Below are positions 1 through 64,000 of a stretch of DNA of 64,000 bases, one piece after another. The stretch is taken from NCBI GenBank assembly GCA_963769935.1, contig CAVYNY010000020.1, forward strand, positions 224,001 to 288,000, read 5' to 3'. The DNA comes from an uncultured delta proteobacterium. Lineage in GTDB: Bacteria; Desulfobacterota; Desulfobacteria; Desulfobacterales; JAFDCJ01. The number at the start of each line of letters is the position of its first letter. Positions within the stretch are counted from its first letter, which is position 1. Below the pieces are notes generated by a model, which had not been told where the DNA came from, made no database searches, and was given only the letters and a program-made list of their open reading frames with translations. The position numbers and the translations under genes were made by a program.

Positions 1-189
1 CGTCCCCAGAGAATCCGCTATATCAAAAAATATTCGCTGTCCAATCGCTCCCACGACTCAGACTGTGCCGCCGGAATGACGCGGGGGGCTTAGAGGGCAT
101 ATGTTACCGGCACCGGCTCCATACCATCCTTATGAATTTAAAAAAGAGACAATATTGTCGAAAACGGTACAAATATGAAGGCGATTTTC

Positions 190-618
190 TCAGTCTTCAG
201 GAGTTTGATGCAATTGACCGGCCTGATGGAGTTCAATTTTAATATATTTTGAGAATAGCTCGAAGTCTTTGTCTGTCGTGTATATTGAAAACCCGTTCCT
301 TGCAGCCACAGCGCAAATTAGGAAATCAGTATTTGATACCTGTATTCCTTTTGATCGGCATCGATTGAAATACTTTGCAGCCGTAACATAGTCTTCGGTG
401 AAAATTTGTAGATCGGGAAAGCTTTCAAGATGTTTCTGGAGCTTTTTAAACTGAGATTCACTGCGGATACCCGATAAAATCTCCTGACGTATGGGGCCAA
501 TCATTTGGACACGGTGGTCTCTGATTATATGCCGAAGCTCTTGAACGGGAGCAAAGGTGCCCTGTTTGTCGCGCCTTAAAGCCAGAGACCATACGCTCGT
601 GTCTACAATAACCTTCAT
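190..618 (-). CDS. vapC: PIN-domain ribonuclease toxin (VapC family)
   Basis: N-terminal VIVDTSVW, internal E (RQEIL), D (TDFLI) and C-terminal YTTDKDF PIN acidic motifs; overlaps upstream small gene by 4 nt. Confidence 0.9.
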   Translation of the reverse strand: MKVIVDTSVWSLALRRDKQGTFAPVQELRHIIRDHRVQMIGPIRQEILSGIRSESQFKKLQKHLESFPDLQIFTEDYVTAAKYFNRCRSKGIQVSNTDFLICAVAARNGFSIYTTDKDFELFSKYIKIELHQAGQLHQTPED

Positions 619-815
619 GTGCGGCGTCTCTGTTTTTTATAGTCATATTCCGGGTCGTATTCCACTTTGCCGAACATTGAGAGAATTTTTTCCTGCTCTA
701 AATGTTGTATATATTCTATTAGTGCCGTTGAGACCGCGTCCTTCTTAGTCTTGTGGCCGCCCAGCCTGACAGCTTTTAAGATAAGTTTGTCATCTATCTG
801 TAAATTTGTCGCCAT
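615..815 (-). CDS. vapB: VapB-type antitoxin (DUF2191-like)
   Basis: MATNLQIDDKLI...KTKKDAVSTAL.EY pattern; AAGGAGG RBS just upstream of ATG at 815; coupled to vapC. Confidence 0.85.
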   Translation of the reverse strand: MATNLQIDDKLILKAVRLGGHKTKKDAVSTALIEYIQHLEQEKILSMFGKVEYDPEYDYKKQRRRT

Positions 816-842
816 AAAGGGCACCTCCTTAAAATCTATAAA

Positions 843-873
843 CGACACACAATATTACACATTTGTTTGTGTG
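843..873. promoter_or_regulatory. Probable vapBC autoregulatory operator (CACAC...GTGTG inverted repeat)
   Basis: cgacacacaatattacacatttgtttgtgtg immediately upstream of vapB. Confidence 0.4.
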
Positions 874-1005
874 AAATCAAGCCGTATATTGGGAGTTTCA
901 ATAATTTAGCAGGATGAAAAAAGTTCAAGGTTGGTCTCTCGTAGAGTGCCGAGGGGACGGACGATTTTACTGTCCAGCGGAATAGGTACCAGAATTCCAT
1001 CAAAG

Positions 1006-1187
1006 AATGAATGGATTCTTTTATATTTTTTCCTAATAGACCCTGAACCATCTGCCGGAGCTACAGGGCAGGCAGGATCTACCGGATTTGTTGGATTTTT
1101 ATTGTTCTTTGTTTGCCGCCGCCGGCCCATATTGCCTTCGGCAAGATATAAAATCTATCTCTGCGATCTCCGCGTGCTCTGCGAGAG
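1006..1187. repeat. Partial/chimeric copy of the intergenic inverted-repeat element at 2710-3031
   Basis: aatgaatggattc...tagac[32-nt insert]aggatctaccggatttgttggattttt matches the arms of 2710-3031; ends in ctctgcg-type 9-mer repeats. Confidence 0.6.
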
Positions 1188-1207
1188 ATATTATAAATTA
1201 TTCGGGA

Positions 1208-2656
1208 CTATTTGAATCGATCGACCCGCTTTTGGATTTGTGCGGCCTGCTCCGCGGGGATATTTGCCGGCTGATGGTCCTGCAGGATTTTTTGCAGTTT
1301 CTTTTGGGCCCGCTCCAGCAGGCTCGTGCTGCCGGATGACTGCCATTTGTCGTGGCCCATGCGGCTGATCAACTTGGGCCGCCACTGGGTGGATTCGAGA
1401 TTCTGCAGGGTATGCAGATGGGCCAGAAAATTGCCGTCCGCCCCCACTTCTTTGATGACATCCACCGCCAGGGTTTTATCGTCGACCGGAATGCCCCGGT
1501 AAAGACGGCGCACCTGATCGATGATTTCGTCCAGAATCACAATCATTTCCAGGCTGCCGGTGAGGCCGAAATCCAGGTACCCCACATCATGATTCAAATT
1601 GGAGCCTGCCAACTGGGCGATGAAGGTTAGAAGGCCGGCTTCGAAGGTGGCCTGCCCGTCCGGGATCTGCGAATCGCTGGTGCCGGCGTAGCCCCAGTTG
1701 GGCAGGTTATAATAATGGCTCATCTCGATGATCGCCAGATAAGACAGAAGATATTCCGGCGCATTGTAGGAGCACTGGCCGGTGGCCATATCCAGCACCG
1801 CCGGCCCCATCCCCATAATAAAGGGGGCGCCCTTGGCTTTAAGCTGGTGGATCACCAGACCGGCAAAACATTCGGCCAGGCCCTGGGCCACATGCCCGGC
1901 AATGGTCATCGGAGCGGTGGAGCCGGCAATCGGGGCCGGCGAAAAGATAACCGGCATGGCTTTTTCGGCGCAAAACAGGAGTTTGTCCACACTCTCGACC
2001 GGAAACTTCAAAGGGCTTACAGGTTCCCCGTAATAAATGGCATACGGCTTGGAGCGCAGCCCGTCTTCCCCGCCGCGCAGGATACACCCGATTGCCCACA
2101 TGGCGCTCAGATCGTCGCGGTTGTCGGCCGTGCAGACAATCGGCTTGGTCGAATTGGCCGCCATGGCCTGGAAGCTGCGCAAATAGGCCTGCTTGGCCGG
2201 ATAGTCGGACGGATTGGCAAAAGACATGATAAAGTCAATGTTGGGCAGGGCGTCGGCCGCCTTGGCTGCCCGGATGACGTCTTCCAGCAGGCAGCGGTGG
2301 CGCTGCATGCTCTTTGAATCCAGGGAGTAAATAAGATCGGAACCGGTGCCGTAATAGGAACGGTGCCCGCCAAGGTCCATGGCCTGTTTGCCTTCGCGGT
2401 CGTAGATCAGGATGTTATTGGGTGCGCTTGCCAGGGCCTGCTGAACAAGTTTCCCGGGGATTTTCACCATGCGCTCTTCTGATACGGAACAGCCGGCATC
2501 TTTGAGAAGCGCCAAGGCTTCGTCGTGGAATATTTTCATGCCGATATCGCTCAGGATCTGAAAAACAGCCCGGTGAATTTTTTCCTTATCCTCTTGGGAG
2601 AGAAACGACAATGTCGGCCGCATGGATATTTCTTCGACAGGTATGGTAGGATTCAT
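1208..2656 (-). CDS. Trimethylamine methyltransferase (MttB) superfamily protein, non-pyrrolysine
   Basis: GSTAPMTIAG, GYAGTSDSQIPDGQATFE, NLNHDVGYL, LAVDVIKEVG..GNFL.H.HT motifs; no in-frame TAG. Confidence 0.92.
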   Translation of the reverse strand: MNPTIPVEEISMRPTLSFLSQEDKEKIHRAVFQILSDIGMKIFHDEALALLKDAGCSVSEERMVKIPGKLVQQALASAPNNILIYDREGKQAMDLGGHRSYYGTGSDLIYSLDSKSMQRHRCLLEDVIRAAKAADALPNIDFIMSFANPSDYPAKQAYLRSFQAMAANSTKPIVCTADNRDDLSAMWAIGCILRGGEDGLRSKPYAIYYGEPVSPLKFPVESVDKLLFCAEKAMPVIFSPAPIAGSTAPMTIAGHVAQGLAECFAGLVIHQLKAKGAPFIMGMGPAVLDMATGQCSYNAPEYLLSYLAIIEMSHYYNLPNWGYAGTSDSQIPDGQATFEAGLLTFIAQLAGSNLNHDVGYLDFGLTGSLEMIVILDEIIDQVRRLYRGIPVDDKTLAVDVIKEVGADGNFLAHLHTLQNLESTQWRPKLISRMGHDKWQSSGSTSLLERAQKKLQKILQDHQPANIPAEQAAQIQKRVDRFK

Positions 2657-2670
2657 TGTTATAGCCCCGG

Positions 2671-2708
2671 AATTTAGTTTGATGGATAAAATTTAGTTTG
2701 ATGGATAA
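2671..2708. repeat. 19-bp perfect tandem duplication
   Basis: aatttagtttgatggataa x2, between the mttB-like start and the IR element. Confidence 0.85.
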
Positions 2709-2709
2709 A

Positions 2710-3031
2710 AATGAATGGATTCGATTTTAATTTCTTTAAGTAGACAGGATTTACAGGATGAACAGGATCTTTTCAAGGTTTCCGGATGAAACCGTGAAAA
2801 CAGCAACCGCCTTCCGGCGCAGTATTGGGCGCTACGTGACTAAGATCAAGGATACCCTATTTATTGATGAACGAAATGCTATTCAAATCTGGGACAACAC
2901 TGAAGCTTCTACATTTTCCGCGAAGCGGATTATCTATTTCCGGTTTCCTCCGGAAACCGGAAATTAAAAATATCCCAACAATCCTGCAAATCCTGTCTAT
3001 TTTTAAAAAATAAAACCAGAATCCATTCGTT
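2710..3031. repeat. ~320-bp non-coding element with nested terminal inverted repeats and 9-mer (ACAGGATnn) arms; MITE-like
   Basis: aatgaatggattc / gaatccattcgtt termini; tagacaggatttacaggatgaacaggat vs atcccaacaatcctgcaaatcctgtcta; internal ggtttcc..gaaacc hairpins. Confidence 0.7.
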
Positions 3032-3060
3032 AATTTATAAAATTAATTTCACTGAATGTT

Positions 3061-4945
3061 TCATGCCGCTAACCCGGGATGATCCTGACTGAATTTGATT
3101 CCCAGTTCGGCCAGTTTGGCCGCCGTCGGCCGGCCCTGCGCGTCCCATCCCATGACGCTGTAAAATTTCTTTCTCATGGGTTCCATCCACTCCGACGGTT
3201 TGGACGGCGCCTGACCGGAATTGTACTCTTTGTCAAAAAACATATCCGGCAGACGATCATCGGCCGCGCCGACGCCGCAGCGCAGGTTAAAGAGCCTTTC
3301 GGTGTTGACGATTCTCTCCCCCGCGGCAAAAAGATCGGCCACTGCAACCGGCTCTCCGGTCAGAGCCGCCGCCAGTTCCGTCTCGGCCACCAGGTCATAG
3401 GCGCAGATGAGGGATAAGGCCGGGACTTTGCATATGCCGAGGCTGTCCATCACCGTGCCGACAATCATGGCCTTTCGAACCAGTTCGGCTTTGCCGTGGA
3501 TGGATTTGAGATCGGAGGCCTTGGGTGTTCCGAACTCCTCGCCGGGCTCGTCCGGCATCCATTTATGTTCCAGCGCGGAGTAGACGTCGTTAAAATCCGC
3601 TCCACGGCTGGCAACCGTATATCCCAGGGCCGTACCCATCATGTTGTCCGGATGATAGCCGGACAGCCCAAGCCCTTTGACATGCGCGGCATAGTATTCG
3701 GATCCTCGCCCGATGATCTGGGCGGCCCGGCGCACGCCTTTGCCAAGCACGGCGCCGAACCCTTGGCCTGAGGCCATCTGTCTGATCAACGCCTCCATTG
3801 AGTTCCCGTTGCCCCAGGCCAGGTCCAATCCGCCGGTATCTTCCAATGTCAGAATATGGCGGTCAAAGAGATCCATGACAAAGGAAATGACGTTGCCGGC
3901 TGAGATATTGTCGATCCCCAGCCGGGAGCAAAGGTTGTCCAGGTAGACCAGGGTGTCCAGATCGGTCAAGCCGCATTTGGCCCCCAGCGACAGCATGGGT
4001 TCGAACTCGGGCCGGAAGACTTTTTCACCCTTGAGCCGGCCGCTGGTAAATTTCAGTTCAGCCTTGCATTGAACGGGGCATCGAAAACAGCCGCGCGACC
4101 GGGTGACCTTGTCCGTCAGATTTTTCCCGTCAATTCGATCCGCAGCCTCAAAGGTATTGGTCCGAAAATTGCGGGTAGCAATAATGCCCAGGTCATCCGC
4201 CCATTTGACGTAGCCGGCTCCCCCGTGCGTTTTAAATGTTTTAAATTCGCGGCGAATTTTTTATCTGCCGGGCATAGCGGATGACGGCTTCATTATCCGT
4301 CACCGGGACCGGAATCGGTTTCGGGGGGTTTTGTCCTTTGATAACAACGGCCTTCAGGTTTTTAGACCCCATGACCGTACCCATGCCGGTGCGTCCGGCG
4401 GCATGATCGCCGTCCGACATGATGCAGCCGAACAGCACGCCGTTTTCGGCGCCCGGACCGATGGTCAAAATCCTTAATTTTTGGCTGCCCAGCATGGTTT
4501 TAAGCTGCTCGTCGGTTTGTCGGGTGTCCAGCCCCCAGAGCGATTCGGCGCTGCGGATTTCAATCGTATCGCCGTCGATCAACAAGTAAACCGGCTTCGG
4601 TGCCTTGCCGCGGATAATCAGGCTTTGAATGCCGCCGGCGCGCAGCTGGGCGCCGAAGGCGCCTCCGATATTCGAGCTTCCCAGGATGCCGGTCAAGGGG
4701 GAACGGGCATTGAGGTGCAGCCTGGAGGAGGAGGGCGCCGCGGTTCCGGTCAGCAGACCGCAGGAAAACATGAGAATGTTCTCGGGCCCGAGGGGATCGC
4801 AATCTTGCGGCAGATTCGCATAAAGATACTGGACATTGAAGCCCCGGCCGCCGAGATACTTCCAGGTCAGCTCGGCGGGGAAAGGCTTGAATTCCCAGGC
4901 TCCCGTACTCAGATCGATTTTAAGAATGCGCCCCAAAAATGCCAT
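3061..4945 (-). pseudogene. aor: Aldehyde:ferredoxin oxidoreductase (W/Mo-pterin), one +1 frameshift near 4250
   Basis: LGGRG, ARSPLTG, AAGRTGMGTVMGSKNLKA, CFRCPVQC, RPEFE, DDRLP motifs; removing one base at ...NSP|EFKTFKTHGG joins 4241-4945 to the frame of 3061-3996. Confidence 0.88.
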
Positions 4946-5118
4946 GCTGCAGAGTGTCCTTTAAGCGCTTGCCGGGTGTGCCGCCGGCGAGCTTATAATT
5001 TATGGAGACATTATATTTTAGGGAAACTTGAAGCGAGTGTCAAGGATGATGGCGCGGATGTGAAGGTATCGTTAAAGTAAATTCTAAAGCAGTTGCAGCG
5101 GCAGGTTTTAAAAGATAA

Positions 5119-5336
5119 CAAAATTCCAAATTTCAAGCACCAAATTCCAAATAAATTTCAAATCCCAATATCCAATGACCGAAACATTCATCAGAGTTGT
5201 ATCGTATCCGCTTCTAAACCCAGGTCTGCCGTTGATCTTTCCATTAGATACAATCGTCAAATGATTATTTGTTTGGAATTTTGAATTTCGGTGATTGGTA
5301 TTTGTTTGGAATTTGGTTTTTGGAGCTTGGAATTTG
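5119..5336. repeat. Inverted pair of degenerate 7-mer arrays (CAAATTC / GAATTTG)
   Basis: aaattccaaatttcaagcaccaaattccaaat... at 5119-5185 and gtttggaattttgaatttc...ttggaatttg at 5271-5336. Confidence 0.75.
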
Positions 5337-5401
5337 TCATAACCTCATACTGATTATTTGACTTCGAGCACTTTTATTAGGGACCTAACGCTTAATTCTA
5401 C

Positions 5402-6937
5402 CTACTTTAATTTTCCAACCTTCTTTTCCACTGCGGCCAGTATCTTGCCGCTGCACATCAGCTCCCGCATGGCGGTGATGTCGTGTGACAGGATGCGATC
5501 GCAGTCCAGATTAGGAATCACCTCGCGGATGACGCGGTAGGCTTCCATGGTGCCCTCACCGGGTTTCAGGTTGGTGAAAAGGTCCAGGGCCTGGGCGGCG
5601 CACAGAAGTTCGATGGCGACCACATCCCGGGTATTGTTTACCACCTCGCGGCACTGGCGGGCTGCGATAGTGCCCATGGAGACATGGTCTTCCTTGTTGG
5701 CCGAGGTGGGGATTGAATCCACGCTGGCCGGATGGCAGAGCACCTTGTTTTCAGACACCAGGGCCGCCGCCGTGTACTGGGCGATCATAAAACCGGAATT
5801 AAGCCCGCCGTCGCCGACCAGAAAGGCCGGCAGTCCGCTCAGCATGGGATTGACCAGCCGCTCGATTCGACGCTCGGAAATATTGGCCAGTTCGGCAACG
5901 GCCATGCTCAGAAAATCCATGGCCAGAGCCACCGGCTGCCCGTGAAAGTTGCCGCCCAGCAAAAAGTCCTGGGTTGCGGCATAAATCAGCGGATTGTTGG
6001 TGGATGAATTCATCTCGGTTTCGATAACCTTGCGGCAATAGTTGACGGCGTCCTTGGTGGCGCCGTGCACCTGGGGCGAACACCTGAGGGTGTAAGCATC
6101 CTGCACCCGGCCGCAGTCCTTGTGGGAGGTTATGATTTCGCTGTTGCGGACAATTCGTTCCATGTTGTCGGCGGCCGCGGCCTGGCCGGGATGCGGCCGG
6201 ATGGCATGGATCCTGGCATTGAATTCGGTGCGGCTGCCCATCAGTACCTCGAGACTCATGGCGGACGCTATATCGATCAGCTTGGAAAAATGGACGGCGT
6301 CATTGACCGCCAAAGCGCCGATCGCGGTCATCACCTGGGTGCCGTTGACCAGCGCCAGACCTTCTGCAGCCTCCAGTTGGATGGGCTCCAGACCGCACTT
6401 GCTCAGCACCTGCTGACCGGTCATTTTCTGCCCTTTGTAAAACGCTTCACCCAGTCCGACCAGAACCAGCGCCAAATGGGCCAGGGGCGCCAGGTCGCCG
6501 CTGGCTCCGACCGAGCCTTTCTGCGGGATCAACGGGCAAACACCCCAGTTGAGAAGCGCAATCAGGTGTTCGACGGTCTCAAGGCAGATGCCGGAATGAC
6601 CGCGGGCCAGATCCTGGATTCGCAGTGCCATGACGGCGCGTACGGTTTCCTCGTTCAGCGGTTCACCGACGCCGGCTGCATGGCTCATGAGAATATTTTG
6701 CTGCAGCCGGCGCGTGTCTTTTTTGGAAATCACCACATCACTTAACGCACCGAATCCGGTGGTAACGCCGTATATGGTTCTTTCTTCCTCAACCCATTTT
6801 TCGATCAAGCGGCGGGTATCCCGCAATCTTTGTTCCGAAGCTTCGGTTAATTTGACATGCGCGCCCTGCCTGGCGATTTTGACCAGTTTCTCCAGCGTCA
6901 TGCCGTCCATGTCGATCATAATTGTTTTTGCAGCCAA
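5402..6937 (-). CDS. hutH: Histidine ammonia-lyase
   Basis: IYGVTTGFG, LMSHAAG (His-selective SH), GSVGASGDLAPL (MIO-forming ASG), VQDAYTLRC, GGNFHG, EDHVSMG. Confidence 0.96.
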   Translation of the reverse strand: MAAKTIMIDMDGMTLEKLVKIARQGAHVKLTEASEQRLRDTRRLIEKWVEEERTIYGVTTGFGALSDVVISKKDTRRLQQNILMSHAAGVGEPLNEETVRAVMALRIQDLARGHSGICLETVEHLIALLNWGVCPLIPQKGSVGASGDLAPLAHLALVLVGLGEAFYKGQKMTGQQVLSKCGLEPIQLEAAEGLALVNGTQVMTAIGALAVNDAVHFSKLIDIASAMSLEVLMGSRTEFNARIHAIRPHPGQAAAADNMERIVRNSEIITSHKDCGRVQDAYTLRCSPQVHGATKDAVNYCRKVIETEMNSSTNNPLIYAATQDFLLGGNFHGQPVALAMDFLSMAVAELANISERRIERLVNPMLSGLPAFLVGDGGLNSGFMIAQYTAAALVSENKVLCHPASVDSIPTSANKEDHVSMGTIAARQCREVVNNTRDVVAIELLCAAQALDLFTNLKPGEGTMEAYRVIREVIPNLDCDRILSHDITAMRELMCSGKILAAVEKKVGKLK

Positions 6938-7005
6938 TGGTTGCTCCTTATATAGGTTTCAGGTTTCAGGCGTCAGCGTCGACCGCCGAAGTCTATCAGC
7001 TTATA

Positions 7006-8466
7006 TCAGGCCAATTCCTTCTCCCCGCGCTTTTTTATCTCCTCCAGGCTCGCCAGGGTCTTATCGCCAAGGACCGGCGGCCGGTGTGTTTCCAGGATTT
7101 GCTGAATCTTTTCCCGCACCCGGGTGGCCGTATCTTTGGCGCCGGCTTCCTGCCACCGAGTGTACTGCTGGCGCGTAAATATATCGGGACGCCAGAGTTC
7201 ATGCTGGAAATGCTGCAGGGTATGCTTTGTATCAAGAAAATTACCGCCCGGTCCGACGGATGCAATTATCTCCCGCGCCAGAGCTTGCCGGGATATCTCG
7301 AACCCGCGCAAAAACCGCTTGGTCATTCCGATAAGTTCGTTGCCGACGATCAGCTGTTCCACCGCACAAACCATCCCCATGTCCATGTAGCCGACGTCGT
7401 GAATCAAATTCAGACCCGCCAGCCCCTGCGCCATTATATGGAAGGCGGCTTCGGCGCCGGCCTGGGCATCCAGAACTTTGGCATCGGTAGAGCCGGCCAG
7501 ACCCCAGGTGGGCAGGCCGAAGTGCTGGGCGACCTCGGCCTGGGCCGCCAGGGCTAGGCTCATTTCGGGCGCGGCCGTGCACATCAGCCCGGTGCCCATG
7601 TCGAAAATGCCGAAATTACATCCCAGTCCCACGGGGCTGCCCGGACGGCGAAGTTGAACCAGCACCAGCCCCATCAATGATTCCGCCAATCCCTGGGCGA
7701 CTGCGCCGGCTATCGTCACCGGACCCGTGGCGCCGGGCTGGATCGCCGGGCCCATCATCTGCGGCAGGCCCAGATCGGCGGCGACAAACATTCGCGCCAC
7801 CACCTCGGCGGGAAAGACAAGCGGCGAGATCGATTCGGGATACAAGACCAGAAACGGTTTTTCGCGCAGTCGGTCAAGCCCGCCGCTGACGGCTGCGGCC
7901 ATTTCGTAAACCAGTTCCGTGCCGCGTGCCGAATAGGTCAGGAAAACGATCGGTTTGGCGGTGTTGCCGACAACCGCCGCAAACTCATGCAAGTCGGCGG
8001 CTTTGGCCGGCACATCCTGGCAGGAGCCCATGGGCATCACCCAGTCGATATGTTCCAGGCTGTCGGCTATTTTGGCAGCCCGCGCGATGTCGGCGACGGT
8101 GGTCGGATGCACCGCACCGGTCAGGGCGTCTTTGGTGTTGGGGCTGGCGGTGGAGGTGCCGTAGTAGCTTTTTCGGTTTTCAACCTCCAGGGCCCGCTGC
8201 CCTTCACGATTGTAGATGGTCCAGCCCCTGGGTGCGGTGTTAAGGCATTGCCGGACAATAAACTCCGGCACTCTGATACGATCTTCGGAAACGACGGCGC
8301 CGGCCTTCTTCAGCATGGTTCCGGCATCCGGATGCAGGACTTTGAATCCCACCTTCTCCATCACTTCGAATGCCGCCCGGATTAGTTGCTGAATCTGATC
8401 ATCGGTCAGCATCCTGAACAACGGACTTTGTTTTTTCGTCGAGTTGGTCTGAATCATAATCCGCAC
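7006..8466 (-). CDS. MttB superfamily methyltransferase, non-pyrrolysine (start may be 8457)
   Basis: GATGPVTIAG, GLAGSTDAKVLDAQAGAE, NLIHDVGYM, VGPGGNFL..KHT. Confidence 0.92.
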   Translation of the reverse strand: MRIMIQTNSTKKQSPLFRMLTDDQIQQLIRAAFEVMEKVGFKVLHPDAGTMLKKAGAVVSEDRIRVPEFIVRQCLNTAPRGWTIYNREGQRALEVENRKSYYGTSTASPNTKDALTGAVHPTTVADIARAAKIADSLEHIDWVMPMGSCQDVPAKAADLHEFAAVVGNTAKPIVFLTYSARGTELVYEMAAAVSGGLDRLREKPFLVLYPESISPLVFPAEVVARMFVAADLGLPQMMGPAIQPGATGPVTIAGAVAQGLAESLMGLVLVQLRRPGSPVGLGCNFGIFDMGTGLMCTAAPEMSLALAAQAEVAQHFGLPTWGLAGSTDAKVLDAQAGAEAAFHIMAQGLAGLNLIHDVGYMDMGMVCAVEQLIVGNELIGMTKRFLRGFEISRQALAREIIASVGPGGNFLDTKHTLQHFQHELWRPDIFTRQQYTRWQEAGAKDTATRVREKIQQILETHRPPVLGDKTLASLEEIKKRGEKELA

Positions 8467-8650
8467 CTCCGGCTTGATAGGGTTGAGCAGGACTTAATTT
8501 TCGATCATTTTTGTATAGTTTATCGCTTGACCATTTTCAACATTTTCTTTATTGTTGATGGCAACTGCACGAGACCATATAGCAGATTCCCCGCAATCCG
8601 CTGTTCTAATGCATGTTTAATACAATCCGCATCAACCTGCGGAGATCCAC

Positions 8651-8822
8651 GTGTGCCCGTTGGCCCGTCTGCCGGTCAGCCGGTTTTCATGTGGGCCGGT
8701 AAACCGAAACGGGCCGGCGAACCTGTAGGCTGACCGGGCAGCTGACTAATCGGCCGACGGGTCAACCGGATAACCGGTCAACGAGCAAACGGGCCAACGG
8801 GCCAACCGGCTAACGGAACAAC
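8651..8822. repeat. Inverted 8-mer arrays (GTTGGCCC / GGGCCAAC family)
   Basis: left arm ~4 units at 8651-8686; right arm 9 units at 8751-8822. Confidence 0.8.
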
Positions 8823-8897
8823 CCGTCCCACTATTCACCGCATTGATTAGGGCTTTGCGACACCTAGAAAAAATACTTGATCAAAGGAGTTAAGTAC

Positions 8898-10202
8898 ATG
8901 GATAAAAATTATGATGCAATCATTGTCGGCGCCGGCATCATCGGTTGCTGTACGGCTTTTGAGTTGGCGAAAAGGGGCTACAAAACGCTTAACGTTGAAA
9001 AACTGGGGGCCTCGGGGCAGGGGTCGACCGGGGGGTCGTGTGCCATCATCCGGCTGCACTACTCGACGCCCGACGGTGTCGCCATGGCCCGTGAAGGCTA
9101 TTACTACTGGCTTGAATGGCCGCAACATCTGCAGGTCGAAGACAAGGCCGGCATGGCCCGCTACGTCAACACCGGCTGCCTGGTTATCAAAACAGCCCTG
9201 AACAAATATCTGAAAAATGTTATGGCCAGTCTGGACAATATGGGCGTCGCTTACGAAGAACTGGATCGGGCCGGCATCCGGGAAAAAATGCCGCTGCTGG
9301 ATCTGCAGACATACTTTCCACCCAAGCTTCTCAACGATCCGGATTTCGGCCGCCCCACCGGCGAAGCCATCGAGGGCGCAATTTTTGTCCCCGAGTCCGG
9401 CTACATCACCGACCCGCAGCTGTCGACCCACAATGCCCAGATGGCAGCCGAGGCCAAAGGCGGGGAGTTCCGGTTCAATGCCGAAGTTGTGGAAATTCTG
9501 AAAAAGGACGGTCGGGTGGCCGGCGTCCGATTGAAAGACGGATCACGGGTATACGCGCCCGTGGTTGTTAATATCGCCGGGCCGCATTCGTATCTCATCA
9601 ACCGCATGGCCGGGGTCGAGAAGGGCATGAAAATCAAGACCCGGGCCCTGCGGCAGGAAGTCTGCCATGTGCCCGCCCCCGAAGGTTTTGACTACGAGAA
9701 AGCCGGAATGATCATATCGGACGGCGATATCGGCTGCTACTCGCGCCCGGAAGTCGGCAATCACGTGCTGATCGGCAGCGAAGATCCGGAGTGTGACGAA
9801 CGCGAATTTGTCCATCCGGATGATTATGACAGCAGCTTCACGGACCAGTGGACCACCCAGGCCATGCGCGAAGCCCAGCGCATCAAAGGGCTGCCCATCC
9901 CCAACCAGGCCCAGGGCGTCGTCGACCTTTACGACGTCTCCGACGACTGGATTCCGATTTACGACAAATCCGATTTGCCGGGTTATTACATGGCCATCGG
10001 CACATCGGGAAATCAATACAAAAACGCCCCGGTAGCCGGCGTATTAATGGCCGAGTTGATTCAAAAGGTCGAAGCCGGCCACGATCACGACAACGATCCG
10101 GTCAGGTTCGTCATGCGGCATACCGGCCGGGAATGCAACATCGGTTTTTTCAGCCGGTTAAGAGAGATCAACCCCGATTCCAGCTTTTCGGTCATCGGAT
10201 AA
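8898..10202 (+). CDS. FAD-dependent oxidoreductase, DAO / sarcosine-oxidase-beta-like
   Basis: IIVGAGIIG dinucleotide motif, GST..S.AIIR, VVNIAGP, YDVSDDWIPI, GTSGNQYKNAP; AAGGAG RBS. Confidence 0.9.
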   Translation: MDKNYDAIIVGAGIIGCCTAFELAKRGYKTLNVEKLGASGQGSTGGSCAIIRLHYSTPDGVAMAREGYYYWLEWPQHLQVEDKAGMARYVNTGCLVIKTALNKYLKNVMASLDNMGVAYEELDRAGIREKMPLLDLQTYFPPKLLNDPDFGRPTGEAIEGAIFVPESGYITDPQLSTHNAQMAAEAKGGEFRFNAEVVEILKKDGRVAGVRLKDGSRVYAPVVVNIAGPHSYLINRMAGVEKGMKIKTRALRQEVCHVPAPEGFDYEKAGMIISDGDIGCYSRPEVGNHVLIGSEDPECDEREFVHPDDYDSSFTDQWTTQAMREAQRIKGLPIPNQAQGVVDLYDVSDDWIPIYDKSDLPGYYMAIGTSGNQYKNAPVAGVLMAELIQKVEAGHDHDNDPVRFVMRHTGRECNIGFFSRLREINPDSSFSVIG

Positions 10203-10243
10203 TCCCCCGGCTTCAAGATCCCCAGGGATTTCAAGGTAGAGAT

Positions 10244-11245
10244 ATGAATAAGGTCCTGCTGGAGGTCCGCGATCTGCGCGTATACTTCCATGTCAAGGAA
10301 GGCGTCGCCCGGGCGGTCGACGGAGTTTCCTTCAAGCTCCGGCGGGGTGAAACCCTGGGACTGGTCGGGGAAAGTGGCTGCGGTAAGACCGTGACCTCGC
10401 TTTCGATTTTGAAACTGCTGGATGTCCCGCCGGCTGAATATCGGGGGGGAGAGATCCTTTTCGAAGGACGGGATCTGCTTAAAGCCGGCGAAAAGGAAAT
10501 GCGCCGGGTGCGGGGCAAGACGATTTCCATGATCTTCCAGGAGCCCATGACCTCGCTGAACCCGGTCTTGTCCATCGGCTTTCAGATTGCAGAGGTGCTG
10601 ACCACCCACCATAAAATGCGGCCGGCATCCGCCCGTGACCGCGCCGTTGAGTTGTTGACCATGGTGGGCATTCCATCACCCGAGCGACGGGTGGATGAGT
10701 ATCCGCACCAGCTGTCCGGCGGAATGCGGCAGCGGATGATGATTGCCATGGCGCTGGCCTGCAATCCCCAGGTGCTGATTGCCGATGAGCCCACCACGGC
10801 GCTGGACGTTACCATCCAGGCCCAGATCCTGGAGTTGATGAACCGGCTGCAGGCCGACCTGGGAGCCAGCGTTCTGCTGATCACCCATGACCTCGGGGTC
10901 ATTGCCGAGACGGCCCGGCGGGTGTCCGTCATGTATGCCGGCCGGATTGTCGAGGAGGCCGATGTAAAGACAATATTTAAATCCCCGGTCCATCCCTACA
11001 CCCAGGGGCTGCTGCAGTCCATACCCAGAATCGACGAGGAGCAGCGGCCGCATCGGCTGAGCGAAATACCCGGGCGGGTGCCGAACCTGTGTTTTTTGCC
11101 GCGCGGCTGTGCTTTTTATGACCGCTGCCCGATTCACATAGCGCAGTGCGTCGCGGAACGGCCTGAACTGCTGCCGGTGGAGGAAGGGCATCTGGCTGCC
11201 TGCTGGAGAGCCGAGGAGACCCTGAAAGGATCAAGCCTTGGCTGA
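10244..11245 (+). CDS. oppD: Peptide/nickel ABC transporter ATPase (OppD/DppD-like)
   Basis: [37 protein letters not shown]. Confidence 0.92.
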
Positions 11246-12203
11246 AGCGCTTATCGAAGTTGACGGACTCGTCAAGCATTTTGCGATCAAACGGGGTATT
11301 TTCTCCCGGGTGTCCGGTTATGTCCATGCGGTGGACGGCATCAGCCTGCGGGTGATGAAGGGCCAGACGCTGGGACTGGTCGGGGAAAGCGGCTGCGGTA
11401 AAACAACGGCCGGCAAAACGATCCTTAAACTGCTGGAGCCGACCGCCGGCACCATTCGATACAACGGGGACGATATCACCCACTACAAACGGTCGCAAAT
11501 GAAGGGGCTGCGGCGGGAAATGCAGATTATTTTTCAGGATCCGTTCTCCTCGCTGAATCCGCGCCATACGGTCAGTGCGATCATTGCCGCGCCTTTGGAA
11601 ATTCACAAGCTGGTCGATCCGTCGCAGAAGGAAGACCGGATCGCCGATCTATTGCGCAAGGTCGGTCTGTCGGCCGCCGCCATGCGACGCTATCCCCACG
11701 AGTTTTCCGGCGGTCAGCGGCAGCGAATCGGCATTGCCCGGGCGTTGGCGGTGAACCCCCGGCTGATTGTGGGCGATGAACCGGTTTCGGCGTTGGATGT
11801 ATCCATTCAGGCTCAAATTTTGAACTTACTGGAAGACCTGCAGGATGAGCTGGGTCTGACTTACCTCATGATTGCCCATGATTTGAGCGTCATCCGTCAC
11901 ATCGCCGATGTCATCACCGTCATGTACCTGGGTAAAATCGTTGAAACCGCCGCGAACAGGGAGCTATACCGGCATCCGCTGCATCCCTACACCCAGGCCC
12001 TGCTCTCGGCCGTGCCGATACCCGACCCGGAGCACAAGCCGCAGCGGATGATTCTGAAGGGCGACGTACCGTCTCCGATTCGGCCGCCGGCGGGCTGCCG
12101 CTTTCATCCGCGCTGCCCGCAGCGGTTTGAGCCTTGCGACAAAATAGAGCCCGAGTTCAAGATCGTTGAAGACGGCCACGGCGTTGCGTGTCATTTATAC
12201 TAG
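11238..12203 (+). CDS. oppF: Peptide/nickel ABC transporter ATPase (OppF/DppF-like)
   Basis: [34 protein letters not shown]. Confidence 0.92.
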
Positions 12204-12260
12204 TGATAGAAGCGGGAGGCCGGCGGCGCAAAAATCAGGATCGGCCGCAGGAGGTTAGCG

Positions 12261-13214
12261 GTGCTACAATACATCATCAAACGGGTTCTACAGGCCATAC
12301 CGCTTCTGATCGGTGTATCGATCATCGGTTTTTCCATGATGCACCTTGCACCCGGGGGACCGCTGGCCGTTTACACCCTTAATCCGACCATTACCGCCCA
12401 GGACATCGAACGGATCAAACAGGTATTCGGCCTCGACCAGCCGCTTCACATTCAATACTTTAAGTGGGCGTACGGTATTTTTACCGGCAACTGGGGCTAT
12501 ACCTTTTTCGGCGGCCGGCCGGTTCTGAACGTGATCCTGGAGCGGTTTCCGGCAACCCTTTTACTGATGGGGTCGGGAATGTCCCTGGCCATCATCCTCG
12601 GCATGCTGATCGGTATTCTGGGTGCGGTCCGGCGCTACTCGATTTTCGACTACCTGGCGACCAGCGGGGCCATGGTGGCGCTTTCCTTTCCGACATTCTG
12701 GTTCGGGCTGATGACCATATTCTTATTTTCACTAAAGCTCGGCTGGCTGCCGTCCGGCGGCATGTACACCCTGGGCGGGGAAGAAGGCATCCTGGATATT
12801 TTAAAGCATTTAATCCTGCCCACGGTGGTCCTGGCTCTGGTGCTCGTGGCCCAATGGAGCCGCTATTCACGCTCCAGTTTCCTGGAAGTCATTCATCAGG
12901 ACTACATTCGAACCGCCAAATCCAAGGGGCTTTCCGGGGGCCGCATTCTGTTTCGCCATGCGTTCCCCAACGCCGTGGCACCTTTGATTGCGCTGGCCGG
13001 AATCCAGCTTCCCTGGCTTTTCTCGGGTGCCCTGGTGACCGAAACCATTTTTGGATGGCCGGGGATGGGGCGCCTGTTTGTCGATGCGCTGACAATGAAA
13101 GAATACCCCGTGCTGATGGGCATGGTCATGATTACGGCCATATTTGTAATTATCGGCAATCTTTTGGCCGACCTAATGAATGCGCTCATCGATCCGCGGA
13201 TAAGATTGCAATGA
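12261..13214 (+). CDS. oppB: ABC transporter permease (OppB/DppB-like)
   Basis: FGLDQP, DYIRTAKSKGL, ETIFGWPGMG, IDPRI. Confidence 0.92.
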   Translation: MLQYIIKRVLQAIPLLIGVSIIGFSMMHLAPGGPLAVYTLNPTITAQDIERIKQVFGLDQPLHIQYFKWAYGIFTGNWGYTFFGGRPVLNVILERFPATLLLMGSGMSLAIILGMLIGILGAVRRYSIFDYLATSGAMVALSFPTFWFGLMTIFLFSLKLGWLPSGGMYTLGGEEGILDILKHLILPTVVLALVLVAQWSRYSRSSFLEVIHQDYIRTAKSKGLSGGRILFRHAFPNAVAPLIALAGIQLPWLFSGALVTETIFGWPGMGRLFVDALTMKEYPVLMGMVMITAIFVIIGNLLADLMNALIDPRIRLQ

Positions 13215-14161
13215 TGACTGATTCAAACCAGACCAAAATCGATGGGACCGGGGACGCCGAACCTGGCGACGGCCGGGAGCACGCTCCCGTCGCGGGGCTG
13301 ACCATCCACTATTATGAGAGCCAGAGCCGGCGGATCTGGCGGCGGTTTTTACAGCACCGGCTGGCCGTGGCGGGCGGCGGCGTGGTGATCATGCTGCTGC
13401 TTATGGCGCTGCTGGCCGGTTTTATCTCGCCGCACGACCCCCTGGCCCTGGACACGCAGCGACGGTTTATCCCCCCATTGAAGGAGTCGAATTATTTTCT
13501 GGGAACCGATGAAATGGGGCGGGATTTGCTGAGCCGGCTTTTCTACGGCGGCCGCATCAGCCTGGTGGTCGGCGTGGCCGCCATGTTTGCCACGATCGTG
13601 ACCGGTCTGACCATCGGACTGATATCCGGTTTTTACGGCGGCAAAGTGGACATGATCCTGATGCGCTTCACCGACACGATGCTCTGCTTTCCGCAGGTGT
13701 TTCTGCTGCTGGTGCTGGCGGCCTTTATTACCCCGACGGTGATTTCCATCGCTCTGATTATCGGACTGACATCCTGGATGGAGGTGGCCCGTATCATTCG
13801 CGCTCAGATCCAGTATGTCAAAGAGCAGGATTTCGTGCAGGCGGCGTTTGCACTGGGCGCCTCGGAAATGCGCATTATGTTCAAAGAGCTGCTGCCCAAT
13901 GCCCTCGCACCGGTCCTGGTATCCGCGACCCTCAATGTCGCCAATGCGGTGCTCATGGAGTCGTATATCAGCTTTTTGGGGTACGGCATTCAGCCGCCGC
14001 TGGCCAGCTGGGGCAATATGTTGACCAACGCCCAGTCTTACTTTGATTTGGCCCCCTGGCTGGCCATTTTGCCCGGGGCCATGATCACCTTGACGGTGAT
14101 GAGTTTTAATTTCCTGGGAGACGGTCTGCGCGACGCCCTGGATCCCAGGCTGAGAATGTAG
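13211..14161 (+). CDS. oppC: ABC transporter permease (OppC/DppC-like)
   Basis: LGTDEMGRD, FVQAAFALGAS, SWGNML, NFLGDGLRDALDP; ATGA overlap with oppB. Confidence 0.92.
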   Translation: MMTDSNQTKIDGTGDAEPGDGREHAPVAGLTIHYYESQSRRIWRRFLQHRLAVAGGGVVIMLLLMALLAGFISPHDPLALDTQRRFIPPLKESNYFLGTDEMGRDLLSRLFYGGRISLVVGVAAMFATIVTGLTIGLISGFYGGKVDMILMRFTDTMLCFPQVFLLLVLAAFITPTVISIALIIGLTSWMEVARIIRAQIQYVKEQDFVQAAFALGASEMRIMFKELLPNALAPVLVSATLNVANAVLMESYISFLGYGIQPPLASWGNMLTNAQSYFDLAPWLAILPGAMITLTVMSFNFLGDGLRDALDPRLRM

Positions 14162-14279
14162 CCTGGGAGGTAAAGTCAAAGCCTGACCTTCCGGCCAGGA
14201 TTTTAAACCTGATGCGCTGAACTCGGCTGACGGCATTCATTGCGCCATACCAGCCACAACCTTGAAAAGGAGAATTGCT

Positions 14280-15917
14280 ATGGAACGAAAAGGAATGACC
14301 AGACGTGATTTTATCAAGACCACCGGGGCCTTGACGGCTTTCGCTGCGGCGGCCGGCATGGGCATCCCCCGGCGGGCCTGGGCCGGGAAAAACAACGTTA
14401 TCATCGGCATGACCCAGGAGCCGGTCAACTTCAATGCCCTGCTGTATGTCAATTCCGGCACCGAAGAAGTTCCGGAAGCCTGCATTTTCGATGCCCTGTG
14501 GGACGTGAACGACAAGGGCGAATTCATACCGAATCTGGCCGTCCGCGTGCCGACCCTGGAAAACGGCGGCATCTCCCCGGACGGACTGGTCTGGAAGATC
14601 GAGCTGAAAAAGGGCGTCAAGTGGCAGGACGGCGCCCCGTTTACGGCCAAAGATGTTGAGTTCACTTACCAGACCATCGTCAATCCCAAAGTGGCCATCC
14701 GCTCGCGGTCGGGATTCGACCTGATCTCCGAATTTAAAATCATCGACGACTACAATGCGGAGATCCATCTTGCCAAGCCGTTTGTGCCGTTTGCCTGGGC
14801 CTGGCAGAAAATGCACATTGTCCCCGAACACATTCTGGCCAAAGTCCCGGACATCAACACGGCGCCGTACAACACCAACCCAATCGGGACCGGGCCTTAC
14901 AGACTGGTCAAACGGGTCGCCGGCAGCCACATGGTGTACAACCGCAACATGGAATACCATCGCGGTGCCCCGGCCATTGAAACGGTAATTCACAAATTCG
15001 TGCCCGATCAGACCGTGCTCTACACCCAGTTTAAAACCGGTGAGATCGATGTGCTCGGCCTGCACGGCGTGCCGCCCGAAAGGTTTGAAGAATCCCGCCA
15101 CCTGCCGGGCCTTGACGCGCTCGAGACCCCCGCGCCCTGGGTCGAGTTTATCTATTTCAACTGCGGCAAACCCCAATTCGAGGAAAAAGTCGTGCGCCAG
15201 GCGCTTTACTATGCCGTGGACAAGGAAAAGTGGATCAAGGACATCTACTACGGTCTGCCGCCCCGCACGCTGTCCTATCTGCACCCGAATCACTGGGCTT
15301 ACAATTCCAATCTGAAAGACCCCGGCTTCGATCCGGGACGTGCGGCCGAGATGCTCGATGCCGCCGGCTGGAAGAAGGGCTCCGACGGCATCCGCGAGAA
15401 AAACGGGGTCAAGCTGAAGTTCTCCATGTCCACCACCGCCGGCTCCAAAGCCCGCGAACAGGCCGAGGCCATGGTCCAGGCCAACTGGAAGGAAATCGGC
15501 GTGGCCATGGAAATCAAAAACATGCCCGCCTCAGTGGTCTGGGGCGAGTACACCACCAAGAGCCAGTTCGACACCCTGATGGTCGGCTGGGAGCCCACTG
15601 TGGGCATGGATCCGGACTACACCGCCCGCTGCCATTCCAAGCAGATCCCCGCCAAGTACGGCACCGGTTCGAATTATGTGCAGTATGAAAATCCCGCGTT
15701 GGACAAACTGCTGGAAGAAGGCGTGCTCATATCCGACATGCAGAAGCGTAAAGCCGTCTACGACAAAATACAGGCCATCCTGGCCGATGACGTCCCCTTC
15801 GCGCCGATCTTCGCCTACACGTTCATGTATGGCAAAAAGAGCGATCTGCAGGGATATAAAATCAACCCCTATGTGACCGACATTACCTGGAACATCCAGG
15901 ACTGGTCGTGGTCATAA
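14280..15917 (+). CDS. Family-5 substrate-binding protein with Tat signal
   Basis: TRRDFIK twin-arginine motif; GVKWQDGAPFTAKDV, PIGTGPY, VRQALYYAVD. Confidence 0.92.
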   Translation: MERKGMTRRDFIKTTGALTAFAAAAGMGIPRRAWAGKNNVIIGMTQEPVNFNALLYVNSGTEEVPEACIFDALWDVNDKGEFIPNLAVRVPTLENGGISPDGLVWKIELKKGVKWQDGAPFTAKDVEFTYQTIVNPKVAIRSRSGFDLISEFKIIDDYNAEIHLAKPFVPFAWAWQKMHIVPEHILAKVPDINTAPYNTNPIGTGPYRLVKRVAGSHMVYNRNMEYHRGAPAIETVIHKFVPDQTVLYTQFKTGEIDVLGLHGVPPERFEESRHLPGLDALETPAPWVEFIYFNCGKPQFEEKVVRQALYYAVDKEKWIKDIYYGLPPRTLSYLHPNHWAYNSNLKDPGFDPGRAAEMLDAAGWKKGSDGIREKNGVKLKFSMSTTAGSKAREQAEAMVQANWKEIGVAMEIKNMPASVVWGEYTTKSQFDTLMVGWEPTVGMDPDYTARCHSKQIPAKYGTGSNYVQYENPALDKLLEEGVLISDMQKRKAVYDKIQAILADDVPFAPIFAYTFMYGKKSDLQGYKINPYVTDITWNIQDWSWS

Positions 15918-15965
15918 AAACATCACGGTCGCCTGTTCTATATTGTTCGTGAAGTTGTCCTGTAA

Positions 15966-16002
15966 AAAACGGCTGCGGGAACTTCGTTCCCGCAGCCGTT
16001 TT
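15966..16002. terminator. Bidirectional rho-independent terminator
   Basis: aaaacggctgcgggaac-ttc-gttcccgcagccgtttt perfect hairpin between convergent genes. Confidence 0.85.
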
Positions 16003-16130
16003 GTTTAATGCGGGCAGATTGCAGGTCGGCTGCTGCTGAACCACCCAAAAAGTAATCCGGGGGAAATCCATGTATCAGGCGGCTTTGGGCGGGCTTCGGT
16101 CATTAAGAAGGCAGGCGTATGATTCTGGCC

Positions 16131-16904
16131 TTATTCGGCCGCCGGAAGACTGAATGAGAAGCAGGCACCCTTCCCCAGCTCGCTTTCACACCGGATTGAC
16201 CCGCCCAGAAGGTCGATCAATTCCTTGGCCACCGCCAGGCCGTAGCCGGTTGCAGGCTCGTCGCCGGTCGGCACACTGCTGAGGGTGACGCCTTTTTGAA
16301 ATAAGCCGGCCTGGTCCTGGGCACTCAAGCCCGGCCCGCCGTCCCTGACGCTGCATTCGACCACCTTTGATGATTCATCGATGGTCACCAGAATCTCGCG
16401 TTCATGGTATGAATACTTGACGGCATTTGAAAGCAGGTTGTCCATAACGGCGGCCACGGCCACCCGGTCGGCCCGGACATAGGCCGGGTCCGCCTTGGAT
16501 TCCAATTTGATTCGAATCTGTTTTTGACTTGCCAGAAGCTGGTAATAGTTGCACGCGCGCCGGACCAATCTGGAGAGGTCAAATCTTTCGAAGGTTAGTT
16601 CGGGATTTTTTCGAATGGTGGCATCATTCATCAGTTCTGCCACAATATGTGACATGAGGCGGGCGGTGCGCTTGAGACCTTTAAGCCAGTCCTGGACCTG
16701 TTGATCCGGATAATCCTTTAGTGAGATCCGCAATAAATCGGTGGTCGCGGTGGTAACGCTTAAAAAATTATTCAGGGCATGAGCCGAAAATGCAACCGAA
16801 GTGGGATCGAAGGAGGGTATTTTTTGAAGATCCCCCAGTGCGCGCTCTAAATCCGCTTTGGCGTGTAAAATGGCGGCGGAAATCTTATCCTTGGCTTCAC
16901 TCAT
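16131..16904 (-). CDS. Sensor-less histidine kinase (HisKA-HATPase_c)
   Basis: AHALNN H-box, NLLSNAVKYS, DGGPG, GYGLAV, GACF. Confidence 0.85.
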   Translation of the reverse strand: MSEAKDKISAAILHAKADLERALGDLQKIPSFDPTSVAFSAHALNNFLSVTTATTDLLRISLKDYPDQQVQDWLKGLKRTARLMSHIVAELMNDATIRKNPELTFERFDLSRLVRRACNYYQLLASQKQIRIKLESKADPAYVRADRVAVAAVMDNLLSNAVKYSYHEREILVTIDESSKVVECSVRDGGPGLSAQDQAGLFQKGVTLSSVPTGDEPATGYGLAVAKELIDLLGGSIRCESELGKGACFSFSLPAAE

Positions 16905-16946
16905 TTTAAAGTCCCCTGTTGATAGCCGTTGTTTCCATAAAAAAAT

Positions 16947-19608
16947 TTAAGACTCACTTCGTCCGGCGCTGACCATCTGGGCCAGCGACCGGGCCATATT
17001 GTCCAGGAACGCTTCATCCGGAAGCGAAATCGTCATTTTCAAGGTGCCGTCGTCCGCTTTTTCCATGCAATCGCTCAATTTGGCTTTGAAGGCACCGGCC
17101 AGCTGCGTCATTTCTTCCGATTCCTCCCTGGCTGAAAACATTTCACCGATAAACGCAAAGGCCGCCCCCATCAGTTTTCCGCCGGCCGCGGCGATTTTTT
17201 CTTTTCTGGCCAGTGCTTCGGCCTCCTTCTCAACCTGTTGCCGCATGCTTTCATCTTCGGCGGCATCCGGTTTTTCTCCCAGCAGAACCTCCAGTCTTCG
17301 TTTGAGCTCTTCCATGCCGGTGGCCATGTCAACCTTTGTCAGCTCGCAATCCGGATCGAGCACGGCCTGGGCAAGTTCATGCTTGGCGGAAAGCGTTGCC
17401 AGCAGGTTTTCTTCCAGGGTGTTTTCGGTCACCAGCAGATAGACCTGCACCGGCCGTTTCTGACCCATGCGATGCGCCCGACCGATGCGCTGCTCCAGGA
17501 CGGCCGGATTCCATGGCAGATCGACATTAATGACCGTATTGGCGGCCTGCAGGTTCAATCCGGTGGAACCGGCATTGGTGGTAATAAACAACCTGCAATC
17601 GGGGTCATTCTGAAACCGGTGCATGAGCGCCTGGCGCTTTTTTTGAGGCACGGACCCGTCCAGTCTGACATAATTCAGCTGCTGCTTTTCCAGAATCGGT
17701 TCGATCAGATTCAGCATGGTGGTCCATTCGGAAAACAGGACAACTTTGCGATCATCCTCCGCCATGAGCTGCTCCAGCAGTTGGCTGAGTTCGGCCAATT
17801 TGCTGGAGTACCCCGGCGGCTGCTTGTCCACTAAGAAGGTGCTGTCGGCGCACATCCGGCACATCAGCAGCGCTTTTTGCAGCCGGAGCAGATCCATTTC
17901 CGTCAGATATCTTTTCTGGATAATGGTCTGAATAATCTGGCGGTGTCCTTTCTGCAAATCAAGCTGCTCTTCGGTCGGCGGAATTCTTAAGATTTGATTG
18001 GTGCGCGGCGGCAGGTCTTTAATCACCTGCTGGCGGGTGCGTCGCAGCATGATCGGTTTGAGCTGATCTCTTAATGTATCAAGATTTTTGTAGCCTAGCA
18101 GTTTGCCTTTTTCATCGACCACCCGGTGGCGGTTGAAAAACCGAAATGCCGGTCCCAGCCTGCGATCGTCGATGAATTCCACCACCGAAAAAAGCTCGTC
18201 AATGCGGTTTTCAAGGGGCGTTCCCGAAAGCACCAGGGCAAAGGGGGATTTTAACGCCTTGATGACCCGGCTGGTTTTGGCCTCCCAGTTTTTGATGCGC
18301 TGGCCTTCGTCCAGGATAATCAGGTCCCACCGGACACGCTCGATCGACAGAAAATCACGCAGCACCTGCTCGTAGTTGCAGACCGTAAAAAAGCTGTCGC
18401 TTTCATACTGCGCCGGTCGATCCTTGGCACTTCCCAGAATAAGCCGGCAGCTGCGGTTGCTGAACCGCTTGATCTCGATGCGCCACTGCGATTTCAGGGA
18501 AGCCGGACAGATCACCAGCACCTTGGTGATGGTCGCATGCCGGGACAGCAGTTCGGCCACCCCGATGCCCTGGATGGTTTTGCCCAGACCCATGTCGTCG
18601 GCCAGGACCGCCCGGCCGGCCCCGGCGGCAAAGGCCACCCCGTCCAGCTGGTAGGGCAGCAATTCGGCTTTGAGCAGGGTCCGCCGCAGGGGATGCGTTT
18701 TCGGGTTTTCACGAATCCCGGCCACACTTTCGCCCATGCGCTCCTGGAACAGCTTGTGGTTGATGTATTCTTCGGCATCCGGATAAACCGTTACCGGGGC
18801 ATCCAGGTTCTCAAGCCGCCGGATGCAGTGGATCAGGCTTCTTTTACATTTTTAATTGCTGTGTCTCTGAAGGGTTTGACCAGCTTTGAGATTTCCGGGA
18901 TCAAGATTGTCCGGAATCAGCATGCCGAGCTGCAGCTGCTCGGCCGTAGCGCAGGTAAACACAGAGGTCATTGATTTCGGCCGGCGTTTCTCTGACGGTC
19001 TTGTTGAATTTTTTCCGGACCTGTCCAAGGCGCAAATGATGTGCTTGCAGGTGCCGAGCGTATTTTTGCGGAAATCCGGACACGAACAGTATGACTCGCC
19101 CAATTCCCAGCCCCGCAGGGCGATGCGATAACTTTTGCCGGAAACCTGACTGGTAAGGATATATTCGGTCCACAAGGCGCCTGGATCGAGCGATTGCAGT
19201 CGCATTTTTTCGGTTTGCGCTCTTTGTCTCCGATCGGCAAGTGCTTCTTCGACCAGGGCTTCGTCGCTCAGGCTCTCCATGGGGATTCTTTCAGGCGGCG
19301 GCGCCGCAAGCCCCAGCGTCAGTTTTTCCTCTAAAATCAGAGATAGGGCCGCCCCCTGATGTTCACAGGCACCGGGACAGACGCTGCAGTGAATGTTCAA
19401 ACGCTGCGCTTTTTGGGGATCGAGGCGGATGGAGACCTCTGGCCTCTTCGAGGTTCAGCCTGAAATGCTCGTTGTTGAAAGTTACCTGCTCAAACACGTC
19501 AATCTCATATTTACCGCCTTCCAAAATCAATTGCTTTCCTTGTGGGCCCAGCAGCTTGCAGGCTTGCGCATAAGAAAGACGAGACAGCTTATCTTTCAAT
19601 GTTATCAT
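16947..19608 (-). pseudogene. SWIM-finger SNF2/DEAD-like helicase, several frameshifts in the 5' third
   Basis: CSCPDF...CKH SWIM; LADDMGLGKT, ILDEGQ, SGTPLEN, GLNLQ, WNP, QRIGRAHR; the N-terminus continues across ORFs 19363-19608, 18852-19400, 18901-19173 and 16947-18737. Confidence 0.85.
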
Positions 19609-19827
19609 GGTGACCTGTTCCTTATTTATATCGGCATGATTGTTGATTGTACGTCGTCGGTGTCTGCAGGATCGTATGTCCGGTCGGAGAACTTCTTTAA
19701 TTATCCCTCGGATTGTTTTCTGTCAACCTTGAACCGCATCAAAATTCGGCTACGAAGACACACGGGCTATAGGAAGTGCTAACTCATTGACTTTATGTAA
19801 TTTCTAATCTATTCTAACCTTGAATGG

Positions 19828-19911
19828 GTTTGCCGGTTGGCCCGTTTGCCGGAGTGCCGGTTTACTGAAACGGGTCAACGGGCCCACGGGCTAACGGACT
19901 AACCGACCAAC
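19828..19911. repeat. Inverted 8-mer arrays, 5+5 units around a 4-nt loop
   Basis: gtttgccg gttggccc gtttgccg gagtgccg gtttactg / gggtcaac gggcccac gggctaac ggactaac cgaccaac. Confidence 0.8.
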
Positions 19912-19924
19912 GAGGACGACAGCC

Positions 19925-21436
19925 ATGTCAAACGAAGTATCCCATCTGACGATCACCGTTGATAAGAGTCATATTTTAAGCCTGGGCGAGCGGCTGTACG
20001 AGCAGAGCATCGAGCTGATCCGCGAACTGGTCAATAATGCCTACGATGCCGATGCCACGCGGGTGGATGTGACGGTCTCCGGCAAGGAGATTGTTGTGGC
20101 AGACAACGGCGATGGAATGGATATGACAGGACTTGAGCAATACTTCAATGTCGGTTCCGACGCCAAACTGCTTCATCCCAAATCTCCCCGGTTCGGCCGC
20201 GACCGCATCGGCCAGTTCGGCATCGGCAAGTTTGCAAGTCTGGCGGCCGCTTCCCGCTTTGAAATTACAACCCAGAAAGAAGCGTTTTGCGCCCGGGTCG
20301 TATTCGACCGAACCCGCTGGCTGGGACAGGGCGACTCCTGGGTGATCCCCCTTACGCGCCTGGAGCCTGATGCCGACCGGGGCAATGGGACCACCGTGCG
20401 CCTGGTAGATCTTAAAAGGATCTTCAAACCGGAGGACGTTACCCGGCGAATTGCCGAAGGTGTGCCGATCCGGGCCAAAAATTTTGCGGTTTACGTCAAC
20501 CGATATCGGGTGACGCCGCACCGATGGTCGGGCAACCGTATGCCGGTGATGGAAGGTACCCCTCACGGCATTATTCATGGAGAAATAGTGATTCTACCGG
20601 CTTCCCAGGCGTCCACCGAAAATATGGGAATCGAAATCAAGGTCAAGGGGGTCACGGTGCGGCGGGAGCTTTTCAATATCGCTGCCTGGGGCAAGGCCGC
20701 CACCCGCATCCGAGGAGAAATTCATGCCGATTTTCTGCCTTTGACCAGCGACCGGTCCGGATTTTTGGAGGACACCCCGCAATTTGAGGCTTTTCTGAAA
20801 GGCATGCAGAAAACAATTGCCGACGTTGAGAAGGTTTACCGGCAGCTGGCCTCCAAGAAGGAAAATCAAAAGGTCAGCCGGGCACTCAAGGAAGCGTTGC
20901 AGCGCGTTTATCAGGCGCTGTCCCTGAACCCGGAACTTTCCCCCTTCGGGGTTGTTCCGTTGGCGGAAAAAGGCCGCCCGGGCGTCGGCGAGACCGCCGT
21001 GGAATCCGGCTCGACGAACCAGGCGCCTGAGCAGATTAAGCCGCACGACGAGACCCGGCCGGATTCAGATCAGGGGAATGAACCATCCGCAGATGCGGAG
21101 GAGAAACCAAAAAAGGTGCGCAAGCCTTCTCTCAGAATTGCCACGCCGAACGCGGTGGTAAAAAGGCTCAAGTTCGGGGATACGGGTGTTACCTGCTGTC
21201 TGGATCACCTGGGGGAGGACGGACCGGAGTGTATTACGGAGGGAACGATCATTTATATCAACCGGGATCACCCTTTGTACAAACGCGAGTCCAAGAAAAA
21301 GGAAGCCCACATCCTGAACATCGCCCGTCTGATTACCCAGGAGATATCCCTGATGAAAGATTCGGCCAATCCGCGCGAGGCTTTCAACCGCCAGTCCAAA
21401 CTTCTGCGGGATGCCTTCAGAGACGCAGATGATTAG
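19925..21436 (+). CDS. GHKL ATPase of MORC/HATPase_c_3 type
   Basis: IRELVNNAYDADA, DNGDGM, GQFGIGK, GTTV; later LTSDRSGF (S5-like) and IYINRDHP. Confidence 0.85.
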   Translation: MSNEVSHLTITVDKSHILSLGERLYEQSIELIRELVNNAYDADATRVDVTVSGKEIVVADNGDGMDMTGLEQYFNVGSDAKLLHPKSPRFGRDRIGQFGIGKFASLAAASRFEITTQKEAFCARVVFDRTRWLGQGDSWVIPLTRLEPDADRGNGTTVRLVDLKRIFKPEDVTRRIAEGVPIRAKNFAVYVNRYRVTPHRWSGNRMPVMEGTPHGIIHGEIVILPASQASTENMGIEIKVKGVTVRRELFNIAAWGKAATRIRGEIHADFLPLTSDRSGFLEDTPQFEAFLKGMQKTIADVEKVYRQLASKKENQKVSRALKEALQRVYQALSLNPELSPFGVVPLAEKGRPGVGETAVESGSTNQAPEQIKPHDETRPDSDQGNEPSADAEEKPKKVRKPSLRIATPNAVVKRLKFGDTGVTCCLDHLGEDGPECITEGTIIYINRDHPLYKRESKKKEAHILNIARLITQEISLMKDSANPREAFNRQSKLLRDAFRDADD

Positions 21437-21607
21437 CCTTGGTGTCGACTTGCCAGGTACCGGCTCTGTGAGGCCCGGAATAAATTCCATGCAAACATTT
21501 TTTCAATTGGTTAAATTCGAGGAGAAAACCGCGAATCTTTTCAGGGTGGGCAGAGTACCGGGGCTTCGTCGGCTTTTAGTTCGCGTCATGTTCTGCTGCT
21601 GTTGACC

Positions 21608-22294
21608 TCATTTTCCCTTACGCAGCCGGCGAAGTTTTCGCTTCAATTTCACCTGCAATCGCTTAAGAGGAGTTATCGGGGCGCCTTCAAAGCGTGATCT
21701 GAGTTCCACATAGAAGCTGGATAATGAATTCAGCGTCAACTTAAACAGGTCATCCCGGCCATCGGTCGCGCCGCGGCAGATGTGATGATGGCAACCGATG
21801 GCAACGGCTTGAACCGGCACGAGCATCTGGATCTTCGATAGATCATCCAACTCCAATCTTTTTTCTGCCGACTCAATCTGCATTGCGGCCGCACGCACGT
21901 CATGTCTATCCCGGGCATATTCCTTATAGCGCATGGCGATAAGCTTTTTCCAGATCTTAAGGTGTTCGGCCGCGACGCCTAGGGTCCTCAAGTAGTTAAT
22001 ATGAGCTTTGGAAATTTTTTTGTTCAGATTGGAAAGATAGCCGCGGAATTCTCCGGCAACCCGGAGATCGGGCGCCTCGAGTACGAGCATGATCAGGACA
22101 ACCGCGGCAACCACCAGCTCATTGAAGATGCGGTCCTGCTCCGTCTGACTCAGATGCTCGAAGCGTGCCAGGTGTCGGAACTGTTTGTCATTAAACAGCT
22201 GGAACGCGGCGTTGCCGGCGGCCTGCACCAGAGCCGCCGCCGTTTCTCCGGCCATTTGATCGAGTGATTCAAATGGCGGTTTATTCTTCGTCAT
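21608..22294 (-). CDS. Hypothetical protein
   Basis: 228-aa ORF with ATG start and helical composition; no family recognised. Confidence 0.65.
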   Translation of the reverse strand: MTKNKPPFESLDQMAGETAAALVQAAGNAAFQLFNDKQFRHLARFEHLSQTEQDRIFNELVVAAVVLIMLVLEAPDLRVAGEFRGYLSNLNKKISKAHINYLRTLGVAAEHLKIWKKLIAMRYKEYARDRHDVRAAAMQIESAEKRLELDDLSKIQMLVPVQAVAIGCHHHICRGATDGRDDLFKLTLNSLSSFYVELRSRFEGAPITPLKRLQVKLKRKLRRLRKGK

Positions 22295-22303
22295 GTCGTT
22301 TAC

Positions 22304-22489
22304 TCAGATAATCGATATCCCGGCGTTTTCGGGCAAGTTTGATCCGATAAAAAATTGGGTAAAAAATTGGGTCTGCGCTTTCAGCGGCGAAGTATGCGGG
22401 AAAACGCCGGGCATGTCAACAAACATAAGGAATTCTTCTATCAGAATTTCACCTGGTGTTATGGGTTCAAGTTTTTTCATGATGGACAC
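22304..22489 (-). pseudogene. higA: HigA antitoxin N-terminal remnant
   Basis: MKKLEPITPGEILIEEFL then loss of similarity; AAGGAG RBS; follows higB remnant. Confidence 0.7.
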
Positions 22490-22492
22490 TCC

Positions 22493-22640
22493 TTAATGAT
22501 AATCAACAATTTCGACGTCTTCTGCGAATCCATCCAACCAACGAAAGCAGATTCGCCACTGATCATTGATGCGAATGCTGCATTGACCGGAACGATCTCC
22601 CTTGAGTGCCTCAAGGTGATTGCCAGGTGGAACTCTTATC
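22493..22640 (-). pseudogene. higB: HigB (RelE-like) toxin C-terminal remnant
   Basis: RVPPGNHLEALKGDRSGQCSIRINDQWRICFRW...VEIVDYH; N-terminal half absent. Confidence 0.8.
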
Positions 22641-22716
22641 AACCCCAAGCTGAGCGGCCGGGGACGAGCAGACACGGCCTTTCCAAAAGCCTGAATCTTT
22701 GATTAATGATGAATTC

Positions 22717-22763
22717 CCTTAAGCGCCGCAGGCCCCCCGGTCCGCTTGAGCGCCTGGTTGGCC
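22717..22763 (-). mobile_element. Degenerate integron attC site (R' box lost)
   Basis: minus strand GGCCAAC-CAGGC-GCTCAAGCGGAC...GCGCTTAAG about 40 nt after the ferredoxin stop. Confidence 0.55.
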
Positions 22764-22801
22764 ATATGCTGCAAGAACAAGAAACTTTACATAATTCGAC
22801 T

Positions 22802-23611
22802 CTACACATCTATCCCAAAAATTTGAGGTTCTTTCCGAGTACTGCAATTTTCATTTAACCAGTTGGCAATTTTTTTCATCATGCTGTCTTCCCAAACCCT
22901 TGCACCTGTGGGACAGTTTTTAATACAAGCACAACAGCGAATGCATAGCTCGATTTTAGTTGCCACGCTCGCATTAATTGAAATGGCTGCAGTTGGACAT
23001 ACACTGGCGCACGTACCACAAACTGTGCATGTGTCTTCTTTGGTCACTGGTGAAACAGCCATAGATCGCGCTCCGCCTTCATATGGAAATCTGCCGGGAA
23101 TTTCCAAATCCATTTGGGCATCAGGTGATTGTAACGCTGTGACTTTATCTTTAATTTTTGCTCCAAAATCCATTGCCTTTTGAACATCCAGGCTATCCGG
23201 ACGTCCATTTGCGATGGGGACATCCTTTGTTGCAAAAGAGTGCTCCCCGATGAATGCACCACCGGCAACCGGATTAAAGCCTAACTCAATTGCAAGATTT
23301 TTTAATTCTAACAATGCATCTTCAAACTCCCGGTTCCCATATACAACTATGAGAATCGCTAAGGTTTTGCTTGCTTTTATCTGTTTGAATCGATTGATTG
23401 CATCAACTGGCAGACGACCACCGTAAACAGGTGCACCTATAATTACGAGTTCATCTGAAAAGGGCGGAATTGTTTGTTGAGCTCCTTCCGGAAGTGTCAA
23501 ATTAATATGCTCGACATCTTCAACAGTGATACCTTTAGCAATACTTTCCAATACTTTTTGAGTGGTTCCAGTGGGTGAAAAATAGATGAGTTTTACCTTT
23601 TTAACTTCCAT
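22802..23611 (-). CDS. EFR1-family flavodoxin-fold / 2x[4Fe-4S] ferredoxin protein
   Basis: IYFSPTGTT, PVYGGR, VYGNR; CTVCGTCASVCP and CIRCCACIKNCP; GGAGGAG RBS before ATG 23611; visibly AT-richer than flanks. Confidence 0.88.
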   Translation of the reverse strand: MEVKKVKLIYFSPTGTTQKVLESIAKGITVEDVEHINLTLPEGAQQTIPPFSDELVIIGAPVYGGRLPVDAINRFKQIKASKTLAILIVVYGNREFEDALLELKNLAIELGFNPVAGGAFIGEHSFATKDVPIANGRPDSLDVQKAMDFGAKIKDKVTALQSPDAQMDLEIPGRFPYEGGARSMAVSPVTKEDTCTVCGTCASVCPTAAISINASVATKIELCIRCCACIKNCPTGARVWEDSMMKKIANWLNENCSTRKEPQIFGIDV

Positions 23612-23791
23612 TGTTATCTCCTCCTGCTCACGAGAGCTTCCCATAAATACCTTCATTTGCTCTTCTTTCAATTACGATTATTATAAATTTGGGGGGGATT
23701 TATGGGACGTCCATTGATTTATTGATTTTTGCCTGATACCGGTTGAGAGAATATAAACGATGCATATCCATAAAATTTTATAATATCAGAT

Positions 23792-24139
23792 ATGTCTGAA
23801 CAAAAAAATCGAAAATTATTGGATGAGGTGCGGGATTACTTGCAGCTTCATCATTATTCGATTTATACAGAAAGAACCTGTTACGACTGGATAATAAAAT
23901 TTGTTCAATTTCACCAAATGAAATCAAGAAAGGATTCGAAACGTTTCGACAAATTTCATCCGAGTCTTTTCCCTTTCATTTTTAATAAATTTGTGATTAA
24001 TTTTTCACAACAAAAAAAATATTATCCTTATCATCAGTGTCCCATATTTTTAAACTATGAGCGATCCGCTATCAACCGCAGGGCGGACATCTTGGGGGTG
24101 TTTCCATGTCCGATAACACTGAGATTTCCAAGGCAATGA
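23792..24139 (+). pseudogene. intI: Integron integrase N-terminal (SAM-like) fragment; similarity ends near 23930
   Basis: KLLDEVRDYLQLHHYSIYTERTCYDWIIKFVQFH resembles IntI N-termini; no catalytic domain follows. Confidence 0.75.
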
Positions 24140-26157
24140 ATATCCACCTGGGAGAAATTTTTGATGATTTGCCTGCCATGCCGCAATTTGTGGAAGGCAT
24201 TCGCCGCGCGCCCGCCCGGCATTTTAACCTCTCTCAAAAAGATACCGCGCTAGCCCTTAAAAATGCCCTGCGCTACATTCCTGAAAAGTGGCATCAGACC
24301 CTGGCGCCCGAGTTCCTGGAGGAGCTGCTCTCAAGGGGTCGAATTTACGGTTACCGATTCAGACCTGAAGGTACGCTCAAAGGCAAGCCGATTGAAGAAT
24401 ACCGGGGCAACTGCATCGAAGGCCAAGCCTTTCAGGTCATGATTGAAAACAACCTGGACTTTGATGTGGCCCTGTATCCTTACGAACTGGTGACCTACGG
24501 CGAAACCGGTCAGGTCTGCCAGAACTGGATGCAGTACCGGCTGATCAAGCGCTACCTGGAGGTGCTTACCCGAGACCAGACCCTGGTGATGGAATCCGGC
24601 CATCCGCTGGGCTTGTTTGCGTCATCGCCGGATGCCCCGCGGGTGATCATCACCAATGCGCTGATGGTGGGCTGCTTTGACGACCAGGACAACTGGCACC
24701 GCGCCATGGCACTGGGGGTGGCCAACTACGGCCAGATGACGGCCGGCGGCTGGATGTACATCGGCCCCCAGGGAATCGTGCACGGTACTTACAGCACCAT
24801 TCTCAATGCCGGACGGGCCAAGCTGGGGATACCCGCCGATAAAGATTTAACCGGACATTTGTTCGTATCCTCCGGGCTGGGCGGCATGAGCGGCGCCCAG
24901 GGCAAGGCCGTGGAGATTGCCAACGGGGTGGCCGTCATCGCCGAGGTCGATAAAACCAGGATTCAAACCCGGCTGGAACAGGGATGGATTAAAAAATCCG
25001 TCGAAGATCCGGCCGAAGCCTTCAAACTGGCGGCCGACCACCTGCGGGCCCAAAAGAGCATCTCCATCGCCTATTCCGGCAACGTGGTGGATCTGATCGA
25101 ATACGCGGTCAACAGCCATATTAAAATTGGTTTGCTGTCGGATCAAACGTCCTGCCACGCGGTCTACGAGGGCGGGTACTGCCCCCAGGGGATTTCGTTT
25201 GAAGAGCGCACGGAGCTGCTAAAGTCCGGCCATGCCGGCTTCAAGGAAATGGTGGACGCTACCCTGAGACGTCATTATGAATTGATTAAAATCCTGGTTG
25301 AGCGCGGGACCTATTTTTTCGATTACGGCAACAGTTTTTTAAAGGCCGTTTATGATGCCGGCGTCACCGATATCTGCAAAAACGGGAAGGATGCGCTGGA
25401 TGGATTTGTTTTACAATCCTACGTGGAAGACCTCATGGGACCCATTCTGTTCGACTACGGCTACGGTCCCTTTCGCTGGGTGTGCCTGAGCGGCAGGCAG
25501 GAAGATCTGCTCAAAACCGATCAGGCCGCCATGGCGTGCATTGATCCGGACCGCCGATTTCAGGATCGCGACAACTACATCTGGATCAGGGACGCCGCCC
25601 AAAACAAACTGGTGGTCGGCACCAAAGCCAGGATATTATACCAGGATGCCTGGGGCCGCATGACCATTGCCCTTAAATTCAACGAAATGGTGCGCACCGG
25701 AGCAATCGGCCCGGTGATGCTGGGCCGGGACCACCACGACACCGGCGGCACGGATTCGCCCTTCAGGGAAACCGCCAACATCAAAGACGGCAGCAATATC
25801 ATGGCGGACATGGCCACCCAGTGCTTTGCCGGCAATGCCTGCCGCGGCATGAGCCTGGTGGCCCTGCACAACGGCGGCGGCGTCGGCATCGGCAAGGCCA
25901 TCAACGGCGGCTTCGGCCTGGTATTGGACGGCAGTGAACGCGTGGATAACGTCATCAAAAAGGCCATCCCCTGGGATGTTATGGGCGGCGTTGCCCGCCG
26001 CGCCTGGGCCCGCAATGAAAATTCCATCGCCACCGGCATCGCCTATAATGAAATGCGCCGGGACTCGGATCATATCACATTGCCGTTTCTTACCGATGAG
26101 AGGATGGTGGAAGGCCTGGTATCGAAAGCCTTTGAAAAACTAGAAGCGAAAGGTTAG
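24106..26157 (+). CDS. hutU: Urocanate hydratase (long form)
   Basis: PYELVTYG, YGQMTAGGWMYIGPQGIVHGT, GLGGMSGAQ, SDQTSCH, GRDHHD, HNGGGVG. Confidence 0.96.
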   Translation: MSDNTEISKAMNIHLGEIFDDLPAMPQFVEGIRRAPARHFNLSQKDTALALKNALRYIPEKWHQTLAPEFLEELLSRGRIYGYRFRPEGTLKGKPIEEYRGNCIEGQAFQVMIENNLDFDVALYPYELVTYGETGQVCQNWMQYRLIKRYLEVLTRDQTLVMESGHPLGLFASSPDAPRVIITNALMVGCFDDQDNWHRAMALGVANYGQMTAGGWMYIGPQGIVHGTYSTILNAGRAKLGIPADKDLTGHLFVSSGLGGMSGAQGKAVEIANGVAVIAEVDKTRIQTRLEQGWIKKSVEDPAEAFKLAADHLRAQKSISIAYSGNVVDLIEYAVNSHIKIGLLSDQTSCHAVYEGGYCPQGISFEERTELLKSGHAGFKEMVDATLRRHYELIKILVERGTYFFDYGNSFLKAVYDAGVTDICKNGKDALDGFVLQSYVEDLMGPILFDYGYGPFRWVCLSGRQEDLLKTDQAAMACIDPDRRFQDRDNYIWIRDAAQNKLVVGTKARILYQDAWGRMTIALKFNEMVRTGAIGPVMLGRDHHDTGGTDSPFRETANIKDGSNIMADMATQCFAGNACRGMSLVALHNGGGVGIGKAINGGFGLVLDGSERVDNVIKKAIPWDVMGGVARRAWARNENSIATGIAYNEMRRDSDHITLPFLTDERMVEGLVSKAFEKLEAKG

Positions 26158-26370
26158 CCCGTTTGCCAGTTGCCGGTTATCCGGTTATCCTCGCCGTAGC
26201 GGGATTTAGCCTGTCGAAAACATATTGGCTAATTGGCTAACAGGCCAACGGATTAAGGGGCCACGGGCCAACCGGCCAACCATGGCCAACGGGCTAACGG
26301 CCCAACGGCCCAACGGGCTAACGGGCCAACGGGCTAACAGGCCAACGGGCTAACAGGCGCAACCGATCAA
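26153..26370. repeat. Inverted 8-mer arrays between hutU and ftcD
   Basis: 5 gtt(a/t)gcc(c/g)-like units at 26153-26191; about 17 gggc(c/t)aac-like units at 26226-26370 ending at the ftcD RBS. Confidence 0.85.
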
Positions 26371-26380
26371 GGAGAAAAAA

Positions 26381-27286
26381 ATGTCATCGATGAAAAAGAT
26401 ATTGGAATGCGTACCGAATTTCAGCGAGGGGCGCGATCTGGATAAATTGGAAAAAATCCTGGAACCTTTGCGCGGCAAAGACGGTGTCAAGCTGTTGGAC
26501 TTTCAAAACGATGAAGACCACAACCGGGCGGTCGTTACGATCGTCGGCGAGCCCGATCCGTTGAAGGCCGCCGTCATTGAATCCATGGGGGTTGCCATCG
26601 AGGTCATCGATATGCGCCGGCATCAGGGCCAGCACCCCCGGATGGGCGCCATCGATGTGGTCCCGTTTATTCCGGTGAAAAATATCAGCCTGGAGGAGGC
26701 GGTCGATATTTCAAAGGATGTCGCCGCGAAGGCGGCCGCCAAGTACAATCTGCCGATTTATTTATATGAGAAATCCGCCTCCAAGCCCGAACGGCAAAAC
26801 CTGGCTGCCGTCAGAAAGGGTCAGTTCGAGGGCATGGCTGAAAAAATCACCCAGCCGGAGTGGAAGCCTGATTTCGGTCCGGCGCAGATTCACCCTTCGG
26901 CCGGGGTGACTGCCATGGGTGCCAGGATGCCGCTGGTGGCCTATAATGTGAATTTAGCCACCCCTGATTTTGAAATCGCCGACAAGATCGCCAGGCAGGT
27001 CCGGCACCTTAGCGGCGGTCTGCGATACTGCAAGGCGATCGGCATTGAATTAAAGGACCGGGGCCTGGTCCAGGTTTCGATGAATATGACCGACTACAGC
27101 AAAACCGCCTTATACCGCGTGTTTGAGCTGATAAAAATCGAAGCCCGGCGCTACGGCGTCAGTGTCGTGGGCAGCGAAATCATCGGCCTGGTGCCCATGG
27201 AAGCCCTGATGGACACCGCGGCCTATTACCTGGGGCTGGAGGATTTTTCCATGGAGCAGGTGCTGGAGACGAGGATATGGGAGTAG
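26381..27286 (+). CDS. ftcD: Glutamate formiminotransferase
   Basis: LECVPNFSEGRD, DHNR, HPRMGAIDVVPF, VQVSMN, SEIIGLVP. Confidence 0.95.
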   Translation: MSSMKKILECVPNFSEGRDLDKLEKILEPLRGKDGVKLLDFQNDEDHNRAVVTIVGEPDPLKAAVIESMGVAIEVIDMRRHQGQHPRMGAIDVVPFIPVKNISLEEAVDISKDVAAKAAAKYNLPIYLYEKSASKPERQNLAAVRKGQFEGMAEKITQPEWKPDFGPAQIHPSAGVTAMGARMPLVAYNVNLATPDFEIADKIARQVRHLSGGLRYCKAIGIELKDRGLVQVSMNMTDYSKTALYRVFELIKIEARRYGVSVVGSEIIGLVPMEALMDTAAYYLGLEDFSMEQVLETRIWE

Positions 27287-27287
27287 G

Positions 27288-27364
27288 GCTGGATGCTGGA
27301 TACTGGATGCTGGATACTGGATGCTGGATGTTGGATGCTGGAAGCTTGATACCGGCTGCTGGAT
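27288..27364 (+). repeat. 11 x 7-mer array (RCTGGAT)
   Basis: gctggat gctggat actggat gctggat actggat gctggat gttggat gctggaa gcttgat accggct gctggat. Confidence 0.9.
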
Positions 27365-27427
27365 TAAAGATGATAGATGGTCAGAATGCATACTATGAAC
27401 AAATAGAAAAGGATTAAGGGGGGAAGT

Positions 27428-27805
27428 TTGAGCTATAAGAAATTGGAAATTTGGCAGCTTGCTCATGAACTGGTTATTGACAAACATTTTATGACTCTGA
27501 ATAAGCTGCCAAAATTTGAAATGTATGAGGAAGGGGCTCAAATTCGGAAATCTTGCAAATCGGTAAAATCGACAATTGTGGAAGGCTACGGAAGGCGAAG
27601 ATACAAGCAGGAATTTATTCGTTTCCTAACTTATGCATTGGGTTCAAATGATGAAACACTTGATCATCTCGAAACACTATTTGAGACCGGTTCATTAACC
27701 GATCGCCCATTATATGAAGAGCTGCATCAGCGGATTGACCTTTTAGGGAAAAAAATAAATCTATTCATTCAATCCGTCCAAAAAAAACATATCAGCGAAA
27801 AGTGA
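27428..27805 (+). CDS. Four-helix-bundle protein (23S rRNA-IVP / TIGR02436-like)
   Basis: [45 protein letters not shown] start; AT-rich. Confidence 0.9.
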
Positions 27806-27846
27806 CAATTTTTTAACTTTTTAGATCAAGCTATCAAAAATTATGC

Positions 27847-27893
27847 ACCAGCATCATCAAGTATCGAGTATCAAGCATCCAGCATCCAGCATC
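27847..27893 (-). repeat. 7-mer array (ATCCAGC), reverse complement of 27288-27364
   Basis: atcaagt atcgagt atcaagc atccagc atccagc at 27856-27890. Confidence 0.85.
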
Positions 27894-27966
27894 AATTCGA
27901 AAAGTGCTTGACCTTCATTGACACTAACCATACAGGAACAAATAAAACAAAATAAAGGGCAACTCC

Positions 27967-29259
27967 ATGAATGGCAACATGATCATCAAAAACGCTTCCG
28001 AGCTGGTTACCTGCAGCGGATTTGCAGCCAAAAGGGGCGCGGATATGGCCGAGCTGCACATTATTTCCGACGGCGCTGTAATCATTAAAGCAGGCAGGAT
28101 CGAGGCAGTCGGAACGACGGAAGATATTGAAGCCAAACTGGGAAAGACCGGTGCGGATTTATCCGGCTTCGATGTCATCGATGCGCAAGGCAAGGCCGTT
28201 CTGCCCGGCTTTGTCGACTCGCACACCCATTTTGTTTTCGGCGGCTACCGGGCGGAAGAATTTGCCTGGCGCCTGCGCGGCGACGGCTACATGCAGATCA
28301 TGCAGCGCGGCGGCGGAATCGTCAATACGGTAAAGGCCACTCAAAAAGCCGACGCCAATGAACTGCTGCAATCCGGTATCAAACGGCTGGACTCCATGCT
28401 TTCCTTCGGGGTCACCACGGTTGAATGCAAAAGCGGCTATGGTCTGGATAAAGATACCGAGATCAAGCAGCTTGAAGTCATCAACCACCTGGACGGCATC
28501 CACTATATCGACATCGTCCCCACTTTTCTGGGCGCCCACGCGGTGCCCGCAAACTTCAAAGGCCGGGAAGATGAGTTTATCGAATTCATGGTCGAAGAAG
28601 TCATGCCGGTGGTAGCCGAGCGCAAGTTGGCGCAGTATTGCGATATCTTTTGCGAAAAAAATGTCTTCTCCGTCGAACAGTCCCGGCGATATCTCAGTAA
28701 AGCCAAAGAAATGGGTTTCAAGCTCAAACTTCACGCCGATGAAATCGTGCAGCTCGGAGGGGCCGAGCTGGCCGCTGAACTTCAGGCGACGTCGGCCGAT
28801 CATCTGCTGCAGGCTTCCGACGAAGGCATCCGGCAAATGGCCAAGGCCGGTGTGGTGGCCATCCTGCTGCCCGGAACCGCTTTCAGCCTGAAAGAAGCCT
28901 ATGCCCGCGGGCGTTTTATCATCGACAGCAATTGTGCCGTCGCGCTGGCGACTGATTTAAATCCGGGAAGCTGTTTCACGGAATCCATTCCCTTAATATT
29001 TGCCCTGGCAACCCTTTATATGGGCATCACAACCGAGGAAGCGGTTTCAGCATTGACAATCAACGCGGCGGCCGCCCTCGACAGAGCCGATGCCATCGGC
29101 AGCCTGGATGCCGGCAAACAGGGCGACCTGGTTGTGCTCGAATATCCTTCATATAAGTTCATTCCCTATCATATCGGGGTCAGCACCGTTGAAAAGGTCG
29201 TCAAAAATGGAAATCTGGTTTTTGATAAAGAAAAAAAAGGAGGGGTGATATATTGTTGA
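27967..29259 (+). CDS. hutI: Imidazolonepropionase
   Basis: PGFVDSHTH, GGGI, KSGYGL, LGAHA, KLHADE, SADHL, ATDLNPGS. Confidence 0.96.
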   Translation: MNGNMIIKNASELVTCSGFAAKRGADMAELHIISDGAVIIKAGRIEAVGTTEDIEAKLGKTGADLSGFDVIDAQGKAVLPGFVDSHTHFVFGGYRAEEFAWRLRGDGYMQIMQRGGGIVNTVKATQKADANELLQSGIKRLDSMLSFGVTTVECKSGYGLDKDTEIKQLEVINHLDGIHYIDIVPTFLGAHAVPANFKGREDEFIEFMVEEVMPVVAERKLAQYCDIFCEKNVFSVEQSRRYLSKAKEMGFKLKLHADEIVQLGGAELAAELQATSADHLLQASDEGIRQMAKAGVVAILLPGTAFSLKEAYARGRFIIDSNCAVALATDLNPGSCFTESIPLIFALATLYMGITTEEAVSALTINAAAALDRADAIGSLDAGKQGDLVVLEYPSYKFIPYHIGVSTVEKVVKNGNLVFDKEKKGGVIYC

Positions 29260-29870
29260 CCGATCAAAAAATTACTGATTTCTTGCAGCAAACCGCTTCC
29301 GGAACGCCCGTTCCCGGGGGAGGTTCCGTTTCCGCCTTGAGTGCGGCCCTGGGAGCAGGGCTTACGGAAATGGTGGCAAATTTGACCGTGGGCAAAAAAA
29401 ATTATGAGGCGGTTGAAGGCGAAATGAAAAAAATTTCTGAGACGGCCGCCAACCTCAGAAAAAAACTGACGGCCGAAGTCGACAATGACGCCACTGCCTA
29501 CCAGGGAGTCCTGGCGGCGTTTAAATTGCCCCAAACGACGGAAGCCGAAAAAGAAACTCGAAGCCGGGCAATTCAGGAGGCCATGAAAAATGCCGCCCGG
29601 GTGCCGCTGGGGGTAGCCTATGATGCCCTGCAGGTTATGGATCTGGCTGAAACGGTGATAAGGAGCGGCAACCGGAATGCCGTCTCAGACGGCGCCGTAG
29701 GGGCGATGATGGCACGCACGGCCGTCCGGGGCGCGTTATTTAATGTGAAAATAAACCTGGTCTCCGTGAAAGACAAAGCCTTTGTCAAAGAAATGATGCA
29801 GGAAGCAAATAAACTGGAACAGCGGGTGCAGGAGCGGGAGAAAGAGATACTGGCATATGTGAGAATATAG
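29253..29870 (+). CDS. fchA: Formiminotetrahydrofolate cyclodeaminase
   Basis: PVPGGGSVSAL, MVANLT.GKK, GNRNAVSD, NVKINL. Confidence 0.92.
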   Translation: MLTDQKITDFLQQTASGTPVPGGGSVSALSAALGAGLTEMVANLTVGKKNYEAVEGEMKKISETAANLRKKLTAEVDNDATAYQGVLAAFKLPQTTEAEKETRSRAIQEAMKNAARVPLGVAYDALQVMDLAETVIRSGNRNAVSDGAVGAMMARTAVRGALFNVKINLVSVKDKAFVKEMMQEANKLEQRVQEREKEILAYVRI

Positions 29871-29873
29871 CTG

Positions 29874-30118
29874 GTTGTAAGTTGTGGGTTGTATGTGGTG
29901 AGTTGTATGTTGTGAGTTGTGTGTTGTCTGTTGTGAGTTGTGAGTTGTTTGTGGGGTGTTGAATGGGCATTTATTGTTTGCTGCTAACCAGCTGTCGTGA
30001 ATTGGCTGTAGCATTCGAAGTAAAATAGCGAATACAAAAAGCCAACTTTATGCAAGCGGGTTTTTTTTCGCGGTTGAAAACCGCTCCCACCCACAACATT
30101 CAACCCACAACTTACACC
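29874..30118. repeat. Inverted 7-mer arrays (GTTGTGA x13 / CCACAAC x4) with a REP-like hairpin between
   Basis: arrays at 29874-29964 and 30091-30118; agcggg...ccgctcccac at 30055-30090. Confidence 0.8.
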
Positions 30119-30190
30119 TCGCAATATCTACCATATTAGATAATTGCATATTACTATGTTAAGGCTGCAATCCGCGCCTCAGGCAATTCC

Positions 30191-31054
30191 ATGCAACTAT
30201 TTTTCGAACAATTACTCAACGGCATCGCTATGGGCTCCATCTATGCCCTGATCACCTTGGGGCTGGCGCTGGTTTATGGAATCCTGCGCATCCTGCATGT
30301 GGCTCACGCCGCGATTTACACGGTTGGTGCCTACGTGGGGCTTTATTTATTTCATCTGAGCGGCAGCCTGATTGTCGGCGTGGCCGGCAGCATGGTATTT
30401 TGCGCCGTACTCGGGGTGGCCATCGAACGGTTTGTTTACTACCCGCTGCTGAAGTACCCACCCTATGTCCCCCTGATCGGCAGCATTGCCGTGATGCTGG
30501 CGATCGAAGAGCTTTGCCGTCTGATTGCCGGTCCGCAGATTTTAACCTTTCCGGCTGAATTGCCTTTTCCTGAATTTCAAATCGGCGGCATTAACATATC
30601 ATCCACTTTGATGGCGGTTTATTGTATAACGGCCGTCGTGCTGATTGTGCTCTGGTATATTACCAGTAAAACGGAGCTGGGGCTGGCCATGCGGGCGACC
30701 TCCCAGGATATTCAGATTGCCGATGCCATGGGAATCAACAGCCACATTATCATCAGCATAACCTTTGTCATCGGCTCCGCCATCGCCGCGTTGGCCGGGA
30801 TTCTGGTCGGCATATATTACAACCAGGTTTATCCGACCATGGGCGCGGTGCCGGCTTACAAAACCCTAGCCCTGATCGTTGTCGGCGGGCTGGGATCGGT
30901 TCCGGGTGCTGTCATTGCTTCCCTGCTGCTCGGCGTGGCGGAAACACTGCTCATCGGATATGCCAATATTCCATTGCCCCGGGATGCGCTGGCATTCATC
31001 GCCATGATCGGTGTGCTGATGTGGCGCTCGGAAGGACTGCTCGGGTCGCGTTAG
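30191..31054 (+). CDS. livH: Branched-chain amino acid ABC permease (orphan)
   Basis: GSIYALITLGLALVYG, LGLAMRA, GGLGS.PGA. Confidence 0.9.
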   Translation: MQLFFEQLLNGIAMGSIYALITLGLALVYGILRILHVAHAAIYTVGAYVGLYLFHLSGSLIVGVAGSMVFCAVLGVAIERFVYYPLLKYPPYVPLIGSIAVMLAIEELCRLIAGPQILTFPAELPFPEFQIGGINISSTLMAVYCITAVVLIVLWYITSKTELGLAMRATSQDIQIADAMGINSHIIISITFVIGSAIAALAGILVGIYYNQVYPTMGAVPAYKTLALIVVGGLGSVPGAVIASLLLGVAETLLIGYANIPLPRDALAFIAMIGVLMWRSEGLLGSR

Positions 31055-31084
31055 GGTTTACGAATAAAAATAAGTTTACAATTT
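31051..31084. mobile_element. Single arm of the MITE-like element seen intact at 53758-53920
   Basis: ttagggtttacgaataaaaataagtttacaattt resembles ttagggctcactcaaaaataactttacatttt. Confidence 0.5.
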
Positions 31085-31127
31085 AACATCCGCCCAACTT
31101 CGGAAATTTAGCTTATATCTGCAAGGC

Positions 31128-32936
31128 ATGCGCGCCAATCAAAAACATCCTGTGTCCGAATCTTCCAACCAGGCCATAGATCCCCTGCTAAAGGCATTCG
31201 ACCGGCCGGTGCTGCCGATTGCCGTATTGGTGCTCGTCGGCGTGCTGGTTTACCTTAACTCTTTGTCCAATGGTTTTGTTTTTGACGATTATGCCGTGAT
31301 TGTCCAAAACAAATACCTCACGGAGCGGGGCGCAGGTTTCCTGTCCTTTTTCAACCACTCCTATTTTAACATTGCCGGCGGTGAAGCCAGTTATCGTCCG
31401 GTGGCGACATTATCCTACTACCTTATCCACCTGGCGGCGGGGTTGAACCCGTTTTATTATCATCTGACCAGTGTCGTACTGCACATTCTGAATATTCTCC
31501 TGGTTTACCGGATGGCTTGTTTAATTCTGAAGAACCCATTATCGGCTCTGGTCGCAGGGCTGTTGTTTGCCTGCCATCCGGTCCTGACTGAAACGGTTGA
31601 CTGCATTGCCTACAATGAGGATTTGTTGACCGGCTTTTTTTTCCTGCTGGCCTTTATTTTGTACCTGAAATCAACCCCGGAAAATTTTAAAAAGGCAGCT
31701 GTAAAATACTATTGCGGCTCGCTGCTTTTTTTTCTGCTGGGGCTGCTGTCCAAAGAAATGGCGATCACCCTGCCGGCAGTACTTCTGCTCTATGACCTGA
31801 CGCTAAGGCCGGCCGGCCGGCAATCTTTTACCCCGGGGATGATTCTAAACGCCGTTAAAGACAGGGGGCGGTTATATGCCGGCTATGCGGCCGTCAGTCT
31901 GTTTTATTTAGCCCTGCGGTTTAAATTCTTGTCCAGCCCGGCGGAGCAGGCCACGCCTTTTTACGGCAGCCTGTTTGAAAGAATCCTGTATCTGCCCGCG
32001 CATATTTTCAGCTTTATGAAGCTGGCAATTTTCCCGGCCGCCTTAAACGCTGACTATGTGTTTGCATATCCGTCCGGCTTTTTCGGCCTATCGAATCTCG
32101 CCGGTTTTGTCATCGTCCTCGGGCTAGCCGCCGTCAGCTTTTATATCTATAAATATTCCCGGCAAATCTTTTTCTGCATCTGGTGGTTTCTGATCACCCT
32201 GTTTCCCGTTTACAATATCATCCCGATCTTCAACCCCCTGGCCGAACGATATCTGTATGTCCCGCTGATTGGATTTTGCCTGCTGGTGTCAATCATTTTC
32301 AGCAACCTGTATTTAAACCGCTTTGCGAAAACGGCACCGCTCAAAATTTTAACACTGGCAGTACTCATAGCCATGGTCGGATCGTATGCGGCGGCTGCCG
32401 CCTTCCGCAATCCGGATTGGAAAGACAATTTTACCCTGTGGTCGAAAACGGTGAAGCAATCGCCCAACAGCAGCGTTGCCCACGGGAGTCTCGGCCGGGC
32501 TTACCAGGAGAAGGGGCGGCTGGATAAAGCCGTGACTGAATATGAAAAAGCCCTGCGGATATTTCCCGCCGACTACAAGGCCCACTACAACCTCGGCGTT
32601 ATCTATGATCGGGAGAATCTTTCAGCCAAGGCCGTGCACCATTACCAAAGAGCAATAGAGATAAATCCCCGATATATCGATGCGCGTTTCAACCTTGCCA
32701 TTATCTATCAAAAGCAGGGTCTTCTGGACAAAGCCATTCAGCAATTCCGGAAGGTGATCGAGCTGGACCCGGAAGATTTTGAAGCCCGCAACAACCTGGG
32801 GGTTGCCTACGCCATGCAGGGTAATCTGGACCGCGCGATTGTCGAGTGGCAAAAAGTCCTGGATATTGATCCGACCAATCAAGGTGCTCAGGACAATGTC
32901 GCAAAGGCCAGGGCGATATTGGAGAAATCGAACTAA
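31128..32936 (+). CDS. TMTC-like membrane glycosyltransferase (GT-C fold) with C-terminal TPRs
   Basis: FVFDD, YRP, HPV.TE.V, SKE, AERYLY motifs, many TM segments, about 4 TPRs. Confidence 0.82.
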   Translation: MRANQKHPVSESSNQAIDPLLKAFDRPVLPIAVLVLVGVLVYLNSLSNGFVFDDYAVIVQNKYLTERGAGFLSFFNHSYFNIAGGEASYRPVATLSYYLIHLAAGLNPFYYHLTSVVLHILNILLVYRMACLILKNPLSALVAGLLFACHPVLTETVDCIAYNEDLLTGFFFLLAFILYLKSTPENFKKAAVKYYCGSLLFFLLGLLSKEMAITLPAVLLLYDLTLRPAGRQSFTPGMILNAVKDRGRLYAGYAAVSLFYLALRFKFLSSPAEQATPFYGSLFERILYLPAHIFSFMKLAIFPAALNADYVFAYPSGFFGLSNLAGFVIVLGLAAVSFYIYKYSRQIFFCIWWFLITLFPVYNIIPIFNPLAERYLYVPLIGFCLLVSIIFSNLYLNRFAKTAPLKILTLAVLIAMVGSYAAAAAFRNPDWKDNFTLWSKTVKQSPNSSVAHGSLGRAYQEKGRLDKAVTEYEKALRIFPADYKAHYNLGVIYDRENLSAKAVHHYQRAIEINPRYIDARFNLAIIYQKQGLLDKAIQQFRKVIELDPEDFEARNNLGVAYAMQGNLDRAIVEWQKVLDIDPTNQGAQDNVAKARAILEKSN

Positions 32937-33058
32937 TCCGTCCTGAAAAATGACCCATGCAGTGAAAGCAGAGGGGTCGACGCTTGCTACAGGAGAGCCC
33001 GCAGCTATTTTTGAGCTTGCTTTTCGCTGAAGGTGGTGGTAGTTTAAATCTAAATTTC

Positions 33059-33108
33059 GGGGATGGAGTCCCCCTGTAACCGCCCGGCCCGGGCTGATGA
33101 CTCCTGCC
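33059..33108 (+). ncRNA. Fluoride riboswitch (crcB motif) #1
   Basis: GGGGATGGAGTCCCC-TGTAACCGC...GCTGATGACTCCTG; pseudoknot GGAG/CTCC; downstream GGCGGTT-T-tract complementary to AACCGCC. Confidence 0.9.
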
Positions 33109-33242
33109 GACAGCCATGTTCGGCGGGTTTTGATTAGTGGGAGGCCTGAAGGCGGTTTTTTTATTGCCACAGCGCGCCGACGGCCTCTCTGGGTGTGAGC
33201 ATTCCGGAAATGGATGCTCAGAATTCAACCGGGGAGACGGAA

Positions 33243-35048
33243 ATGACGCAGGCAGCACCCGCATCACTATATTGCAACGATCGCCCGCCTCTTGCGGCCT
33301 TGCTGGAAAAAGCGGCCGTCACGGTCGCGGAGATCGGACCGCAATTCATTCATTATGGCCGCAAGTTGACCGATTTGAACAGTCGCTTTTCCGAGGGCCG
33401 GTTTCACCTGGCGGTTCTCGGCCAGTTCAAGCGCGGCAAGAGCACTTTGCTGAACGCTCTGACGGGCCAGCCGATTCTGCCCGTGGGAGTCGTCCCCTTG
33501 ACCGCTGCACCGACCTTCCTTCAGTTCGGAGAGGCACCAAAAATCAGGGTAAGCTACCAGGATAACCGCCCCGCAGATGTATTCATCGGCGCCTCCACCG
33601 GCGAAAGATGCGCTTATTTGGCCGGCTTTGTCACTGAAAAGGGCAATCCCCAAAACAGGCGCGGCATTGCCGAGGTGCAAGTCGACCTGCCGGCGCCCCT
33701 TCTTTCCGGTGGCGTCGTATTGATCGACACGCCCGGCATCGGCTCCACCTACCGGCACAACACCACGGCTACCCTCGATTTCCTGCGGCAATGCGATGCG
33801 GCCCTTTTTCTGGTTTCGGCCGACCCGCCCATCACAGAAGTGGAGCTTGAGTTTTTACGGCAGGTGAGGGAAAAAGTGCCGCGGTTGTTCTTCGTATTGA
33901 ATAAAATCGATTACCTGGATAACGGCGAACTCGAAGAAGCGCTTTCCTTTTGCAAGAGCGTCCTGGCCCAGGAGGTTGGTTGGACCGGCGAATCTCCCGT
34001 TTTTTGCGTTTCGGCCCGCAAAGGCCTGGAAGCAAGAGCGGCCCAAGATCCCGGCGGATGGACCGCCAGCGGCATGGCGCAGTTGGAATCCTTCCTGGTG
34101 GATTTTCTTGCCAGAGAAAAGTTCAATGCCTTGATGGATGCCGTCTCCCGCCGGTCGCTGGATTTTATTGAGGCCATCCTGATGGAGGCCGGCATCGCTT
34201 TGCAGGCCCTGCAGCTGCCCCAACAAAAACTCGAAGAGAAAATCTCCATTTTTGAGGAAAGCCTGAAGCGGGCCGCGAGCGAGCGCGGGCTGATCCAGGA
34301 TGTTCTGGCAGGCGATAAAAAGCGGGTCGTGGCCTTTGTGGAGGAACAGGCCTGCGATTTGCGCGGGGAAGCCGAACAATTTTTGAAGAATACCATGCAT
34401 GGCGGCGCCGATTCAGGCAGCTGCGGCAAATCCACCAAAGCCGGTATCCAGCAGGCCTGGGCCGAAGCAATCCCCGACTTTTTCGAGCAGCAGCGGGCGG
34501 CGCTCAATGAACGCGTTCAGGCACGCCTATTGGAGTGCCTGGCACCGCATGAACAGCGCCTGACCCATCTCCTGGAAACACTGCGTCAGACTGCCGCCGA
34601 ACTGTTCCGGATACCTTACAGGCCCCTGACGCAGGAAGCGGCCCTGGAAATCAAAAAAAGGCCGTATTGGGTATTGAACACCTGGAACACCGATCCGCTG
34701 CCCATGCTTCAATCCATGGATCAACGTCTGGACGGACTGGTCCGGCGCAATGTCGAAAACATCCGCTGGTCCATGCTTCAGAACCTGAACATCTCCTTTG
34801 CCGGTTTTGCCCGCCGGACCCGGGAACGCCTGGATGAAACCGTTGCCGCCACCAAGGGGGCCATGGAGGCAGCCCATGCACGGCGACAGGCCCACGGCGG
34901 AAGCATTGAATCGGAAGCGGCTCGCATGGGCGACCGCATCGCGGTTTTGGAAGGGTTGAAAACCCAATTTGCCGTCTTGCGATCCGGCTTGCTTCAGGCT
35001 GCCGAGCCTAAATCGCAGGATGGTTTACCATCGGAGACCGGCGCATGA
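33243..35048 (+). CDS. Bacterial dynamin-like GTPase (alternative starts 33195/33210)
   Basis: G1 GQFKRGKST, G2 PLT, G3 DTPG, G4 NKID, VSAR; long helical C-terminus. Confidence 0.9.
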   Translation: MTQAAPASLYCNDRPPLAALLEKAAVTVAEIGPQFIHYGRKLTDLNSRFSEGRFHLAVLGQFKRGKSTLLNALTGQPILPVGVVPLTAAPTFLQFGEAPKIRVSYQDNRPADVFIGASTGERCAYLAGFVTEKGNPQNRRGIAEVQVDLPAPLLSGGVVLIDTPGIGSTYRHNTTATLDFLRQCDAALFLVSADPPITEVELEFLRQVREKVPRLFFVLNKIDYLDNGELEEALSFCKSVLAQEVGWTGESPVFCVSARKGLEARAAQDPGGWTASGMAQLESFLVDFLAREKFNALMDAVSRRSLDFIEAILMEAGIALQALQLPQQKLEEKISIFEESLKRAASERGLIQDVLAGDKKRVVAFVEEQACDLRGEAEQFLKNTMHGGADSGSCGKSTKAGIQQAWAEAIPDFFEQQRAALNERVQARLLECLAPHEQRLTHLLETLRQTAAELFRIPYRPLTQEAALEIKKRPYWVLNTWNTDPLPMLQSMDQRLDGLVRRNVENIRWSMLQNLNISFAGFARRTRERLDETVAATKGAMEAAHARRQAHGGSIESEAARMGDRIAVLEGLKTQFAVLRSGLLQAAEPKSQDGLPSETGA

Positions 35049-35145
35049 GCTGTGGTTGCTGAAAATAGTTCTATTGCGATCTGGAAAATGAAATCCGAAG
35101 CAAAAATAGAACGAATGCAATTGAGCCGACTGCGAAAATTTTGTC

Positions 35146-35175
35146 TTGACTTAATTTTGAAAAGACTATAGTCAA
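35146..35175 (+). promoter_or_regulatory. Candidate sigma70 promoter / palindromic operator
   Basis: TTGACT-N15-TATAGT; the same stretch forms TTGACT...AGTCAA; repeated at 46803-46833. Confidence 0.45.
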
Positions 35176-35207
35176 AAAAACACTAGATAAGCAAAAACTG
35201 CCGAGAA

Positions 35208-35257
35208 GGGGGATGGAGTCCCCCTGATAACCGCCTTGATGGCTGATGACTCCTACC
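35208..35257 (+). ncRNA. Fluoride riboswitch #2
   Basis: GGGGGATGGAGTCCCCCTGATAACCGCCTTGATGGCTGATGACTCCTACC. Confidence 0.93.
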
Positions 35258-35331
35258 ATGGCCGAGAATTCCTGGTGGGAGTTTATATATGAAAAGCTCC
35301 TGCCGGGTACGAGACCTGGAGGAGTTTTTTT
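35249..35331 (+). terminator. Riboswitch expression platform: two tandem hairpins
   Basis: actcctacca/tggtgggagt overlapping the aptamer 3' end; aagctcctgccgggt-acgag-acctggaggagtttttt. Confidence 0.7.
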
Positions 35332-35545
35332 GTGTGCCGCAACTTCTGTTTGTGGAAACCGCAGCAGGTTCCGAATCGTCTTAAAAACACGCTCCAGACT
35401 AATTTGTTTCCCGCCTCCAATGGGTCTCTTATCATAAATATAACAAATTTTGCGTCTGATCTTTCATTCTGCCGGACATGGCGTTTTTGGGTGCGCAGAG
35501 GACGCGATGTTGCGCGAGGCGGCGAATTTAAAAGGAGAAGGCTGG

Positions 35546-36496
35546 ATGCTTCAAAAGTTCATTTTCAATATCATTCAGGTTTTGGTCGTGCTGGCCTTTT
35601 CGCCCCTCGTCAAGGGGGTTATGGATCGCCTCAAGGAGCGGGTCCAGTCGAAGAGAGGTCCGAGTATCTTTCAGCCCTACCGGGACATCTGGAAACTCTT
35701 CCACAAAGATGAAGTGGTGTCGGAGCACAGCTCCTGGATTTTCCGGTTGACGCCCTATGTGTGCTTCACAACACCCATGTTTGTCGCCCTTCTTATCCCC
35801 GTACTGACGGATTATCCGCTCTTTTTTGCTTTTATGGCGGATATGTTGGGCGGCGGCTTCGTGCTGGCACTGGGCGGGTTTTTTGCAACTCTGGCCGCCG
35901 TGGATACCGGAAACCCGTATGGACCGATGGGAGCCAGCCGCACGCGGATGGTCGGTTTTCTGGCCGAACCCGTCTTCATGGTGGTATTCTTCACCCTCTC
36001 CTTTGTAGCCGGTTCCACCATTCCCTATATCGTTCAGAAAGTCTGGGTGACATCGATTGCGAATTTCTTCGATCCATCACATGTCCTCGTGATGCTCGCC
36101 TTCCTGATGCTCATTATCGCTGAAAACGGACGCATTCCGGTGGACAACCCTTCCGGTCATTTTGAGCTGGCCATGATTGATGAATCCAAAGGGCTGGAAT
36201 ATTCGGGCCGCGGCGCGGCGCTTATGAAGTGGGGCGGCGCGATGAAATTCTTCGTACTGCTGTGCATCTTTCTCAATGTGATCGTGACACCGTGGGGCCT
36301 GGCGCGCAGCGATGCCGTCTGGCAGATTTTGATGGCCATTCCGCTCATTTTGCTGAAAATGTTCGCCCTGGTCGTGGTTTTGGTGGTGATCGAGTCATCG
36401 CTTGCCAAGCTGAGGCTGTTTCGCATCACGGAGTTTCTGGGTGCGGCCTTCGTCACTTCGGTGGCGGCAGTGATTATCCAACTTCTGGAGATATAG
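35546..36496 (+). CDS. hyfC: Hydrogenase-4 / Ehr membrane subunit, NuoH-like
   Basis: GPSIFQPYRD..KL..K, GASR, AEP, GRIPVD, LEYSG; AAGGAG RBS. Confidence 0.9.
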   Translation: MLQKFIFNIIQVLVVLAFSPLVKGVMDRLKERVQSKRGPSIFQPYRDIWKLFHKDEVVSEHSSWIFRLTPYVCFTTPMFVALLIPVLTDYPLFFAFMADMLGGGFVLALGGFFATLAAVDTGNPYGPMGASRTRMVGFLAEPVFMVVFFTLSFVAGSTIPYIVQKVWVTSIANFFDPSHVLVMLAFLMLIIAENGRIPVDNPSGHFELAMIDESKGLEYSGRGAALMKWGGAMKFFVLLCIFLNVIVTPWGLARSDAVWQILMAIPLILLKMFALVVVLVVIESSLAKLRLFRITEFLGAAFVTSVAAVIIQLLEI

Positions 36497-36505
36497 AGGT
36501 AAGAC

Positions 36506-37159
36506 ATGATTCAATTGAACGCTCTCGCGGGGGGACTCTTTCTGCTCACCATATTCGGGGTCATCGCCGTACGTCAAATCATCGGCGGTCTGAGGCTGTT
36601 TTTCATCCAGTCGATCCTGCTGGCCGGTTCGGCCTGTATCCTGGGCTATGAATTCGCCTCGATCCATTTGCTGGCGGTTGCCGGCATCACCCTGGCAGTC
36701 AAGTCCATCCTGATTCCCTGGCTCCTGCTGCGCACCCTCAGCCATGAGGTCCATGCCCGCCGGGAGATCACACAGGTCTTGAACATCCCCACCTCGCTGC
36801 TGGTTGCGGCGGCGATCACCATTTTGGCCTATTTTATTGTCCAGCCCCTGCTGGCCGTATCGTCTACGGCCTTTACCCGGATCAACCTGCCCATCGGTAC
36901 GGCCGGCCTTCTGCTGGGAGCCTACGCTGTGACAGTCAGGCGCGAGGCCTTGCCGCAGGTTCTGGGGATTCTGACCATGGAAAACGGGGCGTTTCTGGCA
37001 GGCGTTTCAATTGCCCCGAACTTGCCTTTCATCGCCGAACTGGCGGCTGCCTTTGACGTGCTGATCATCGCGATGGTGATGGGGCTTCTCGCCAGGCGGA
37101 TCCACAAACAGGTGGGTACCACGCTGGTGGGGGAAATGGCGACATTGAAGGAGGAATAA
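36506..37159 (+). CDS. hyfE: Hydrogenase-4 membrane subunit E-like
   Basis: hydrophobic; K.ILIP, QVLGILTMENG, ELAAAFDV. Confidence 0.85.
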   Translation: MIQLNALAGGLFLLTIFGVIAVRQIIGGLRLFFIQSILLAGSACILGYEFASIHLLAVAGITLAVKSILIPWLLLRTLSHEVHARREITQVLNIPTSLLVAAAITILAYFIVQPLLAVSSTAFTRINLPIGTAGLLLGAYAVTVRREALPQVLGILTMENGAFLAGVSIAPNLPFIAELAAAFDVLIIAMVMGLLARRIHKQVGTTLVGEMATLKEE

Positions 37160-37165
37160 AGTCTC

Positions 37166-38614
37166 ATGGAGCTTTGGTACATCCTGGCGATTCCCATGCT
37201 TGGCGCTGGCCTGGCGATGGTCCCGACGAGTAAACCCGGACTTGCGGCCGGGGCTACCGTGCTGGGGACCCTGGCAGTCTTTATTTTGTCCTGGCAAGCG
37301 GCCTGGGGCCTGGGGCACGGCATACCGGTGCCGGGCCCGGCAGAGTGGCTTGCCTGTGATGGGTTGAGCGCTCTTATTCTGATGCTGGTCTCCTTCGTGG
37401 GATGTGCGGCCGCCATATTCTCCTGGGGATATATCGGCCTGCCTGCTGATGACAAAGACCGGCAGCGCGCCCGGCGGTACTATAGGCGCTTTAACCTCTT
37501 CCTGCTTTCCATGCTGGCCGTCCCGCTGCTGTCTCAGATTGCGATGGTGTGGATCGCCGTGGAACTGACGACACTGCTTTCCGTATTCCTGGTGAGTTTT
37601 GAAAATACCGCTCAGGCCATGGAGGCCGCCTGGAAGTATGTGATTCTGACCTGCATGGGAGCGGCCCTGGCACTGATCGGGGTTTTGATTCTTTACTGGG
37701 GCCAGAGTCTTGCAGGCGGGGGGACGTTCACCTGGACGGGGTTGGCTGCCGCCTCACCCGGGATTCCGCCGATATTTCTCAAGACCGCCTTCCTCTTTAT
37801 CCTGGTAGGATTCGGGACCAAGGCGGGGCTGGTGCCTCTGCATACCTGGCTGCCCGATGCGCACAGCCAGGCCCCTTCACCGGTCTGCGCGCTGCTTTCG
37901 GGTGTCGAAACCACGACGGCCCTGTACGTCATCCTCAGACTTTTACCGGTCTTAAGCAATGTCTCCGGCAGCATCGGTTCGACCTGGTTGACGGTTTTCG
38001 GTTTGCTGTCCATGGGTGCAGCGGCCTTCCTGCTGATTCAGGTCCGGGATTACAAGCGGCTTTTTGCCTTTTCCACCATCGAGCATATGGGCATCATCCT
38101 GGTCGCGGCCGGAATCGGAGGAGAGGCCGCCCACCTGGCTGCCGCCGCCCAGATCATGACCCACGCCGTTACGAAGTCTTTCTGCTTTTATGCGGCCGGC
38201 GCCGTGCTGATGATGACCGGCACGCGCGAGATCGCTTCCGTGCGCGGACTGGTGCGGACTTCCCCGATTGTGGCGATTTGCCTGATGATCGGGGCCTTGG
38301 CCATCGCGGGCGCCCCGCCGTTCGCCGTGTTTTTGAGCGAGTTCGGCATATTCAGCGCCGGGCTTGCCGGAGGCCGTTATATCGTGACGGGTTTGTTCAC
38401 GCTCTTCATCACAGTAGCCTTCGGCGGCATCATGTACCAGGTCAACGCCATGGTGTTCGGCCGGGGTCCGGCCGGCGCCGCCCGAACCCGCCTGCCGCTG
38501 AGCTGCGGGGTTACCCTGGCACTGACCGTGCTGCCGGTGATTCTGCTCGGTTTGCATATTCCCGAACCGCTGCAAAACCTTTTGCGGTCTGCAGCGGCCG
38601 GCTTTGGGAGGTAA
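37166..38614 (+). CDS. hyfF: Antiporter-like proton-translocating subunit F
   Basis: WIAVELTT, EAAWKY, GFGTKAGLVPLHTWLPDAHSQAP, KRLFAFSTIEHMG. Confidence 0.9.
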   Translation: MELWYILAIPMLGAGLAMVPTSKPGLAAGATVLGTLAVFILSWQAAWGLGHGIPVPGPAEWLACDGLSALILMLVSFVGCAAAIFSWGYIGLPADDKDRQRARRYYRRFNLFLLSMLAVPLLSQIAMVWIAVELTTLLSVFLVSFENTAQAMEAAWKYVILTCMGAALALIGVLILYWGQSLAGGGTFTWTGLAAASPGIPPIFLKTAFLFILVGFGTKAGLVPLHTWLPDAHSQAPSPVCALLSGVETTTALYVILRLLPVLSNVSGSIGSTWLTVFGLLSMGAAAFLLIQVRDYKRLFAFSTIEHMGIILVAAGIGGEAAHLAAAAQIMTHAVTKSFCFYAAGAVLMMTGTREIASVRGLVRTSPIVAICLMIGALAIAGAPPFAVFLSEFGIFSAGLAGGRYIVTGLFTLFITVAFGGIMYQVNAMVFGRGPAGAARTRLPLSCGVTLALTVLPVILLGLHIPEPLQNLLRSAAAGFGR

Positions 38615-38621
38615 GACGAAA

Positions 38622-40229
38622 ATGGCCCTTCCCCTGGACAACATCGTGCAATGGACGAATCTGGCTGAAGCGCAACATCTCACGCTGGCCGGGCCGGGTC
38701 GAAGCGAGTCTTGATGAAGACAGGCTTATCGCTCATATCAAATGCGATCCCGGCGACCTGCAGGCGCTCTGCGGCTGGCTTGTTTCCGAATTGGGTTACA
38801 GCTTGGCCGCGCTGGTCGTCGAGGAAGAAGCGTCCGCATGGATGCTGCGCTACTTCTTTTACGGAGATCTGGGAAGCGGGCAGGTGCATGTTGTCGTCTG
38901 CTACCCCCTGTCCCAGACCACGATTCCCAGTATCAGCCGGCCGGTCCACGCCGCCGACTGGCAGGAGCGGGAGATTGAAGATCTCTTCGGGCTTCGGTTC
39001 GAAGGCCATCCCCGGCTGGGAGACTTTGTCCTGCACGAGGAATGGCCCGAGGGCGTCAACCCCATGCGGACATCTTTTGATGCCGCCGGAGCCTATCCTC
39101 ACAGGCAGCCGGATCCTGAATGGAGCCCGCTTGCCATCGTGGAAGCCCCCGGGGCCTTCATGATGCCGGTGGGGCCGGTCTATTCCGACCATGCCGAATC
39201 CGCCCTTTTTCTGCTCGAAACGGTCGGAGAGGATGTCCTGCGAACCATTCCGCGTTTTTTTTACAAGTATCGTGGGTTGGAAAAAATCGCGGAGGGAAAA
39301 TCCGTCGATCAGGTCCTTTTGCCGGTCGAAAGATTTTCAGGAACCTCCGCATTCGCGCACTCACTGGCCTTTTGCCGGGCCGTGGAAGAAATTTGCGGGG
39401 TGCGGGTTCCGGACAGAGCCCAGGCCCTGCGGGTGCTTCTGGCAGAGCTGGAGCGGCTGCGTCATCATGTGGCCGTGATTGCCGGTATCTGCCAGTCGAC
39501 GGCCCTTGCCGTGGCGACGAGCCAGGCAAGCATCCTGGAAGAAGAGATTCTGCGGCTTTGCTGTACCCTGGCGGGGCACCGCTATCTTTTCGGAATCAAC
39601 GTGCCGGGAGGCCTTGTCCTGGATCTGAGCAATGCTGAGTGCGACAAACTCGCTCAAGCAGCCTGGGGTGTTCTGGAACGACTGAAAAATCTGCAGGACA
39701 TGCTGCGCTTTTCAAGCTCCTTCCTGGATCGTCTGGAGGAAGTAGGGATCGTCTCCAGGGAAAAGTCCGTCTCTTACGGATTGGTGGGTCCTGTGGCCAG
39801 GGCGTCGGGCGTCTCCCGCGATCTGCGGGCGGCGCTGCCCTACGGCTATTACGACAGCGCCCTTAAGTTCCGGATCCCGCGCGAACAGGAAGGCGACGGT
39901 TATGCCCGCCTGCGGATTTTTTTCGGCGAAGCGGAACAATCGGTGAACATCATCAGCCAGGTGGCCGCTGCCCTTCCGCAAGGCCGGTCCGGTGTGAGCC
40001 GTTTGATCCGGCTCCGGGGGCCGCCCTCGGCTGGGTCGAAGCGCCTGCCGGCGCGGCATTTCACTGGGTGCGCATCGGGGTCAACGGCAAGCTTGCCCGC
40101 TGCCGCGTCATGACGCCGTCCTTCGTCAACTGGCATGGATTTCATCTTGCCGCAGAGGACTTCGCCTTCCAGGATTTTCCGATCATCATGGCGACCTTCG
40201 GGCTCTCCAATGCAGAATGCGACCGTTAG
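38622..40229 (+). CDS. hyfG: NuoC/D-like fused large subunit lacking NiFe-binding cysteines (Ehr type); frameshifts near both ends
   Basis: EREIEDLFG, GHP, GPV, YRGLEK, ERFSGTSAFAH (no CxxC), ELERL, GPVARASG; shifted C-terminus GWVEAP...PSFVNW...DFPIIMATFGLSNAECDR stop 40229. Confidence 0.85.
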
Positions 40230-40241
40230 GAGGAAAAAATT

Positions 40242-41003
40242 ATGACAAAATGGGTATGGCAAGGGCTTCGGACAGGCATCAAGACCACCGAATACCCTCA
40301 TTCTCCGGAAACCGCAGCGGGGGTTTCTCCGGGAAGGCCTGTTGATCAAGAGCCTGTCCTGCAGAAGGAAATCCGGCCTGTGATGGATTTATGTCCCACC
40401 AACGCCCTGCTCCGATCGGCGGACAGGATCAGCGTGGACTACCGGCGCTGTATTCACTGCTTCCGGTGCAAACGCTTGCCCGCTGAACCTTTGAGCTGGG
40501 AACCCGGCTATGAGTGGGGGGAGTTTGTGTCCGATCAGGGGCCACTTGACCAGACCTTTGCGGCTTCCCTTCACATCCGCATCGTAGATGCGGGCGCCTG
40601 CGGGGCTTGTTTGAGCGAGATCAGGCAGATCACCAGCCCCTACTACAATATCCACCGCCTCGGTTTCTTTATCACACCTACTCCCAGAGCCGCGGATGTT
40701 TTGCTGGTGGCAGGGCCGGGAACCGACCACATGCGGGTATCGCTGCAAAAAGTCTTTGAGGCCATGCCCGCCCCAAAGCGGGTGATTGCCGTGGGGACCT
40801 GTGCGCTGACCGGCGGCGTTTTCGGGCCGAGCTTCGCCACGCAGGCCGGGGTGGGCGAAATGATTCCGGTGGATGTGGAGGTGCCGGGCTGTCCGCCGCC
40901 GCCCCTGGCAATCATCCACGCGGCGCTGGTTGCAGTCGGCCGAAAAAAAACGTCGAACGTGCCATCGCCTCCGGAAGCAGAGAAAAACAAGGAGCGGCTA
41001 TAA
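40242..41003 (+). CDS. hyfI: Ferredoxin + NuoB-like small subunit fusion
   Basis: CPTNA, CIHCFRC; DAGACGAC, TPRAAD, GTCA, VPGCPP. Confidence 0.88.
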   Translation: MTKWVWQGLRTGIKTTEYPHSPETAAGVSPGRPVDQEPVLQKEIRPVMDLCPTNALLRSADRISVDYRRCIHCFRCKRLPAEPLSWEPGYEWGEFVSDQGPLDQTFAASLHIRIVDAGACGACLSEIRQITSPYYNIHRLGFFITPTPRAADVLLVAGPGTDHMRVSLQKVFEAMPAPKRVIAVGTCALTGGVFGPSFATQAGVGEMIPVDVEVPGCPPPPLAIIHAALVAVGRKKTSNVPSPPEAEKNKERL

Positions 41004-43141
41004 TGGAAACCGGCAGTCTCTTCCTGATCTTTTTCCTGATTTGCGTCCTCGGGGTACTCCTCGCAGCCTTTTTGCCCGATCGCAAAAATCCAGCCGGTGC
41101 TCGCATGGGTCGCCTCCCTGGCCGCAATCGTCCTCCTGTGGGCCGGCGGCAGGGCGCTCTTTTACGATCAGACCATCATCTGCCCCCTGTGGCAGGTGAC
41201 GGCTGATATCAAACTTTCCCTGGAAGTGGACCGGCTTTCCGCCTTTTTTCTCTTTGTCACCGGACTGGTCTTTTTACCGGTCTCGATCTTTTCGGCGGAA
41301 TATTTGAATCGATACGCCGATTCATACAGCCTCAAATCCTTCGCGATTTTTTATCATCTGCTTTTTGCCGCCATTGTTTTGACCCTGATGGCCGGCGATG
41401 TATTCCTGTTTCTGATAGCATGGGAGGCCATGTCGATCCTGTCCTATCTCCTGGTCAGCTATGAGCACGAGCATGAGGAAAATACCCGTTCAGGATTCCT
41501 GATGCTGGCCATGGGTGAGGCAGGCACTCTGGCGGCGCTGCTGGCCTTCCTGATCATGGCAACAGCCTCGGGAGGCATCGGCTTTGCATCGCTGCGCTCG
41601 GCCGGCCTCGGCCAGTTTGCCCGCTGGGCAGTGTTTTTGCTGTCCTTCTTCGGCTTTGGGGTCAAGGCCGGCCTCGTGCCGGTGAACAGTTGGCTTCCCC
41701 GGGCCTACAGTGCGGCCCCCGGGAATTTCTCCGCTTTGCTTTCGGGAGCACTGGTTAACCTGGGTCTATACGGCATCGTCAGGATCAATGCGGATCTGCT
41801 GCCGATTGGAGATATCGGGCAGGGATTGATCGTGCTGGGGATTGGAACCCTCTCCGCTTTGATCGGTATTCTTTATGCGACTCCGGAAAACGACATGAAG
41901 CGGATGCTGGCGCATAGCTCCATCGAAAATATCGGAATCATCACCGCAGGGCTCGGCGCCGGTTTTGTATTTCTCTCCTCCGGACATGCCGTCCTGGGCG
42001 GGATCGCCTTTATTGCGGCCTTTTACCATATGGCCAATCATTCCCTTTACAAGGCGCTTCTTTTTCTGGGCGCCGCCGCAGTGGAAAGCCGGATGGGCGG
42101 CCGGGACCTGGACCGAATGGGCGGGCTCATCCGGAACATGCCCTGGGCCGGCCTTTTTTTCCTGGTCGGCGCACTCTCCATCGCCGCCCTGCCGCCTTTT
42201 AACGGATTTGTGAGTGAGTGGCTCACGCTGCAGTCCCTGCTGCAGTGCTCGGTGCTTTCATCAAAGGCCGCCAAAATAGTCTTTGCCATCTGCGGTGCGG
42301 GGCTTGCTTTGACCGCCGCGCTGGCGGTGACTTGCTTTGTCAAGGCCTTTGCGATGGGTTTTTTGGGCATGGCGAGGTCGGCGGAGGCCCGGCAGGCATC
42401 GGATGCCCCGCGCTCCATGACCGTCCCGATGGGCATGCTGGCGCTCGCCTGTCTACTGCTGGGAATCCTGCCCACCTATGTCATCCCGCAGATAGACCAT
42501 GTGGTGAAGCCCTATGTGCACGAAAGTGCGGTCGACGCCCTGGTGCCTCCCTTTTTCACGGTCGGTGCGGGAAACGAACGCTTCCCCGAGGCCTTTGTTC
42601 AGGAGTTCCATAACCTTGGCGCGCAGATCGGAAGCAGTACGCTCCCGGGAAGAGGCCTGGTGATCATGCACCGGGGATCGACGCGCAACCCGGTGATCTT
42701 CGCCATGTCAACATCGTACATGGTCATCGTTCTGGTTTTGTTTTTGGGAGCTGCAATTGTCGTCGTACGCTTTGTCGACCCGCAAGCGGGCTATAGTCAG
42801 GCGGGCCGCATGGGACGGAGGGGTTCGCAGGCTCGTCCCCGCGATGACCTATACGGCCACAGGGTTTTCCAACCCCGTGCGGGTGATTTTTAAAACCATT
42901 TTTCGACCCGTGACGATCCAGGACAGCCGGGAGACCATCGCTGAGCACTTCCGCAACGCCATCAAAAAGGACACCCGGGAAGTCCATATTGCAGACCGAC
43001 TCCTGATAAGACCCGTTATACTCGGAGGCCGAAGTCTATGCCGTCCGATTGGCCCGGATGCACTCGGGACGGGTAAATGCTTATGCCGCCTATATCCTGA
43101 TCAGCCTATTGATTGTTTTGCTGATTATGCGAGCGGCGTAA
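41003..43141 (+). CDS. hyfB: Antiporter-like subunit B; frameshifts near 41097, 42780 and 43040
   Basis: AWEAMS, GFGVKAGL.P..WLP, KRMLAHSSIENIG, LPPFNGFVSEW, MTYTATGFS, final MHSGRVNAY...RAA stop 43141. Confidence 0.85.
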
Positions 43142-43255
43142 AGGCATCTGCGAAAGTCAGAATAGGCCATTGCATGACGGCCCTTACGGAAAAACACAAG
43201 CGCCCGGCGTGATGAAATTTTCCAAAGCGGGAGAGTTTCTGTAAAATCTGCCAGT

Positions 43256-43745
43256 CGCGCGTTCGCGCCCTGGTTGGAGAACACGAGATACTTGTCGGCA
43301 GCGACGGTTTGCTGCATCATCGGCAGGTTGCCCACGATGTCTGCTAACTCGAAGGAACGACAGCTCACATGGTCATCGATGAGGAGTATGCCGGCCATAT
43401 CCTCATCGGGGATTCGGTCAAGGCCGACACACGGCAAGCGGTTTCGCAATTGCGAAGCATCGGGATCGAGCGCGTTGAAATACCGGCGGCAACCGCTTTA
43501 CGGCTGAGGCAATTGCCAATAATCTATGCGTGGATGCGTTCCATGTAGAACTCTTTGCCGGAAGACAAGGTGCGCTTGCTGGAAGAAATCCAGGCGGCAA
43601 CCGATCATGGCGGCAAAATTGCCTTTGTCGACGACGGGATCAATGACACTCCGGTTATTGCCAGGGCCGATGTCGGGGCCGCCATGGGTGCCCTTGGCAT
43701 GGATGCAGCCATCGAGACTGCCGACGTAGTGCTCATGACCGATTC
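43256..43745 (+). pseudogene. Heavy-metal P1B-type ATPase (CadA/ZntA) C-terminal remnant
   Basis: YAGHILIGDSVK, LPEDKV, AFVDDGINDTPVIARADVG.AMG..G.DAAIETADVVLM; in-frame TAA and frameshift; GDG changed to DDG. Confidence 0.75.
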
Positions 43746-43821
43746 TGCGCTGAAAGCGGATGATCTTTTCTGTGTTAGATTACGAACCAGATCATCTCAC
43801 CTTTCTTTTTCGGACGATTCG

Positions 43822-44763
43822 CTACCGTGAAACATATTGCAGATGCAGTGCGAAATCGATTATGCATGTGATGAAAAAGGACACCGTAGGCGTTAGAAAC
43901 CAGCCCGTAAAGATGCTGTAAAGTGTCTTGCGATCGATGGTCTTGGCACCCTTGATGAATCCAACGCCTATAACAGCGCCGATCACGGCCTGCGTGGTGG
44001 ATACCGGTACGCCGATGATCGCATTGATATGAACGGTAACCGCTTCGCCCAAAACAACGATCAGGGCAGAAAAAGGATCCAGGCGCACAAGCTTTCGACC
44101 CACCGTCTCCATAACGCCTCGGCTGTAAGTCAGAACTCCAAATCCAATGCTTATGGCACCTATAAGTGCGGCATTGAATATAGTTAGGGTCCCGGCCGCA
44201 ACGAAGACGGCCGAGGTATTAGCGACATTGTTGGCGCCTAAAGAGTAGGAGGCATATGACCCTGCTATCACCAATGCGATCCGCACAAGTATATCGGCCT
44301 GAAAAATGTTTGTCCTCAGGCGATTGTAAACTAACGCTAAAACCTTGTACAGCATGATGGAGGCCAAGATCGCACAAAAGGGGGTCGCGAACCAGCAGAT
44401 GACTACTTTTTCCAAACCGGCCGAGTTGACCTGGTTGTTTAGAAATCCGATCCCCAAGATGGCCCCGACCACCCCCTGGGAAGTCGACACAGGCAGGCTG
44501 AGCAATGTCATGACGGTCACCGTCAAGGCGACTGCAACCGTTATTGCTACGGCTTGTTTCAAGTCGATTGATGTCAAACTGCTCAGGGTCTTGATGCCAG
44601 CCTGTCCTTCGAGCAGAGAGCCGATCAGTACAAAGATGGCGCATAGAATCGCTGCTGTCCGAAAGCGCACCATGCGCGAGGCCACCGCTGAACCGAAACA
44701 ATTAGCAGCGTGGTTGGCTCCTAGAGACCACCCCAGAAATACTCCGCCCAGAAGCGAATACAT
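43822..44763 (-). CDS. pit: Inorganic phosphate transporter (PiT family)
   Basis: GANHAAN and GANNVAN repeats, PVSTSQ / PVSTTQ. Confidence 0.9.
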   Translation of the reverse strand: MYSLLGGVFLGWSLGANHAANCFGSAVASRMVRFRTAAILCAIFVLIGSLLEGQAGIKTLSSLTSIDLKQAVAITVAVALTVTVMTLLSLPVSTSQGVVGAILGIGFLNNQVNSAGLEKVVICWFATPFCAILASIMLYKVLALVYNRLRTNIFQADILVRIALVIAGSYASYSLGANNVANTSAVFVAAGTLTIFNAALIGAISIGFGVLTYSRGVMETVGRKLVRLDPFSALIVVLGEAVTVHINAIIGVPVSTTQAVIGAVIGVGFIKGAKTIDRKTLYSIFTGWFLTPTVSFFITCIIDFALHLQYVSR

Positions 44764-44950
44764 TAAAGCCTCCTTTTCAATGTCAATAATTTCAGCCCAT
44801 TGGAGAGCCGATTTGCATGTTCCGAAATCTGCTCTATGGCCATAGCCAACTCCTTCAGCTGAAATCTTCTTAGAAAATTTTACTGATCTTGGCAGTCACT
44901 CTATTTGATAAAATGCCCGTTTCATATGCACTAAAACACTATCGAGTTCC
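44763..44950 (-). pseudogene. Possible DUF47 (Pit accessory) C-terminal remnant
   Basis: ...QLKELAMAIEQISEHANRLSNGLKLLTLKRRL stop overlapping the pit ATG (TAATG); upstream broken by stop/frameshift. Confidence 0.45.
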
Positions 44951-45169
44951 CAAGTTCCACGCAAAAGCCTATCTCAGATTCACGCCTACTCTACGCCGGA
45001 GGCCGTTTAGGCAGCAAACAGGTGCCCCCTAAACTGAGTTAAAATTATCAATATGCAAAAAATGAAGTCTAAAATTCTAATTTTTACAAATAAAATAATT
45101 TATTTTCTCGCGGATATATCTGCATCACTGAGATGACACAGTGGCCATAAAAAGATTTTTTCAGTTCGA

Positions 45170-46636
45170 TTATCGGGGTTGGACATGTTCAATGCGCTTG
45201 ATGCCTTCCCTATTCAATACCACCCGGTACCGCATGTATAAATCCTTTTCGGCAAGGGCCATCCGAACGACCATATTAAGGTGATAAACCCTTGCACCCC
45301 TGATACGATAGTATCCCTCGTCGTTCATTACGAAGAGCTCCTTCTTGGGATCATCCATCCGCCGTAGAAATTCTTGGACATTGAAACGCATAATATCATT
45401 GACACCGGATACCTCGTATTTCGAGAAAATGCGGCGCACTCTTTCCCGATGCAGTCGAATACGCTTGCGGTACAGCAGAATGTCCTCGCCAATCCATCCG
45501 TTTTCAATTTCTGTAATGTGGTCTCGATTTCGCAACTCCCGCACCTCCGCCGAAAGTTTGCGTTCTTTGACAAACCCGAAGCTTTCCCTGCAAACCCCGA
45601 CGATTCCGCCGGCAACATCGCGTACACGAACCTTATGATCAAAAAGAAAGCGCATCATCTTGCGGGACAGGTGATACTTTAGAAGATCCTTGATTCGGTC
45701 CTTAAAGATATAGCTGATGACAAGCGTCACAAAAACCGGCATGGTCAGGCTGCCATAGACAGTTTGGGAAATGAATGCGGCGGCCGTTGCAAATACCATA
45801 GCGGCAGCGGCGGCCAAACCAAAAAAGACTTGCTGCAGAAAAAGCCAGTCCGTTTTTACTTCTGCATCAAGAAACAGAATACTGGCGACATATTTTTTTA
45901 ATACGCTCCTGCGAAACACCAAAGTTTCGTTATCCTTCTGCTCTTCCGGTATCGAAGCATAGCGTCTTTTCTTGCGATAGTTGACTTCACCTTCAATCAA
46001 CGCCAGCATCTTTTTACGGTTCTCCGGGCTCAGACCTGAATCGATGGCTGAGATAGCATCCAGCAAGTGGTAGGTGTAGTCTTCCACAGTCAGACTGATG
46101 TACTCGTCACCAAAAAGGTAGATTTCAAAGGTACGCTGATCAACACTTGGGATCTGGATAATCTGTTGGAGTTCATGGTATCCGGCGGTTATGTCTTGAA
46201 TCGCAGTCAGATACTCGCGAGTAAGGCGTTCCCTATCCTGCGCATCAACGGTCCTGAGAATATAAGCCACATAGTCGCGGACCGCACTCTTGAGGATACA
46301 GCAGAACATCTTGATTTGCCCTTCAAACGCCCGTAGAGGAATCTTCGAGGATTGCTGGGCTATCTGTTCCAAATCACTGCGAAGTTGCGCCAATGGACTC
46401 TGAGCGCCTGCCTTAAAGCGGTTCAGCGGCACCGACGGTGTCCTTATGCGGATGTAGGACTGTAAATCGGTATAGAACTGCTGTTTGCTATATGTCTGAG
46501 GATGTACGCCCAGGCTGCGAGGGGCGAAAAAATACAAATCCACCTCATATGAATTCCGCCGATGGTTGTCAAGAAGGGGATAATTTAGCTTCAGCTCCAT
46601 TTGATGCAGATCGTGGATGCTGATCCTAGCTTCCAT
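45170..46636 (-). CDS. Hypothetical protein with two adjacent TM helices
   Basis: 488-aa ORF; hydrophobic hairpin around residues 270-310; AAGGA RBS. Confidence 0.8.
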   Translation of the reverse strand: MEARISIHDLHQMELKLNYPLLDNHRRNSYEVDLYFFAPRSLGVHPQTYSKQQFYTDLQSYIRIRTPSVPLNRFKAGAQSPLAQLRSDLEQIAQQSSKIPLRAFEGQIKMFCCILKSAVRDYVAYILRTVDAQDRERLTREYLTAIQDITAGYHELQQIIQIPSVDQRTFEIYLFGDEYISLTVEDYTYHLLDAISAIDSGLSPENRKKMLALIEGEVNYRKKRRYASIPEEQKDNETLVFRRSVLKKYVASILFLDAEVKTDWLFLQQVFFGLAAAAAMVFATAAAFISQTVYGSLTMPVFVTLVISYIFKDRIKDLLKYHLSRKMMRFLFDHKVRVRDVAGGIVGVCRESFGFVKERKLSAEVRELRNRDHITEIENGWIGEDILLYRKRIRLHRERVRRIFSKYEVSGVNDIMRFNVQEFLRRMDDPKKELFVMNDEGYYRIRGARVYHLNMVVRMALAEKDLYMRYRVVLNREGIKRIEHVQPR

Positions 46637-46862
46637 AGGAGTCCTTTTGTCGCTGGTTACCCATTAATACAGATTTAATTTCAAAGAGTTAGATAACAGC
46701 ACCATGGTTTTGGGTGTCAAGCCGATTTGTATAGGGTGAATAAGGCAAGGAATATGTTCCAGTTCGATGAAATGAGCCCTCCGATACATTGAAAATTTTT
46801 GCTTGACTTTGCCTCGATAAGAACTATAGTCAAATTAATATAATTCGCTCGAAAAAAAAACG

Positions 46863-46912
46863 GGGGGATGGAGTCCCCCTGATAACCGCCTTGACGGCTG
46901 ATGACTCCTACC
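46863..46912 (+). ncRNA. Fluoride riboswitch #3
   Basis: GGGGGATGGAGTCCCCCTGATAACCGCCTTGACGGCTGATGACTCCTACC, one substitution relative to #2. Confidence 0.93.
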
Positions 46913-46985
46913 ATGGCCCAAAATTCCTGGTAGGAGTTTCTGTCTGAAGTACTCCTGCCGGGTACGAGACCTGGGGGAGTTTTTT
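46904..46985 (+). terminator. Riboswitch expression platform: two tandem hairpins
   Basis: actcctacca/tggtaggagt-ttc; actcctgccgggt-acgag-acctgggggagtttttt. Confidence 0.7.
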
Positions 46986-47251
46986 CATGCGCAGCAAATT
47001 CCGCCTGTTGAAATCGCAGCAAGTCCCGAATCTCTTTCTGAACACTCGCCGGATAGATCGATGCCCGTCCTCCAGCAGGTCTCCCATTAAAAATTCAACT
47101 AGTCCGCAGAGGCTGTTTAATCCTGATGCCCGCGGAGAATTTGCAATCTTGCACTGCCATTAGGAGGATTTCCTCATTGGCACATTTGGCAAGAGATAGG
47201 GCATACTAGAGAAATAAGTTCGATCCAGCCAAAATAAAGAGAGGTGCCGTC

Positions 47252-47671
47252 ATGACGGCCCTTGCAGAAAATCACAAGCGCGCCTTGCTGAGCAGGCTGC
47301 GGCGAATCGACGACCTGCTGAGGGAAATCGAATACCGTGCGCGGCCGGACGGCATCGAGTCGGCTTTCGAGGACGAAATCTCAGATTGGACATGCGCAAA
47401 GCGCCGGATCGTATTCGATTGGATCGCTGAAGTTCGGCAACTGTTGAAATCCATCATCGAACGCCAGGGCCTTGTGGCTGCGCAATCCACCGCCAGTGCA
47501 GCCTGGCTCGTTCAAACCAGCGTGGATCTCATGCTCAGTGTTGTCGACGAGTTGCAACCGGAGCGTATGCACGGCTACGGCGAGCTTTCCGTAGCGGCTG
47601 GCCGCGAATTGGATGAAATCGTTTCAGATCTGCGGCGGCAGTTTTTGAAATTGACTGAAACATTTTGTTAA
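47252..47671 (+). CDS. Small helical hypothetical protein
   Basis: 139 aa, GAGGT RBS; ENHKR.L...ID.LL and DELQPERMHGYGEL motifs. Confidence 0.8.
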   Translation: MTALAENHKRALLSRLRRIDDLLREIEYRARPDGIESAFEDEISDWTCAKRRIVFDWIAEVRQLLKSIIERQGLVAAQSTASAAWLVQTSVDLMLSVVDELQPERMHGYGELSVAAGRELDEIVSDLRRQFLKLTETFC

Positions 47672-47832
47672 AGTCCAAGCATTAAGTTGCAGTTTTTTAA
47701 AAAGTGGGCTTTAGAGGTAACTTTCTTATGCGCTCATTTGCCGAACAAAGACTTGACTCGCAAATACATCTGCCTGCAGGCCGGGAGCCGGATGTCGCGC
47801 TTCCGCGTCATGGGCCGGAGGGTATTCGTGCA

Positions 47833-49368
47833 ATGACCTTCTGCAGCATATTAGTTGAAAACCCGCAAGACAGCCTCAAAAAAGAAACTCCGCAAGTGCC
47901 CGAATTTTTTAGCGACTTAAATCTTGATCAGATTATAGACGCCGTCACGGCCGGCCGGCAGGACTATAATCTGAAACCGTTTTTTTACACTTCCTTAAAT
48001 GACGTCGATACCATCAAGTACCGCCAGGAAGTCGCGCAGGATCTCGAAAGCGAAACGTTGCTGGCAAGCATAAAATCTTTCGCCCAAGAGATGATCGTCA
48101 TGCGCCGCTATCTATCCATGATAGAAAAGCTTCACTATAAATACCATAAAGAGGGCTGGTTTTTGGAAGCGGTCATAGTTTATTGTGATGCCGTCAACCG
48201 TCTGGCGCATGATTTATCTCAGGCAAAATTAAAATCGCGTGGGCTTTCGGCTTTCCGTGATTATATATCGAACTATGCCGAATCCGATGGTTTCTCATCG
48301 CTTCTGGCCGAAACGAAAAAGCTTAAAGTCGGCTTGTCCACTGTGAAATATTGCGTGCTTATAGACGGAGGGCATGTCAAGGTCCGTAAATATGAAGCTG
48401 AAATCGATTACAGTACAGATGTGGAGCAAACATTCGAAAGGTTCAAACAGGGCGCGGTAAAAGATTACAAGACAGAGCTGGCCATCGGTGCGGGCATGAA
48501 TCATGTCGAAGCCAATATACTGGATTTTGTAGCCAAATTGTATCCCGACCTATTTTCAAGGCTTGATGATTATTGCACCAAAAACGCTGATTATCAGAAT
48601 GAAACGTTAGCTGCTTTTGACCGTGAAATCCAATTTTACGTAGCCTATCTAGAGTATGTCGCAAAAACCAAACGCGCGGGATTGAAATTTTGTTACCCGC
48701 AAATCGTCGACCGGAGCAAGGAAGTCTATGATCACGAAGGGTTTGATTTAGCGCTGGCCCATAAACTCATTGCCGGAAACTCGCCTGTTGTCTGCAATGA
48801 TTTTTACCTGAAGGGCAAGGAGCGCATCCTTGTCGTCAGCGGTCCGAACCAGGGCGGCAAAACCACCTTTGCCCGCACCTTCGGGCAGCTGCATTACCTG
48901 GCCGGCCTGGGATGCCCCGTGCCGGGCCGGGAGGCGCAGCTTTTTCTCTGCGACAGACTCTTTACGCATTTCGAAAAGGAAGAAAACATCCAAAATCTGC
49001 GCGGCAAACTGCAGGACGACCTGGTCCGGATTCACCATATTCTCGACCGGGCCACGCCCAACAGCATCGTCATCATGAATGAAATCTTCACTTCCACTGC
49101 CCTAAAAGACGGGATTTTTTTAAGCCAAAAGGTGATGGAAAAAATAATCCGATTGGATTTGCTGTGCGTCTGGGTGACATTTATAGATGAGATGGCCTCT
49201 ATCAGCGAAAAAACCGTGAGTATGGTCAGCACTATCGTGCCTGAAAATCCGGCCTTGCGGACCTTTAAAATTGTGAGAAGGCCGGCCGACGGACTCGCCT
49301 ATGCAACGGCCATTGCCGAAAAGTATCGTCTGACGTACAGGCAGCTAAGGGAGCGCCTAAACTCATGA
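47833..49368 (+). CDS. MutS-related ATPase (domain V only) #1
   Basis: VCND, SGPNQGGKTT, RLFTHF, GKL, IMNEIFTST, VTF; GGAGG RBS. Confidence 0.88.
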   Translation: MTFCSILVENPQDSLKKETPQVPEFFSDLNLDQIIDAVTAGRQDYNLKPFFYTSLNDVDTIKYRQEVAQDLESETLLASIKSFAQEMIVMRRYLSMIEKLHYKYHKEGWFLEAVIVYCDAVNRLAHDLSQAKLKSRGLSAFRDYISNYAESDGFSSLLAETKKLKVGLSTVKYCVLIDGGHVKVRKYEAEIDYSTDVEQTFERFKQGAVKDYKTELAIGAGMNHVEANILDFVAKLYPDLFSRLDDYCTKNADYQNETLAAFDREIQFYVAYLEYVAKTKRAGLKFCYPQIVDRSKEVYDHEGFDLALAHKLIAGNSPVVCNDFYLKGKERILVVSGPNQGGKTTFARTFGQLHYLAGLGCPVPGREAQLFLCDRLFTHFEKEENIQNLRGKLQDDLVRIHHILDRATPNSIVIMNEIFTSTALKDGIFLSQKVMEKIIRLDLLCVWVTFIDEMASISEKTVSMVSTIVPENPALRTFKIVRRPADGLAYATAIAEKYRLTYRQLRERLNS

Positions 49369-50873
49369 AGGCTTTCCTCATGCATAAGGATCAGGACTTT
49401 GACCTAAAGCGGAAGTTGCCGACAAATGAACAAGCACTGACCCAGGACCTGGAATTAAACACGCTGTTCAACGCCATGGCGCTCGGTGACGAATTTCTAT
49501 TTGATGCGGCCAAGAAGGCCGTTTTTTGGGGTTTGAACAACGATCTGGCAACAATCCGGTACCGTCAAAGCATTCTAACAGACTGCCTGAAAAATTCCTC
49601 CATTGTCAGGGAAATTTACGACATCGCGGTGGAATCCATTGAAAACAAGAAAAGGCATCATATCGGCATCTTCGGCCGTTGGCCCGGTTCAATCCTGCAT
49701 GGCGCAATTGATATGATGGAAATGTTTGTCGACCAGCTTAAAAAGTTAAAAAATATCTCCGATAAAAATGTCGCTAAATTCGGGTCGGAGGGATTTGCCA
49801 GGTTTTTTAGAATGATTCATACGGAGCTGGAAGATGAATATCTCGTCGGCATCCAAAATCATCTCAGAGAACTGAAATTCCGCCACGGCGTGTTGCTCAG
49901 CGCCGAATTGGGAAAAGGCAATGAAGGTGCCGATTATATACTTCGCAAGCCGCACGCTGAAAATCGGAGTTGGATGCAGCGCATCTTTGCCAAAAAGCCG
50001 CCGGTCTATACCTTTTCCATCCATCCTCGCGATGAAGCCGGCGGCAGGTTTCTGTCGGATTTAAAAGACAGGGGCATCAATCTTGTTGCCAATGCCCTTG
50101 CGCAGTCCGCTGATCATATTGAGAGCTTCTTTAAAATGCTGCGAATTGAATTGGCTTTTTACATCGGCTGCTTGAATTTATATGAACAACTTGCCCATAT
50201 GGGGGAACCGGTATCCTTTCCCCTACCCGCGGCCTCCAGCGAACGCAAACATTCTTTCCGGGGATTGTACGATGTCTGTCTGGCCTTAACCATGCAGCAA
50301 AAAATCGTCGGCAACGACGTGAACGCCGACAACAAAGAACTCGTGATCATCACAGGCGCGAACCAGGGCGGCAAATCAACCTTTCTGCGAAGTATCGGTT
50401 TGGCTCAATTGATGATGCAATGCGGCCTGTTTGTACCGGCAGAGTCTTTCTGTGCTAATGTCTGCGACGGCCTTCTCACGCACTACAAACGGGAGGAGGA
50501 CGCTGCCATGGAAAGCGGCAAGCTCGATGAAGAACTCAGCCGGATGAGCGACATCGTAAATAGTATAACGCCTAATTCCATGGTGTTGTTTAATGAGTCG
50601 TTTGCCGCAACCAACGAAAGGGAGGGCTCGGAGATCGCAAGGCAGATAGTCTGTGCGTTGTTGGAAAAGAGGGTCAAAGAGTTCTTCGTTACGCATTTAT
50701 ACGAATTTCCGCAGAGTATTTACGACACAAAAACGGAAAGCGCCATTTTCCTGCGGGCCGACAGACAAATCGACGGAAAGCGAACGTTTAAGTTGGTCGA
50801 AGGAGAACCGCTGCAAACCAGCTTCGGCGCAGATTTGTATAAGAGTGTATTCGGAACGGATAAATTGACATGA
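49365..50873 (+). CDS. MutS-related ATPase (domain V only) #2
   Basis: VGND, TGANQGGKSTFLRS, SGKLDEEL, LFNESFAATN, FVTH; ATGA overlap. Confidence 0.88.
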   Translation: MKAFLMHKDQDFDLKRKLPTNEQALTQDLELNTLFNAMALGDEFLFDAAKKAVFWGLNNDLATIRYRQSILTDCLKNSSIVREIYDIAVESIENKKRHHIGIFGRWPGSILHGAIDMMEMFVDQLKKLKNISDKNVAKFGSEGFARFFRMIHTELEDEYLVGIQNHLRELKFRHGVLLSAELGKGNEGADYILRKPHAENRSWMQRIFAKKPPVYTFSIHPRDEAGGRFLSDLKDRGINLVANALAQSADHIESFFKMLRIELAFYIGCLNLYEQLAHMGEPVSFPLPAASSERKHSFRGLYDVCLALTMQQKIVGNDVNADNKELVIITGANQGGKSTFLRSIGLAQLMMQCGLFVPAESFCANVCDGLLTHYKREEDAAMESGKLDEELSRMSDIVNSITPNSMVLFNESFAATNEREGSEIARQIVCALLEKRVKEFFVTHLYEFPQSIYDTKTESAIFLRADRQIDGKRTFKLVEGEPLQTSFGADLYKSVFGTDKLT

Positions 50874-51529
50874 ATTTTGCCGGCAGGAAACGAGAGATAG
50901 CAGCAGTCATAAAATCTCTGAGGCAAAACCGCAACGTCGTTCTGACCGGCCGATACGGAGTGGGCCGCACAAGCCTGGTTAAACACATTGCCAGGCTTCA
51001 CTCGGCAACCTGGCAATTTCTGTTTGCCGATTTTTCCAAGACGGTTGCCCGATCCTGCAACGAGATGATCGGCCAATTGGCATCCGGAGGGAGCAAGGCG
51101 CAACAACATCAATATACGCGGCTGATGTATGCAAAGGAAATTCTTATGGAGAGAAAGGCGGCCGCGGATCTGCCGCGAGTGATCGTTTTGGACAATATCG
51201 GCAAACTCTCCCATTCCAAACTTGCTTTCCTCCGCGACATGCGGCTCGACAGCGACCTTCTTTTTATCGCCGTCGCCGAAAGTTTCCTGCCGGAGGCCGA
51301 TCTGTTCCGGTTGAGAGCGACTCTGTACCCTTCGGATGTGCTGGCACTTCACAACCTTAAACGTAAGGAGACAGTCGCCTTCTTCAGAACTTTTTCTCAG
51401 AGAAAGCGACTGGGATGGAGTGAAAGTTTCATTAAGATGCTGGCGGCCTCGACAGAAGGCTACGCGCTGCTGATGAAGGAAAGAGCCCAACGAGAGGCGG
51501 GCCTTACCGCGAATGGTAAGAACCTTTAA
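50870..51529 (+). CDS. P-loop/AAA-like protein with atypical Walker A
   Basis: FAGRKRE, LTGRYGVGRT, VIVLDN; ATGA overlap. Confidence 0.75.
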   Translation: MNFAGRKREIAAVIKSLRQNRNVVLTGRYGVGRTSLVKHIARLHSATWQFLFADFSKTVARSCNEMIGQLASGGSKAQQHQYTRLMYAKEILMERKAAADLPRVIVLDNIGKLSHSKLAFLRDMRLDSDLLFIAVAESFLPEADLFRLRATLYPSDVLALHNLKRKETVAFFRTFSQRKRLGWSESFIKMLAASTEGYALLMKERAQREAGLTANGKNL

Positions 51530-52701
51530 GTGAACGCCTTGTCCCATAACATATCCAGGAATTCTTTATAGGGCAAGATCTCTATGTTGCCGACTTTTCT
51601 TCTGCGCGGTTCCATGCTGACGCATACATATCGTCGTAATATTCCTTCCTCTGCCAGCATTCGCAAGGGTTTAATATCATTGGTAGATATGTTTTTTTTC
51701 GCTTTTATTTCCAAAGCGGTATGGTCATCAATGATAAAATCCACTTCAAAGCCGGAAGTAGATCGCCAATAGCTCAACCGACTGCCGGATATATAGTCAC
51801 TGAAGCATTTCAATTCATGCATCAGGTACGTCTCAAAAGCCTCACCGAATTCAGGTGTACCGACCTTGAACTCCCGATCCTGCAACACAGATACGACGCC
51901 AATGTCAAAAAAATAATATTTCGATGAAGCCAGTGGTTTCCTTTTCTTCGATTTGCGCCAGGCCGGCAATTCATAAAGAAGCAGTGTGTCTTTAAGAATA
52001 TCAAAATACTCATAAACAGTTGTTCTGGCCACCTGAGCGTCATTGGCAACGTTGGTAAAATTGACTATCGTGGCATTACATAGTGCTGCCACATGAAGGA
52101 ATCTGCTAAATGCGGGTATATTTCGGGTTGTCCCCTCAGCAAGAATTTCCTGCTGAAGATAAGAACCCGCATAGGCTTGCAGGTCGGCACGCGGGTCATC
52201 TGAAAAATAGATGGAAGGGATTAGGCCTCGTTCTATCGCCCTGAACAGGTCGAAGTGGCCATTCAACTCCTTGTATGTCAGGGGATGCAGGTATTTGGTT
52301 CGCGCCCTCCCACCCAACAAATTGACTCCTCCCCGTCTGAGTTTGCGTGCGCTTGATCCGGTAAGCAGGAAACGAATCCCGCGTGCTTCAATGAGCCGGT
52401 GAACTTCATTTAAAAGTTCCGGCAGTCTTTGTATTTCATCGATCACAACAATCCGGTCATTCGGTTGTATTTCTTCGGAAATACGCCCCGGATGACGACT
52501 TAGCGTCAGATAAATCTCCGAGTCGAGAAGATCATAGACGCGTGAATTCTCCAGTTTATGTCGAATTAAAAATGTTTTGCCTGTCTGGCGAGGTCCGAGC
52601 AGGAAATGCGACTTCTGGGCCAATAATGCATTTAAATCGACCAATCTTTCTATGTATGTAATGTTATCACTCATGGCATTTAATGACATATTATTCGTCA
52701 A
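51526..52701 (-). CDS. AAA_14 ATPase with DUF4143 domain
   Basis: GPRQTGKT, IDEIQ, LTGSS, KYYFFDIG, EVDF, EIK. Confidence 0.9.
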   Translation of the reverse strand: MTNNMSLNAMSDNITYIERLVDLNALLAQKSHFLLGPRQTGKTFLIRHKLENSRVYDLLDSEIYLTLSRHPGRISEEIQPNDRIVVIDEIQRLPELLNEVHRLIEARGIRFLLTGSSARKLRRGGVNLLGGRARTKYLHPLTYKELNGHFDLFRAIERGLIPSIYFSDDPRADLQAYAGSYLQQEILAEGTTRNIPAFSRFLHVAALCNATIVNFTNVANDAQVARTTVYEYFDILKDTLLLYELPAWRKSKKRKPLASSKYYFFDIGVVSVLQDREFKVGTPEFGEAFETYLMHELKCFSDYISGSRLSYWRSTSGFEVDFIIDDHTALEIKAKKNISTNDIKPLRMLAEEGILRRYVCVSMEPRRRKVGNIEILPYKEFLDMLWDKAFT

Positions 52702-52797
52702 ATTTCATGACATATGACGAAATGTATGTCAATCATTATTACCCCCAATGGTCATTCTACCTTGAGTGTTTTATTTTTCAGGCGGACTAATAAACAT

Positions 52798-53574
52798 TTA
52801 GCCTAGTAAACGCCGCTGGATATCTCTTATGGTCATTATTTTTAAACCCGCATCATCTGCTAATTCAACCGTCCGCGCCAGGCGTCCGGATGCCGCGCGC
52901 CCCTTGCATTTGTGGGCCGGATCACCCTTGACCCCCTCCAGGAAGCCCTCAATCAGCCGATCACGGGCAAAGCTGGCGCCGGTTAAAAATTCCTGAATAT
53001 CAATAATCTCGTTTGCGATATCGCGGGCCAATTTCTGATGCTTTTGCCACAGTATCGATGTCGTAGTCCCTTCTTCCAGCACCAGACCGGCGATGTTGAT
53101 GGTAAACACAAATACATTTTTCAGCACCAATTCAAAAACCAGCTCATCTTTTGCGGCTAGAACTTTACAGGGAATATCGATTGTTGCCAGTGATTCGGCA
53201 ATAATTGCGGCATTGGGGCCATACACCGGTGAAGGCAGCAGCACATGATAGTCCATGCCTTTTTTTTTCTCGAACCAGACCGAAATAACGGTTGGGTTTG
53301 CGATGTCGTGCTTCTCCCAGTCGCGGGGCAGCAACTCGTTCTGCAGCAGGCCGAGACAGCTGCGCCATCGATCCGGGATGGTATCCATTACCGGGTGAAA
53401 ATCTTTTTCGGCAACCGCAACCAGCACAAGTTGAGGGGCCGGCAATTGATCCGCGACTTCAATCATATTCATGGCGCGGGTGACGGGATACACCGGATGA
53501 CCGCTTCGCAAAGATGCTTTGGCGAAGACGCCGCCGAGTTCGCCGATTCCAATGATGACGATGGGTGGGTTCAT
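52798..53574 (-). CDS. Rossmann-fold protein, ketopantoate-reductase-like
   Basis: IVIIGIGELG, LLQNE, K(N)V..IN. Confidence 0.7.
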   Translation of the reverse strand: MNPPIVIIGIGELGGVFAKASLRSGHPVYPVTRAMNMIEVADQLPAPQLVLVAVAEKDFHPVMDTIPDRWRSCLGLLQNELLPRDWEKHDIANPTVISVWFEKKKGMDYHVLLPSPVYGPNAAIIAESLATIDIPCKVLAAKDELVFELVLKNVFVFTINIAGLVLEEGTTTSILWQKHQKLARDIANEIIDIQEFLTGASFARDRLIEGFLEGVKGDPAHKCKGRAASGRLARTVELADDAGLKIMTIRDIQRRLLG

Positions 53575-53757
53575 TTTCAGCTTTCTGGTTTGTTATGGGA
53601 CACCCCGCTGAAATAGGTTTCTTCGCATTTCACTGGGCAGGCCGATTTGCGCAGATTTTCACTGTTCCCATTTTATTCTCGATCCGAACGGGGCTGAATA
53701 TAGTTATTGCGGCGCCTGTGTGTCAAATTAAAAAATGATTCCGGTTACAAAGAAAGC

Positions 53758-53920
53758 CTAAGGGTTCACGAAAAAATTAATTCACAGTTTTGGCGTTGCG
53801 GCGCTCTTCCGGCAAGGCGCGAAAACACAGGAATATCTGGATATTCCGAGCTTTCGCAACGCAGCCGGAAGAGATGCCTCGGCGTATAAAATGTAAAGTT
53901 ATTTTTGAGTGAGCCCTAAG
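53758..53920. mobile_element. ~160-bp palindromic MITE-like element
   Basis: ctaagggttcacgaaaaaattaattcacagttt / aaaatgtaaagttatttttgagtgagccctaag; inner ctcttccggc / gccggaagag and ggaatatc / gatattcc. Confidence 0.7.
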
Positions 53921-53940
53921 TTAATATGAGATAAATTTTA

Positions 53941-53995
53941 GTGGAAGCGGCCTGCAGTCGCGCTATTTGATTTCGCGGCTGCAAGCCGCTCCCAC
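53941..53995. repeat. REP-like palindrome
   Basis: gtggaagcggcctgcagtcgcg...cgcggctgcaagccgctcccac. Confidence 0.65.
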
Positions 53996-54077
53996 AATCC
54001 TTTTACTTGCTCTTTCTATATAACCAGAAAAATGATAATAGCCCAAATGATCGTAAATAAAATGGGGATCAACTGAT

Positions 54078-54740
54078 ATGTTGATCTGGGACGATATGTT
54101 GGCTCAGGCCGCTGAACTTAAATTTGAGCACGTTCCGAGCGATCATCCCCTGTGGGTCGTTTATTCTTCCGGAACCACCGGACTGCCGAAAGCCCTTGTG
54201 CATGGGCACGGCGGTATTCTGATTGAGTTCATGAAGTTTTCGAAACGGGTCAAAAGCGATGTTTTGCTGGGCTCTACCAGCGGCGGCACAGATCCGTGCA
54301 CCGGATTTCTAGGCAGCTGCCCCCTGCTGCCGGTAAGGGCCGGCGAGCTTCAATGCCGCTGCCTGGGCGTCAATGCCCGGGCCTTTGATGAAAACGGAAA
54401 CTCGCTTACCGACCAGGTCGGCGAGCTGGTCATTACCGAGCCCATGCCGTCCATGCCGCTTTGCCTCTGGAACGATCCTGCCAACAAACGCTACCATGAG
54501 AGTTATTTTGAAATGTATCCCGGCGTTTGGCGCCACGGGGATTGGGTAAAATTCACCTCCGGCGGCAGCGGCGTGATTCTCGGCCGGTCCGATTCAACCA
54601 TCAACCGATTGGGCGTTCGGATGGGCAGCAGTGAAATCTACGCGGTGCTGGGGGACCTGCCGGAGGTTGTCGGATTTGAAACCGCATTGTATCCGCTTTT
54701 ACCCTATTTGCTTGACAGTCCTGCCGGTAAATATTATTAA
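54078..54740 (+). pseudogene. Acetoacetate-CoA ligase remnant (N-, internally and C-truncated)
   Basis: YSSGTTGLPK..VHGHGG joined directly to SGGTD; PMPSMP, VWRHGDW, GRSDSTINR.GVRMG; only 220 aa. Confidence 0.8.
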
Positions 54741-54876
54741 TCAAAATCAACTATCTGATATTTGTGCGATTTTCGATCGGCGCACCGATGATTGGGAATC
54801 TGTAAAAAAGCCTGCTTTTTCTCTTCCTTTGCGGGCCGCCGCTTCAACCGCCTGCGCAGATTCTGAGGAATATCAA

Positions 54877-55479
54877 ATGGAGTCATTGATTGCCTGCCAT
54901 GAATGCGATTTGATTCACCGCGTCAAGCCGCTGCCTAAGAAAGGGGTCGCCAGCTGCATCCGCTGCGGATCCGTGCTTTACCGCCATAAACCCGACAGTT
55001 TGGAGCGCACGGTGTCGCTGTCGCTGGCCGGCTTGATATTGTTTCTGCTGGCCAACTGGTTCCCGTTTCTGGCCTTGAAGATGGGAAGCCAGGTTCATCA
55101 AACCAACCTGATTACGGGGATACAGGTTCTCTACACCCAGGGTATGCAGCCGGTTGCGATTCTGGTGTTTTGCACCACGATTCTGGCTCCCTTGACCCAA
55201 TTACTCGGCCTGCTGTATGTGCTTCTGCCCTTGCGGCATCGGCGCATACCTCCAAAATTTGCGCTGGTGTTTCGATTTGTGCGCAGCGTTCAACCCTGGA
55301 GCATGATGGAGGTTTTCATGGTGGGGATTCTGGTATCCGTCGTCAAGCTGGCCAAAATGGCCCAGATTGTGCCGGGCATCGCCATTTTTTCATTTTTTTG
55401 CCTTATCCTGGTGCTGGCCGCTGCGACGGTTTCGCTGGACCCGCACGAAATCTGGGAAAGATGGGAGAAGCTGCGATGA
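54877..55479 (+). CDS. pqiA: Paraquat-inducible protein A (N-terminal type)
   Basis: CHECD, CIRCG, PWSMMEVF. Confidence 0.9.
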   Translation: MESLIACHECDLIHRVKPLPKKGVASCIRCGSVLYRHKPDSLERTVSLSLAGLILFLLANWFPFLALKMGSQVHQTNLITGIQVLYTQGMQPVAILVFCTTILAPLTQLLGLLYVLLPLRHRRIPPKFALVFRFVRSVQPWSMMEVFMVGILVSVVKLAKMAQIVPGIAIFSFFCLILVLAAATVSLDPHEIWERWEKLR

Positions 55480-56114
55480 ATTCCCTGCCCCTCACCGCGC
55501 GCAATGCATCCCGGATCAGCTGCCACAGCTGCCATCTGCTTTGCCGGGTCGGCTCTCCTTCAGCAGACGGGGTATTGATTTGTCCCCGTTGCGGAGCGAA
55601 GATGCATCAGCGCAAGCCCAACAGCCTGAAGCGAACGTGGGCGCTGGTCCTGGCGGCTGCCATTTTCTATATTCCTGCCAACCTGCTGCCCATTACCGTC
55701 GTCATATCCCTGGGCAAGGCTCAGGCGGATACGATCATGAGCGGTGTCATCTATTTTATTCACACCGGGATGTGGCCGATTGCGCTGGTCATTTTCGTGG
55801 CCAGCATTCTGGTGCCGGTGTTGAAGCTGATCATTCTGACGTTTCTGCTGATTACCGTGCAGCGGAAATCCGCCTGGCGGCCCAAAGACCGCACGCGGCT
55901 TTATCGGATCACCGAGGCGGTCGGCCGCTGGTCCATGACTGACATATATGTGGTCACGATTCTGGTGGCGCTTGTCAATTTAGGCAACCTGGCAACCATC
56001 CACGCCGGCCCGGGCGCGGCATTTTTTGCCGCGGTGGTCGTGATCACCATGTTTGCCGCCATGAGCTTTGACCCCCGACTGATATGGGATGCAAAGGAGA
56101 CCCTTGATGAGTGA
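55476..56114 (+). CDS. pqiA: Paraquat-inducible protein A (C-terminal type)
   Basis: CPRCG, YIPAN, DTIMSGV, GRWSM.D, FDPRLIWD. Confidence 0.9.
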   Translation: MNSLPLTARNASRISCHSCHLLCRVGSPSADGVLICPRCGAKMHQRKPNSLKRTWALVLAAAIFYIPANLLPITVVISLGKAQADTIMSGVIYFIHTGMWPIALVIFVASILVPVLKLIILTFLLITVQRKSAWRPKDRTRLYRITEAVGRWSMTDIYVVTILVALVNLGNLATIHAGPGAAFFAAVVVITMFAAMSFDPRLIWDAKETLDE

Positions 56115-57861
56115 AGAAGAAACGCGCAGCAACGAGGTTGACGAACTGCCCGATGCCGTTGTCTCAACCCGCCGGCGCCAGATTTCCATCGTATGGGTCG
56201 TCCCGCTGGTAGCCCTTCTCATCGGCGCCTGGCTGGTTTATAAGGCCGTATCGGAAAAAGGTCCGACCGTGACCATTGTATTTAAATCCGCCGAAGGGCT
56301 CGAAGCCGGCAAGACCAAGATCAAATTCAAGGACGTGGAACTCGGGCAGGTGTCGGAAATCAACCTCAGCCCGGACCTTTCCCATGTGGTGGTGACGGCG
56401 GCGCTCGTCAAGCAGGCCGATAACTTTTTGTCGGCCAACACCCGTTTCTGGGTGGTGCGCGCGCGAGTGGCCGCCGGCCAGGTTTCGGGCCTCGGCACGC
56501 TTTTTTCGGGCGCCTACATCGGCCTCGATCCCGGCCAACCGGGACCGATGGCCACCCACTTCGAAGGCCTGGAAATTCCGCCGCTGGTGACCACTGGTTT
56601 GCCCGGCCGGCGATTCGTTCTGGAGGCCTCCCGGCTGGGCTCGCTGGACATCGGGGCCCCGGTTTATTACCGGCAGATCAAGGTCGGCCAGGTGGTCGGA
56701 TACAACTTAAAAGAGGACGGCCAGGCGGTGGACGTTAAAATTTTCATCAATACGCCGATTGACAAGCTTGTGCACAAAAACACCCGGTTCTGGAATGCCA
56801 GTGGGCTGGATGTTGCGGTTGATGCGAATGGGATCCGGGTGAACACCGAATCCCTTGTGACCATTTTGATCGGCGGTATTGCCTTCGACACGCCGGTTAG
56901 CCTGGAGCCCGGCGGCCCAGCCAAGCCGGACGAAGTCTTTAAACTTTATGAAACCCATGAAAAAATCTACGAGAAAACCTATGCTGAAAAAACCCGCTGG
57001 CTGCTTCACTTCAAAGGCTCGGTCAGGGGGCTGACGGTGGGATCGCCGGTTGAATTTCGTGGCATCCATATCGGTCAGGTGCTGGACATCAACCTGGAGT
57101 ATAATGCTGAAGAGAAGTCTTTTCAAATCCCGGTCCTGGTCGAAATCGAGCCCGAAAGAATCAAAGTCATCGGTGATAGGGACTTGAGCGATCAAAAAAA
57201 AATGGACGAGTATCTCGTGGAGCAGGGGTTGCGGGCCCAGCTCAAAACCGGCAGTCTGATTACCGGACAGCTATTAGTGGAGCTTGATTTTCATCCGGAG
57301 GCACCGCCGGCCAAAATAAACTGGGAAGGCCGCTACCCGCAGATGCCAACCGTGCCGGCGCCTTTGGAAGAAATTACGACCAGTTTAACCCAGCTGTTAA
57401 ATAAATTTGAAAAGCTGCCCATCGAGCAGATCGGCAGCGACTTGCGGGATACGGTTCAGGGCGCCAAGCAGCTGGTGGCCTCAGCCGAATTGCAGGAAGC
57501 CGTTGCGGCCTTGAACCAAACCCTCAAGCAGGCGCAGCAATTTGCCGCCGCATTAAACCAGGTGGTTGCGCCCGACTTAAAATCTGCGGTTTCCAACTTG
57601 AATGAGACCCTCAAGCGCACCCGGATGCTGGCCCAGAACTTCGATGCCAGTGTCGTGCCGGAACTGGGAGCCACCCTGCAGGAAGCTCAGTCCACTTTGA
57701 AATCCATTAACGGTACCGTCAGCAAAGATTCACAGCTTTATTTTGAATTGCTGCGCGTTTTCAAGGAGCTTACCGAGGCCGCGCGTTCCATCCGCGTGAT
57801 GGCCGATTATCTCGAGCGACACCCGGATGCTCTGATCTATGGGAAAGGGAAAAGACCATGA
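56107..57861 (+). CDS. pqiB: MCE-domain intermembrane transport protein
   Basis: WVVPLVAL, AEGLEAGKT, TRFW, three MCE domains, LERHPDALIYGK. Confidence 0.92.
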   Translation: MSEEETRSNEVDELPDAVVSTRRRQISIVWVVPLVALLIGAWLVYKAVSEKGPTVTIVFKSAEGLEAGKTKIKFKDVELGQVSEINLSPDLSHVVVTAALVKQADNFLSANTRFWVVRARVAAGQVSGLGTLFSGAYIGLDPGQPGPMATHFEGLEIPPLVTTGLPGRRFVLEASRLGSLDIGAPVYYRQIKVGQVVGYNLKEDGQAVDVKIFINTPIDKLVHKNTRFWNASGLDVAVDANGIRVNTESLVTILIGGIAFDTPVSLEPGGPAKPDEVFKLYETHEKIYEKTYAEKTRWLLHFKGSVRGLTVGSPVEFRGIHIGQVLDINLEYNAEEKSFQIPVLVEIEPERIKVIGDRDLSDQKKMDEYLVEQGLRAQLKTGSLITGQLLVELDFHPEAPPAKINWEGRYPQMPTVPAPLEEITTSLTQLLNKFEKLPIEQIGSDLRDTVQGAKQLVASAELQEAVAALNQTLKQAQQFAAALNQVVAPDLKSAVSNLNETLKRTRMLAQNFDASVVPELGATLQEAQSTLKSINGTVSKDSQLYFELLRVFKELTEAARSIRVMADYLERHPDALIYGKGKRP

Positions 57862-58481
57862 TGACCAAAGCCTGCCTTTCAAAAATCGGCCTTGCTACAT
57901 GTATGGCCATTTTTATCCTGACCGGATGCCGCAGCGCCACATCCCCGATTGAATTTTACGCCTTAACGCCGCTAATCGGTGCGCCGGAGGCCGATAAGGC
58001 GGCCGGCCTGGGGGATGGCGTTGCGGTGGGTGTCGGCCCCCTGCAGATGCCCAAAATTATCGACAGGCCGCAAATCGTCTCCCGTACGGGCCTCAATAGA
58101 ATCAATGTCGACGAATTCCACCGCTGGGCGGGTTCGATTTATGAGGATTTTCTGACAGTTTTGGCCCAGAATCTTTCCTCGCTGCTACAAAGCAACCTCG
58201 TGGCGGCTTATCCGTGGGAGGAATACTTTGATCCGGATTATCGAGTTTATATGGAAGTTAATCAATTTGACGGCCGGCTCGGAGAATATGCCCTATTGAA
58301 CGTCACCTGGACGATAACCGGCCGGCAACCCGGCGATGTCCTGCGGGTGCGAAATTCTGTGATCAAAGAAGCCGTGCAGTCAGCGGACTATGAAGACTTT
58401 GTGGCGGCCGAGAGCCGGATTCTGGCAGCTCTGAGTCGAGAGATGGCGCGCGAAATTATGGAGATACACGCGGGTAAGTAA
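57858..58481 (+). CDS. pqiC: PqiC-family lipoprotein
   Basis: LTGC lipobox, VGP...P..IDRPQIV, HRWA. Confidence 0.88.
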   Translation: MMTKACLSKIGLATCMAIFILTGCRSATSPIEFYALTPLIGAPEADKAAGLGDGVAVGVGPLQMPKIIDRPQIVSRTGLNRINVDEFHRWAGSIYEDFLTVLAQNLSSLLQSNLVAAYPWEEYFDPDYRVYMEVNQFDGRLGEYALLNVTWTITGRQPGDVLRVRNSVIKEAVQSADYEDFVAAESRILAALSREMAREIMEIHAGK

Positions 58482-58662
58482 CAGGTTCAGCGTTTAGGGG
58501 TTCAAGTGTCTCACCGCTGAGAACGCAGAGAGCGCGGAGATTAATTAAACTTTTCTTTCTCGGGGTTCTCTGCGTTGAACTACTATGTTTCTTATTTGAT
58601 CAGATCGGCCGTTGTTTTGGCCGGCGGTCCGCCTGAGGCGGAACACCTGAAACCCGAAACCT
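58482..58662. repeat. Composite intergenic inverted-repeat element
   Basis: ggttcag/ggttcaa vs cacctgaaacccgaaacc outer arms; aacgcagagagcgcggaga vs tctcggggttctctgcgtt inner arms. Confidence 0.55.
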
Positions 58663-58734
58663 TTTATCTTTTATTAGGTTCCCGGCTGTCGAGCCTCCCA
58701 GTTTTTCAGTCTCCCGGCATTTTTTTGCCGAGGC

Positions 58735-59791
58735 TTAATTACCTCCAAATTCTTCCACCGCTTCAATGAAGGCGACGATGTTTGCGAAGGGCGCAAAATC
58801 AATGTCGTAGGCCGGCGCCAGCAGCAGGCCCTCCGGTCCTAAGGTTTGGATGCGGCGCCGCACTTCAGAGCGGATCTGATCCGGCGTGCCCCAGTCCCAC
58901 AGGCGCGCACTGCCCACCGTCCCCCATATCGCCAGCCGGTTACCGAATTCCCGTTTGATGGACGGCAGCATCCATGCAGTCCGGCTGCACGGGATTGATG
59001 ACATTAACGCCGATCTCCACCAGGTCGGGTATCAGGCGGGTAAAGTTGCCGTCGCAATGATAAAAGATCAACAAGTCGGGTGATTCTTCCCGGGCGATAT
59101 TGATAACCCGGGCCAACCGGTCTTTAAAATGCCGTCGCCAGGCGGCCGGACCGATCATCAAGCCGGTCGGCATGGCCACGTCATCATCCAGCAGCAGAAT
59201 GTCGACCCCGGCGCGGGCTAAAATGAGGGCGTTTTCAATCAGCATCGATGTCAGCTGGTCAAGCAGATAGTCAGCCAGTTCAGGGCGGTCCACCAGGTCG
59301 ATCATGAAATTTTCAAATCCCCGCAGGCGCCAGGCGGCTTCAAACAGTTCGCCGCCCAAATGGGGCGGCGAACCGGCCACGGCAAACCCCCGGGCATGCC
59401 AGCGCCGCACCTTTTTGGCGAGTCCGGCATGGCGGGACGGATTCGAGAGATTCGGCAGGACATATCTGGCCAGTTCCTTTAGCGAGCGGATGCTGCTGAG
59501 CGGGCGGGCGGCTCCCCTTTCCGGGTGATATTGCCATTCATGGTAGGTGCGAAGCTGAGCCGGGCTGCCCACATGGATGTCCTGCGGGCAGAGCGATCCA
59601 GATAGCGCCGGAAAGTCATCCTGGTTGTTGGGTGGGTCGAATTCGCGTAGCGGATGTCCAGATGTGAAATAATCTTCGGGAGCCGCCGGTGCGATGGCCG
59701 CCAGCGACTGGTCAAAAAATCCCAGCGCTTTCGGGATGCGGTCGGGTTTGCGGCAGAGCAGCGCCTCTCTCACACGTTCGCGGGCATTCAA
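58735..59791 (-). pseudogene. Uroporphyrinogen decarboxylase / MtaA-CmuA-family protein, frameshifted near 58970
   Basis: MNARERV..AL....PDRIP, LRGFENF, DDVA, YHCDG, INPVQP; C-terminus WGTV...GTP..IR.EV...LAPA in ORF 58735-59004. Confidence 0.85.
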
Positions 59792-59903
59792 AGATACCTC
59801 CCTGGGGGATGGAGATTAATCCCGTGACTGTTGACATATGGATCAAATGTTTCTTATATTGTACTTTTAATTGGAAATGTAAAGAGGAAAGGAGAGCAGA
59901 ATA

Positions 59904-60266
59904 ATGGCGCAAAATATAATGGAAATTGATGACAGCAGCTTTGAGTCCCGGGTGCTGCAGGCGGACAAACCGGTCCTGGTCGACTTTTGGGCTCCCTGGT
60001 GCGGGCCCTGCAAAGTCGTGGGTCCTATGATTGAAAAATTGGCCGAAAGTTACGGCGACCAGATCCTGTTTGCCAAATGCAACGCTGACGACAGCCAGGC
60101 AACTGCTGCAAAATACGGCATTAAATCCATTCCGACCCTTATGTTTTTCAAAGACGGCAGCGTCTGCGATAAAATAACCGGTTCGACAAATCAGGCCAAA
60201 ATCGAGGACGTGCTCAAAAAAATCCTGGCGGGTGAGCAAGGGGCATCACCGTTTATTGTACAATAG
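59904..60266 (+). CDS. trxA: Thioredoxin
   Basis: VDFWAPWCGPCK, IPTL. Confidence 0.95.
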   Translation: MAQNIMEIDDSSFESRVLQADKPVLVDFWAPWCGPCKVVGPMIEKLAESYGDQILFAKCNADDSQATAAKYGIKSIPTLMFFKDGSVCDKITGSTNQAKIEDVLKKILAGEQGASPFIVQ

Positions 60267-60430
60267 GTTGTGCGCCTGCCGTTCCGCCGCCCTTCCCGGC
60301 TTGCCACGGGCGGATACAGTGATTAAGATAAATCTAATGATAAGGAGGTCAGAAAAATTTCGCTGACTCAACCCTTCCTGATTTAAATCCGAGGGCGTCA
60401 ACAATCTGTCCCGGAGGAAAGGAGGATATC

Positions 60431-60580
60431 ATGAAAAATAGCAATAAAGAGATCCGCAAACCGGATTACGGATGCGATAGTCGATGTGTACTTGAATATG
60501 TCGAATGCGTTGACCAAGAAGACGGGGCATCCATCTGCAAGACCCGCGAGCGAAACTGTCTCGGTGAATGTCCATTATAA
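60431..60580 (+). CDS. 49-aa six-cysteine microprotein (not in the ORF track)
   Basis: AAGGAGG-atatc-ATG; MKNSNKEIRKPDYGCDSRCVLEYVECVDQEDGASICKTRERNCLGECPL. Confidence 0.75.
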   Translation: MKNSNKEIRKPDYGCDSRCVLEYVECVDQEDGASICKTRERNCLGECPL

Positions 60581-60672
60581 TCATATCTATCCCGCAAGGG
60601 GCTCACCAGGGCCCCTTGTGATACGATGATAAACAAACTCGGATGCCCGACGAAGCGGTGGAGAATAGTAAG

Positions 60673-61044
60673 ATGGACCGCGATAAGGGTGCGATTACCG
60701 TTTACTATGACGGAGCGTGCCCGAAATGTATCAGAGACAGGGAACTCTATGAAATGCTCTCCGGTAGGGCAGGAAAAAATGTTTACTGGCTTGATATTAC
60801 CGGTCAGGATGAGCGATTGCGTGAAATCGGCATCGACCCTCAGAAAGCGTTGCGGGAGCTTCATGTCAGCACCGAGGATCAACAAATCCTCACGGAGATC
60901 GATGCTTATATCCTGCTTATGAAAAAAGTGCCGCTGTTAAAACCGTTGGCCTGGCTGATTGCGCTGCCGTTTATTCGCTCAATGCTCTCAAGGGCTTATC
61001 ACAGACAGGTTAATCGCAGGCTAAGGCGCAGCGGACGGCTGTGA
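60673..61044 (+). CDS. DCC1-like thiol-disulfide oxidoreductase (DUF393)
   Basis: VYYDGACPKC. Confidence 0.85.
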   Translation: MDRDKGAITVYYDGACPKCIRDRELYEMLSGRAGKNVYWLDITGQDERLREIGIDPQKALRELHVSTEDQQILTEIDAYILLMKKVPLLKPLAWLIALPFIRSMLSRAYHRQVNRRLRRSGRL

Positions 61045-61068
61045 GAGCTAATGATTTTAGGAGTAAAT

Positions 61069-61398
61069 ATGACAAGCGAGTTGGCAAAAAAACAATGCAT
61101 CCCCTGCAAAGGAGGCGCGCCCCCATTGCAGGGAGAAGGTTTAGAAAATTTACGTAAGCAACTCGACGGCGAGTGGATGGTTGTCGATGACCATCACCTT
61201 GAGAGGCAGTACAAGTTCAAAAATTTTCGTCAAGCGCTGGCCTTCACCAATCAAGTCGGCGAGCTCGCCGAAGCCGAAGGTCACCATCCGGATATTTACC
61301 TGGCCTGGGGTAAAGTTAAACTGATGGTCTGGACGCACAAAATCGATGGACTGACGGAAAGCGACTTTATCTTCGCTGCGAAAGTTGACGAGTTGTAA
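61069..61398 (+). CDS. phhB: Pterin-4-alpha-carbinolamine dehydratase
   Basis: CIPC.GG, AEAEGHHPD, WTHKIDGLTESDFIFAAK. Confidence 0.93.
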   Translation: MTSELAKKQCIPCKGGAPPLQGEGLENLRKQLDGEWMVVDDHHLERQYKFKNFRQALAFTNQVGELAEAEGHHPDIYLAWGKVKLMVWTHKIDGLTESDFIFAAKVDEL

Positions 61399-61454
61399 TA
61401 AAATTTATGGTAATCTGCAATTTTGGGAAAGAAGATTTTTGGGGATAGTTCAAG

Positions 61455-63878
61455 CTACAGACTATATAGATCGCGCTTTTTCTTATTGACTTTGTAGATT
61501 GCATTGAGCAACTCGGCTGACGATGAAGTCTTGCTTATTAGCATGTCGGCTCCCGCTTGACATATGGTTTGTTTTATATGCTCATCATCATACATTGAAA
61601 GCCCTATCACGCGCATTTCAGGAAATTCTGTTTTTATATGGCGAGTAGCTTCGATACCGTCCATTCCCGGCATTGAAATGTCCATCACGACGATATCCGG
61701 TTGACTCATCCGAACCTGCTCTATGGCTTCCCGTCCATTGGTCGCCTCTCCCACGACATGAATATCCGGCTGGCTGGTGATGAGTTGTATCACTCCTTGT
61801 CGCATGACTTTGTGATCGTCGACAAAAAGAACCCGAATATCTGATTTACGGAAAGTGGTCTTAAGGCCGGTCGTCACCGGAGACAGTTGGGAGGACGGGG
61901 GCAATAGTTTTTGTGGATTCTCAGTTTGCTCTGCGGTGATGGGAACAGTCAGCATAAAGCGGCTGCCGCATCCAGGAGCACTTTCGATGGTCAAGCTGCC
62001 CCCGATGTGGTTGGCACGTTCTGTAATTGTCAAAAGCCCCAACCCGGTCCTTTTGTCAGACCCATGAATGACATCCGGACTAAATCCCTTCCCCTTGTCA
62101 GTGACGTTTATAATCAGGTTTTTCTCGGATATGGAAATGTTGACCCAGGCGTTTTTTACGTCAGCATACTTTACTATGTTAAACAGCAGTTCCTGTACGG
62201 AGCGGAAAAGAAAAATATTTAACGCCGTGTTATCAAATCGTTCTTTAGTCTGATTTTCAAAGTGTACGGTCAGCCCAAATTGTTTGCTCATTTGTATAAA
62301 CAGCCATTCCAAGCCAGCAACCAGCCCAGAATGGTGCAACACAACAGGACTTAATTCATGAGACAATCTGCGCGATTTGACGATGGACTCCTTTAATATA
62401 TCCTGCACCTTCTCAAGCAGTGGGTTTCCGGGTAAATTCACACAGGCGTTTTCCAATTGTAATTTGGCACTGGCCAGAAGCTGCTGCATGTCATTATGAA
62501 GCAATTGCGCTATTCGCTGCCGCTCATTTTCTTCAGCTTCTATTAATTGCACTGCCAGATTCTGGAGCTGCCTTGCGCGTGATTCAGCCAGTTCTGTGCG
62601 TTCAGCTACAATTTTTTCAAGGTTTTCATTCAATTGGCGCAATCTTAATTCGACTTGTCTTAAATCTTCGATATCGGTCGAGGTGCCGAACCATTTGATA
62701 AGCTTGCCTTGAGGATCATGAAACGGTATTGCACGGCTCAAGTGCCAGCGGTAGCTGCCGTCTTCATGTAGAACCCGATGCTCGCTATGATAAATTTTGC
62801 CCATTTGGATTGCTTGATTCCACGCAGCGACCGTCGGTGCCTTATCTTCCTCATACAGAGCCGGGCTCCACTTAAAGGATCCATTGGGCATCCGTTCGAT
62901 ACCCTGGTATTCCTTATACCGCTCATTGAAATAATCCACCTTTCCCTTCGGATCTGCCGTCCAAACCAGCTGCGGCATGCTGTTGGCAAGCATTCGAAAG
63001 CGCACTTCACTCTGCCGCAGCTTTTCTTCCGTCCTGCGCAGATTGGTCACATCCATTAAGGCGCCGATAACTCGGTAGGCCTGGCCTGACTCGTCGCGAA
63101 AGATGTGGGAACGGTCATATACGTTCGACCAGGTACCATCAGTGCACTGAAGTCGATATTCCATCACAAGCGATTCATCTCCGGCGGTCAAGGCCTTGTT
63201 AAAGATTGAGAACACGTGGTCTCGATCGTCCGGATGAATGCGTTCGGCCCACCATTCAATGGCGTTCTCCTTTTGTAGAGGGCCATCAATCAAGTATTGC
63301 CAGGGATTGTCCCAGACAACCGTGTTTTTGGATATGTTCCAGTCCCAGATAGCCAGACCTGCAGTATTGATTGCCAGACGGAGACGCTGTTCATTTTCTA
63401 TTAAAAAATTCTCCATTCGCCTTTGCTCTGTTATATCTATAGATGTTGAAGAAAGAGCAACAGGATCACCATTCCTGTCATAGACCAGGGAAGCTGACAC
63501 CTGAACATCGAAAATCGCTTCATTTTTCCGCCGCGCCTTGATCTTAGCAAACCATAATCCATCTCCCCGGAGGGCCTGCATGATTTCATCGAGTCTGTCT
63601 TCAACCAACCAAAATTGCCAAAAAGGCTTCCCCAGAGGCTCCTTCGGATCGTCAAAGCCCCACATGTGGTGGAAAGCCGGATTCCCATAAGTCATATTCC
63701 CTTCAAGGTCACAGGCAGCAATTGCACTTGAAGAGCATCTGATGATATCTTCCATGAAATGCAAGGCATCCTCAACCTGTGGCTGCTCGGGATGCCGGCT
63801 GCCGCGGCCGTTGGCGAGCCCGTCGGTGGATTTTCCCCGATTGGGTTTTGAAGATTTACCCAATTGGTTTTGGTTCAT
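61455..63878 (-). CDS. Hybrid sensor kinase: 3 PAS/PAC, HisKA_3, HATPase, receiver
   Basis: ERQRIAQLLHN, D.GKGF, GLGL, VDDH, MDISMP. Confidence 0.92.
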   Translation of the reverse strand: MNQNQLGKSSKPNRGKSTDGLANGRGSRHPEQPQVEDALHFMEDIIRCSSSAIAACDLEGNMTYGNPAFHHMWGFDDPKEPLGKPFWQFWLVEDRLDEIMQALRGDGLWFAKIKARRKNEAIFDVQVSASLVYDRNGDPVALSSTSIDITEQRRMENFLIENEQRLRLAINTAGLAIWDWNISKNTVVWDNPWQYLIDGPLQKENAIEWWAERIHPDDRDHVFSIFNKALTAGDESLVMEYRLQCTDGTWSNVYDRSHIFRDESGQAYRVIGALMDVTNLRRTEEKLRQSEVRFRMLANSMPQLVWTADPKGKVDYFNERYKEYQGIERMPNGSFKWSPALYEEDKAPTVAAWNQAIQMGKIYHSEHRVLHEDGSYRWHLSRAIPFHDPQGKLIKWFGTSTDIEDLRQVELRLRQLNENLEKIVAERTELAESRARQLQNLAVQLIEAEENERQRIAQLLHNDMQQLLASAKLQLENACVNLPGNPLLEKVQDILKESIVKSRRLSHELSPVVLHHSGLVAGLEWLFIQMSKQFGLTVHFENQTKERFDNTALNIFLFRSVQELLFNIVKYADVKNAWVNISISEKNLIINVTDKGKGFSPDVIHGSDKRTGLGLLTITERANHIGGSLTIESAPGCGSRFMLTVPITAEQTENPQKLLPPSSQLSPVTTGLKTTFRKSDIRVLFVDDHKVMRQGVIQLITSQPDIHVVGEATNGREAIEQVRMSQPDIVVMDISMPGMDGIEATRHIKTEFPEMRVIGLSMYDDEHIKQTICQAGADMLISKTSSSAELLNAIYKVNKKKRDLYSL

Positions 63879-64000
63879 TATTTTACCCCTGGAATTTGGG
63901 TTTTACCCATATTTCCAAACCAATTATGTATCGTTAATACTTATACCCTGTGATATCAAAGTAAATTGAGACCATATACAAAATCGTGAAAATTCATATA

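Follow-up and report, generated by a model that had tools for sequence, protein, structure and literature searches.

A conserved neighbourhood of hutH, an AOR-family oxidoreductase and a non-pyrrolysine mttB suggests anaerobic use of methylated histidines

Results

Organization of the locus

The window, a stretch of 64,000 nucleotides from the genome of an uncultured delta proteobacterium, contains four genes in the minus-strand order mttB_A, hutH, aor and mttB_B (Table 1). This order, the common strand and the gap of 68 bp between mttB_A and hutH agree with an earlier sequence-only reading of the locus, as does the position of the remaining hut and formimino-THF genes (hutU, ftcD, hutI and fchA, 24106-29870) at a distance of 17 kb from hutH. 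In the following, aor and AOR denote the distinct subfamily of the window gene, as against generic AORs.

Table 1 Genes and features of the window
Feature	Position	Strand	Description
mttB_B	1208..2656	-	482 aa; non-pyrrolysine MttB, hut-linked clade; PF06253 283 bits
aor	3061..4945	-	Tungsten AOR-family oxidoreductase, distinct subfamily; frame broken by assembly error at 4249/4250
sigma-70-like promoter match	5015..5043	-	11/12 consensus positions; upstream of aor
hutH	5402..6937	-	511 aa; canonical MIO-dependent histidine ammonia-lyase; TIGR01225 above cut-off
mttB_A	7006..8466	-	486 aa; non-pyrrolysine MttB-superfamily methyltransferase, clade A, accessory member; PF06253 328 bits
FAD-dependent amine oxidase-like gene and dipeptide-type ABC importer	8877..15917	+	Divergent; PF01266, PF00496; module membership uncertain
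hutU	24106..26157	+	Urocanate hydratase, long type; TIGR01228 above cut-off
ftcD	26381..27286	+	Glutamate formiminotransferase; TIGR02024 above cut-off
hutI	27967..29259	+	Imidazolonepropionase; TIGR01224 above cut-off
fchA-like	29253..29870	+	Formimino/methenyl-THF cyclo(de)aminase/hydrolase; NF045657 204 bits, below cut-off 275

In the assembly, one inserted base breaks aor into two ORFs. The extra base is missing from all four public sequencing runs examined and the intact proteins of relatives comprise 618-646 aa; hence the frameshift is an assembly error, and a pseudogene was ruled out. A chimeric mttB_A-hutH junction was likewise ruled out, as a single contig of run X1 crosses positions 6444-7426. 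Given its own promoter-like site, the pair aor–mttB_B may be transcribed separately; the site is a consensus match only, and sigma-70-like sites numbered five against 5.3 expected in shuffles. RNA-library contigs of related strains cover hutH, aor and mttB_B, a type of record that cannot show transcription or operon structure. A scan for the HutC operator pattern gave nine matches against 6.9 expected, none of them near the cluster of the window, and in four loci that pair hutC with hutH the upstream region of hutH held no match either.

The divergent genes beyond mttB_A travel with it: oxidase, transporter ATPase and permease also adjoin mttB_A in one further genome (G022, locus L071). The PDB matches of the transporter binding proteins were generic peptide/nickel binders, uninformative on the ligand. 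No B12-binding gene was found within the window, as had been remarked before, and the corrinoid partners lie elsewhere in the source genome, with a corrinoid protein and MeTr at C9:75.7-77.5 kb and RamA at C20:82-84 kb. The gene set of a corrinoid system (corrinoid protein, methylcorrinoid:THF methyltransferase and reductive activator) is thus complete, with functions predicted from sequence.

HutH and related lyases

HutH scored 696.9 against TIGR01225 (cut-off 539), and the two motifs previously ascribed to it were located at residues 85-86 (SH) and 145-147 (ASG). Its active-site segments align with those of the P. putida HAL, including the MIO triad, the His83 motif and the catalytic Tyr. 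It is the sole histidine ammonia-lyase of the genome; the only further homologue is PAL-like (contig C12). As the window HutH has the ASG triad, it does not belong to the ergothionases and trimethylammonia-lyases, which are devoid of it, and no MIO-less lyase was found in the source genome. Four related actinobacterial loci (L313, L315, L320 and L321) do encode MIO-less, ergothionase-like lyases; the best PDB match of the one lyase tested was ergothionase. The Lys384 of ergothionase is missing from these lyases, as is characteristic of lyases that act on histidine betaine in its sulfur-free or N-pi-methyl form. In loci where such a lyase would already take off the methyls of the alpha-amine, MttB_B would have to act on a different one.

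Different HutH lineages take part in MttB-linked loci. A second lineage associates instead with a sister MttB clade, a non-pyrrolysine MtmB, a corrinoid protein and an acetylene-hydratase-like Mo enzyme. Acetylene hydratase is among the top PDB matches of this Mo enzyme, a cysteine desulfurase domain occurs in none of its best 120 homologues, and its motifs were compared with those found in MES, an ergothioneine synthase that depends on a metallopterin, by eye only.

The two MttB proteins

Both MttBs are members of the MttB superfamily (PF06253, cut-off 25 bits) and share 38% identity. Their designation as non-pyrrolysine proteins holds: neither gene has an in-frame TAG, the pyrrolysine position is occupied by Ser/Thr, and the scores against the pyrrolysine trimethylamine MttB model TIGR02369 (372.5 and 383.8 bits) lie below its cut-off of 525. 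MttB_A carries an HDVGY motif. Within the MtgB residue set Tyr97/Arg312/His348/Phe356 (PMC13080624), only His348 is retained, and the others are Thr, Trp and Gly. All characterised betaine MttBs described in PMC13080624 (MtgB, MtpB, MtcB, MtyB and MthB) retain the carboxylate-binding Arg312. Both window proteins therefore depart from the characterised quaternary-amine MttBs at this site, which holds Trp in 79/79 B sequences, 26/26 A sequences and 21/22 actinobacterial sequences; the Trp/HD motif is common to several MttB clades and hence not diagnostic. In the tree, the MttB_B clade (100 rows, SH-like support 100) covers Thermodesulfobacteriota and Actinomycetota. An AlphaFold model of MttB_B, built from a 10-sequence alignment, reached a pLDDT of 42, too low to be of use.

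We predict that MttB_B is a demethylase of a methylated histidine. Hercynine, which had been put forward as a direct substrate, is disfavoured because both MttBs have Trp where characterised betaine demethylases keep Arg312. With the carboxylate-binding Arg absent from both, demethylation at a ring nitrogen (Nπ-methylhistidine, ovothiol) is favoured over hercynine as the probable MttB chemistry.

The AOR oxidoreductase

An intact orthologue of AOR contains the AFOR_N and AFOR_C domains (Pfam) of the AOR/WOR tungsten family. The four Fe-S cysteines and an invariant Arg/Lys are present in 53/53 sequences; Glu313 is kept, and at the site of His448 all 53 have another residue, Phe in 36 and Tyr in 17. 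Further motifs are R-P-E-F-E, G-x-D-F/Y in place of G-G-C-H, and C-K. Glu313 and His448, numbered from the alignment, are the catalytic pair of the canonical aldehyde:ferredoxin oxidoreductase; with the Glu kept and the His lost, AOR falls outside that enzyme sensu stricto. By analogy we predict that this atypical AOR, passed over in the sequence-only reading, is a desulfurase; to our knowledge, no AOR-family desulfurase is known.

Conservation of the neighbourhood

Of 80 loci with an MttB_B orthologue, 53 have aor as the immediate upstream neighbour of mttB_B. A hutH is present in 23 of the 80, arranged as hutH-aor-mttB_B in 16, as hutH-mttB_B without aor in four and further off in three. When metagenomes were scanned with the AOR alignment, a single match belonged to the subfamily and the rest were generic AORs; loci of generic AORs served as a control set and contained hutH in 0/79 and mttB in 1/79 cases. 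Across 60 relatives, and among the 146 non-own matches listed from a scan that had 246 further ones, hutH was found within 10 kb of 6/14 MttB_B orthologues, 3/31 MttB_A-like proteins and 6/101 other MttBs. The mttB–hutH arrangement is more than chance, and AOR, the tightest partner of mttB_B with a distinct active site, is more than a bystander.

It is the combination of aor–mttB_B with hutH that makes up the conserved core. An A-clade copy (at least 50% identity) occurs in 21/80 MttB_B loci, and mttB_A adjoins hutH directly only in the source genome and G022. Among same-genus genomes, 1/22 showed this direct contact, which is nearly lineage-specific. Conservation of the mttB-hutH neighbourhood, a check named in the sequence-only reading, is thus consistent for mttB_B only. 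The fetched DNA held no hutH in 57/80 B loci, many of them on short contigs, and among the 54 loci with at least 4.5 kb upstream, 40 were without hutH directly upstream. Two near-complete genomes with MttB_B (G038 and G052) gave no hutH match. Other recurring neighbours encode methionine-gamma-lyase-like, PrpD-like and ECH proteins, and peptidases (M20, S15) lie near some B loci.

The adjacency is kept across families of the Desulfobacterales, where the hutH-aor-mttB_B loci may derive from one ancestral operon, so that counts among kin overstate the support. Actinomycetota, too, have members of the MttB_B clade and of this AOR subfamily: 10/20 actinobacterial B-clade loci contain a HAL-family or hutU gene, and 8/8 actinobacterial genomes having aor possess a B-clade MttB. 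In L314 and L317, one-strand operons of the order importer-aor-mttB-mttB_B-hutH-corrinoid-FeS-hutI-ftcD-fchA-hutU-MeTr place corrinoid protein and MeTr together with mttB_B; in L370, aor lies within another hut operon. The pair aor-mttB_B is also carried by the Olavius Delta 1 and Delta 3 symbionts, and cultured carriers are Desulfacinum infernum DSM 9756 and D. hydrothermale DSM 13146.

Discussion

Proposed pathway

The conserved core, the controls and the actinobacterial hut operons make it well supported, and in our view quite probable, that the substrate of the module is a methylated histidine. The sequence-only reading had suggested that both MttBs may feed such a compound to HutH and THF; the adjacency across Desulfobacterales families and the complete hut operons of a second phylum speak for this, with the restriction that only mttB_B is consistently linked. 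More tentatively, the conserved module of hutH, aor and mttB_B could turn a methylated, sulfur-bearing histidine into histidine for the hut pathway, the substrate most likely being ring-N-methylated (ovothiol, or N-pi-methylhistidine from anserine). Substrate and AOR chemistry are here deduced from neighbourhood and motif logic. Against the proposal count the loci and genomes in which no hutH was seen, the other recurring neighbours, the promoter-like site of aor itself, the lack of HutC matches near the cluster, and a HAL reported to use N-tau-methylhistidine directly.

In such a route, an SBP5-type ABC transporter, suggested by co-location, would import the compound. AOR, with tungsten and a rebuilt active site, would reductively remove the imidazole sulfur, the analogy being Mo enzymes that form or cleave this C-S bond. 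MttB_B, whose family chemistry is known, would transfer the ring methyl to the corrinoid protein and, through MeTr, to THF, with RamA as reactivator; MttB_A or other MttBs may take off further methyls where present. HutH, HutU, HutI, FtcD and FchA, a known pathway with its genes present, would then convert histidine to glutamate and formimino/methenyl-THF, and THF would be the shared pool for both the methyl and the formimino carbons. The biosynthetic direction (production of hercynine or ergothioneine) was set aside, as operons combine importers with the full degradative hut set.

The absence of Arg312, the binder of an alpha-betaine carboxylate, from A and B weighs against a rather unlikely reading in which AOR takes the sulfur from C2 of ergothioneine, and the N-alpha methyls (or an S-methyl) are removed one after another by MttB_B, MttB_A and paralogues to the point where HutH can act. 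The four lone hutH-mttB_B pairs would require one enzyme for three methyls, and a trimethylamine lyase beside MttB_B would be redundant with N-alpha demethylation. Yet at least two MttBs often occur together (A clade in 21/80 loci), ergothionase-like lyases and Arg312-bearing MttBs adjoin B-clade genes in Actinomycetota, metallopterin C2 sulfur transfer is reversible in MES, and in the source genome, without a MIO-less lyase, a betaine would need demethylation.

That aor (53/80) is a tighter partner of mttB_B than hutH (23/80), that two MttB_B genomes gave no hutH match and that many MttBs of these genomes lie in clusters with other enzymes of amino-acid metabolism would all suit a role of aor-mttB_B for a methylated non-histidine compound, brought near hut through the common THF/glutamate feed of amino-acid catabolic islands and inheritance. 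We consider this unlikely: in two phyla, complete one-strand operons with differing gene orders include both genes along with hut genes, histidine-betaine-type lyases are adjacent, and the hutH-mttB_B contact persists after aor loss (four loci). Less probable still is a sulfur-free version, with MttB_B demethylating N-pi/N-tau-methylhistidine or a related imidazole and AOR performing ordinary C-O chemistry (oxidation of an imidazole aldehyde or at imidazolone C2). Solved AOR-family matches are all named aldehyde oxidoreductases except benzoyl-CoA reductase, Glu313 is kept, and the M20 and S15 peptidases fit anserine as source; however, the invariant loss of His448 and the gain of Arg/Lys/Asp mark a specialised site, and an unrelated Mo enzyme in the same slot elsewhere suggests a step required before the lyase.

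Returning to the module for a ring-methylated, sulfur-bearing histidine, its furthest extension would be the first catabolic pathway for ovothiol-type thiohistidines, in which an AOR-family tungsten enzyme as reductive imidazole C-S lyase and MttB as cobalamin-dependent ring-N demethylase regenerate histidine, and an unrelated Mo enzyme convergently fills the desulfurase slot in other lineages; we regard this as doubtful. In more general terms, sediment bacteria of two phyla likely strip methyl and sulfur from modified histidines (ovothiol, ergothioneine) for anaerobic use. For most non-pyrrolysine MttBs no substrate is known, and members of the Desulfobacterales in sediments can each have up to dozens of them; one widespread clade now gains a concrete, assayable substrate class and an active-site signature. 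If true, the proposal would mean that ovothiol, ergothioneine and methylhistidines have a further anaerobic sink in worm symbionts and in marsh and marine sediments, and that two enzyme families gain new chemistry, MttB by demethylating a ring nitrogen and the AOR family through a tungstoenzyme that cleaves a C-S bond. In the literature searched, neither a description of an mttB–hut pairing nor a histidine derivative as MttB substrate was found, and the text of a preprint on caffeine N-demethylation does not name MttB.

Comparison with known systems

All genes of folate-dependent histidine degradation (HutH, HutU, HutI, FtcD and cyclodeaminase) are present here with a canonical HutH, and a module for demethylation and redox chemistry would be added upstream of the pathway. 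In the N-tau-methylhistidine degradation of Bacillus terra, the subject of Beliaeva's work of 2022 (cited in PMC11432326), the ring-methylated histidine reportedly passes through hut-like steps with the methyl kept to the end and with adapted hut paralogues; here, a single housekeeping hut set would serve after demethylation. At least one HAL reportedly accepts N-tau-methylhistidine directly.

The routes through ergothionase, histidine-betaine and N-pi-methyl-histidine-betaine trimethylammonia-lyases (PDB 6S7J; bioRxiv 10.1101/2025.08.13.670108; 10.64898/2026.04.22.720169) likewise permit anaerobic use of methylated or thiolated histidines, and MIO-less lyases of that type adjoin B-clade MttBs in the four actinobacterial loci. 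In these routes, trimethylamine is eliminated, and reduction of the acrylate or desulfurisation follows, with thiourocanate desulfurisation in Blautia cited in the two preprints; here, in contrast, the methyls would go to cobalamin/THF and the window lyase is MIO-dependent.

The best PDB match of AOR is the tungsten aldehyde:ferredoxin oxidoreductase of Pyrococcus furiosus (PDB 1AOR, E 8e-102), with which it shares the four Fe-S cysteines and Glu313, and from which it differs by Phe/Tyr for His448, RPEFE for GPEYE and subfamily-specific Arg, Lys, His and Asp. MES (PMC9516567) is a precedent for reversible imidazole C-S chemistry at a Mo/W centre in anaerobes; it belongs to the DMSO-reductase family, is fused to a cysteine desulfurase and is biosynthetic, whereas AOR is a standalone member of the AOR family among catabolic genes. 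Lastly, the window MttBs have the non-pyrrolysine MttB fold in common with the glycine betaine:THF system MtgB/MtgC/MtgA of Desulfitobacterium hafniense and with MtpB, MtcB, MtyB and MthB of E. limosum (PMC13080624). They would share the need for corrinoid protein, MeTr and RamA, and His348 is likewise retained; unlike the MtgB-type systems, they have Thr, Trp and Gly for Tyr97, Arg312 and Phe356 and are linked to hut genes and a W-oxidoreductase.

Gene cluster and assembly

The four cluster genes lie where the sequence-only reading had placed them, all on one strand, and its assignment of both MttBs as non-pyrrolysine members agrees with scores below the pyrrolysine model and with Ser/Thr at the pyrrolysine site. 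The two MttBs share 38% identity. HutH is the sole histidase of the genome, the other HAL homologue being best scored as PAL. The extra base that splits aor is absent from 4/4 public runs, and the gene is therefore intact in nature. Apparently frameshift-split or truncated genes elsewhere (an SNF2-like helicase, a URO-D/MtaA-like protein, an MttB and an oxidase paralogue) suggest indel errors in the assembly. Some of the three multi-copy intergenic repeats amid the cluster genes are missing or replaced in related strains.

Coordinates of the features discussed (window positions unless a contig, C, or fetched locus, L, is named)
Feature	Position	Strand	Remark
mttB_A	7006-8466	minus	PF06253 over cut-off
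hutH	5402-6937	minus	canonical HutH
aor	3061-4945	minus	frame break at 4249/4250
mttB_B	1208-2656	minus	PF06253 over cut-off
Small gene pair	190-820	minus	just downstream of mttB_B; presumably a VapBC-like (PIN-domain) toxin-antitoxin pair
hutU, ftcD, hutI, fchA-like gene	24106-29870		profile matches
Intergenic repeats	2717-2800, 5121-5335, 8767-8820		about 24, 80 and 40 genome matches
Membrane and large/small-subunit gene run	35450-42893		putative group 4 (Hyf/Hyc-like) hydrogenase, going by translations
Apparently split/truncated genes	16947-19400; 58940-59791; C20:190.7-192.1 kb; C22:218.6-220.0 kb		
MttB (E-like) and methionine-gamma-lyase-like gene	C20:190.7-193.5 kb		
Fe-S protein (~360 aa)	C20:195.6-196.6 kb (L001:11572-12639)		C-terminal 4Fe-4S dicluster

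Linkage in Desulfobacterota

Across 60 related genomes, hutH lay within 10 kb of 6/14 MttB_B orthologues, 3/31 MttB_A-like proteins and 6/101 other MttBs, counts that take in 146 non-own MttB matches and leave 246 further matches outside. All six of those other MttBs belong to a second, Mo-enzyme type of hut cluster. The gene aor* encodes the AOR subfamily with the distinct active site (AOR*). It was found in 22 non-own genomes, 21 of which have one copy, while G012 has two truncated pieces; by coordinates it adjoins hutH in 10 and mttB_B in 11. In the best 80 of 208 MttB_B relatives from a GTDB-wide scan, about a dozen being contigs also in the 60-genome set, aor* lay directly upstream in 53 and hutH was present in 23; 25 loci had at least one of hutH/U/I/ftcD, and 21 had an MttB of the A clade. 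Where at least 4.5 kb was available upstream of mttB_B (54 loci), the counts were 36 for aor* directly upstream and 14 for hutH. Four loci lack aor* and join hutH straight to mttB_B; in one of them (L159) importer-hutU-ftcD-fchA carries on behind hutC. A control of 79 mostly generic AOR loci, with a mean length of 10 kb versus 14.7 kb for the MttB_B loci, held hutH in none and mttB in one. Direct contact of mttB_A with hutH recurred in a single other genome (G022). Much of the hutH-aor*-mttB_B linkage could reflect one inherited operon, because the aor*/B-linked HutHs mostly form one group, weakly supported in a quick IQ-TREE reconstruction of 48 rows.

Actinomycetota and the Mo-enzyme cluster

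A search of 121 Actinomycetota genomes (the class of genome G061) found B-clade MttBs at about 46-55% identity in 20, forming one clade with those of Desulfobacterota (SH-like 100; FastTree, 100 rows). Twenty loci from 19 genomes were fetched for the top-scoring matches, and half (10/20) carry a HAL-family or hutU gene. On one strand, L314 and L317 each encode an importer, AOR* (45%), a second MttB, MttB_B, HutH, a corrinoid protein, an Fe-S protein, HutI, FtcD, FchA, HutU and MeTr; L370 is another hut operon housing aor* and MttBs. A B-clade MttB is present in all eight actinobacterial genomes with aor*. In L313, L315, L320 and L321 the lyase lacks the MIO triad, and that of L321 has ergothionase as its best PDB match, with Lys384 replaced by Ile; for lyases of this pattern the accessible text of two preprints gives histidine betaine or N-pi-methyl histidine betaine as substrates (bioRxiv 10.1101/2025.08.13.670108; 10.64898/2026.04.22.720169). 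A HAL-like clade with 41-43% identity to the window HutH and NH for the SH motif occurs near B-clade MttBs in L315, L318, L322 and L324 and may act on a modified histidine.

A distant HutH group (63% identity) stands beside an acetylene-hydratase-like Mo enzyme in five Desulfobacterales loci (L061, L063, L065, L066 and L067, from G021, G017, G025, G056 and G018). Clade-C MttBs, from the sister clade, occur in 4/5, a stop-free (non-pyrrolysine) MtmB with a corrinoid protein likewise in 4/5, a ferredoxin in most, and a polar amino-acid ABC importer, an amidohydrolase and an arginase-family gene in some. Four actinobacterial loci have the same Mo enzyme together with MttBs of the B clade. The combination of hut genes, a corrinoid methyltransferase and a Mo/W oxidoreductase has thus been reached with different lyases, in different gene orders and in different phyla, and the Mo-enzyme cluster is possibly a convergent version of the same pathway.

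Active sites and partner proteins

According to the accessible text of PMC13080624, MtgB holds glycine betaine by Tyr97, Phe356, His348 and Arg312, the last being kept in MtcB, MtpB, MthB and MtyB. MttBs of the window A and B types retain only the His. Trp occupies the Arg312 site in 79/79 B, 26/26 A and 21/22 actinobacterial sequences, and Arg-bearing MttBs are frequent gene neighbours of B. Since clade C and some E-like proteins also have the Trp/HD motif, it marks a wider non-betaine-like group and not one substrate. Compared with the AOR of P. furiosus, AOR* retains the four cysteines and Glu313, whereas His448 is Phe or Tyr in 53/53 sequences, which also have invariant Arg311, Asp450, Lys506 and His181. 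The usual Gly and His are present in four further AORs encoded at these loci.

Six full-length MttBs are encoded in the genome (8.0 Mb, 41 contigs), four of them within 45 kb on the window's contig. Contig C9 carries a corrinoid protein gene along with one for a pterin-binding methyltransferase of the MeTr type, and C20 a homologue of the reductive activator RamA. The matching SBP5 importer and an Fe-S protein of 355 aa are encoded some 25-30 kb ahead of the window. Neither MtmB nor a MIO-less lyase was found in this genome. The Fe-S protein type (~360 aa) to which the 355-aa protein belongs occurs in 10/20 actinobacterial B loci (L313, L314, L317-L321, L323, L325 and L326), 5/80 Desulfobacterota B loci and 0/79 generic AOR loci, often directly 3' of mttB_B or the corrinoid gene, and could serve AOR* as electron partner or represent a new type of corrinoid activator. 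An E-like MttB followed by a methionine-gamma-lyase-like gene was seen in L190, L192 and the genome itself, and in two loci the pair is co-operonic with aor*-mttB_B; such pairs hint that a route for S-methyl amino acids may run in parallel.

Substrate and proposed pathway

Gene content, linkage, motifs and partners are observed here, whereas the pathway substrate and the reaction of AOR* are inferred. Because the alpha-amine must be free for a MIO-dependent HutH to act, and the ring is probably required to be unsubstituted, the simplest role for its neighbours would be to prepare a substrate of that kind. Among the substrates tested on a canonical HAL, the accessible part of PMC11432326 includes 1- and 3-methylhistidine and mercaptohistidine; the only compounds with reported activity are histidine, the methyl ester of histidine and, for mutants, histidinamide. 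The paper also cites a HAL taking N-tau-methylhistidine. HutH and MttB_B alone would make a full route for a singly ring-methylated histidine. With a reductive desulfurase added, ovothiol A would become a substrate; its ring bears both an N-methyl group and a thiol (structure in 10.64898/2026.04.22.720169) and, in the accessible text of PMC10903977, is found in marine invertebrates, algae and protozoa. We tentatively prefer this reading, in which demethylation by MttB_B and reductive desulfurisation by AOR* would come ahead of HutH, for ring-methylated histidine or ovothiol.

Where alpha-N methyls are present, their removal would fall to additional MttBs, to MtmB or to an amine lyase. An ergothioneine/hercynine route, with N-alpha or S-methyl removal, seems to us rather unlikely, and a methylhistidine substrate free of sulfur chemistry improbable. 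That the substrate is no histidine derivative at all we regard as unlikely. The three histidine-based readings together therefore make a methylated histidine of some kind the likely substrate.

In the accessible full-text literature, with most subscription journals and bioRxiv supplements beyond its scope, no MttB or AOR tied to the catabolism of histidine derivatives was found. The linkage is real and conserved, and the probable extension of histidine catabolism, built from known families, is apparently undescribed; the predictions from the cluster are directly assayable. C-S chemistry at a metallopterin acting on an imidazole has one precedent in the ergothioneine synthase MES (accessible text of PMC9516567), and the Blautia thiourocanate desulfurisation, as cited in 10.64898/2026.04.22.720169, reportedly offers a second.

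Follow-up and report, generated by a model that had tools for sequence, protein, structure and literature searches.

Fluoride riboswitches (RF01734) act as ON switches for a varied set of genes, among which the available text of the 2010 survey of the crcB motif already lists mutS and "formate hydrogen lyase" (Weinberg, 2010; PMC2864571), so that the link to formate-hydrogenlyase-like and MutS-like genes that a first-pass annotation of the present DNA had named is on record. In the accessible passages of a later review, fluoride is linked to acidification and loss of the proton-motive force, and antiporters are the second commonest cargo of these riboswitches (PMC11139923). A tested multi-gene case is the FRM operon of Enterobacter cloacae (ppaC-uspA-eno-gpmA-crcB-orf5249), a riboswitch-induced island whose non-exporter genes add resistance (PMC5533749); the term "mutS" does not occur in the main text of that paper.

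The window (the whole 64-kb stretch of DNA analysed here) yields exactly three matches in an Rfam search, all of them to RF01734 and on the + strand. They score 56.7–56.9 bits against a gathering cut-off of 34 bits and span model positions 1–64 (E ~4e-13), which bears out the three crcB-class aptamers of the first-pass annotation. Profile matches likewise uphold its gene units, namely a PF00350 dynamin, a hyfC/E/F/G/I/B-like set, two PF00488 MutS_V proteins and an AAA-like protein:

33050-33113, + strand: fluoride riboswitch 1 (RF01734, 56.7 bits)
33243..35048, + strand: dynamin-like GTPase, ~601 aa (PF00350, 96 bits; alternative GTG start 33195)
35200..35330, + strand: fluoride riboswitch 2 (RF01734, aptamer 35200-35262) and expression platform, from predicted folds
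35546..36496, + strand: hyfC / NuoH-like membrane subunit (PF00146)
36506..37159, + strand: hyfE-like membrane subunit (PRK11492 below cut-off, PF00420 weak)
37166..38614, + strand: hyfF-like Mrp-type subunit (PF00361; E133, K219, H333, K337 and E392 kept)
38622..40229, + strand: hyfG-like large subunit, Ni-free (two frameshifts, near 38672 and 39984)
40242..41003, + strand: hyfI / NuoB-like small subunit (PF01058; four cluster Cys)
41003..43141, + strand: hyfB-like Mrp-type subunit (PF00361; frameshifts near 41094, 42770 and 43039)
46755..47120, + strand: leader 3, a near-duplicate of the hyfC leader (leader 2), with riboswitch 46855-46917
47252..47671, + strand: 139-aa four-helix protein
47833..49368, + strand: MutS4A, 511 aa (PF00488; Walker A GPNQGGKTT, Walker B IVIMNE)
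49365..50873, + strand: MutS4B, 502 aa (PF00488; Walker B VLFNE)
50870..51529, + strand: degenerate P-loop (AAA_16-like) protein (Walker A GRYGVGRT, Walker B IVLDN)

As the first-pass annotation had noted, each aptamer is predicted to have a competing hairpin that pairs with its 3' end. At riboswitch 1 this hairpin is followed by a short U run (to ~33131), downstream of riboswitch 2 the predicted folds form a relay of sequester, antiterminator and terminator that ends in a U7 run, and leader 3 combines a promoter-like site (TTGACT-16-TATAGT at 46803) with a predicted relay and terminator reaching to ~46982. Terminator-like hairpins were found in 32 of 38 hyfC leaders, compared with 28 of 380 shuffled sequences. 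Genome-wide, no further RF01734 match was found (150 of 1096 candidates scored), and a whole-genome regular expression for the aptamer picked up these three again, besides a single stray match that lacks P1. To judge from these sequences, fluoride likely turns on the three riboswitch-headed modules: binding would lock the 3' strand of the aptamer and free the antiterminator, so that transcription passes the U-tract terminators.

Between the second and third units (43.2–46.6 kb) lie a P-type ATPase remnant, a Pit transporter and a 488-aa gene, with no riboswitch ahead of them; on a relative's contig the end of hyfB is joined directly to the gene of the helical protein. Since the 488-aa gene matches unnamed clusters only and has no tblastn match in related loci, we place it outside the system, and a TPR gene was excluded likewise. 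No tRNA was found in the window.

The large subunit HyfG lacks the two Ni-binding CxxC motifs (ERFSGTSAFAH replaces DRVCGIC of HycE, and the C-terminus reads GLSNAECDR), which rules out a formate hydrogenlyase or other group 4 [NiFe] hydrogenase; the Tyr motif of NuoD is absent as well. With a group 4-like large subunit free of Ni/Fe ligands, two Mrp-like subunits and an Fe-S small subunit, which has an N-terminal ferredoxin-like CxxCxxC motif, the complex is assigned by its sequence features to the Ehr type. Riboswitch-headed Ehr complexes form a clade of their own (100/100); a large-subunit tree was built by a quick method only and omits the broken hyfG of the window. Among Ehr-selected loci with enough upstream DNA, the riboswitch lies immediately 5' of hyfC in 47/52, and none was found near three of three Ehr operons with another gene order. 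Both Mrp subunits keep the axis of TM5 Glu, TM7 Lys and TM12 Glu. In TM8, HyfF has a clade-specific E248-T249 (96–97% of 69 sequences) and HyfB an Asn in place of Lys (N221, numbered from 41097; 100% of 57 sequences), changes that may mean a cargo other than H+.

MutS4A and MutS4B both score above the PF00488 cut-off and have MutS_V as their only domain match; the mismatch-binding domain I (MutS_I), Smr and other extra domains were not found. The missing domain I and a Walker B motif that ends in NE instead of DE rule out MutS1-type mismatch repair proteins, and matches to KamC-type reactivases were far below cut-off and weaker than those to MutS. The adjacent A/B layout, the overlap of the MutS4B start with the MutS4A stop (49365/49368) and the MutSac domain identify the pair, at the level of sequence, as MutS4; it is 70% identical to a pair from Thermoanaerobacter. 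Walker-B NE was present in 153 of the 154 MutS4A/B frames in which the motif was found (162 examined), a D-to-N change that matches the E. coli MutS mutant D693N, and the signature is altered to GKL in place of STF.

The dynamin-like GTPase has intact motifs (G1 GQFKRGKST, G3 DTPG, G4 NKID) and matches BDLP, DLP1/2 and IniA at E ~1e-19. Hydropathy analysis predicted no transmembrane helix, with no hydrophobic 19-mer above 1.43. Of the 150 best profile matches to the domain of the 139-aa helical protein, 66 combine it with a dynamin G domain, and many homologues carry it as an N-terminal fusion to the GTPase. Its fold yielded nothing at E<=0.001 in Foldseek and only generic helical hairpins in VIA (best Z 7.3), and the Atlas returned unnamed clusters only (<0.9). 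A predicted complex of this protein with dynamin residues 1-585 scored 0.00 in two runs, in which the controls themselves were unfolded.

In separate searches that reach across phyla, each of the three modules is linked to fluoride riboswitches: a riboswitch lies ahead of 25/29 dynamins in an evenly drawn phylum sample and in 62/80 MutS4 loci, besides the Ehr loci described above. MutS4 co-occurs with the dynamin in six of nine phylum genomes (p=9e-5, kin not being independent). This co-occurrence and the frequent fusion of the helical domain to dynamin lend partial support to the multi-component system proposed by the first-pass annotation. A single, fixed system distinct from the known channels is not supported: crcB lies inside 17 of the 80 MutS4 loci and occurs in 23 of 50 such genomes, and the Ehr large subunit is present in only 8/80. 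The neighbours of MutS4 (n=80) are largely the FRM gene set, with enolase in 29 loci, USP in 29, MFS in 25, crcB in 17, CPA2 in 15 and gpmA in 9; fluoride islands elsewhere carry enolase, USP, MFS and Na+/H+ antiporters, often with crcB. Neomoorella, Thermoanaerobacter and Pelotomaculum are among the cultured carriers. The island in the window represents one form of a fluoride island that is mobile and modular elsewhere too, not a fixed three-part system, and as the same genes stand behind such switches in most relatives, a little-studied mix-and-match kit for fluoride tolerance is likely. Ehr loci also hold MFS (18/80) and CPA genes, which argues against Ehr as a simple substitute for either.

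As in the window, no Fluc/CrcB or CLC-F gene was found in the source genome (96.7% complete). No match to PF02537 was found there, and among seven CLC matches the CLC-F motifs (GNNLI/GMGLI, GREGT/V) are absent from the six inspected open frames, the seventh being a broken N-terminal fragment that yielded no frame; the best identity to a riboswitch-headed CLC-F is 31%. However, both exporters are absent from 171 of 300 phylum genomes, and their absence here therefore proves little. Exclusion of the exporter by island modules amounts to weak trends only: crcB is present in 1/9 genomes with MutS4 in the phylum sample (p=0.085), in 9/34 with close dynamins (p=0.065) and in 13/53 with any dynamin match (p=0.006), all from kin that are not independent.

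Taken together, we give roughly even odds (about 0.5) to the reading that the island is a riboswitch-switched damage-control kit, whose role would be to preserve the energy supply and integrity of the cell, not to remove fluoride by one of the known channels. Entering HF would acidify the cytoplasm, drain the proton-motive force and poison phosphoryl-transfer enzymes. Ehr, moving H+ or Na+ without ATP by means of its Fe-S and Mrp-type subunits, would likely restore the proton-motive force in a tolerance independent of export, a role parallel to that of the Na+/H+ antiporters behind other fluoride riboswitches. The dynamin might repair or remodel the stressed membrane with the helical protein as its split accessory domain, and MutS4A/B could act as a heterodimeric ATP clamp that hydrolyses slowly and whose target is not a mismatch. 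In this view the island is a mobile, modular relative of the FRM operon.

Alternatively, the riboswitch-headed Ehr clade might itself export fluoride, by redox-driven pumping of F- or by exchange of F- and H+, as an assembly of complex I parts that replaces Fluc/CLC-F. Besides Ehr, no membrane transporter stands under a riboswitch in the source genome, where island-type MFS, CPA1, CPA2 and crcB were not found; crcB is absent from 7/8 island genomes with this Ehr, compared with 20/42 without it, from all three Ehr genomes of the phylum sample, and from all but 4/80 Ehr loci, and the TM8 changes in both Mrp subunits are clade-specific. Against this, 171 of 300 phylum genomes are without either exporter, the three of three are not significant (p=0.27), and the trend follows taxonomy, as all eight Ehr-free island genomes titled delta or Syntroph- also lack crcB. 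Moreover, Ehr adjoins crcB in five loci, and Mrp or complex I subunits are not known to move anions. We consider this unlikely, and likewise doubt its bolder form, a third bacterial class of fluoride exporter with a rewired TM8 that works with the dynamin and the MutS4 clamp in many anaerobes free of Fluc and CLC-F.

NTPases are trapped by metal-fluoride, and the P-loop proteins might hence form the core, with dynamin and MutS4 binding MgFx or AlFx with NDP as fluoride-activated effectors or sinks and Ehr as an accessory. In the phylum sample the dynamin far outnumbers Ehr (34 and 3 of 300), and the near-invariant Walker-B NE and the degenerate AAA gene would fit this reading, but at one fluoride complex per 60-kDa chain such proteins would take up little of a permeant ion; from sequence, this reading appears no more probable than export by Ehr.

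Somewhat less probable still is that the Ehr copy is decaying, leaving the island partly a dead passenger in which only dynamin and MutS4 function. Five frameshifts (two in hyfG, three in hyfB) in this assembly, where 2 of the 56 other genes tested are split, and the insertion with the P-type ATPase remnant downstream of hyfB would agree with decay. Yet these sites bear compensating indels in near-identical contigs from four runs, and private substitutions of the window are restricted to ~38.3–43 kb, with flanks that match one run at 0–2 differences per 1–2 kb; both fit a poorly polished block, and the frameshifts are probably an assembly error. A response of MutS4 and partners to fluoride-linked damage of DNA or translation (repair, anti-recombination, ribosome rescue), an idea raised for DNA in the accessible text of PMC2864571, is improbable, as the MutS fold that spans most of the protein (TM 0.5–0.6 to MutS1, MutS2 and MSH) is offset by the altered Walker B and signature, the lack of MutS_I, Smr or other extra domains, and the absence of mutL from the common neighbours.

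The island offers a named inducer, and a simple way of assaying them, for three functionally uncharacterised families: one Ehr clade, MutS4, and a family of dynamins together with the helical partner. Of the phylum genomes sampled, more than half lack a recognisable fluoride exporter, whereas the consulted literature credits over 85% of cultured reference genomes with one; it also names fluoride tolerance as a limit on microbial defluorination work. While the mutS and "formate hydrogen lyase" links date from 2010, no publication was found for the link to dynamin, which is unmentioned in the searchable passages and supplements of the riboswitch literature.

Compared with the regulon in the accessible text of PMC2864571 and PMC11139923, the window has the same aptamer and ON logic, but its "formate hydrogen lyase" is a Ni-free Ehr, its mutS a MutS4 pair, and its source genome one in which no exporter was found. 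None of the six FRM genes (PMC5533749) stands behind its switches, although FRM genes flank MutS4 pairs elsewhere, for example on a plasmid of Citrobacter amalonaticus Y19. With the Ehr (energy-converting hydrogenase-related) complexes, as far as described in the available part of PMC6349859, it shares the Ni/Fe-ligand-free group 4-like and Mrp-like subunits; it differs in the order C-E-F-G-I-B, its own clade, the TM8 substitutions, the riboswitch and the lack of an adjoining fdhA or nuoEF partner. The dynamin shares G-domain homology, and similarity only there, with BDLP (2j68), DLP1/2 (5owv) and IniA (6j72), and is unlike them in having no predicted transmembrane segment, a putative split helical accessory domain and fluoride-riboswitch control. 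Finally, the MutS4A/B of Lin, Nei and Ma (2007; PMC2190696) were, as here, adjacent pairs with overlapping stop and start and a MutSac domain, scattered over phyla; known then from five bacteria with no function described, they are found here to be widespread, linked to fluoride riboswitches and marked by a conserved Walker-B NE.

The three fluoride aptamers claimed by the first-pass annotation are real, each scoring 56.7–56.9 bits against an Rfam cut-off of 34, and the identities it assigned to the genes behind them were borne out by gene calls:

starting at 33050, + strand: fluoride riboswitch 1 (Rfam, full-length), heading a dynamin-like GTPase gene (unit 1)
starting at 35200, + strand: fluoride riboswitch 2 (Rfam, full-length), heading the hyfC-E-F-G-I-B genes of an energy-converting hydrogenase-related complex (Ehr; unit 2)
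starting at 46855, + strand: fluoride riboswitch 3 (Rfam, full-length), heading genes for a 139-aa helical protein, MutS4A/B and an AAA-like P-loop protein (unit 3)

No fourth fluoride riboswitch was found in the window's own 8.0-Mb, 96.7%-complete genome, G000 (150 of 1096 candidates scored). Antitermination is predicted for the leaders: in the modeled ligand-free state the 3′ strand of the aptamer pairs with downstream RNA, and leaders 2 and 3 additionally form a strong hairpin ending in U6-7. Once the aptamer strand is removed, an antiterminator of 12–14 bp is the best predicted fold of these two leaders up to the U run; past it, antiterminator and terminator are nearly equal in leader 2 (−26.0 vs. 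−26.4 kcal/mol), and leader 3 favors the antiterminator. For leader 1 the prediction is less elaborate: a hairpin that overlaps the aptamer, then a short stretch of U. Of 38 hyfC-type leaders hand-picked from related loci, 32 are followed by a hairpin resembling a terminator, compared with 28 of 380 shuffles. Since about 360 nt of leader 3, including a promoter-like site, are near-identical to leader 2, and the end of hyfB runs directly into the 139-aa gene in one relative's contig, units 2 and 3 may represent a single operon that became separated in the window through inserted DNA (P-type remnant, Pit, 488-aa gene) and a second copy of the leader. The heavy-metal P-type ATPase remnant is broken and lies directly 3′ of hyfB (43200–43830, +); the Pit/PHO4 transporter and the 488-aa protein, which has a hydrophobic stretch near residues 264–310, are encoded at 43822–46636 (−), and 5 of 80 Ehr loci have Pit genes of a similar kind.

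The large subunit identifies the hydrogenase-like complex as an Ehr rather than a formate hydrogenlyase: neither the window's copy nor the homologs inspected contain the Ni-binding motifs. Among 80 metagenome loci chosen by large subunit alone (the best 80 of 197, several near-duplicates), 61 have a hyfC match, 52 of these with at least 450 nt upstream; 47 of the 52 carry a same-strand riboswitch within 800 nt upstream according to model R1, which was built from 19 matches, two of them under the Rfam cut-off. None was found near three Ehr operons of different gene order (L133–L135). In a tree of 32 chosen rows, the window's HyfF falls among 25 rows that form a long-stemmed clade supported at 100/100. 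Both Mrp subunits of the riboswitch-linked clade keep TM5 Glu, TM7 Lys, and TM12 Glu, by the usual helix numbering. TM8 reads E-T in clade HyfF (97 and 96% of 69) and Asn in clade HyfB (57/57), with Lys in all three non-riboswitch HyfB. These changes are not required for fluoride control, because more distant Ehr lineages without them (L136–L138) also lie near riboswitches.

Does the island replace an exporter? The proposed check of the remaining genome for crcB/eriC yielded no Fluc, while the control was positive in 11 of 14 genomes, and no CLC-F: of seven CLC matches in G000, one is a broken piece whose frame was not recovered, and the six frames inspected lack CLC-F motifs and show GxGxP/GHGTD, GREGP, and GxFxP-type motifs instead. 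A riboswitch-headed CLC-F from another locus (L108), with GREGT and GEVTP, the latter also a CLC-F motif, has a best G000 match of 31% identity. Three ordinary PF00999 antiporters lie away from the island, and island-type MFS, CPA1, and CPA2 genes were not found in G000. The CLC-F signatures considered were GNNLI/GMGLI and GREGT/V, as given in PMC11139923. Direct fluoride export by the Ehr as a new pump would agree with the absence of crcB from 7 of 8 island genomes with core Ehr, against 20 of 42 without, but all eight delta/Syntroph-titled island genomes without Ehr also lack crcB, and we consider it unlikely. The test set comprised 50 of 79 island genomes, listed without completeness figures, of which 23 encode crcB and none a CLC-F-like gene (one query). 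A missing exporter is ordinary in this phylum and gives a new pump weak support, because only 129 of 300 evenly drawn phylum genomes carry either exporter (crcB 125, CLC-F-like 14); Ehr occurs in 3 and MutS4 in 9 of the 300.

The same phylum sample yielded 53 dynamin matches at E ≤ 1e-25. A same-strand riboswitch lies just upstream in 25 of the best 29; of the other four, one has a cut match 1.5 kb off and three have none. By coordinates, at least six dynamin genes are about 1.5 kb or less from crcB (G373, G249, G292, G366, G232, G389). The 139-aa protein is predicted to fold into two helical hairpins (pLDDT 84), and its profile, in which 3 of 14 rows were taken from dynamin fusions, matched 1840 clusters; 66 of the 150 best matches contain a dynamin G domain, including 54 of 54 of those longer than 600 aa. 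Such fusions suggest that unit 3 is tied to unit 1. Dynamin fusions of 870–890 aa occur in L047, L050, and L066, and an AAA plus DUF6062-like cassette recurs in L022, L023, L029, L048, L054, L067, and L091, in most cases accompanied by the helical protein and by a dynamin type of 553 aa (G1 GQFKAGKSS).

MutS4 occurs widely, with 7999 matches among 7999 candidates scored. In the best 80 of 109 genome loci (L020–L099) MutS4A and MutS4B are always both present; riboswitches at E < 0.01 number one or more in 62 of these loci and two or more in 42. Of 162 frames examined, 154 yielded a Walker B motif, which is NE in 153 and aligns with the E. coli MutS D693N mutant (3k0s), a variant reported to hydrolyze ATP poorly. 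For the AAA-like gene, Walker A reads GRT/GRS/GRR or GKT, and Walker B reads DN. That dynamin and MutS4 act as metal-fluoride-responsive NTPases is as doubtful as direct export by the Ehr.

Decay of the Ehr in the window's strain, to which five frameshifts across hyfG and hyfB might point, is somewhat less probable still. Compensating indels occur at these sites in contigs of four runs, and the block differs from one sequencing run, X1, at 11 of 864 and 31 of 1978 letters, vs. 0–2 differences per 1–2 kb in most flanks; elsewhere in G000, 2 of 56 tested genes are split. Assembly error is by our own estimate considerably likelier than decay.

By crude ORF clusters, neighbors in the 80 MutS4 loci include dynamin (at least 26), enolase (29), USP (29), MFS (25), DUF6062 (23), crcB (17), CPA2 (15), PPase-like (10, our own reading, no Pfam match), gpmA (9), and the Ehr large subunit (8). 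The MFS family is a further candidate for an undescribed fluoride-related transporter, and long proteins with a PPase-like N-terminus and without Pfam match lie in riboswitch islands L035, L042, L049, L052, L061, L070, L082, and L090. MutS4A was found on 45 plasmids; of four opened, two carry annotated crcB and eno, one MutS4-Ehr-CLC, and one MFS with an Ehr-like subunit. Horizontal gain of the island would fit, because only 2 of 22 congeners have any riboswitch match (70 candidates scored each). GC content is 47–49% at 44000–54000 vs. 54–61% in the dynamin/Ehr part, which fits separate acquisition. One 100%-complete relative, G051 (L100, L102), has five riboswitches, MutS4, dynamin, MFS, and CPA2, and no match to crcB, CLC-F, or core Ehr. 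The window further contains an aldehyde ferredoxin oxidoreductase split in two frames (3061–4945, −), an internally deleted acetoacetate-CoA ligase fragment (54078–54740, +), a histidine utilization cluster (24106–29870, +) with an inserted four-helix "23S rRNA IVP" gene (27428–27805), and an aromatic amino acid lyase flanked by two trimethylamine methyltransferase (MttB) genes (1208–8466, −).

Riboswitches, gene identities, and riboswitch-gene linkage are observed; on them we base a joint reading, to which we assign a probability of about 0.5. The Ehr, as an ATP-independent ion translocator, would restore proton-motive force and pH, the dynamin and the helical domain would serve membrane repair, and MutS4 would be a slow ATP clamp on some target; DNA or ribosome repair as the role is very improbable. 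In the literature searched, which took in few subscription papers, no paper devoted to an Ehr or MutS link with the fluoride riboswitch was found, and none on its link with dynamin-like proteins. Baker et al. 2012 may name such GTPases in its gene lists.

The MutS4 pair of the window fits the described MutS4A/B pair (PMC2190696). Of the proposed fluoride-stress system apart from the known channels, the real, conserved, and riboswitch-linked island stands; its separateness is not supported, with crcB in 23 of 50 island genomes, and the island is best seen as a variant within the fluoride regulon already known, not as a category of its own.
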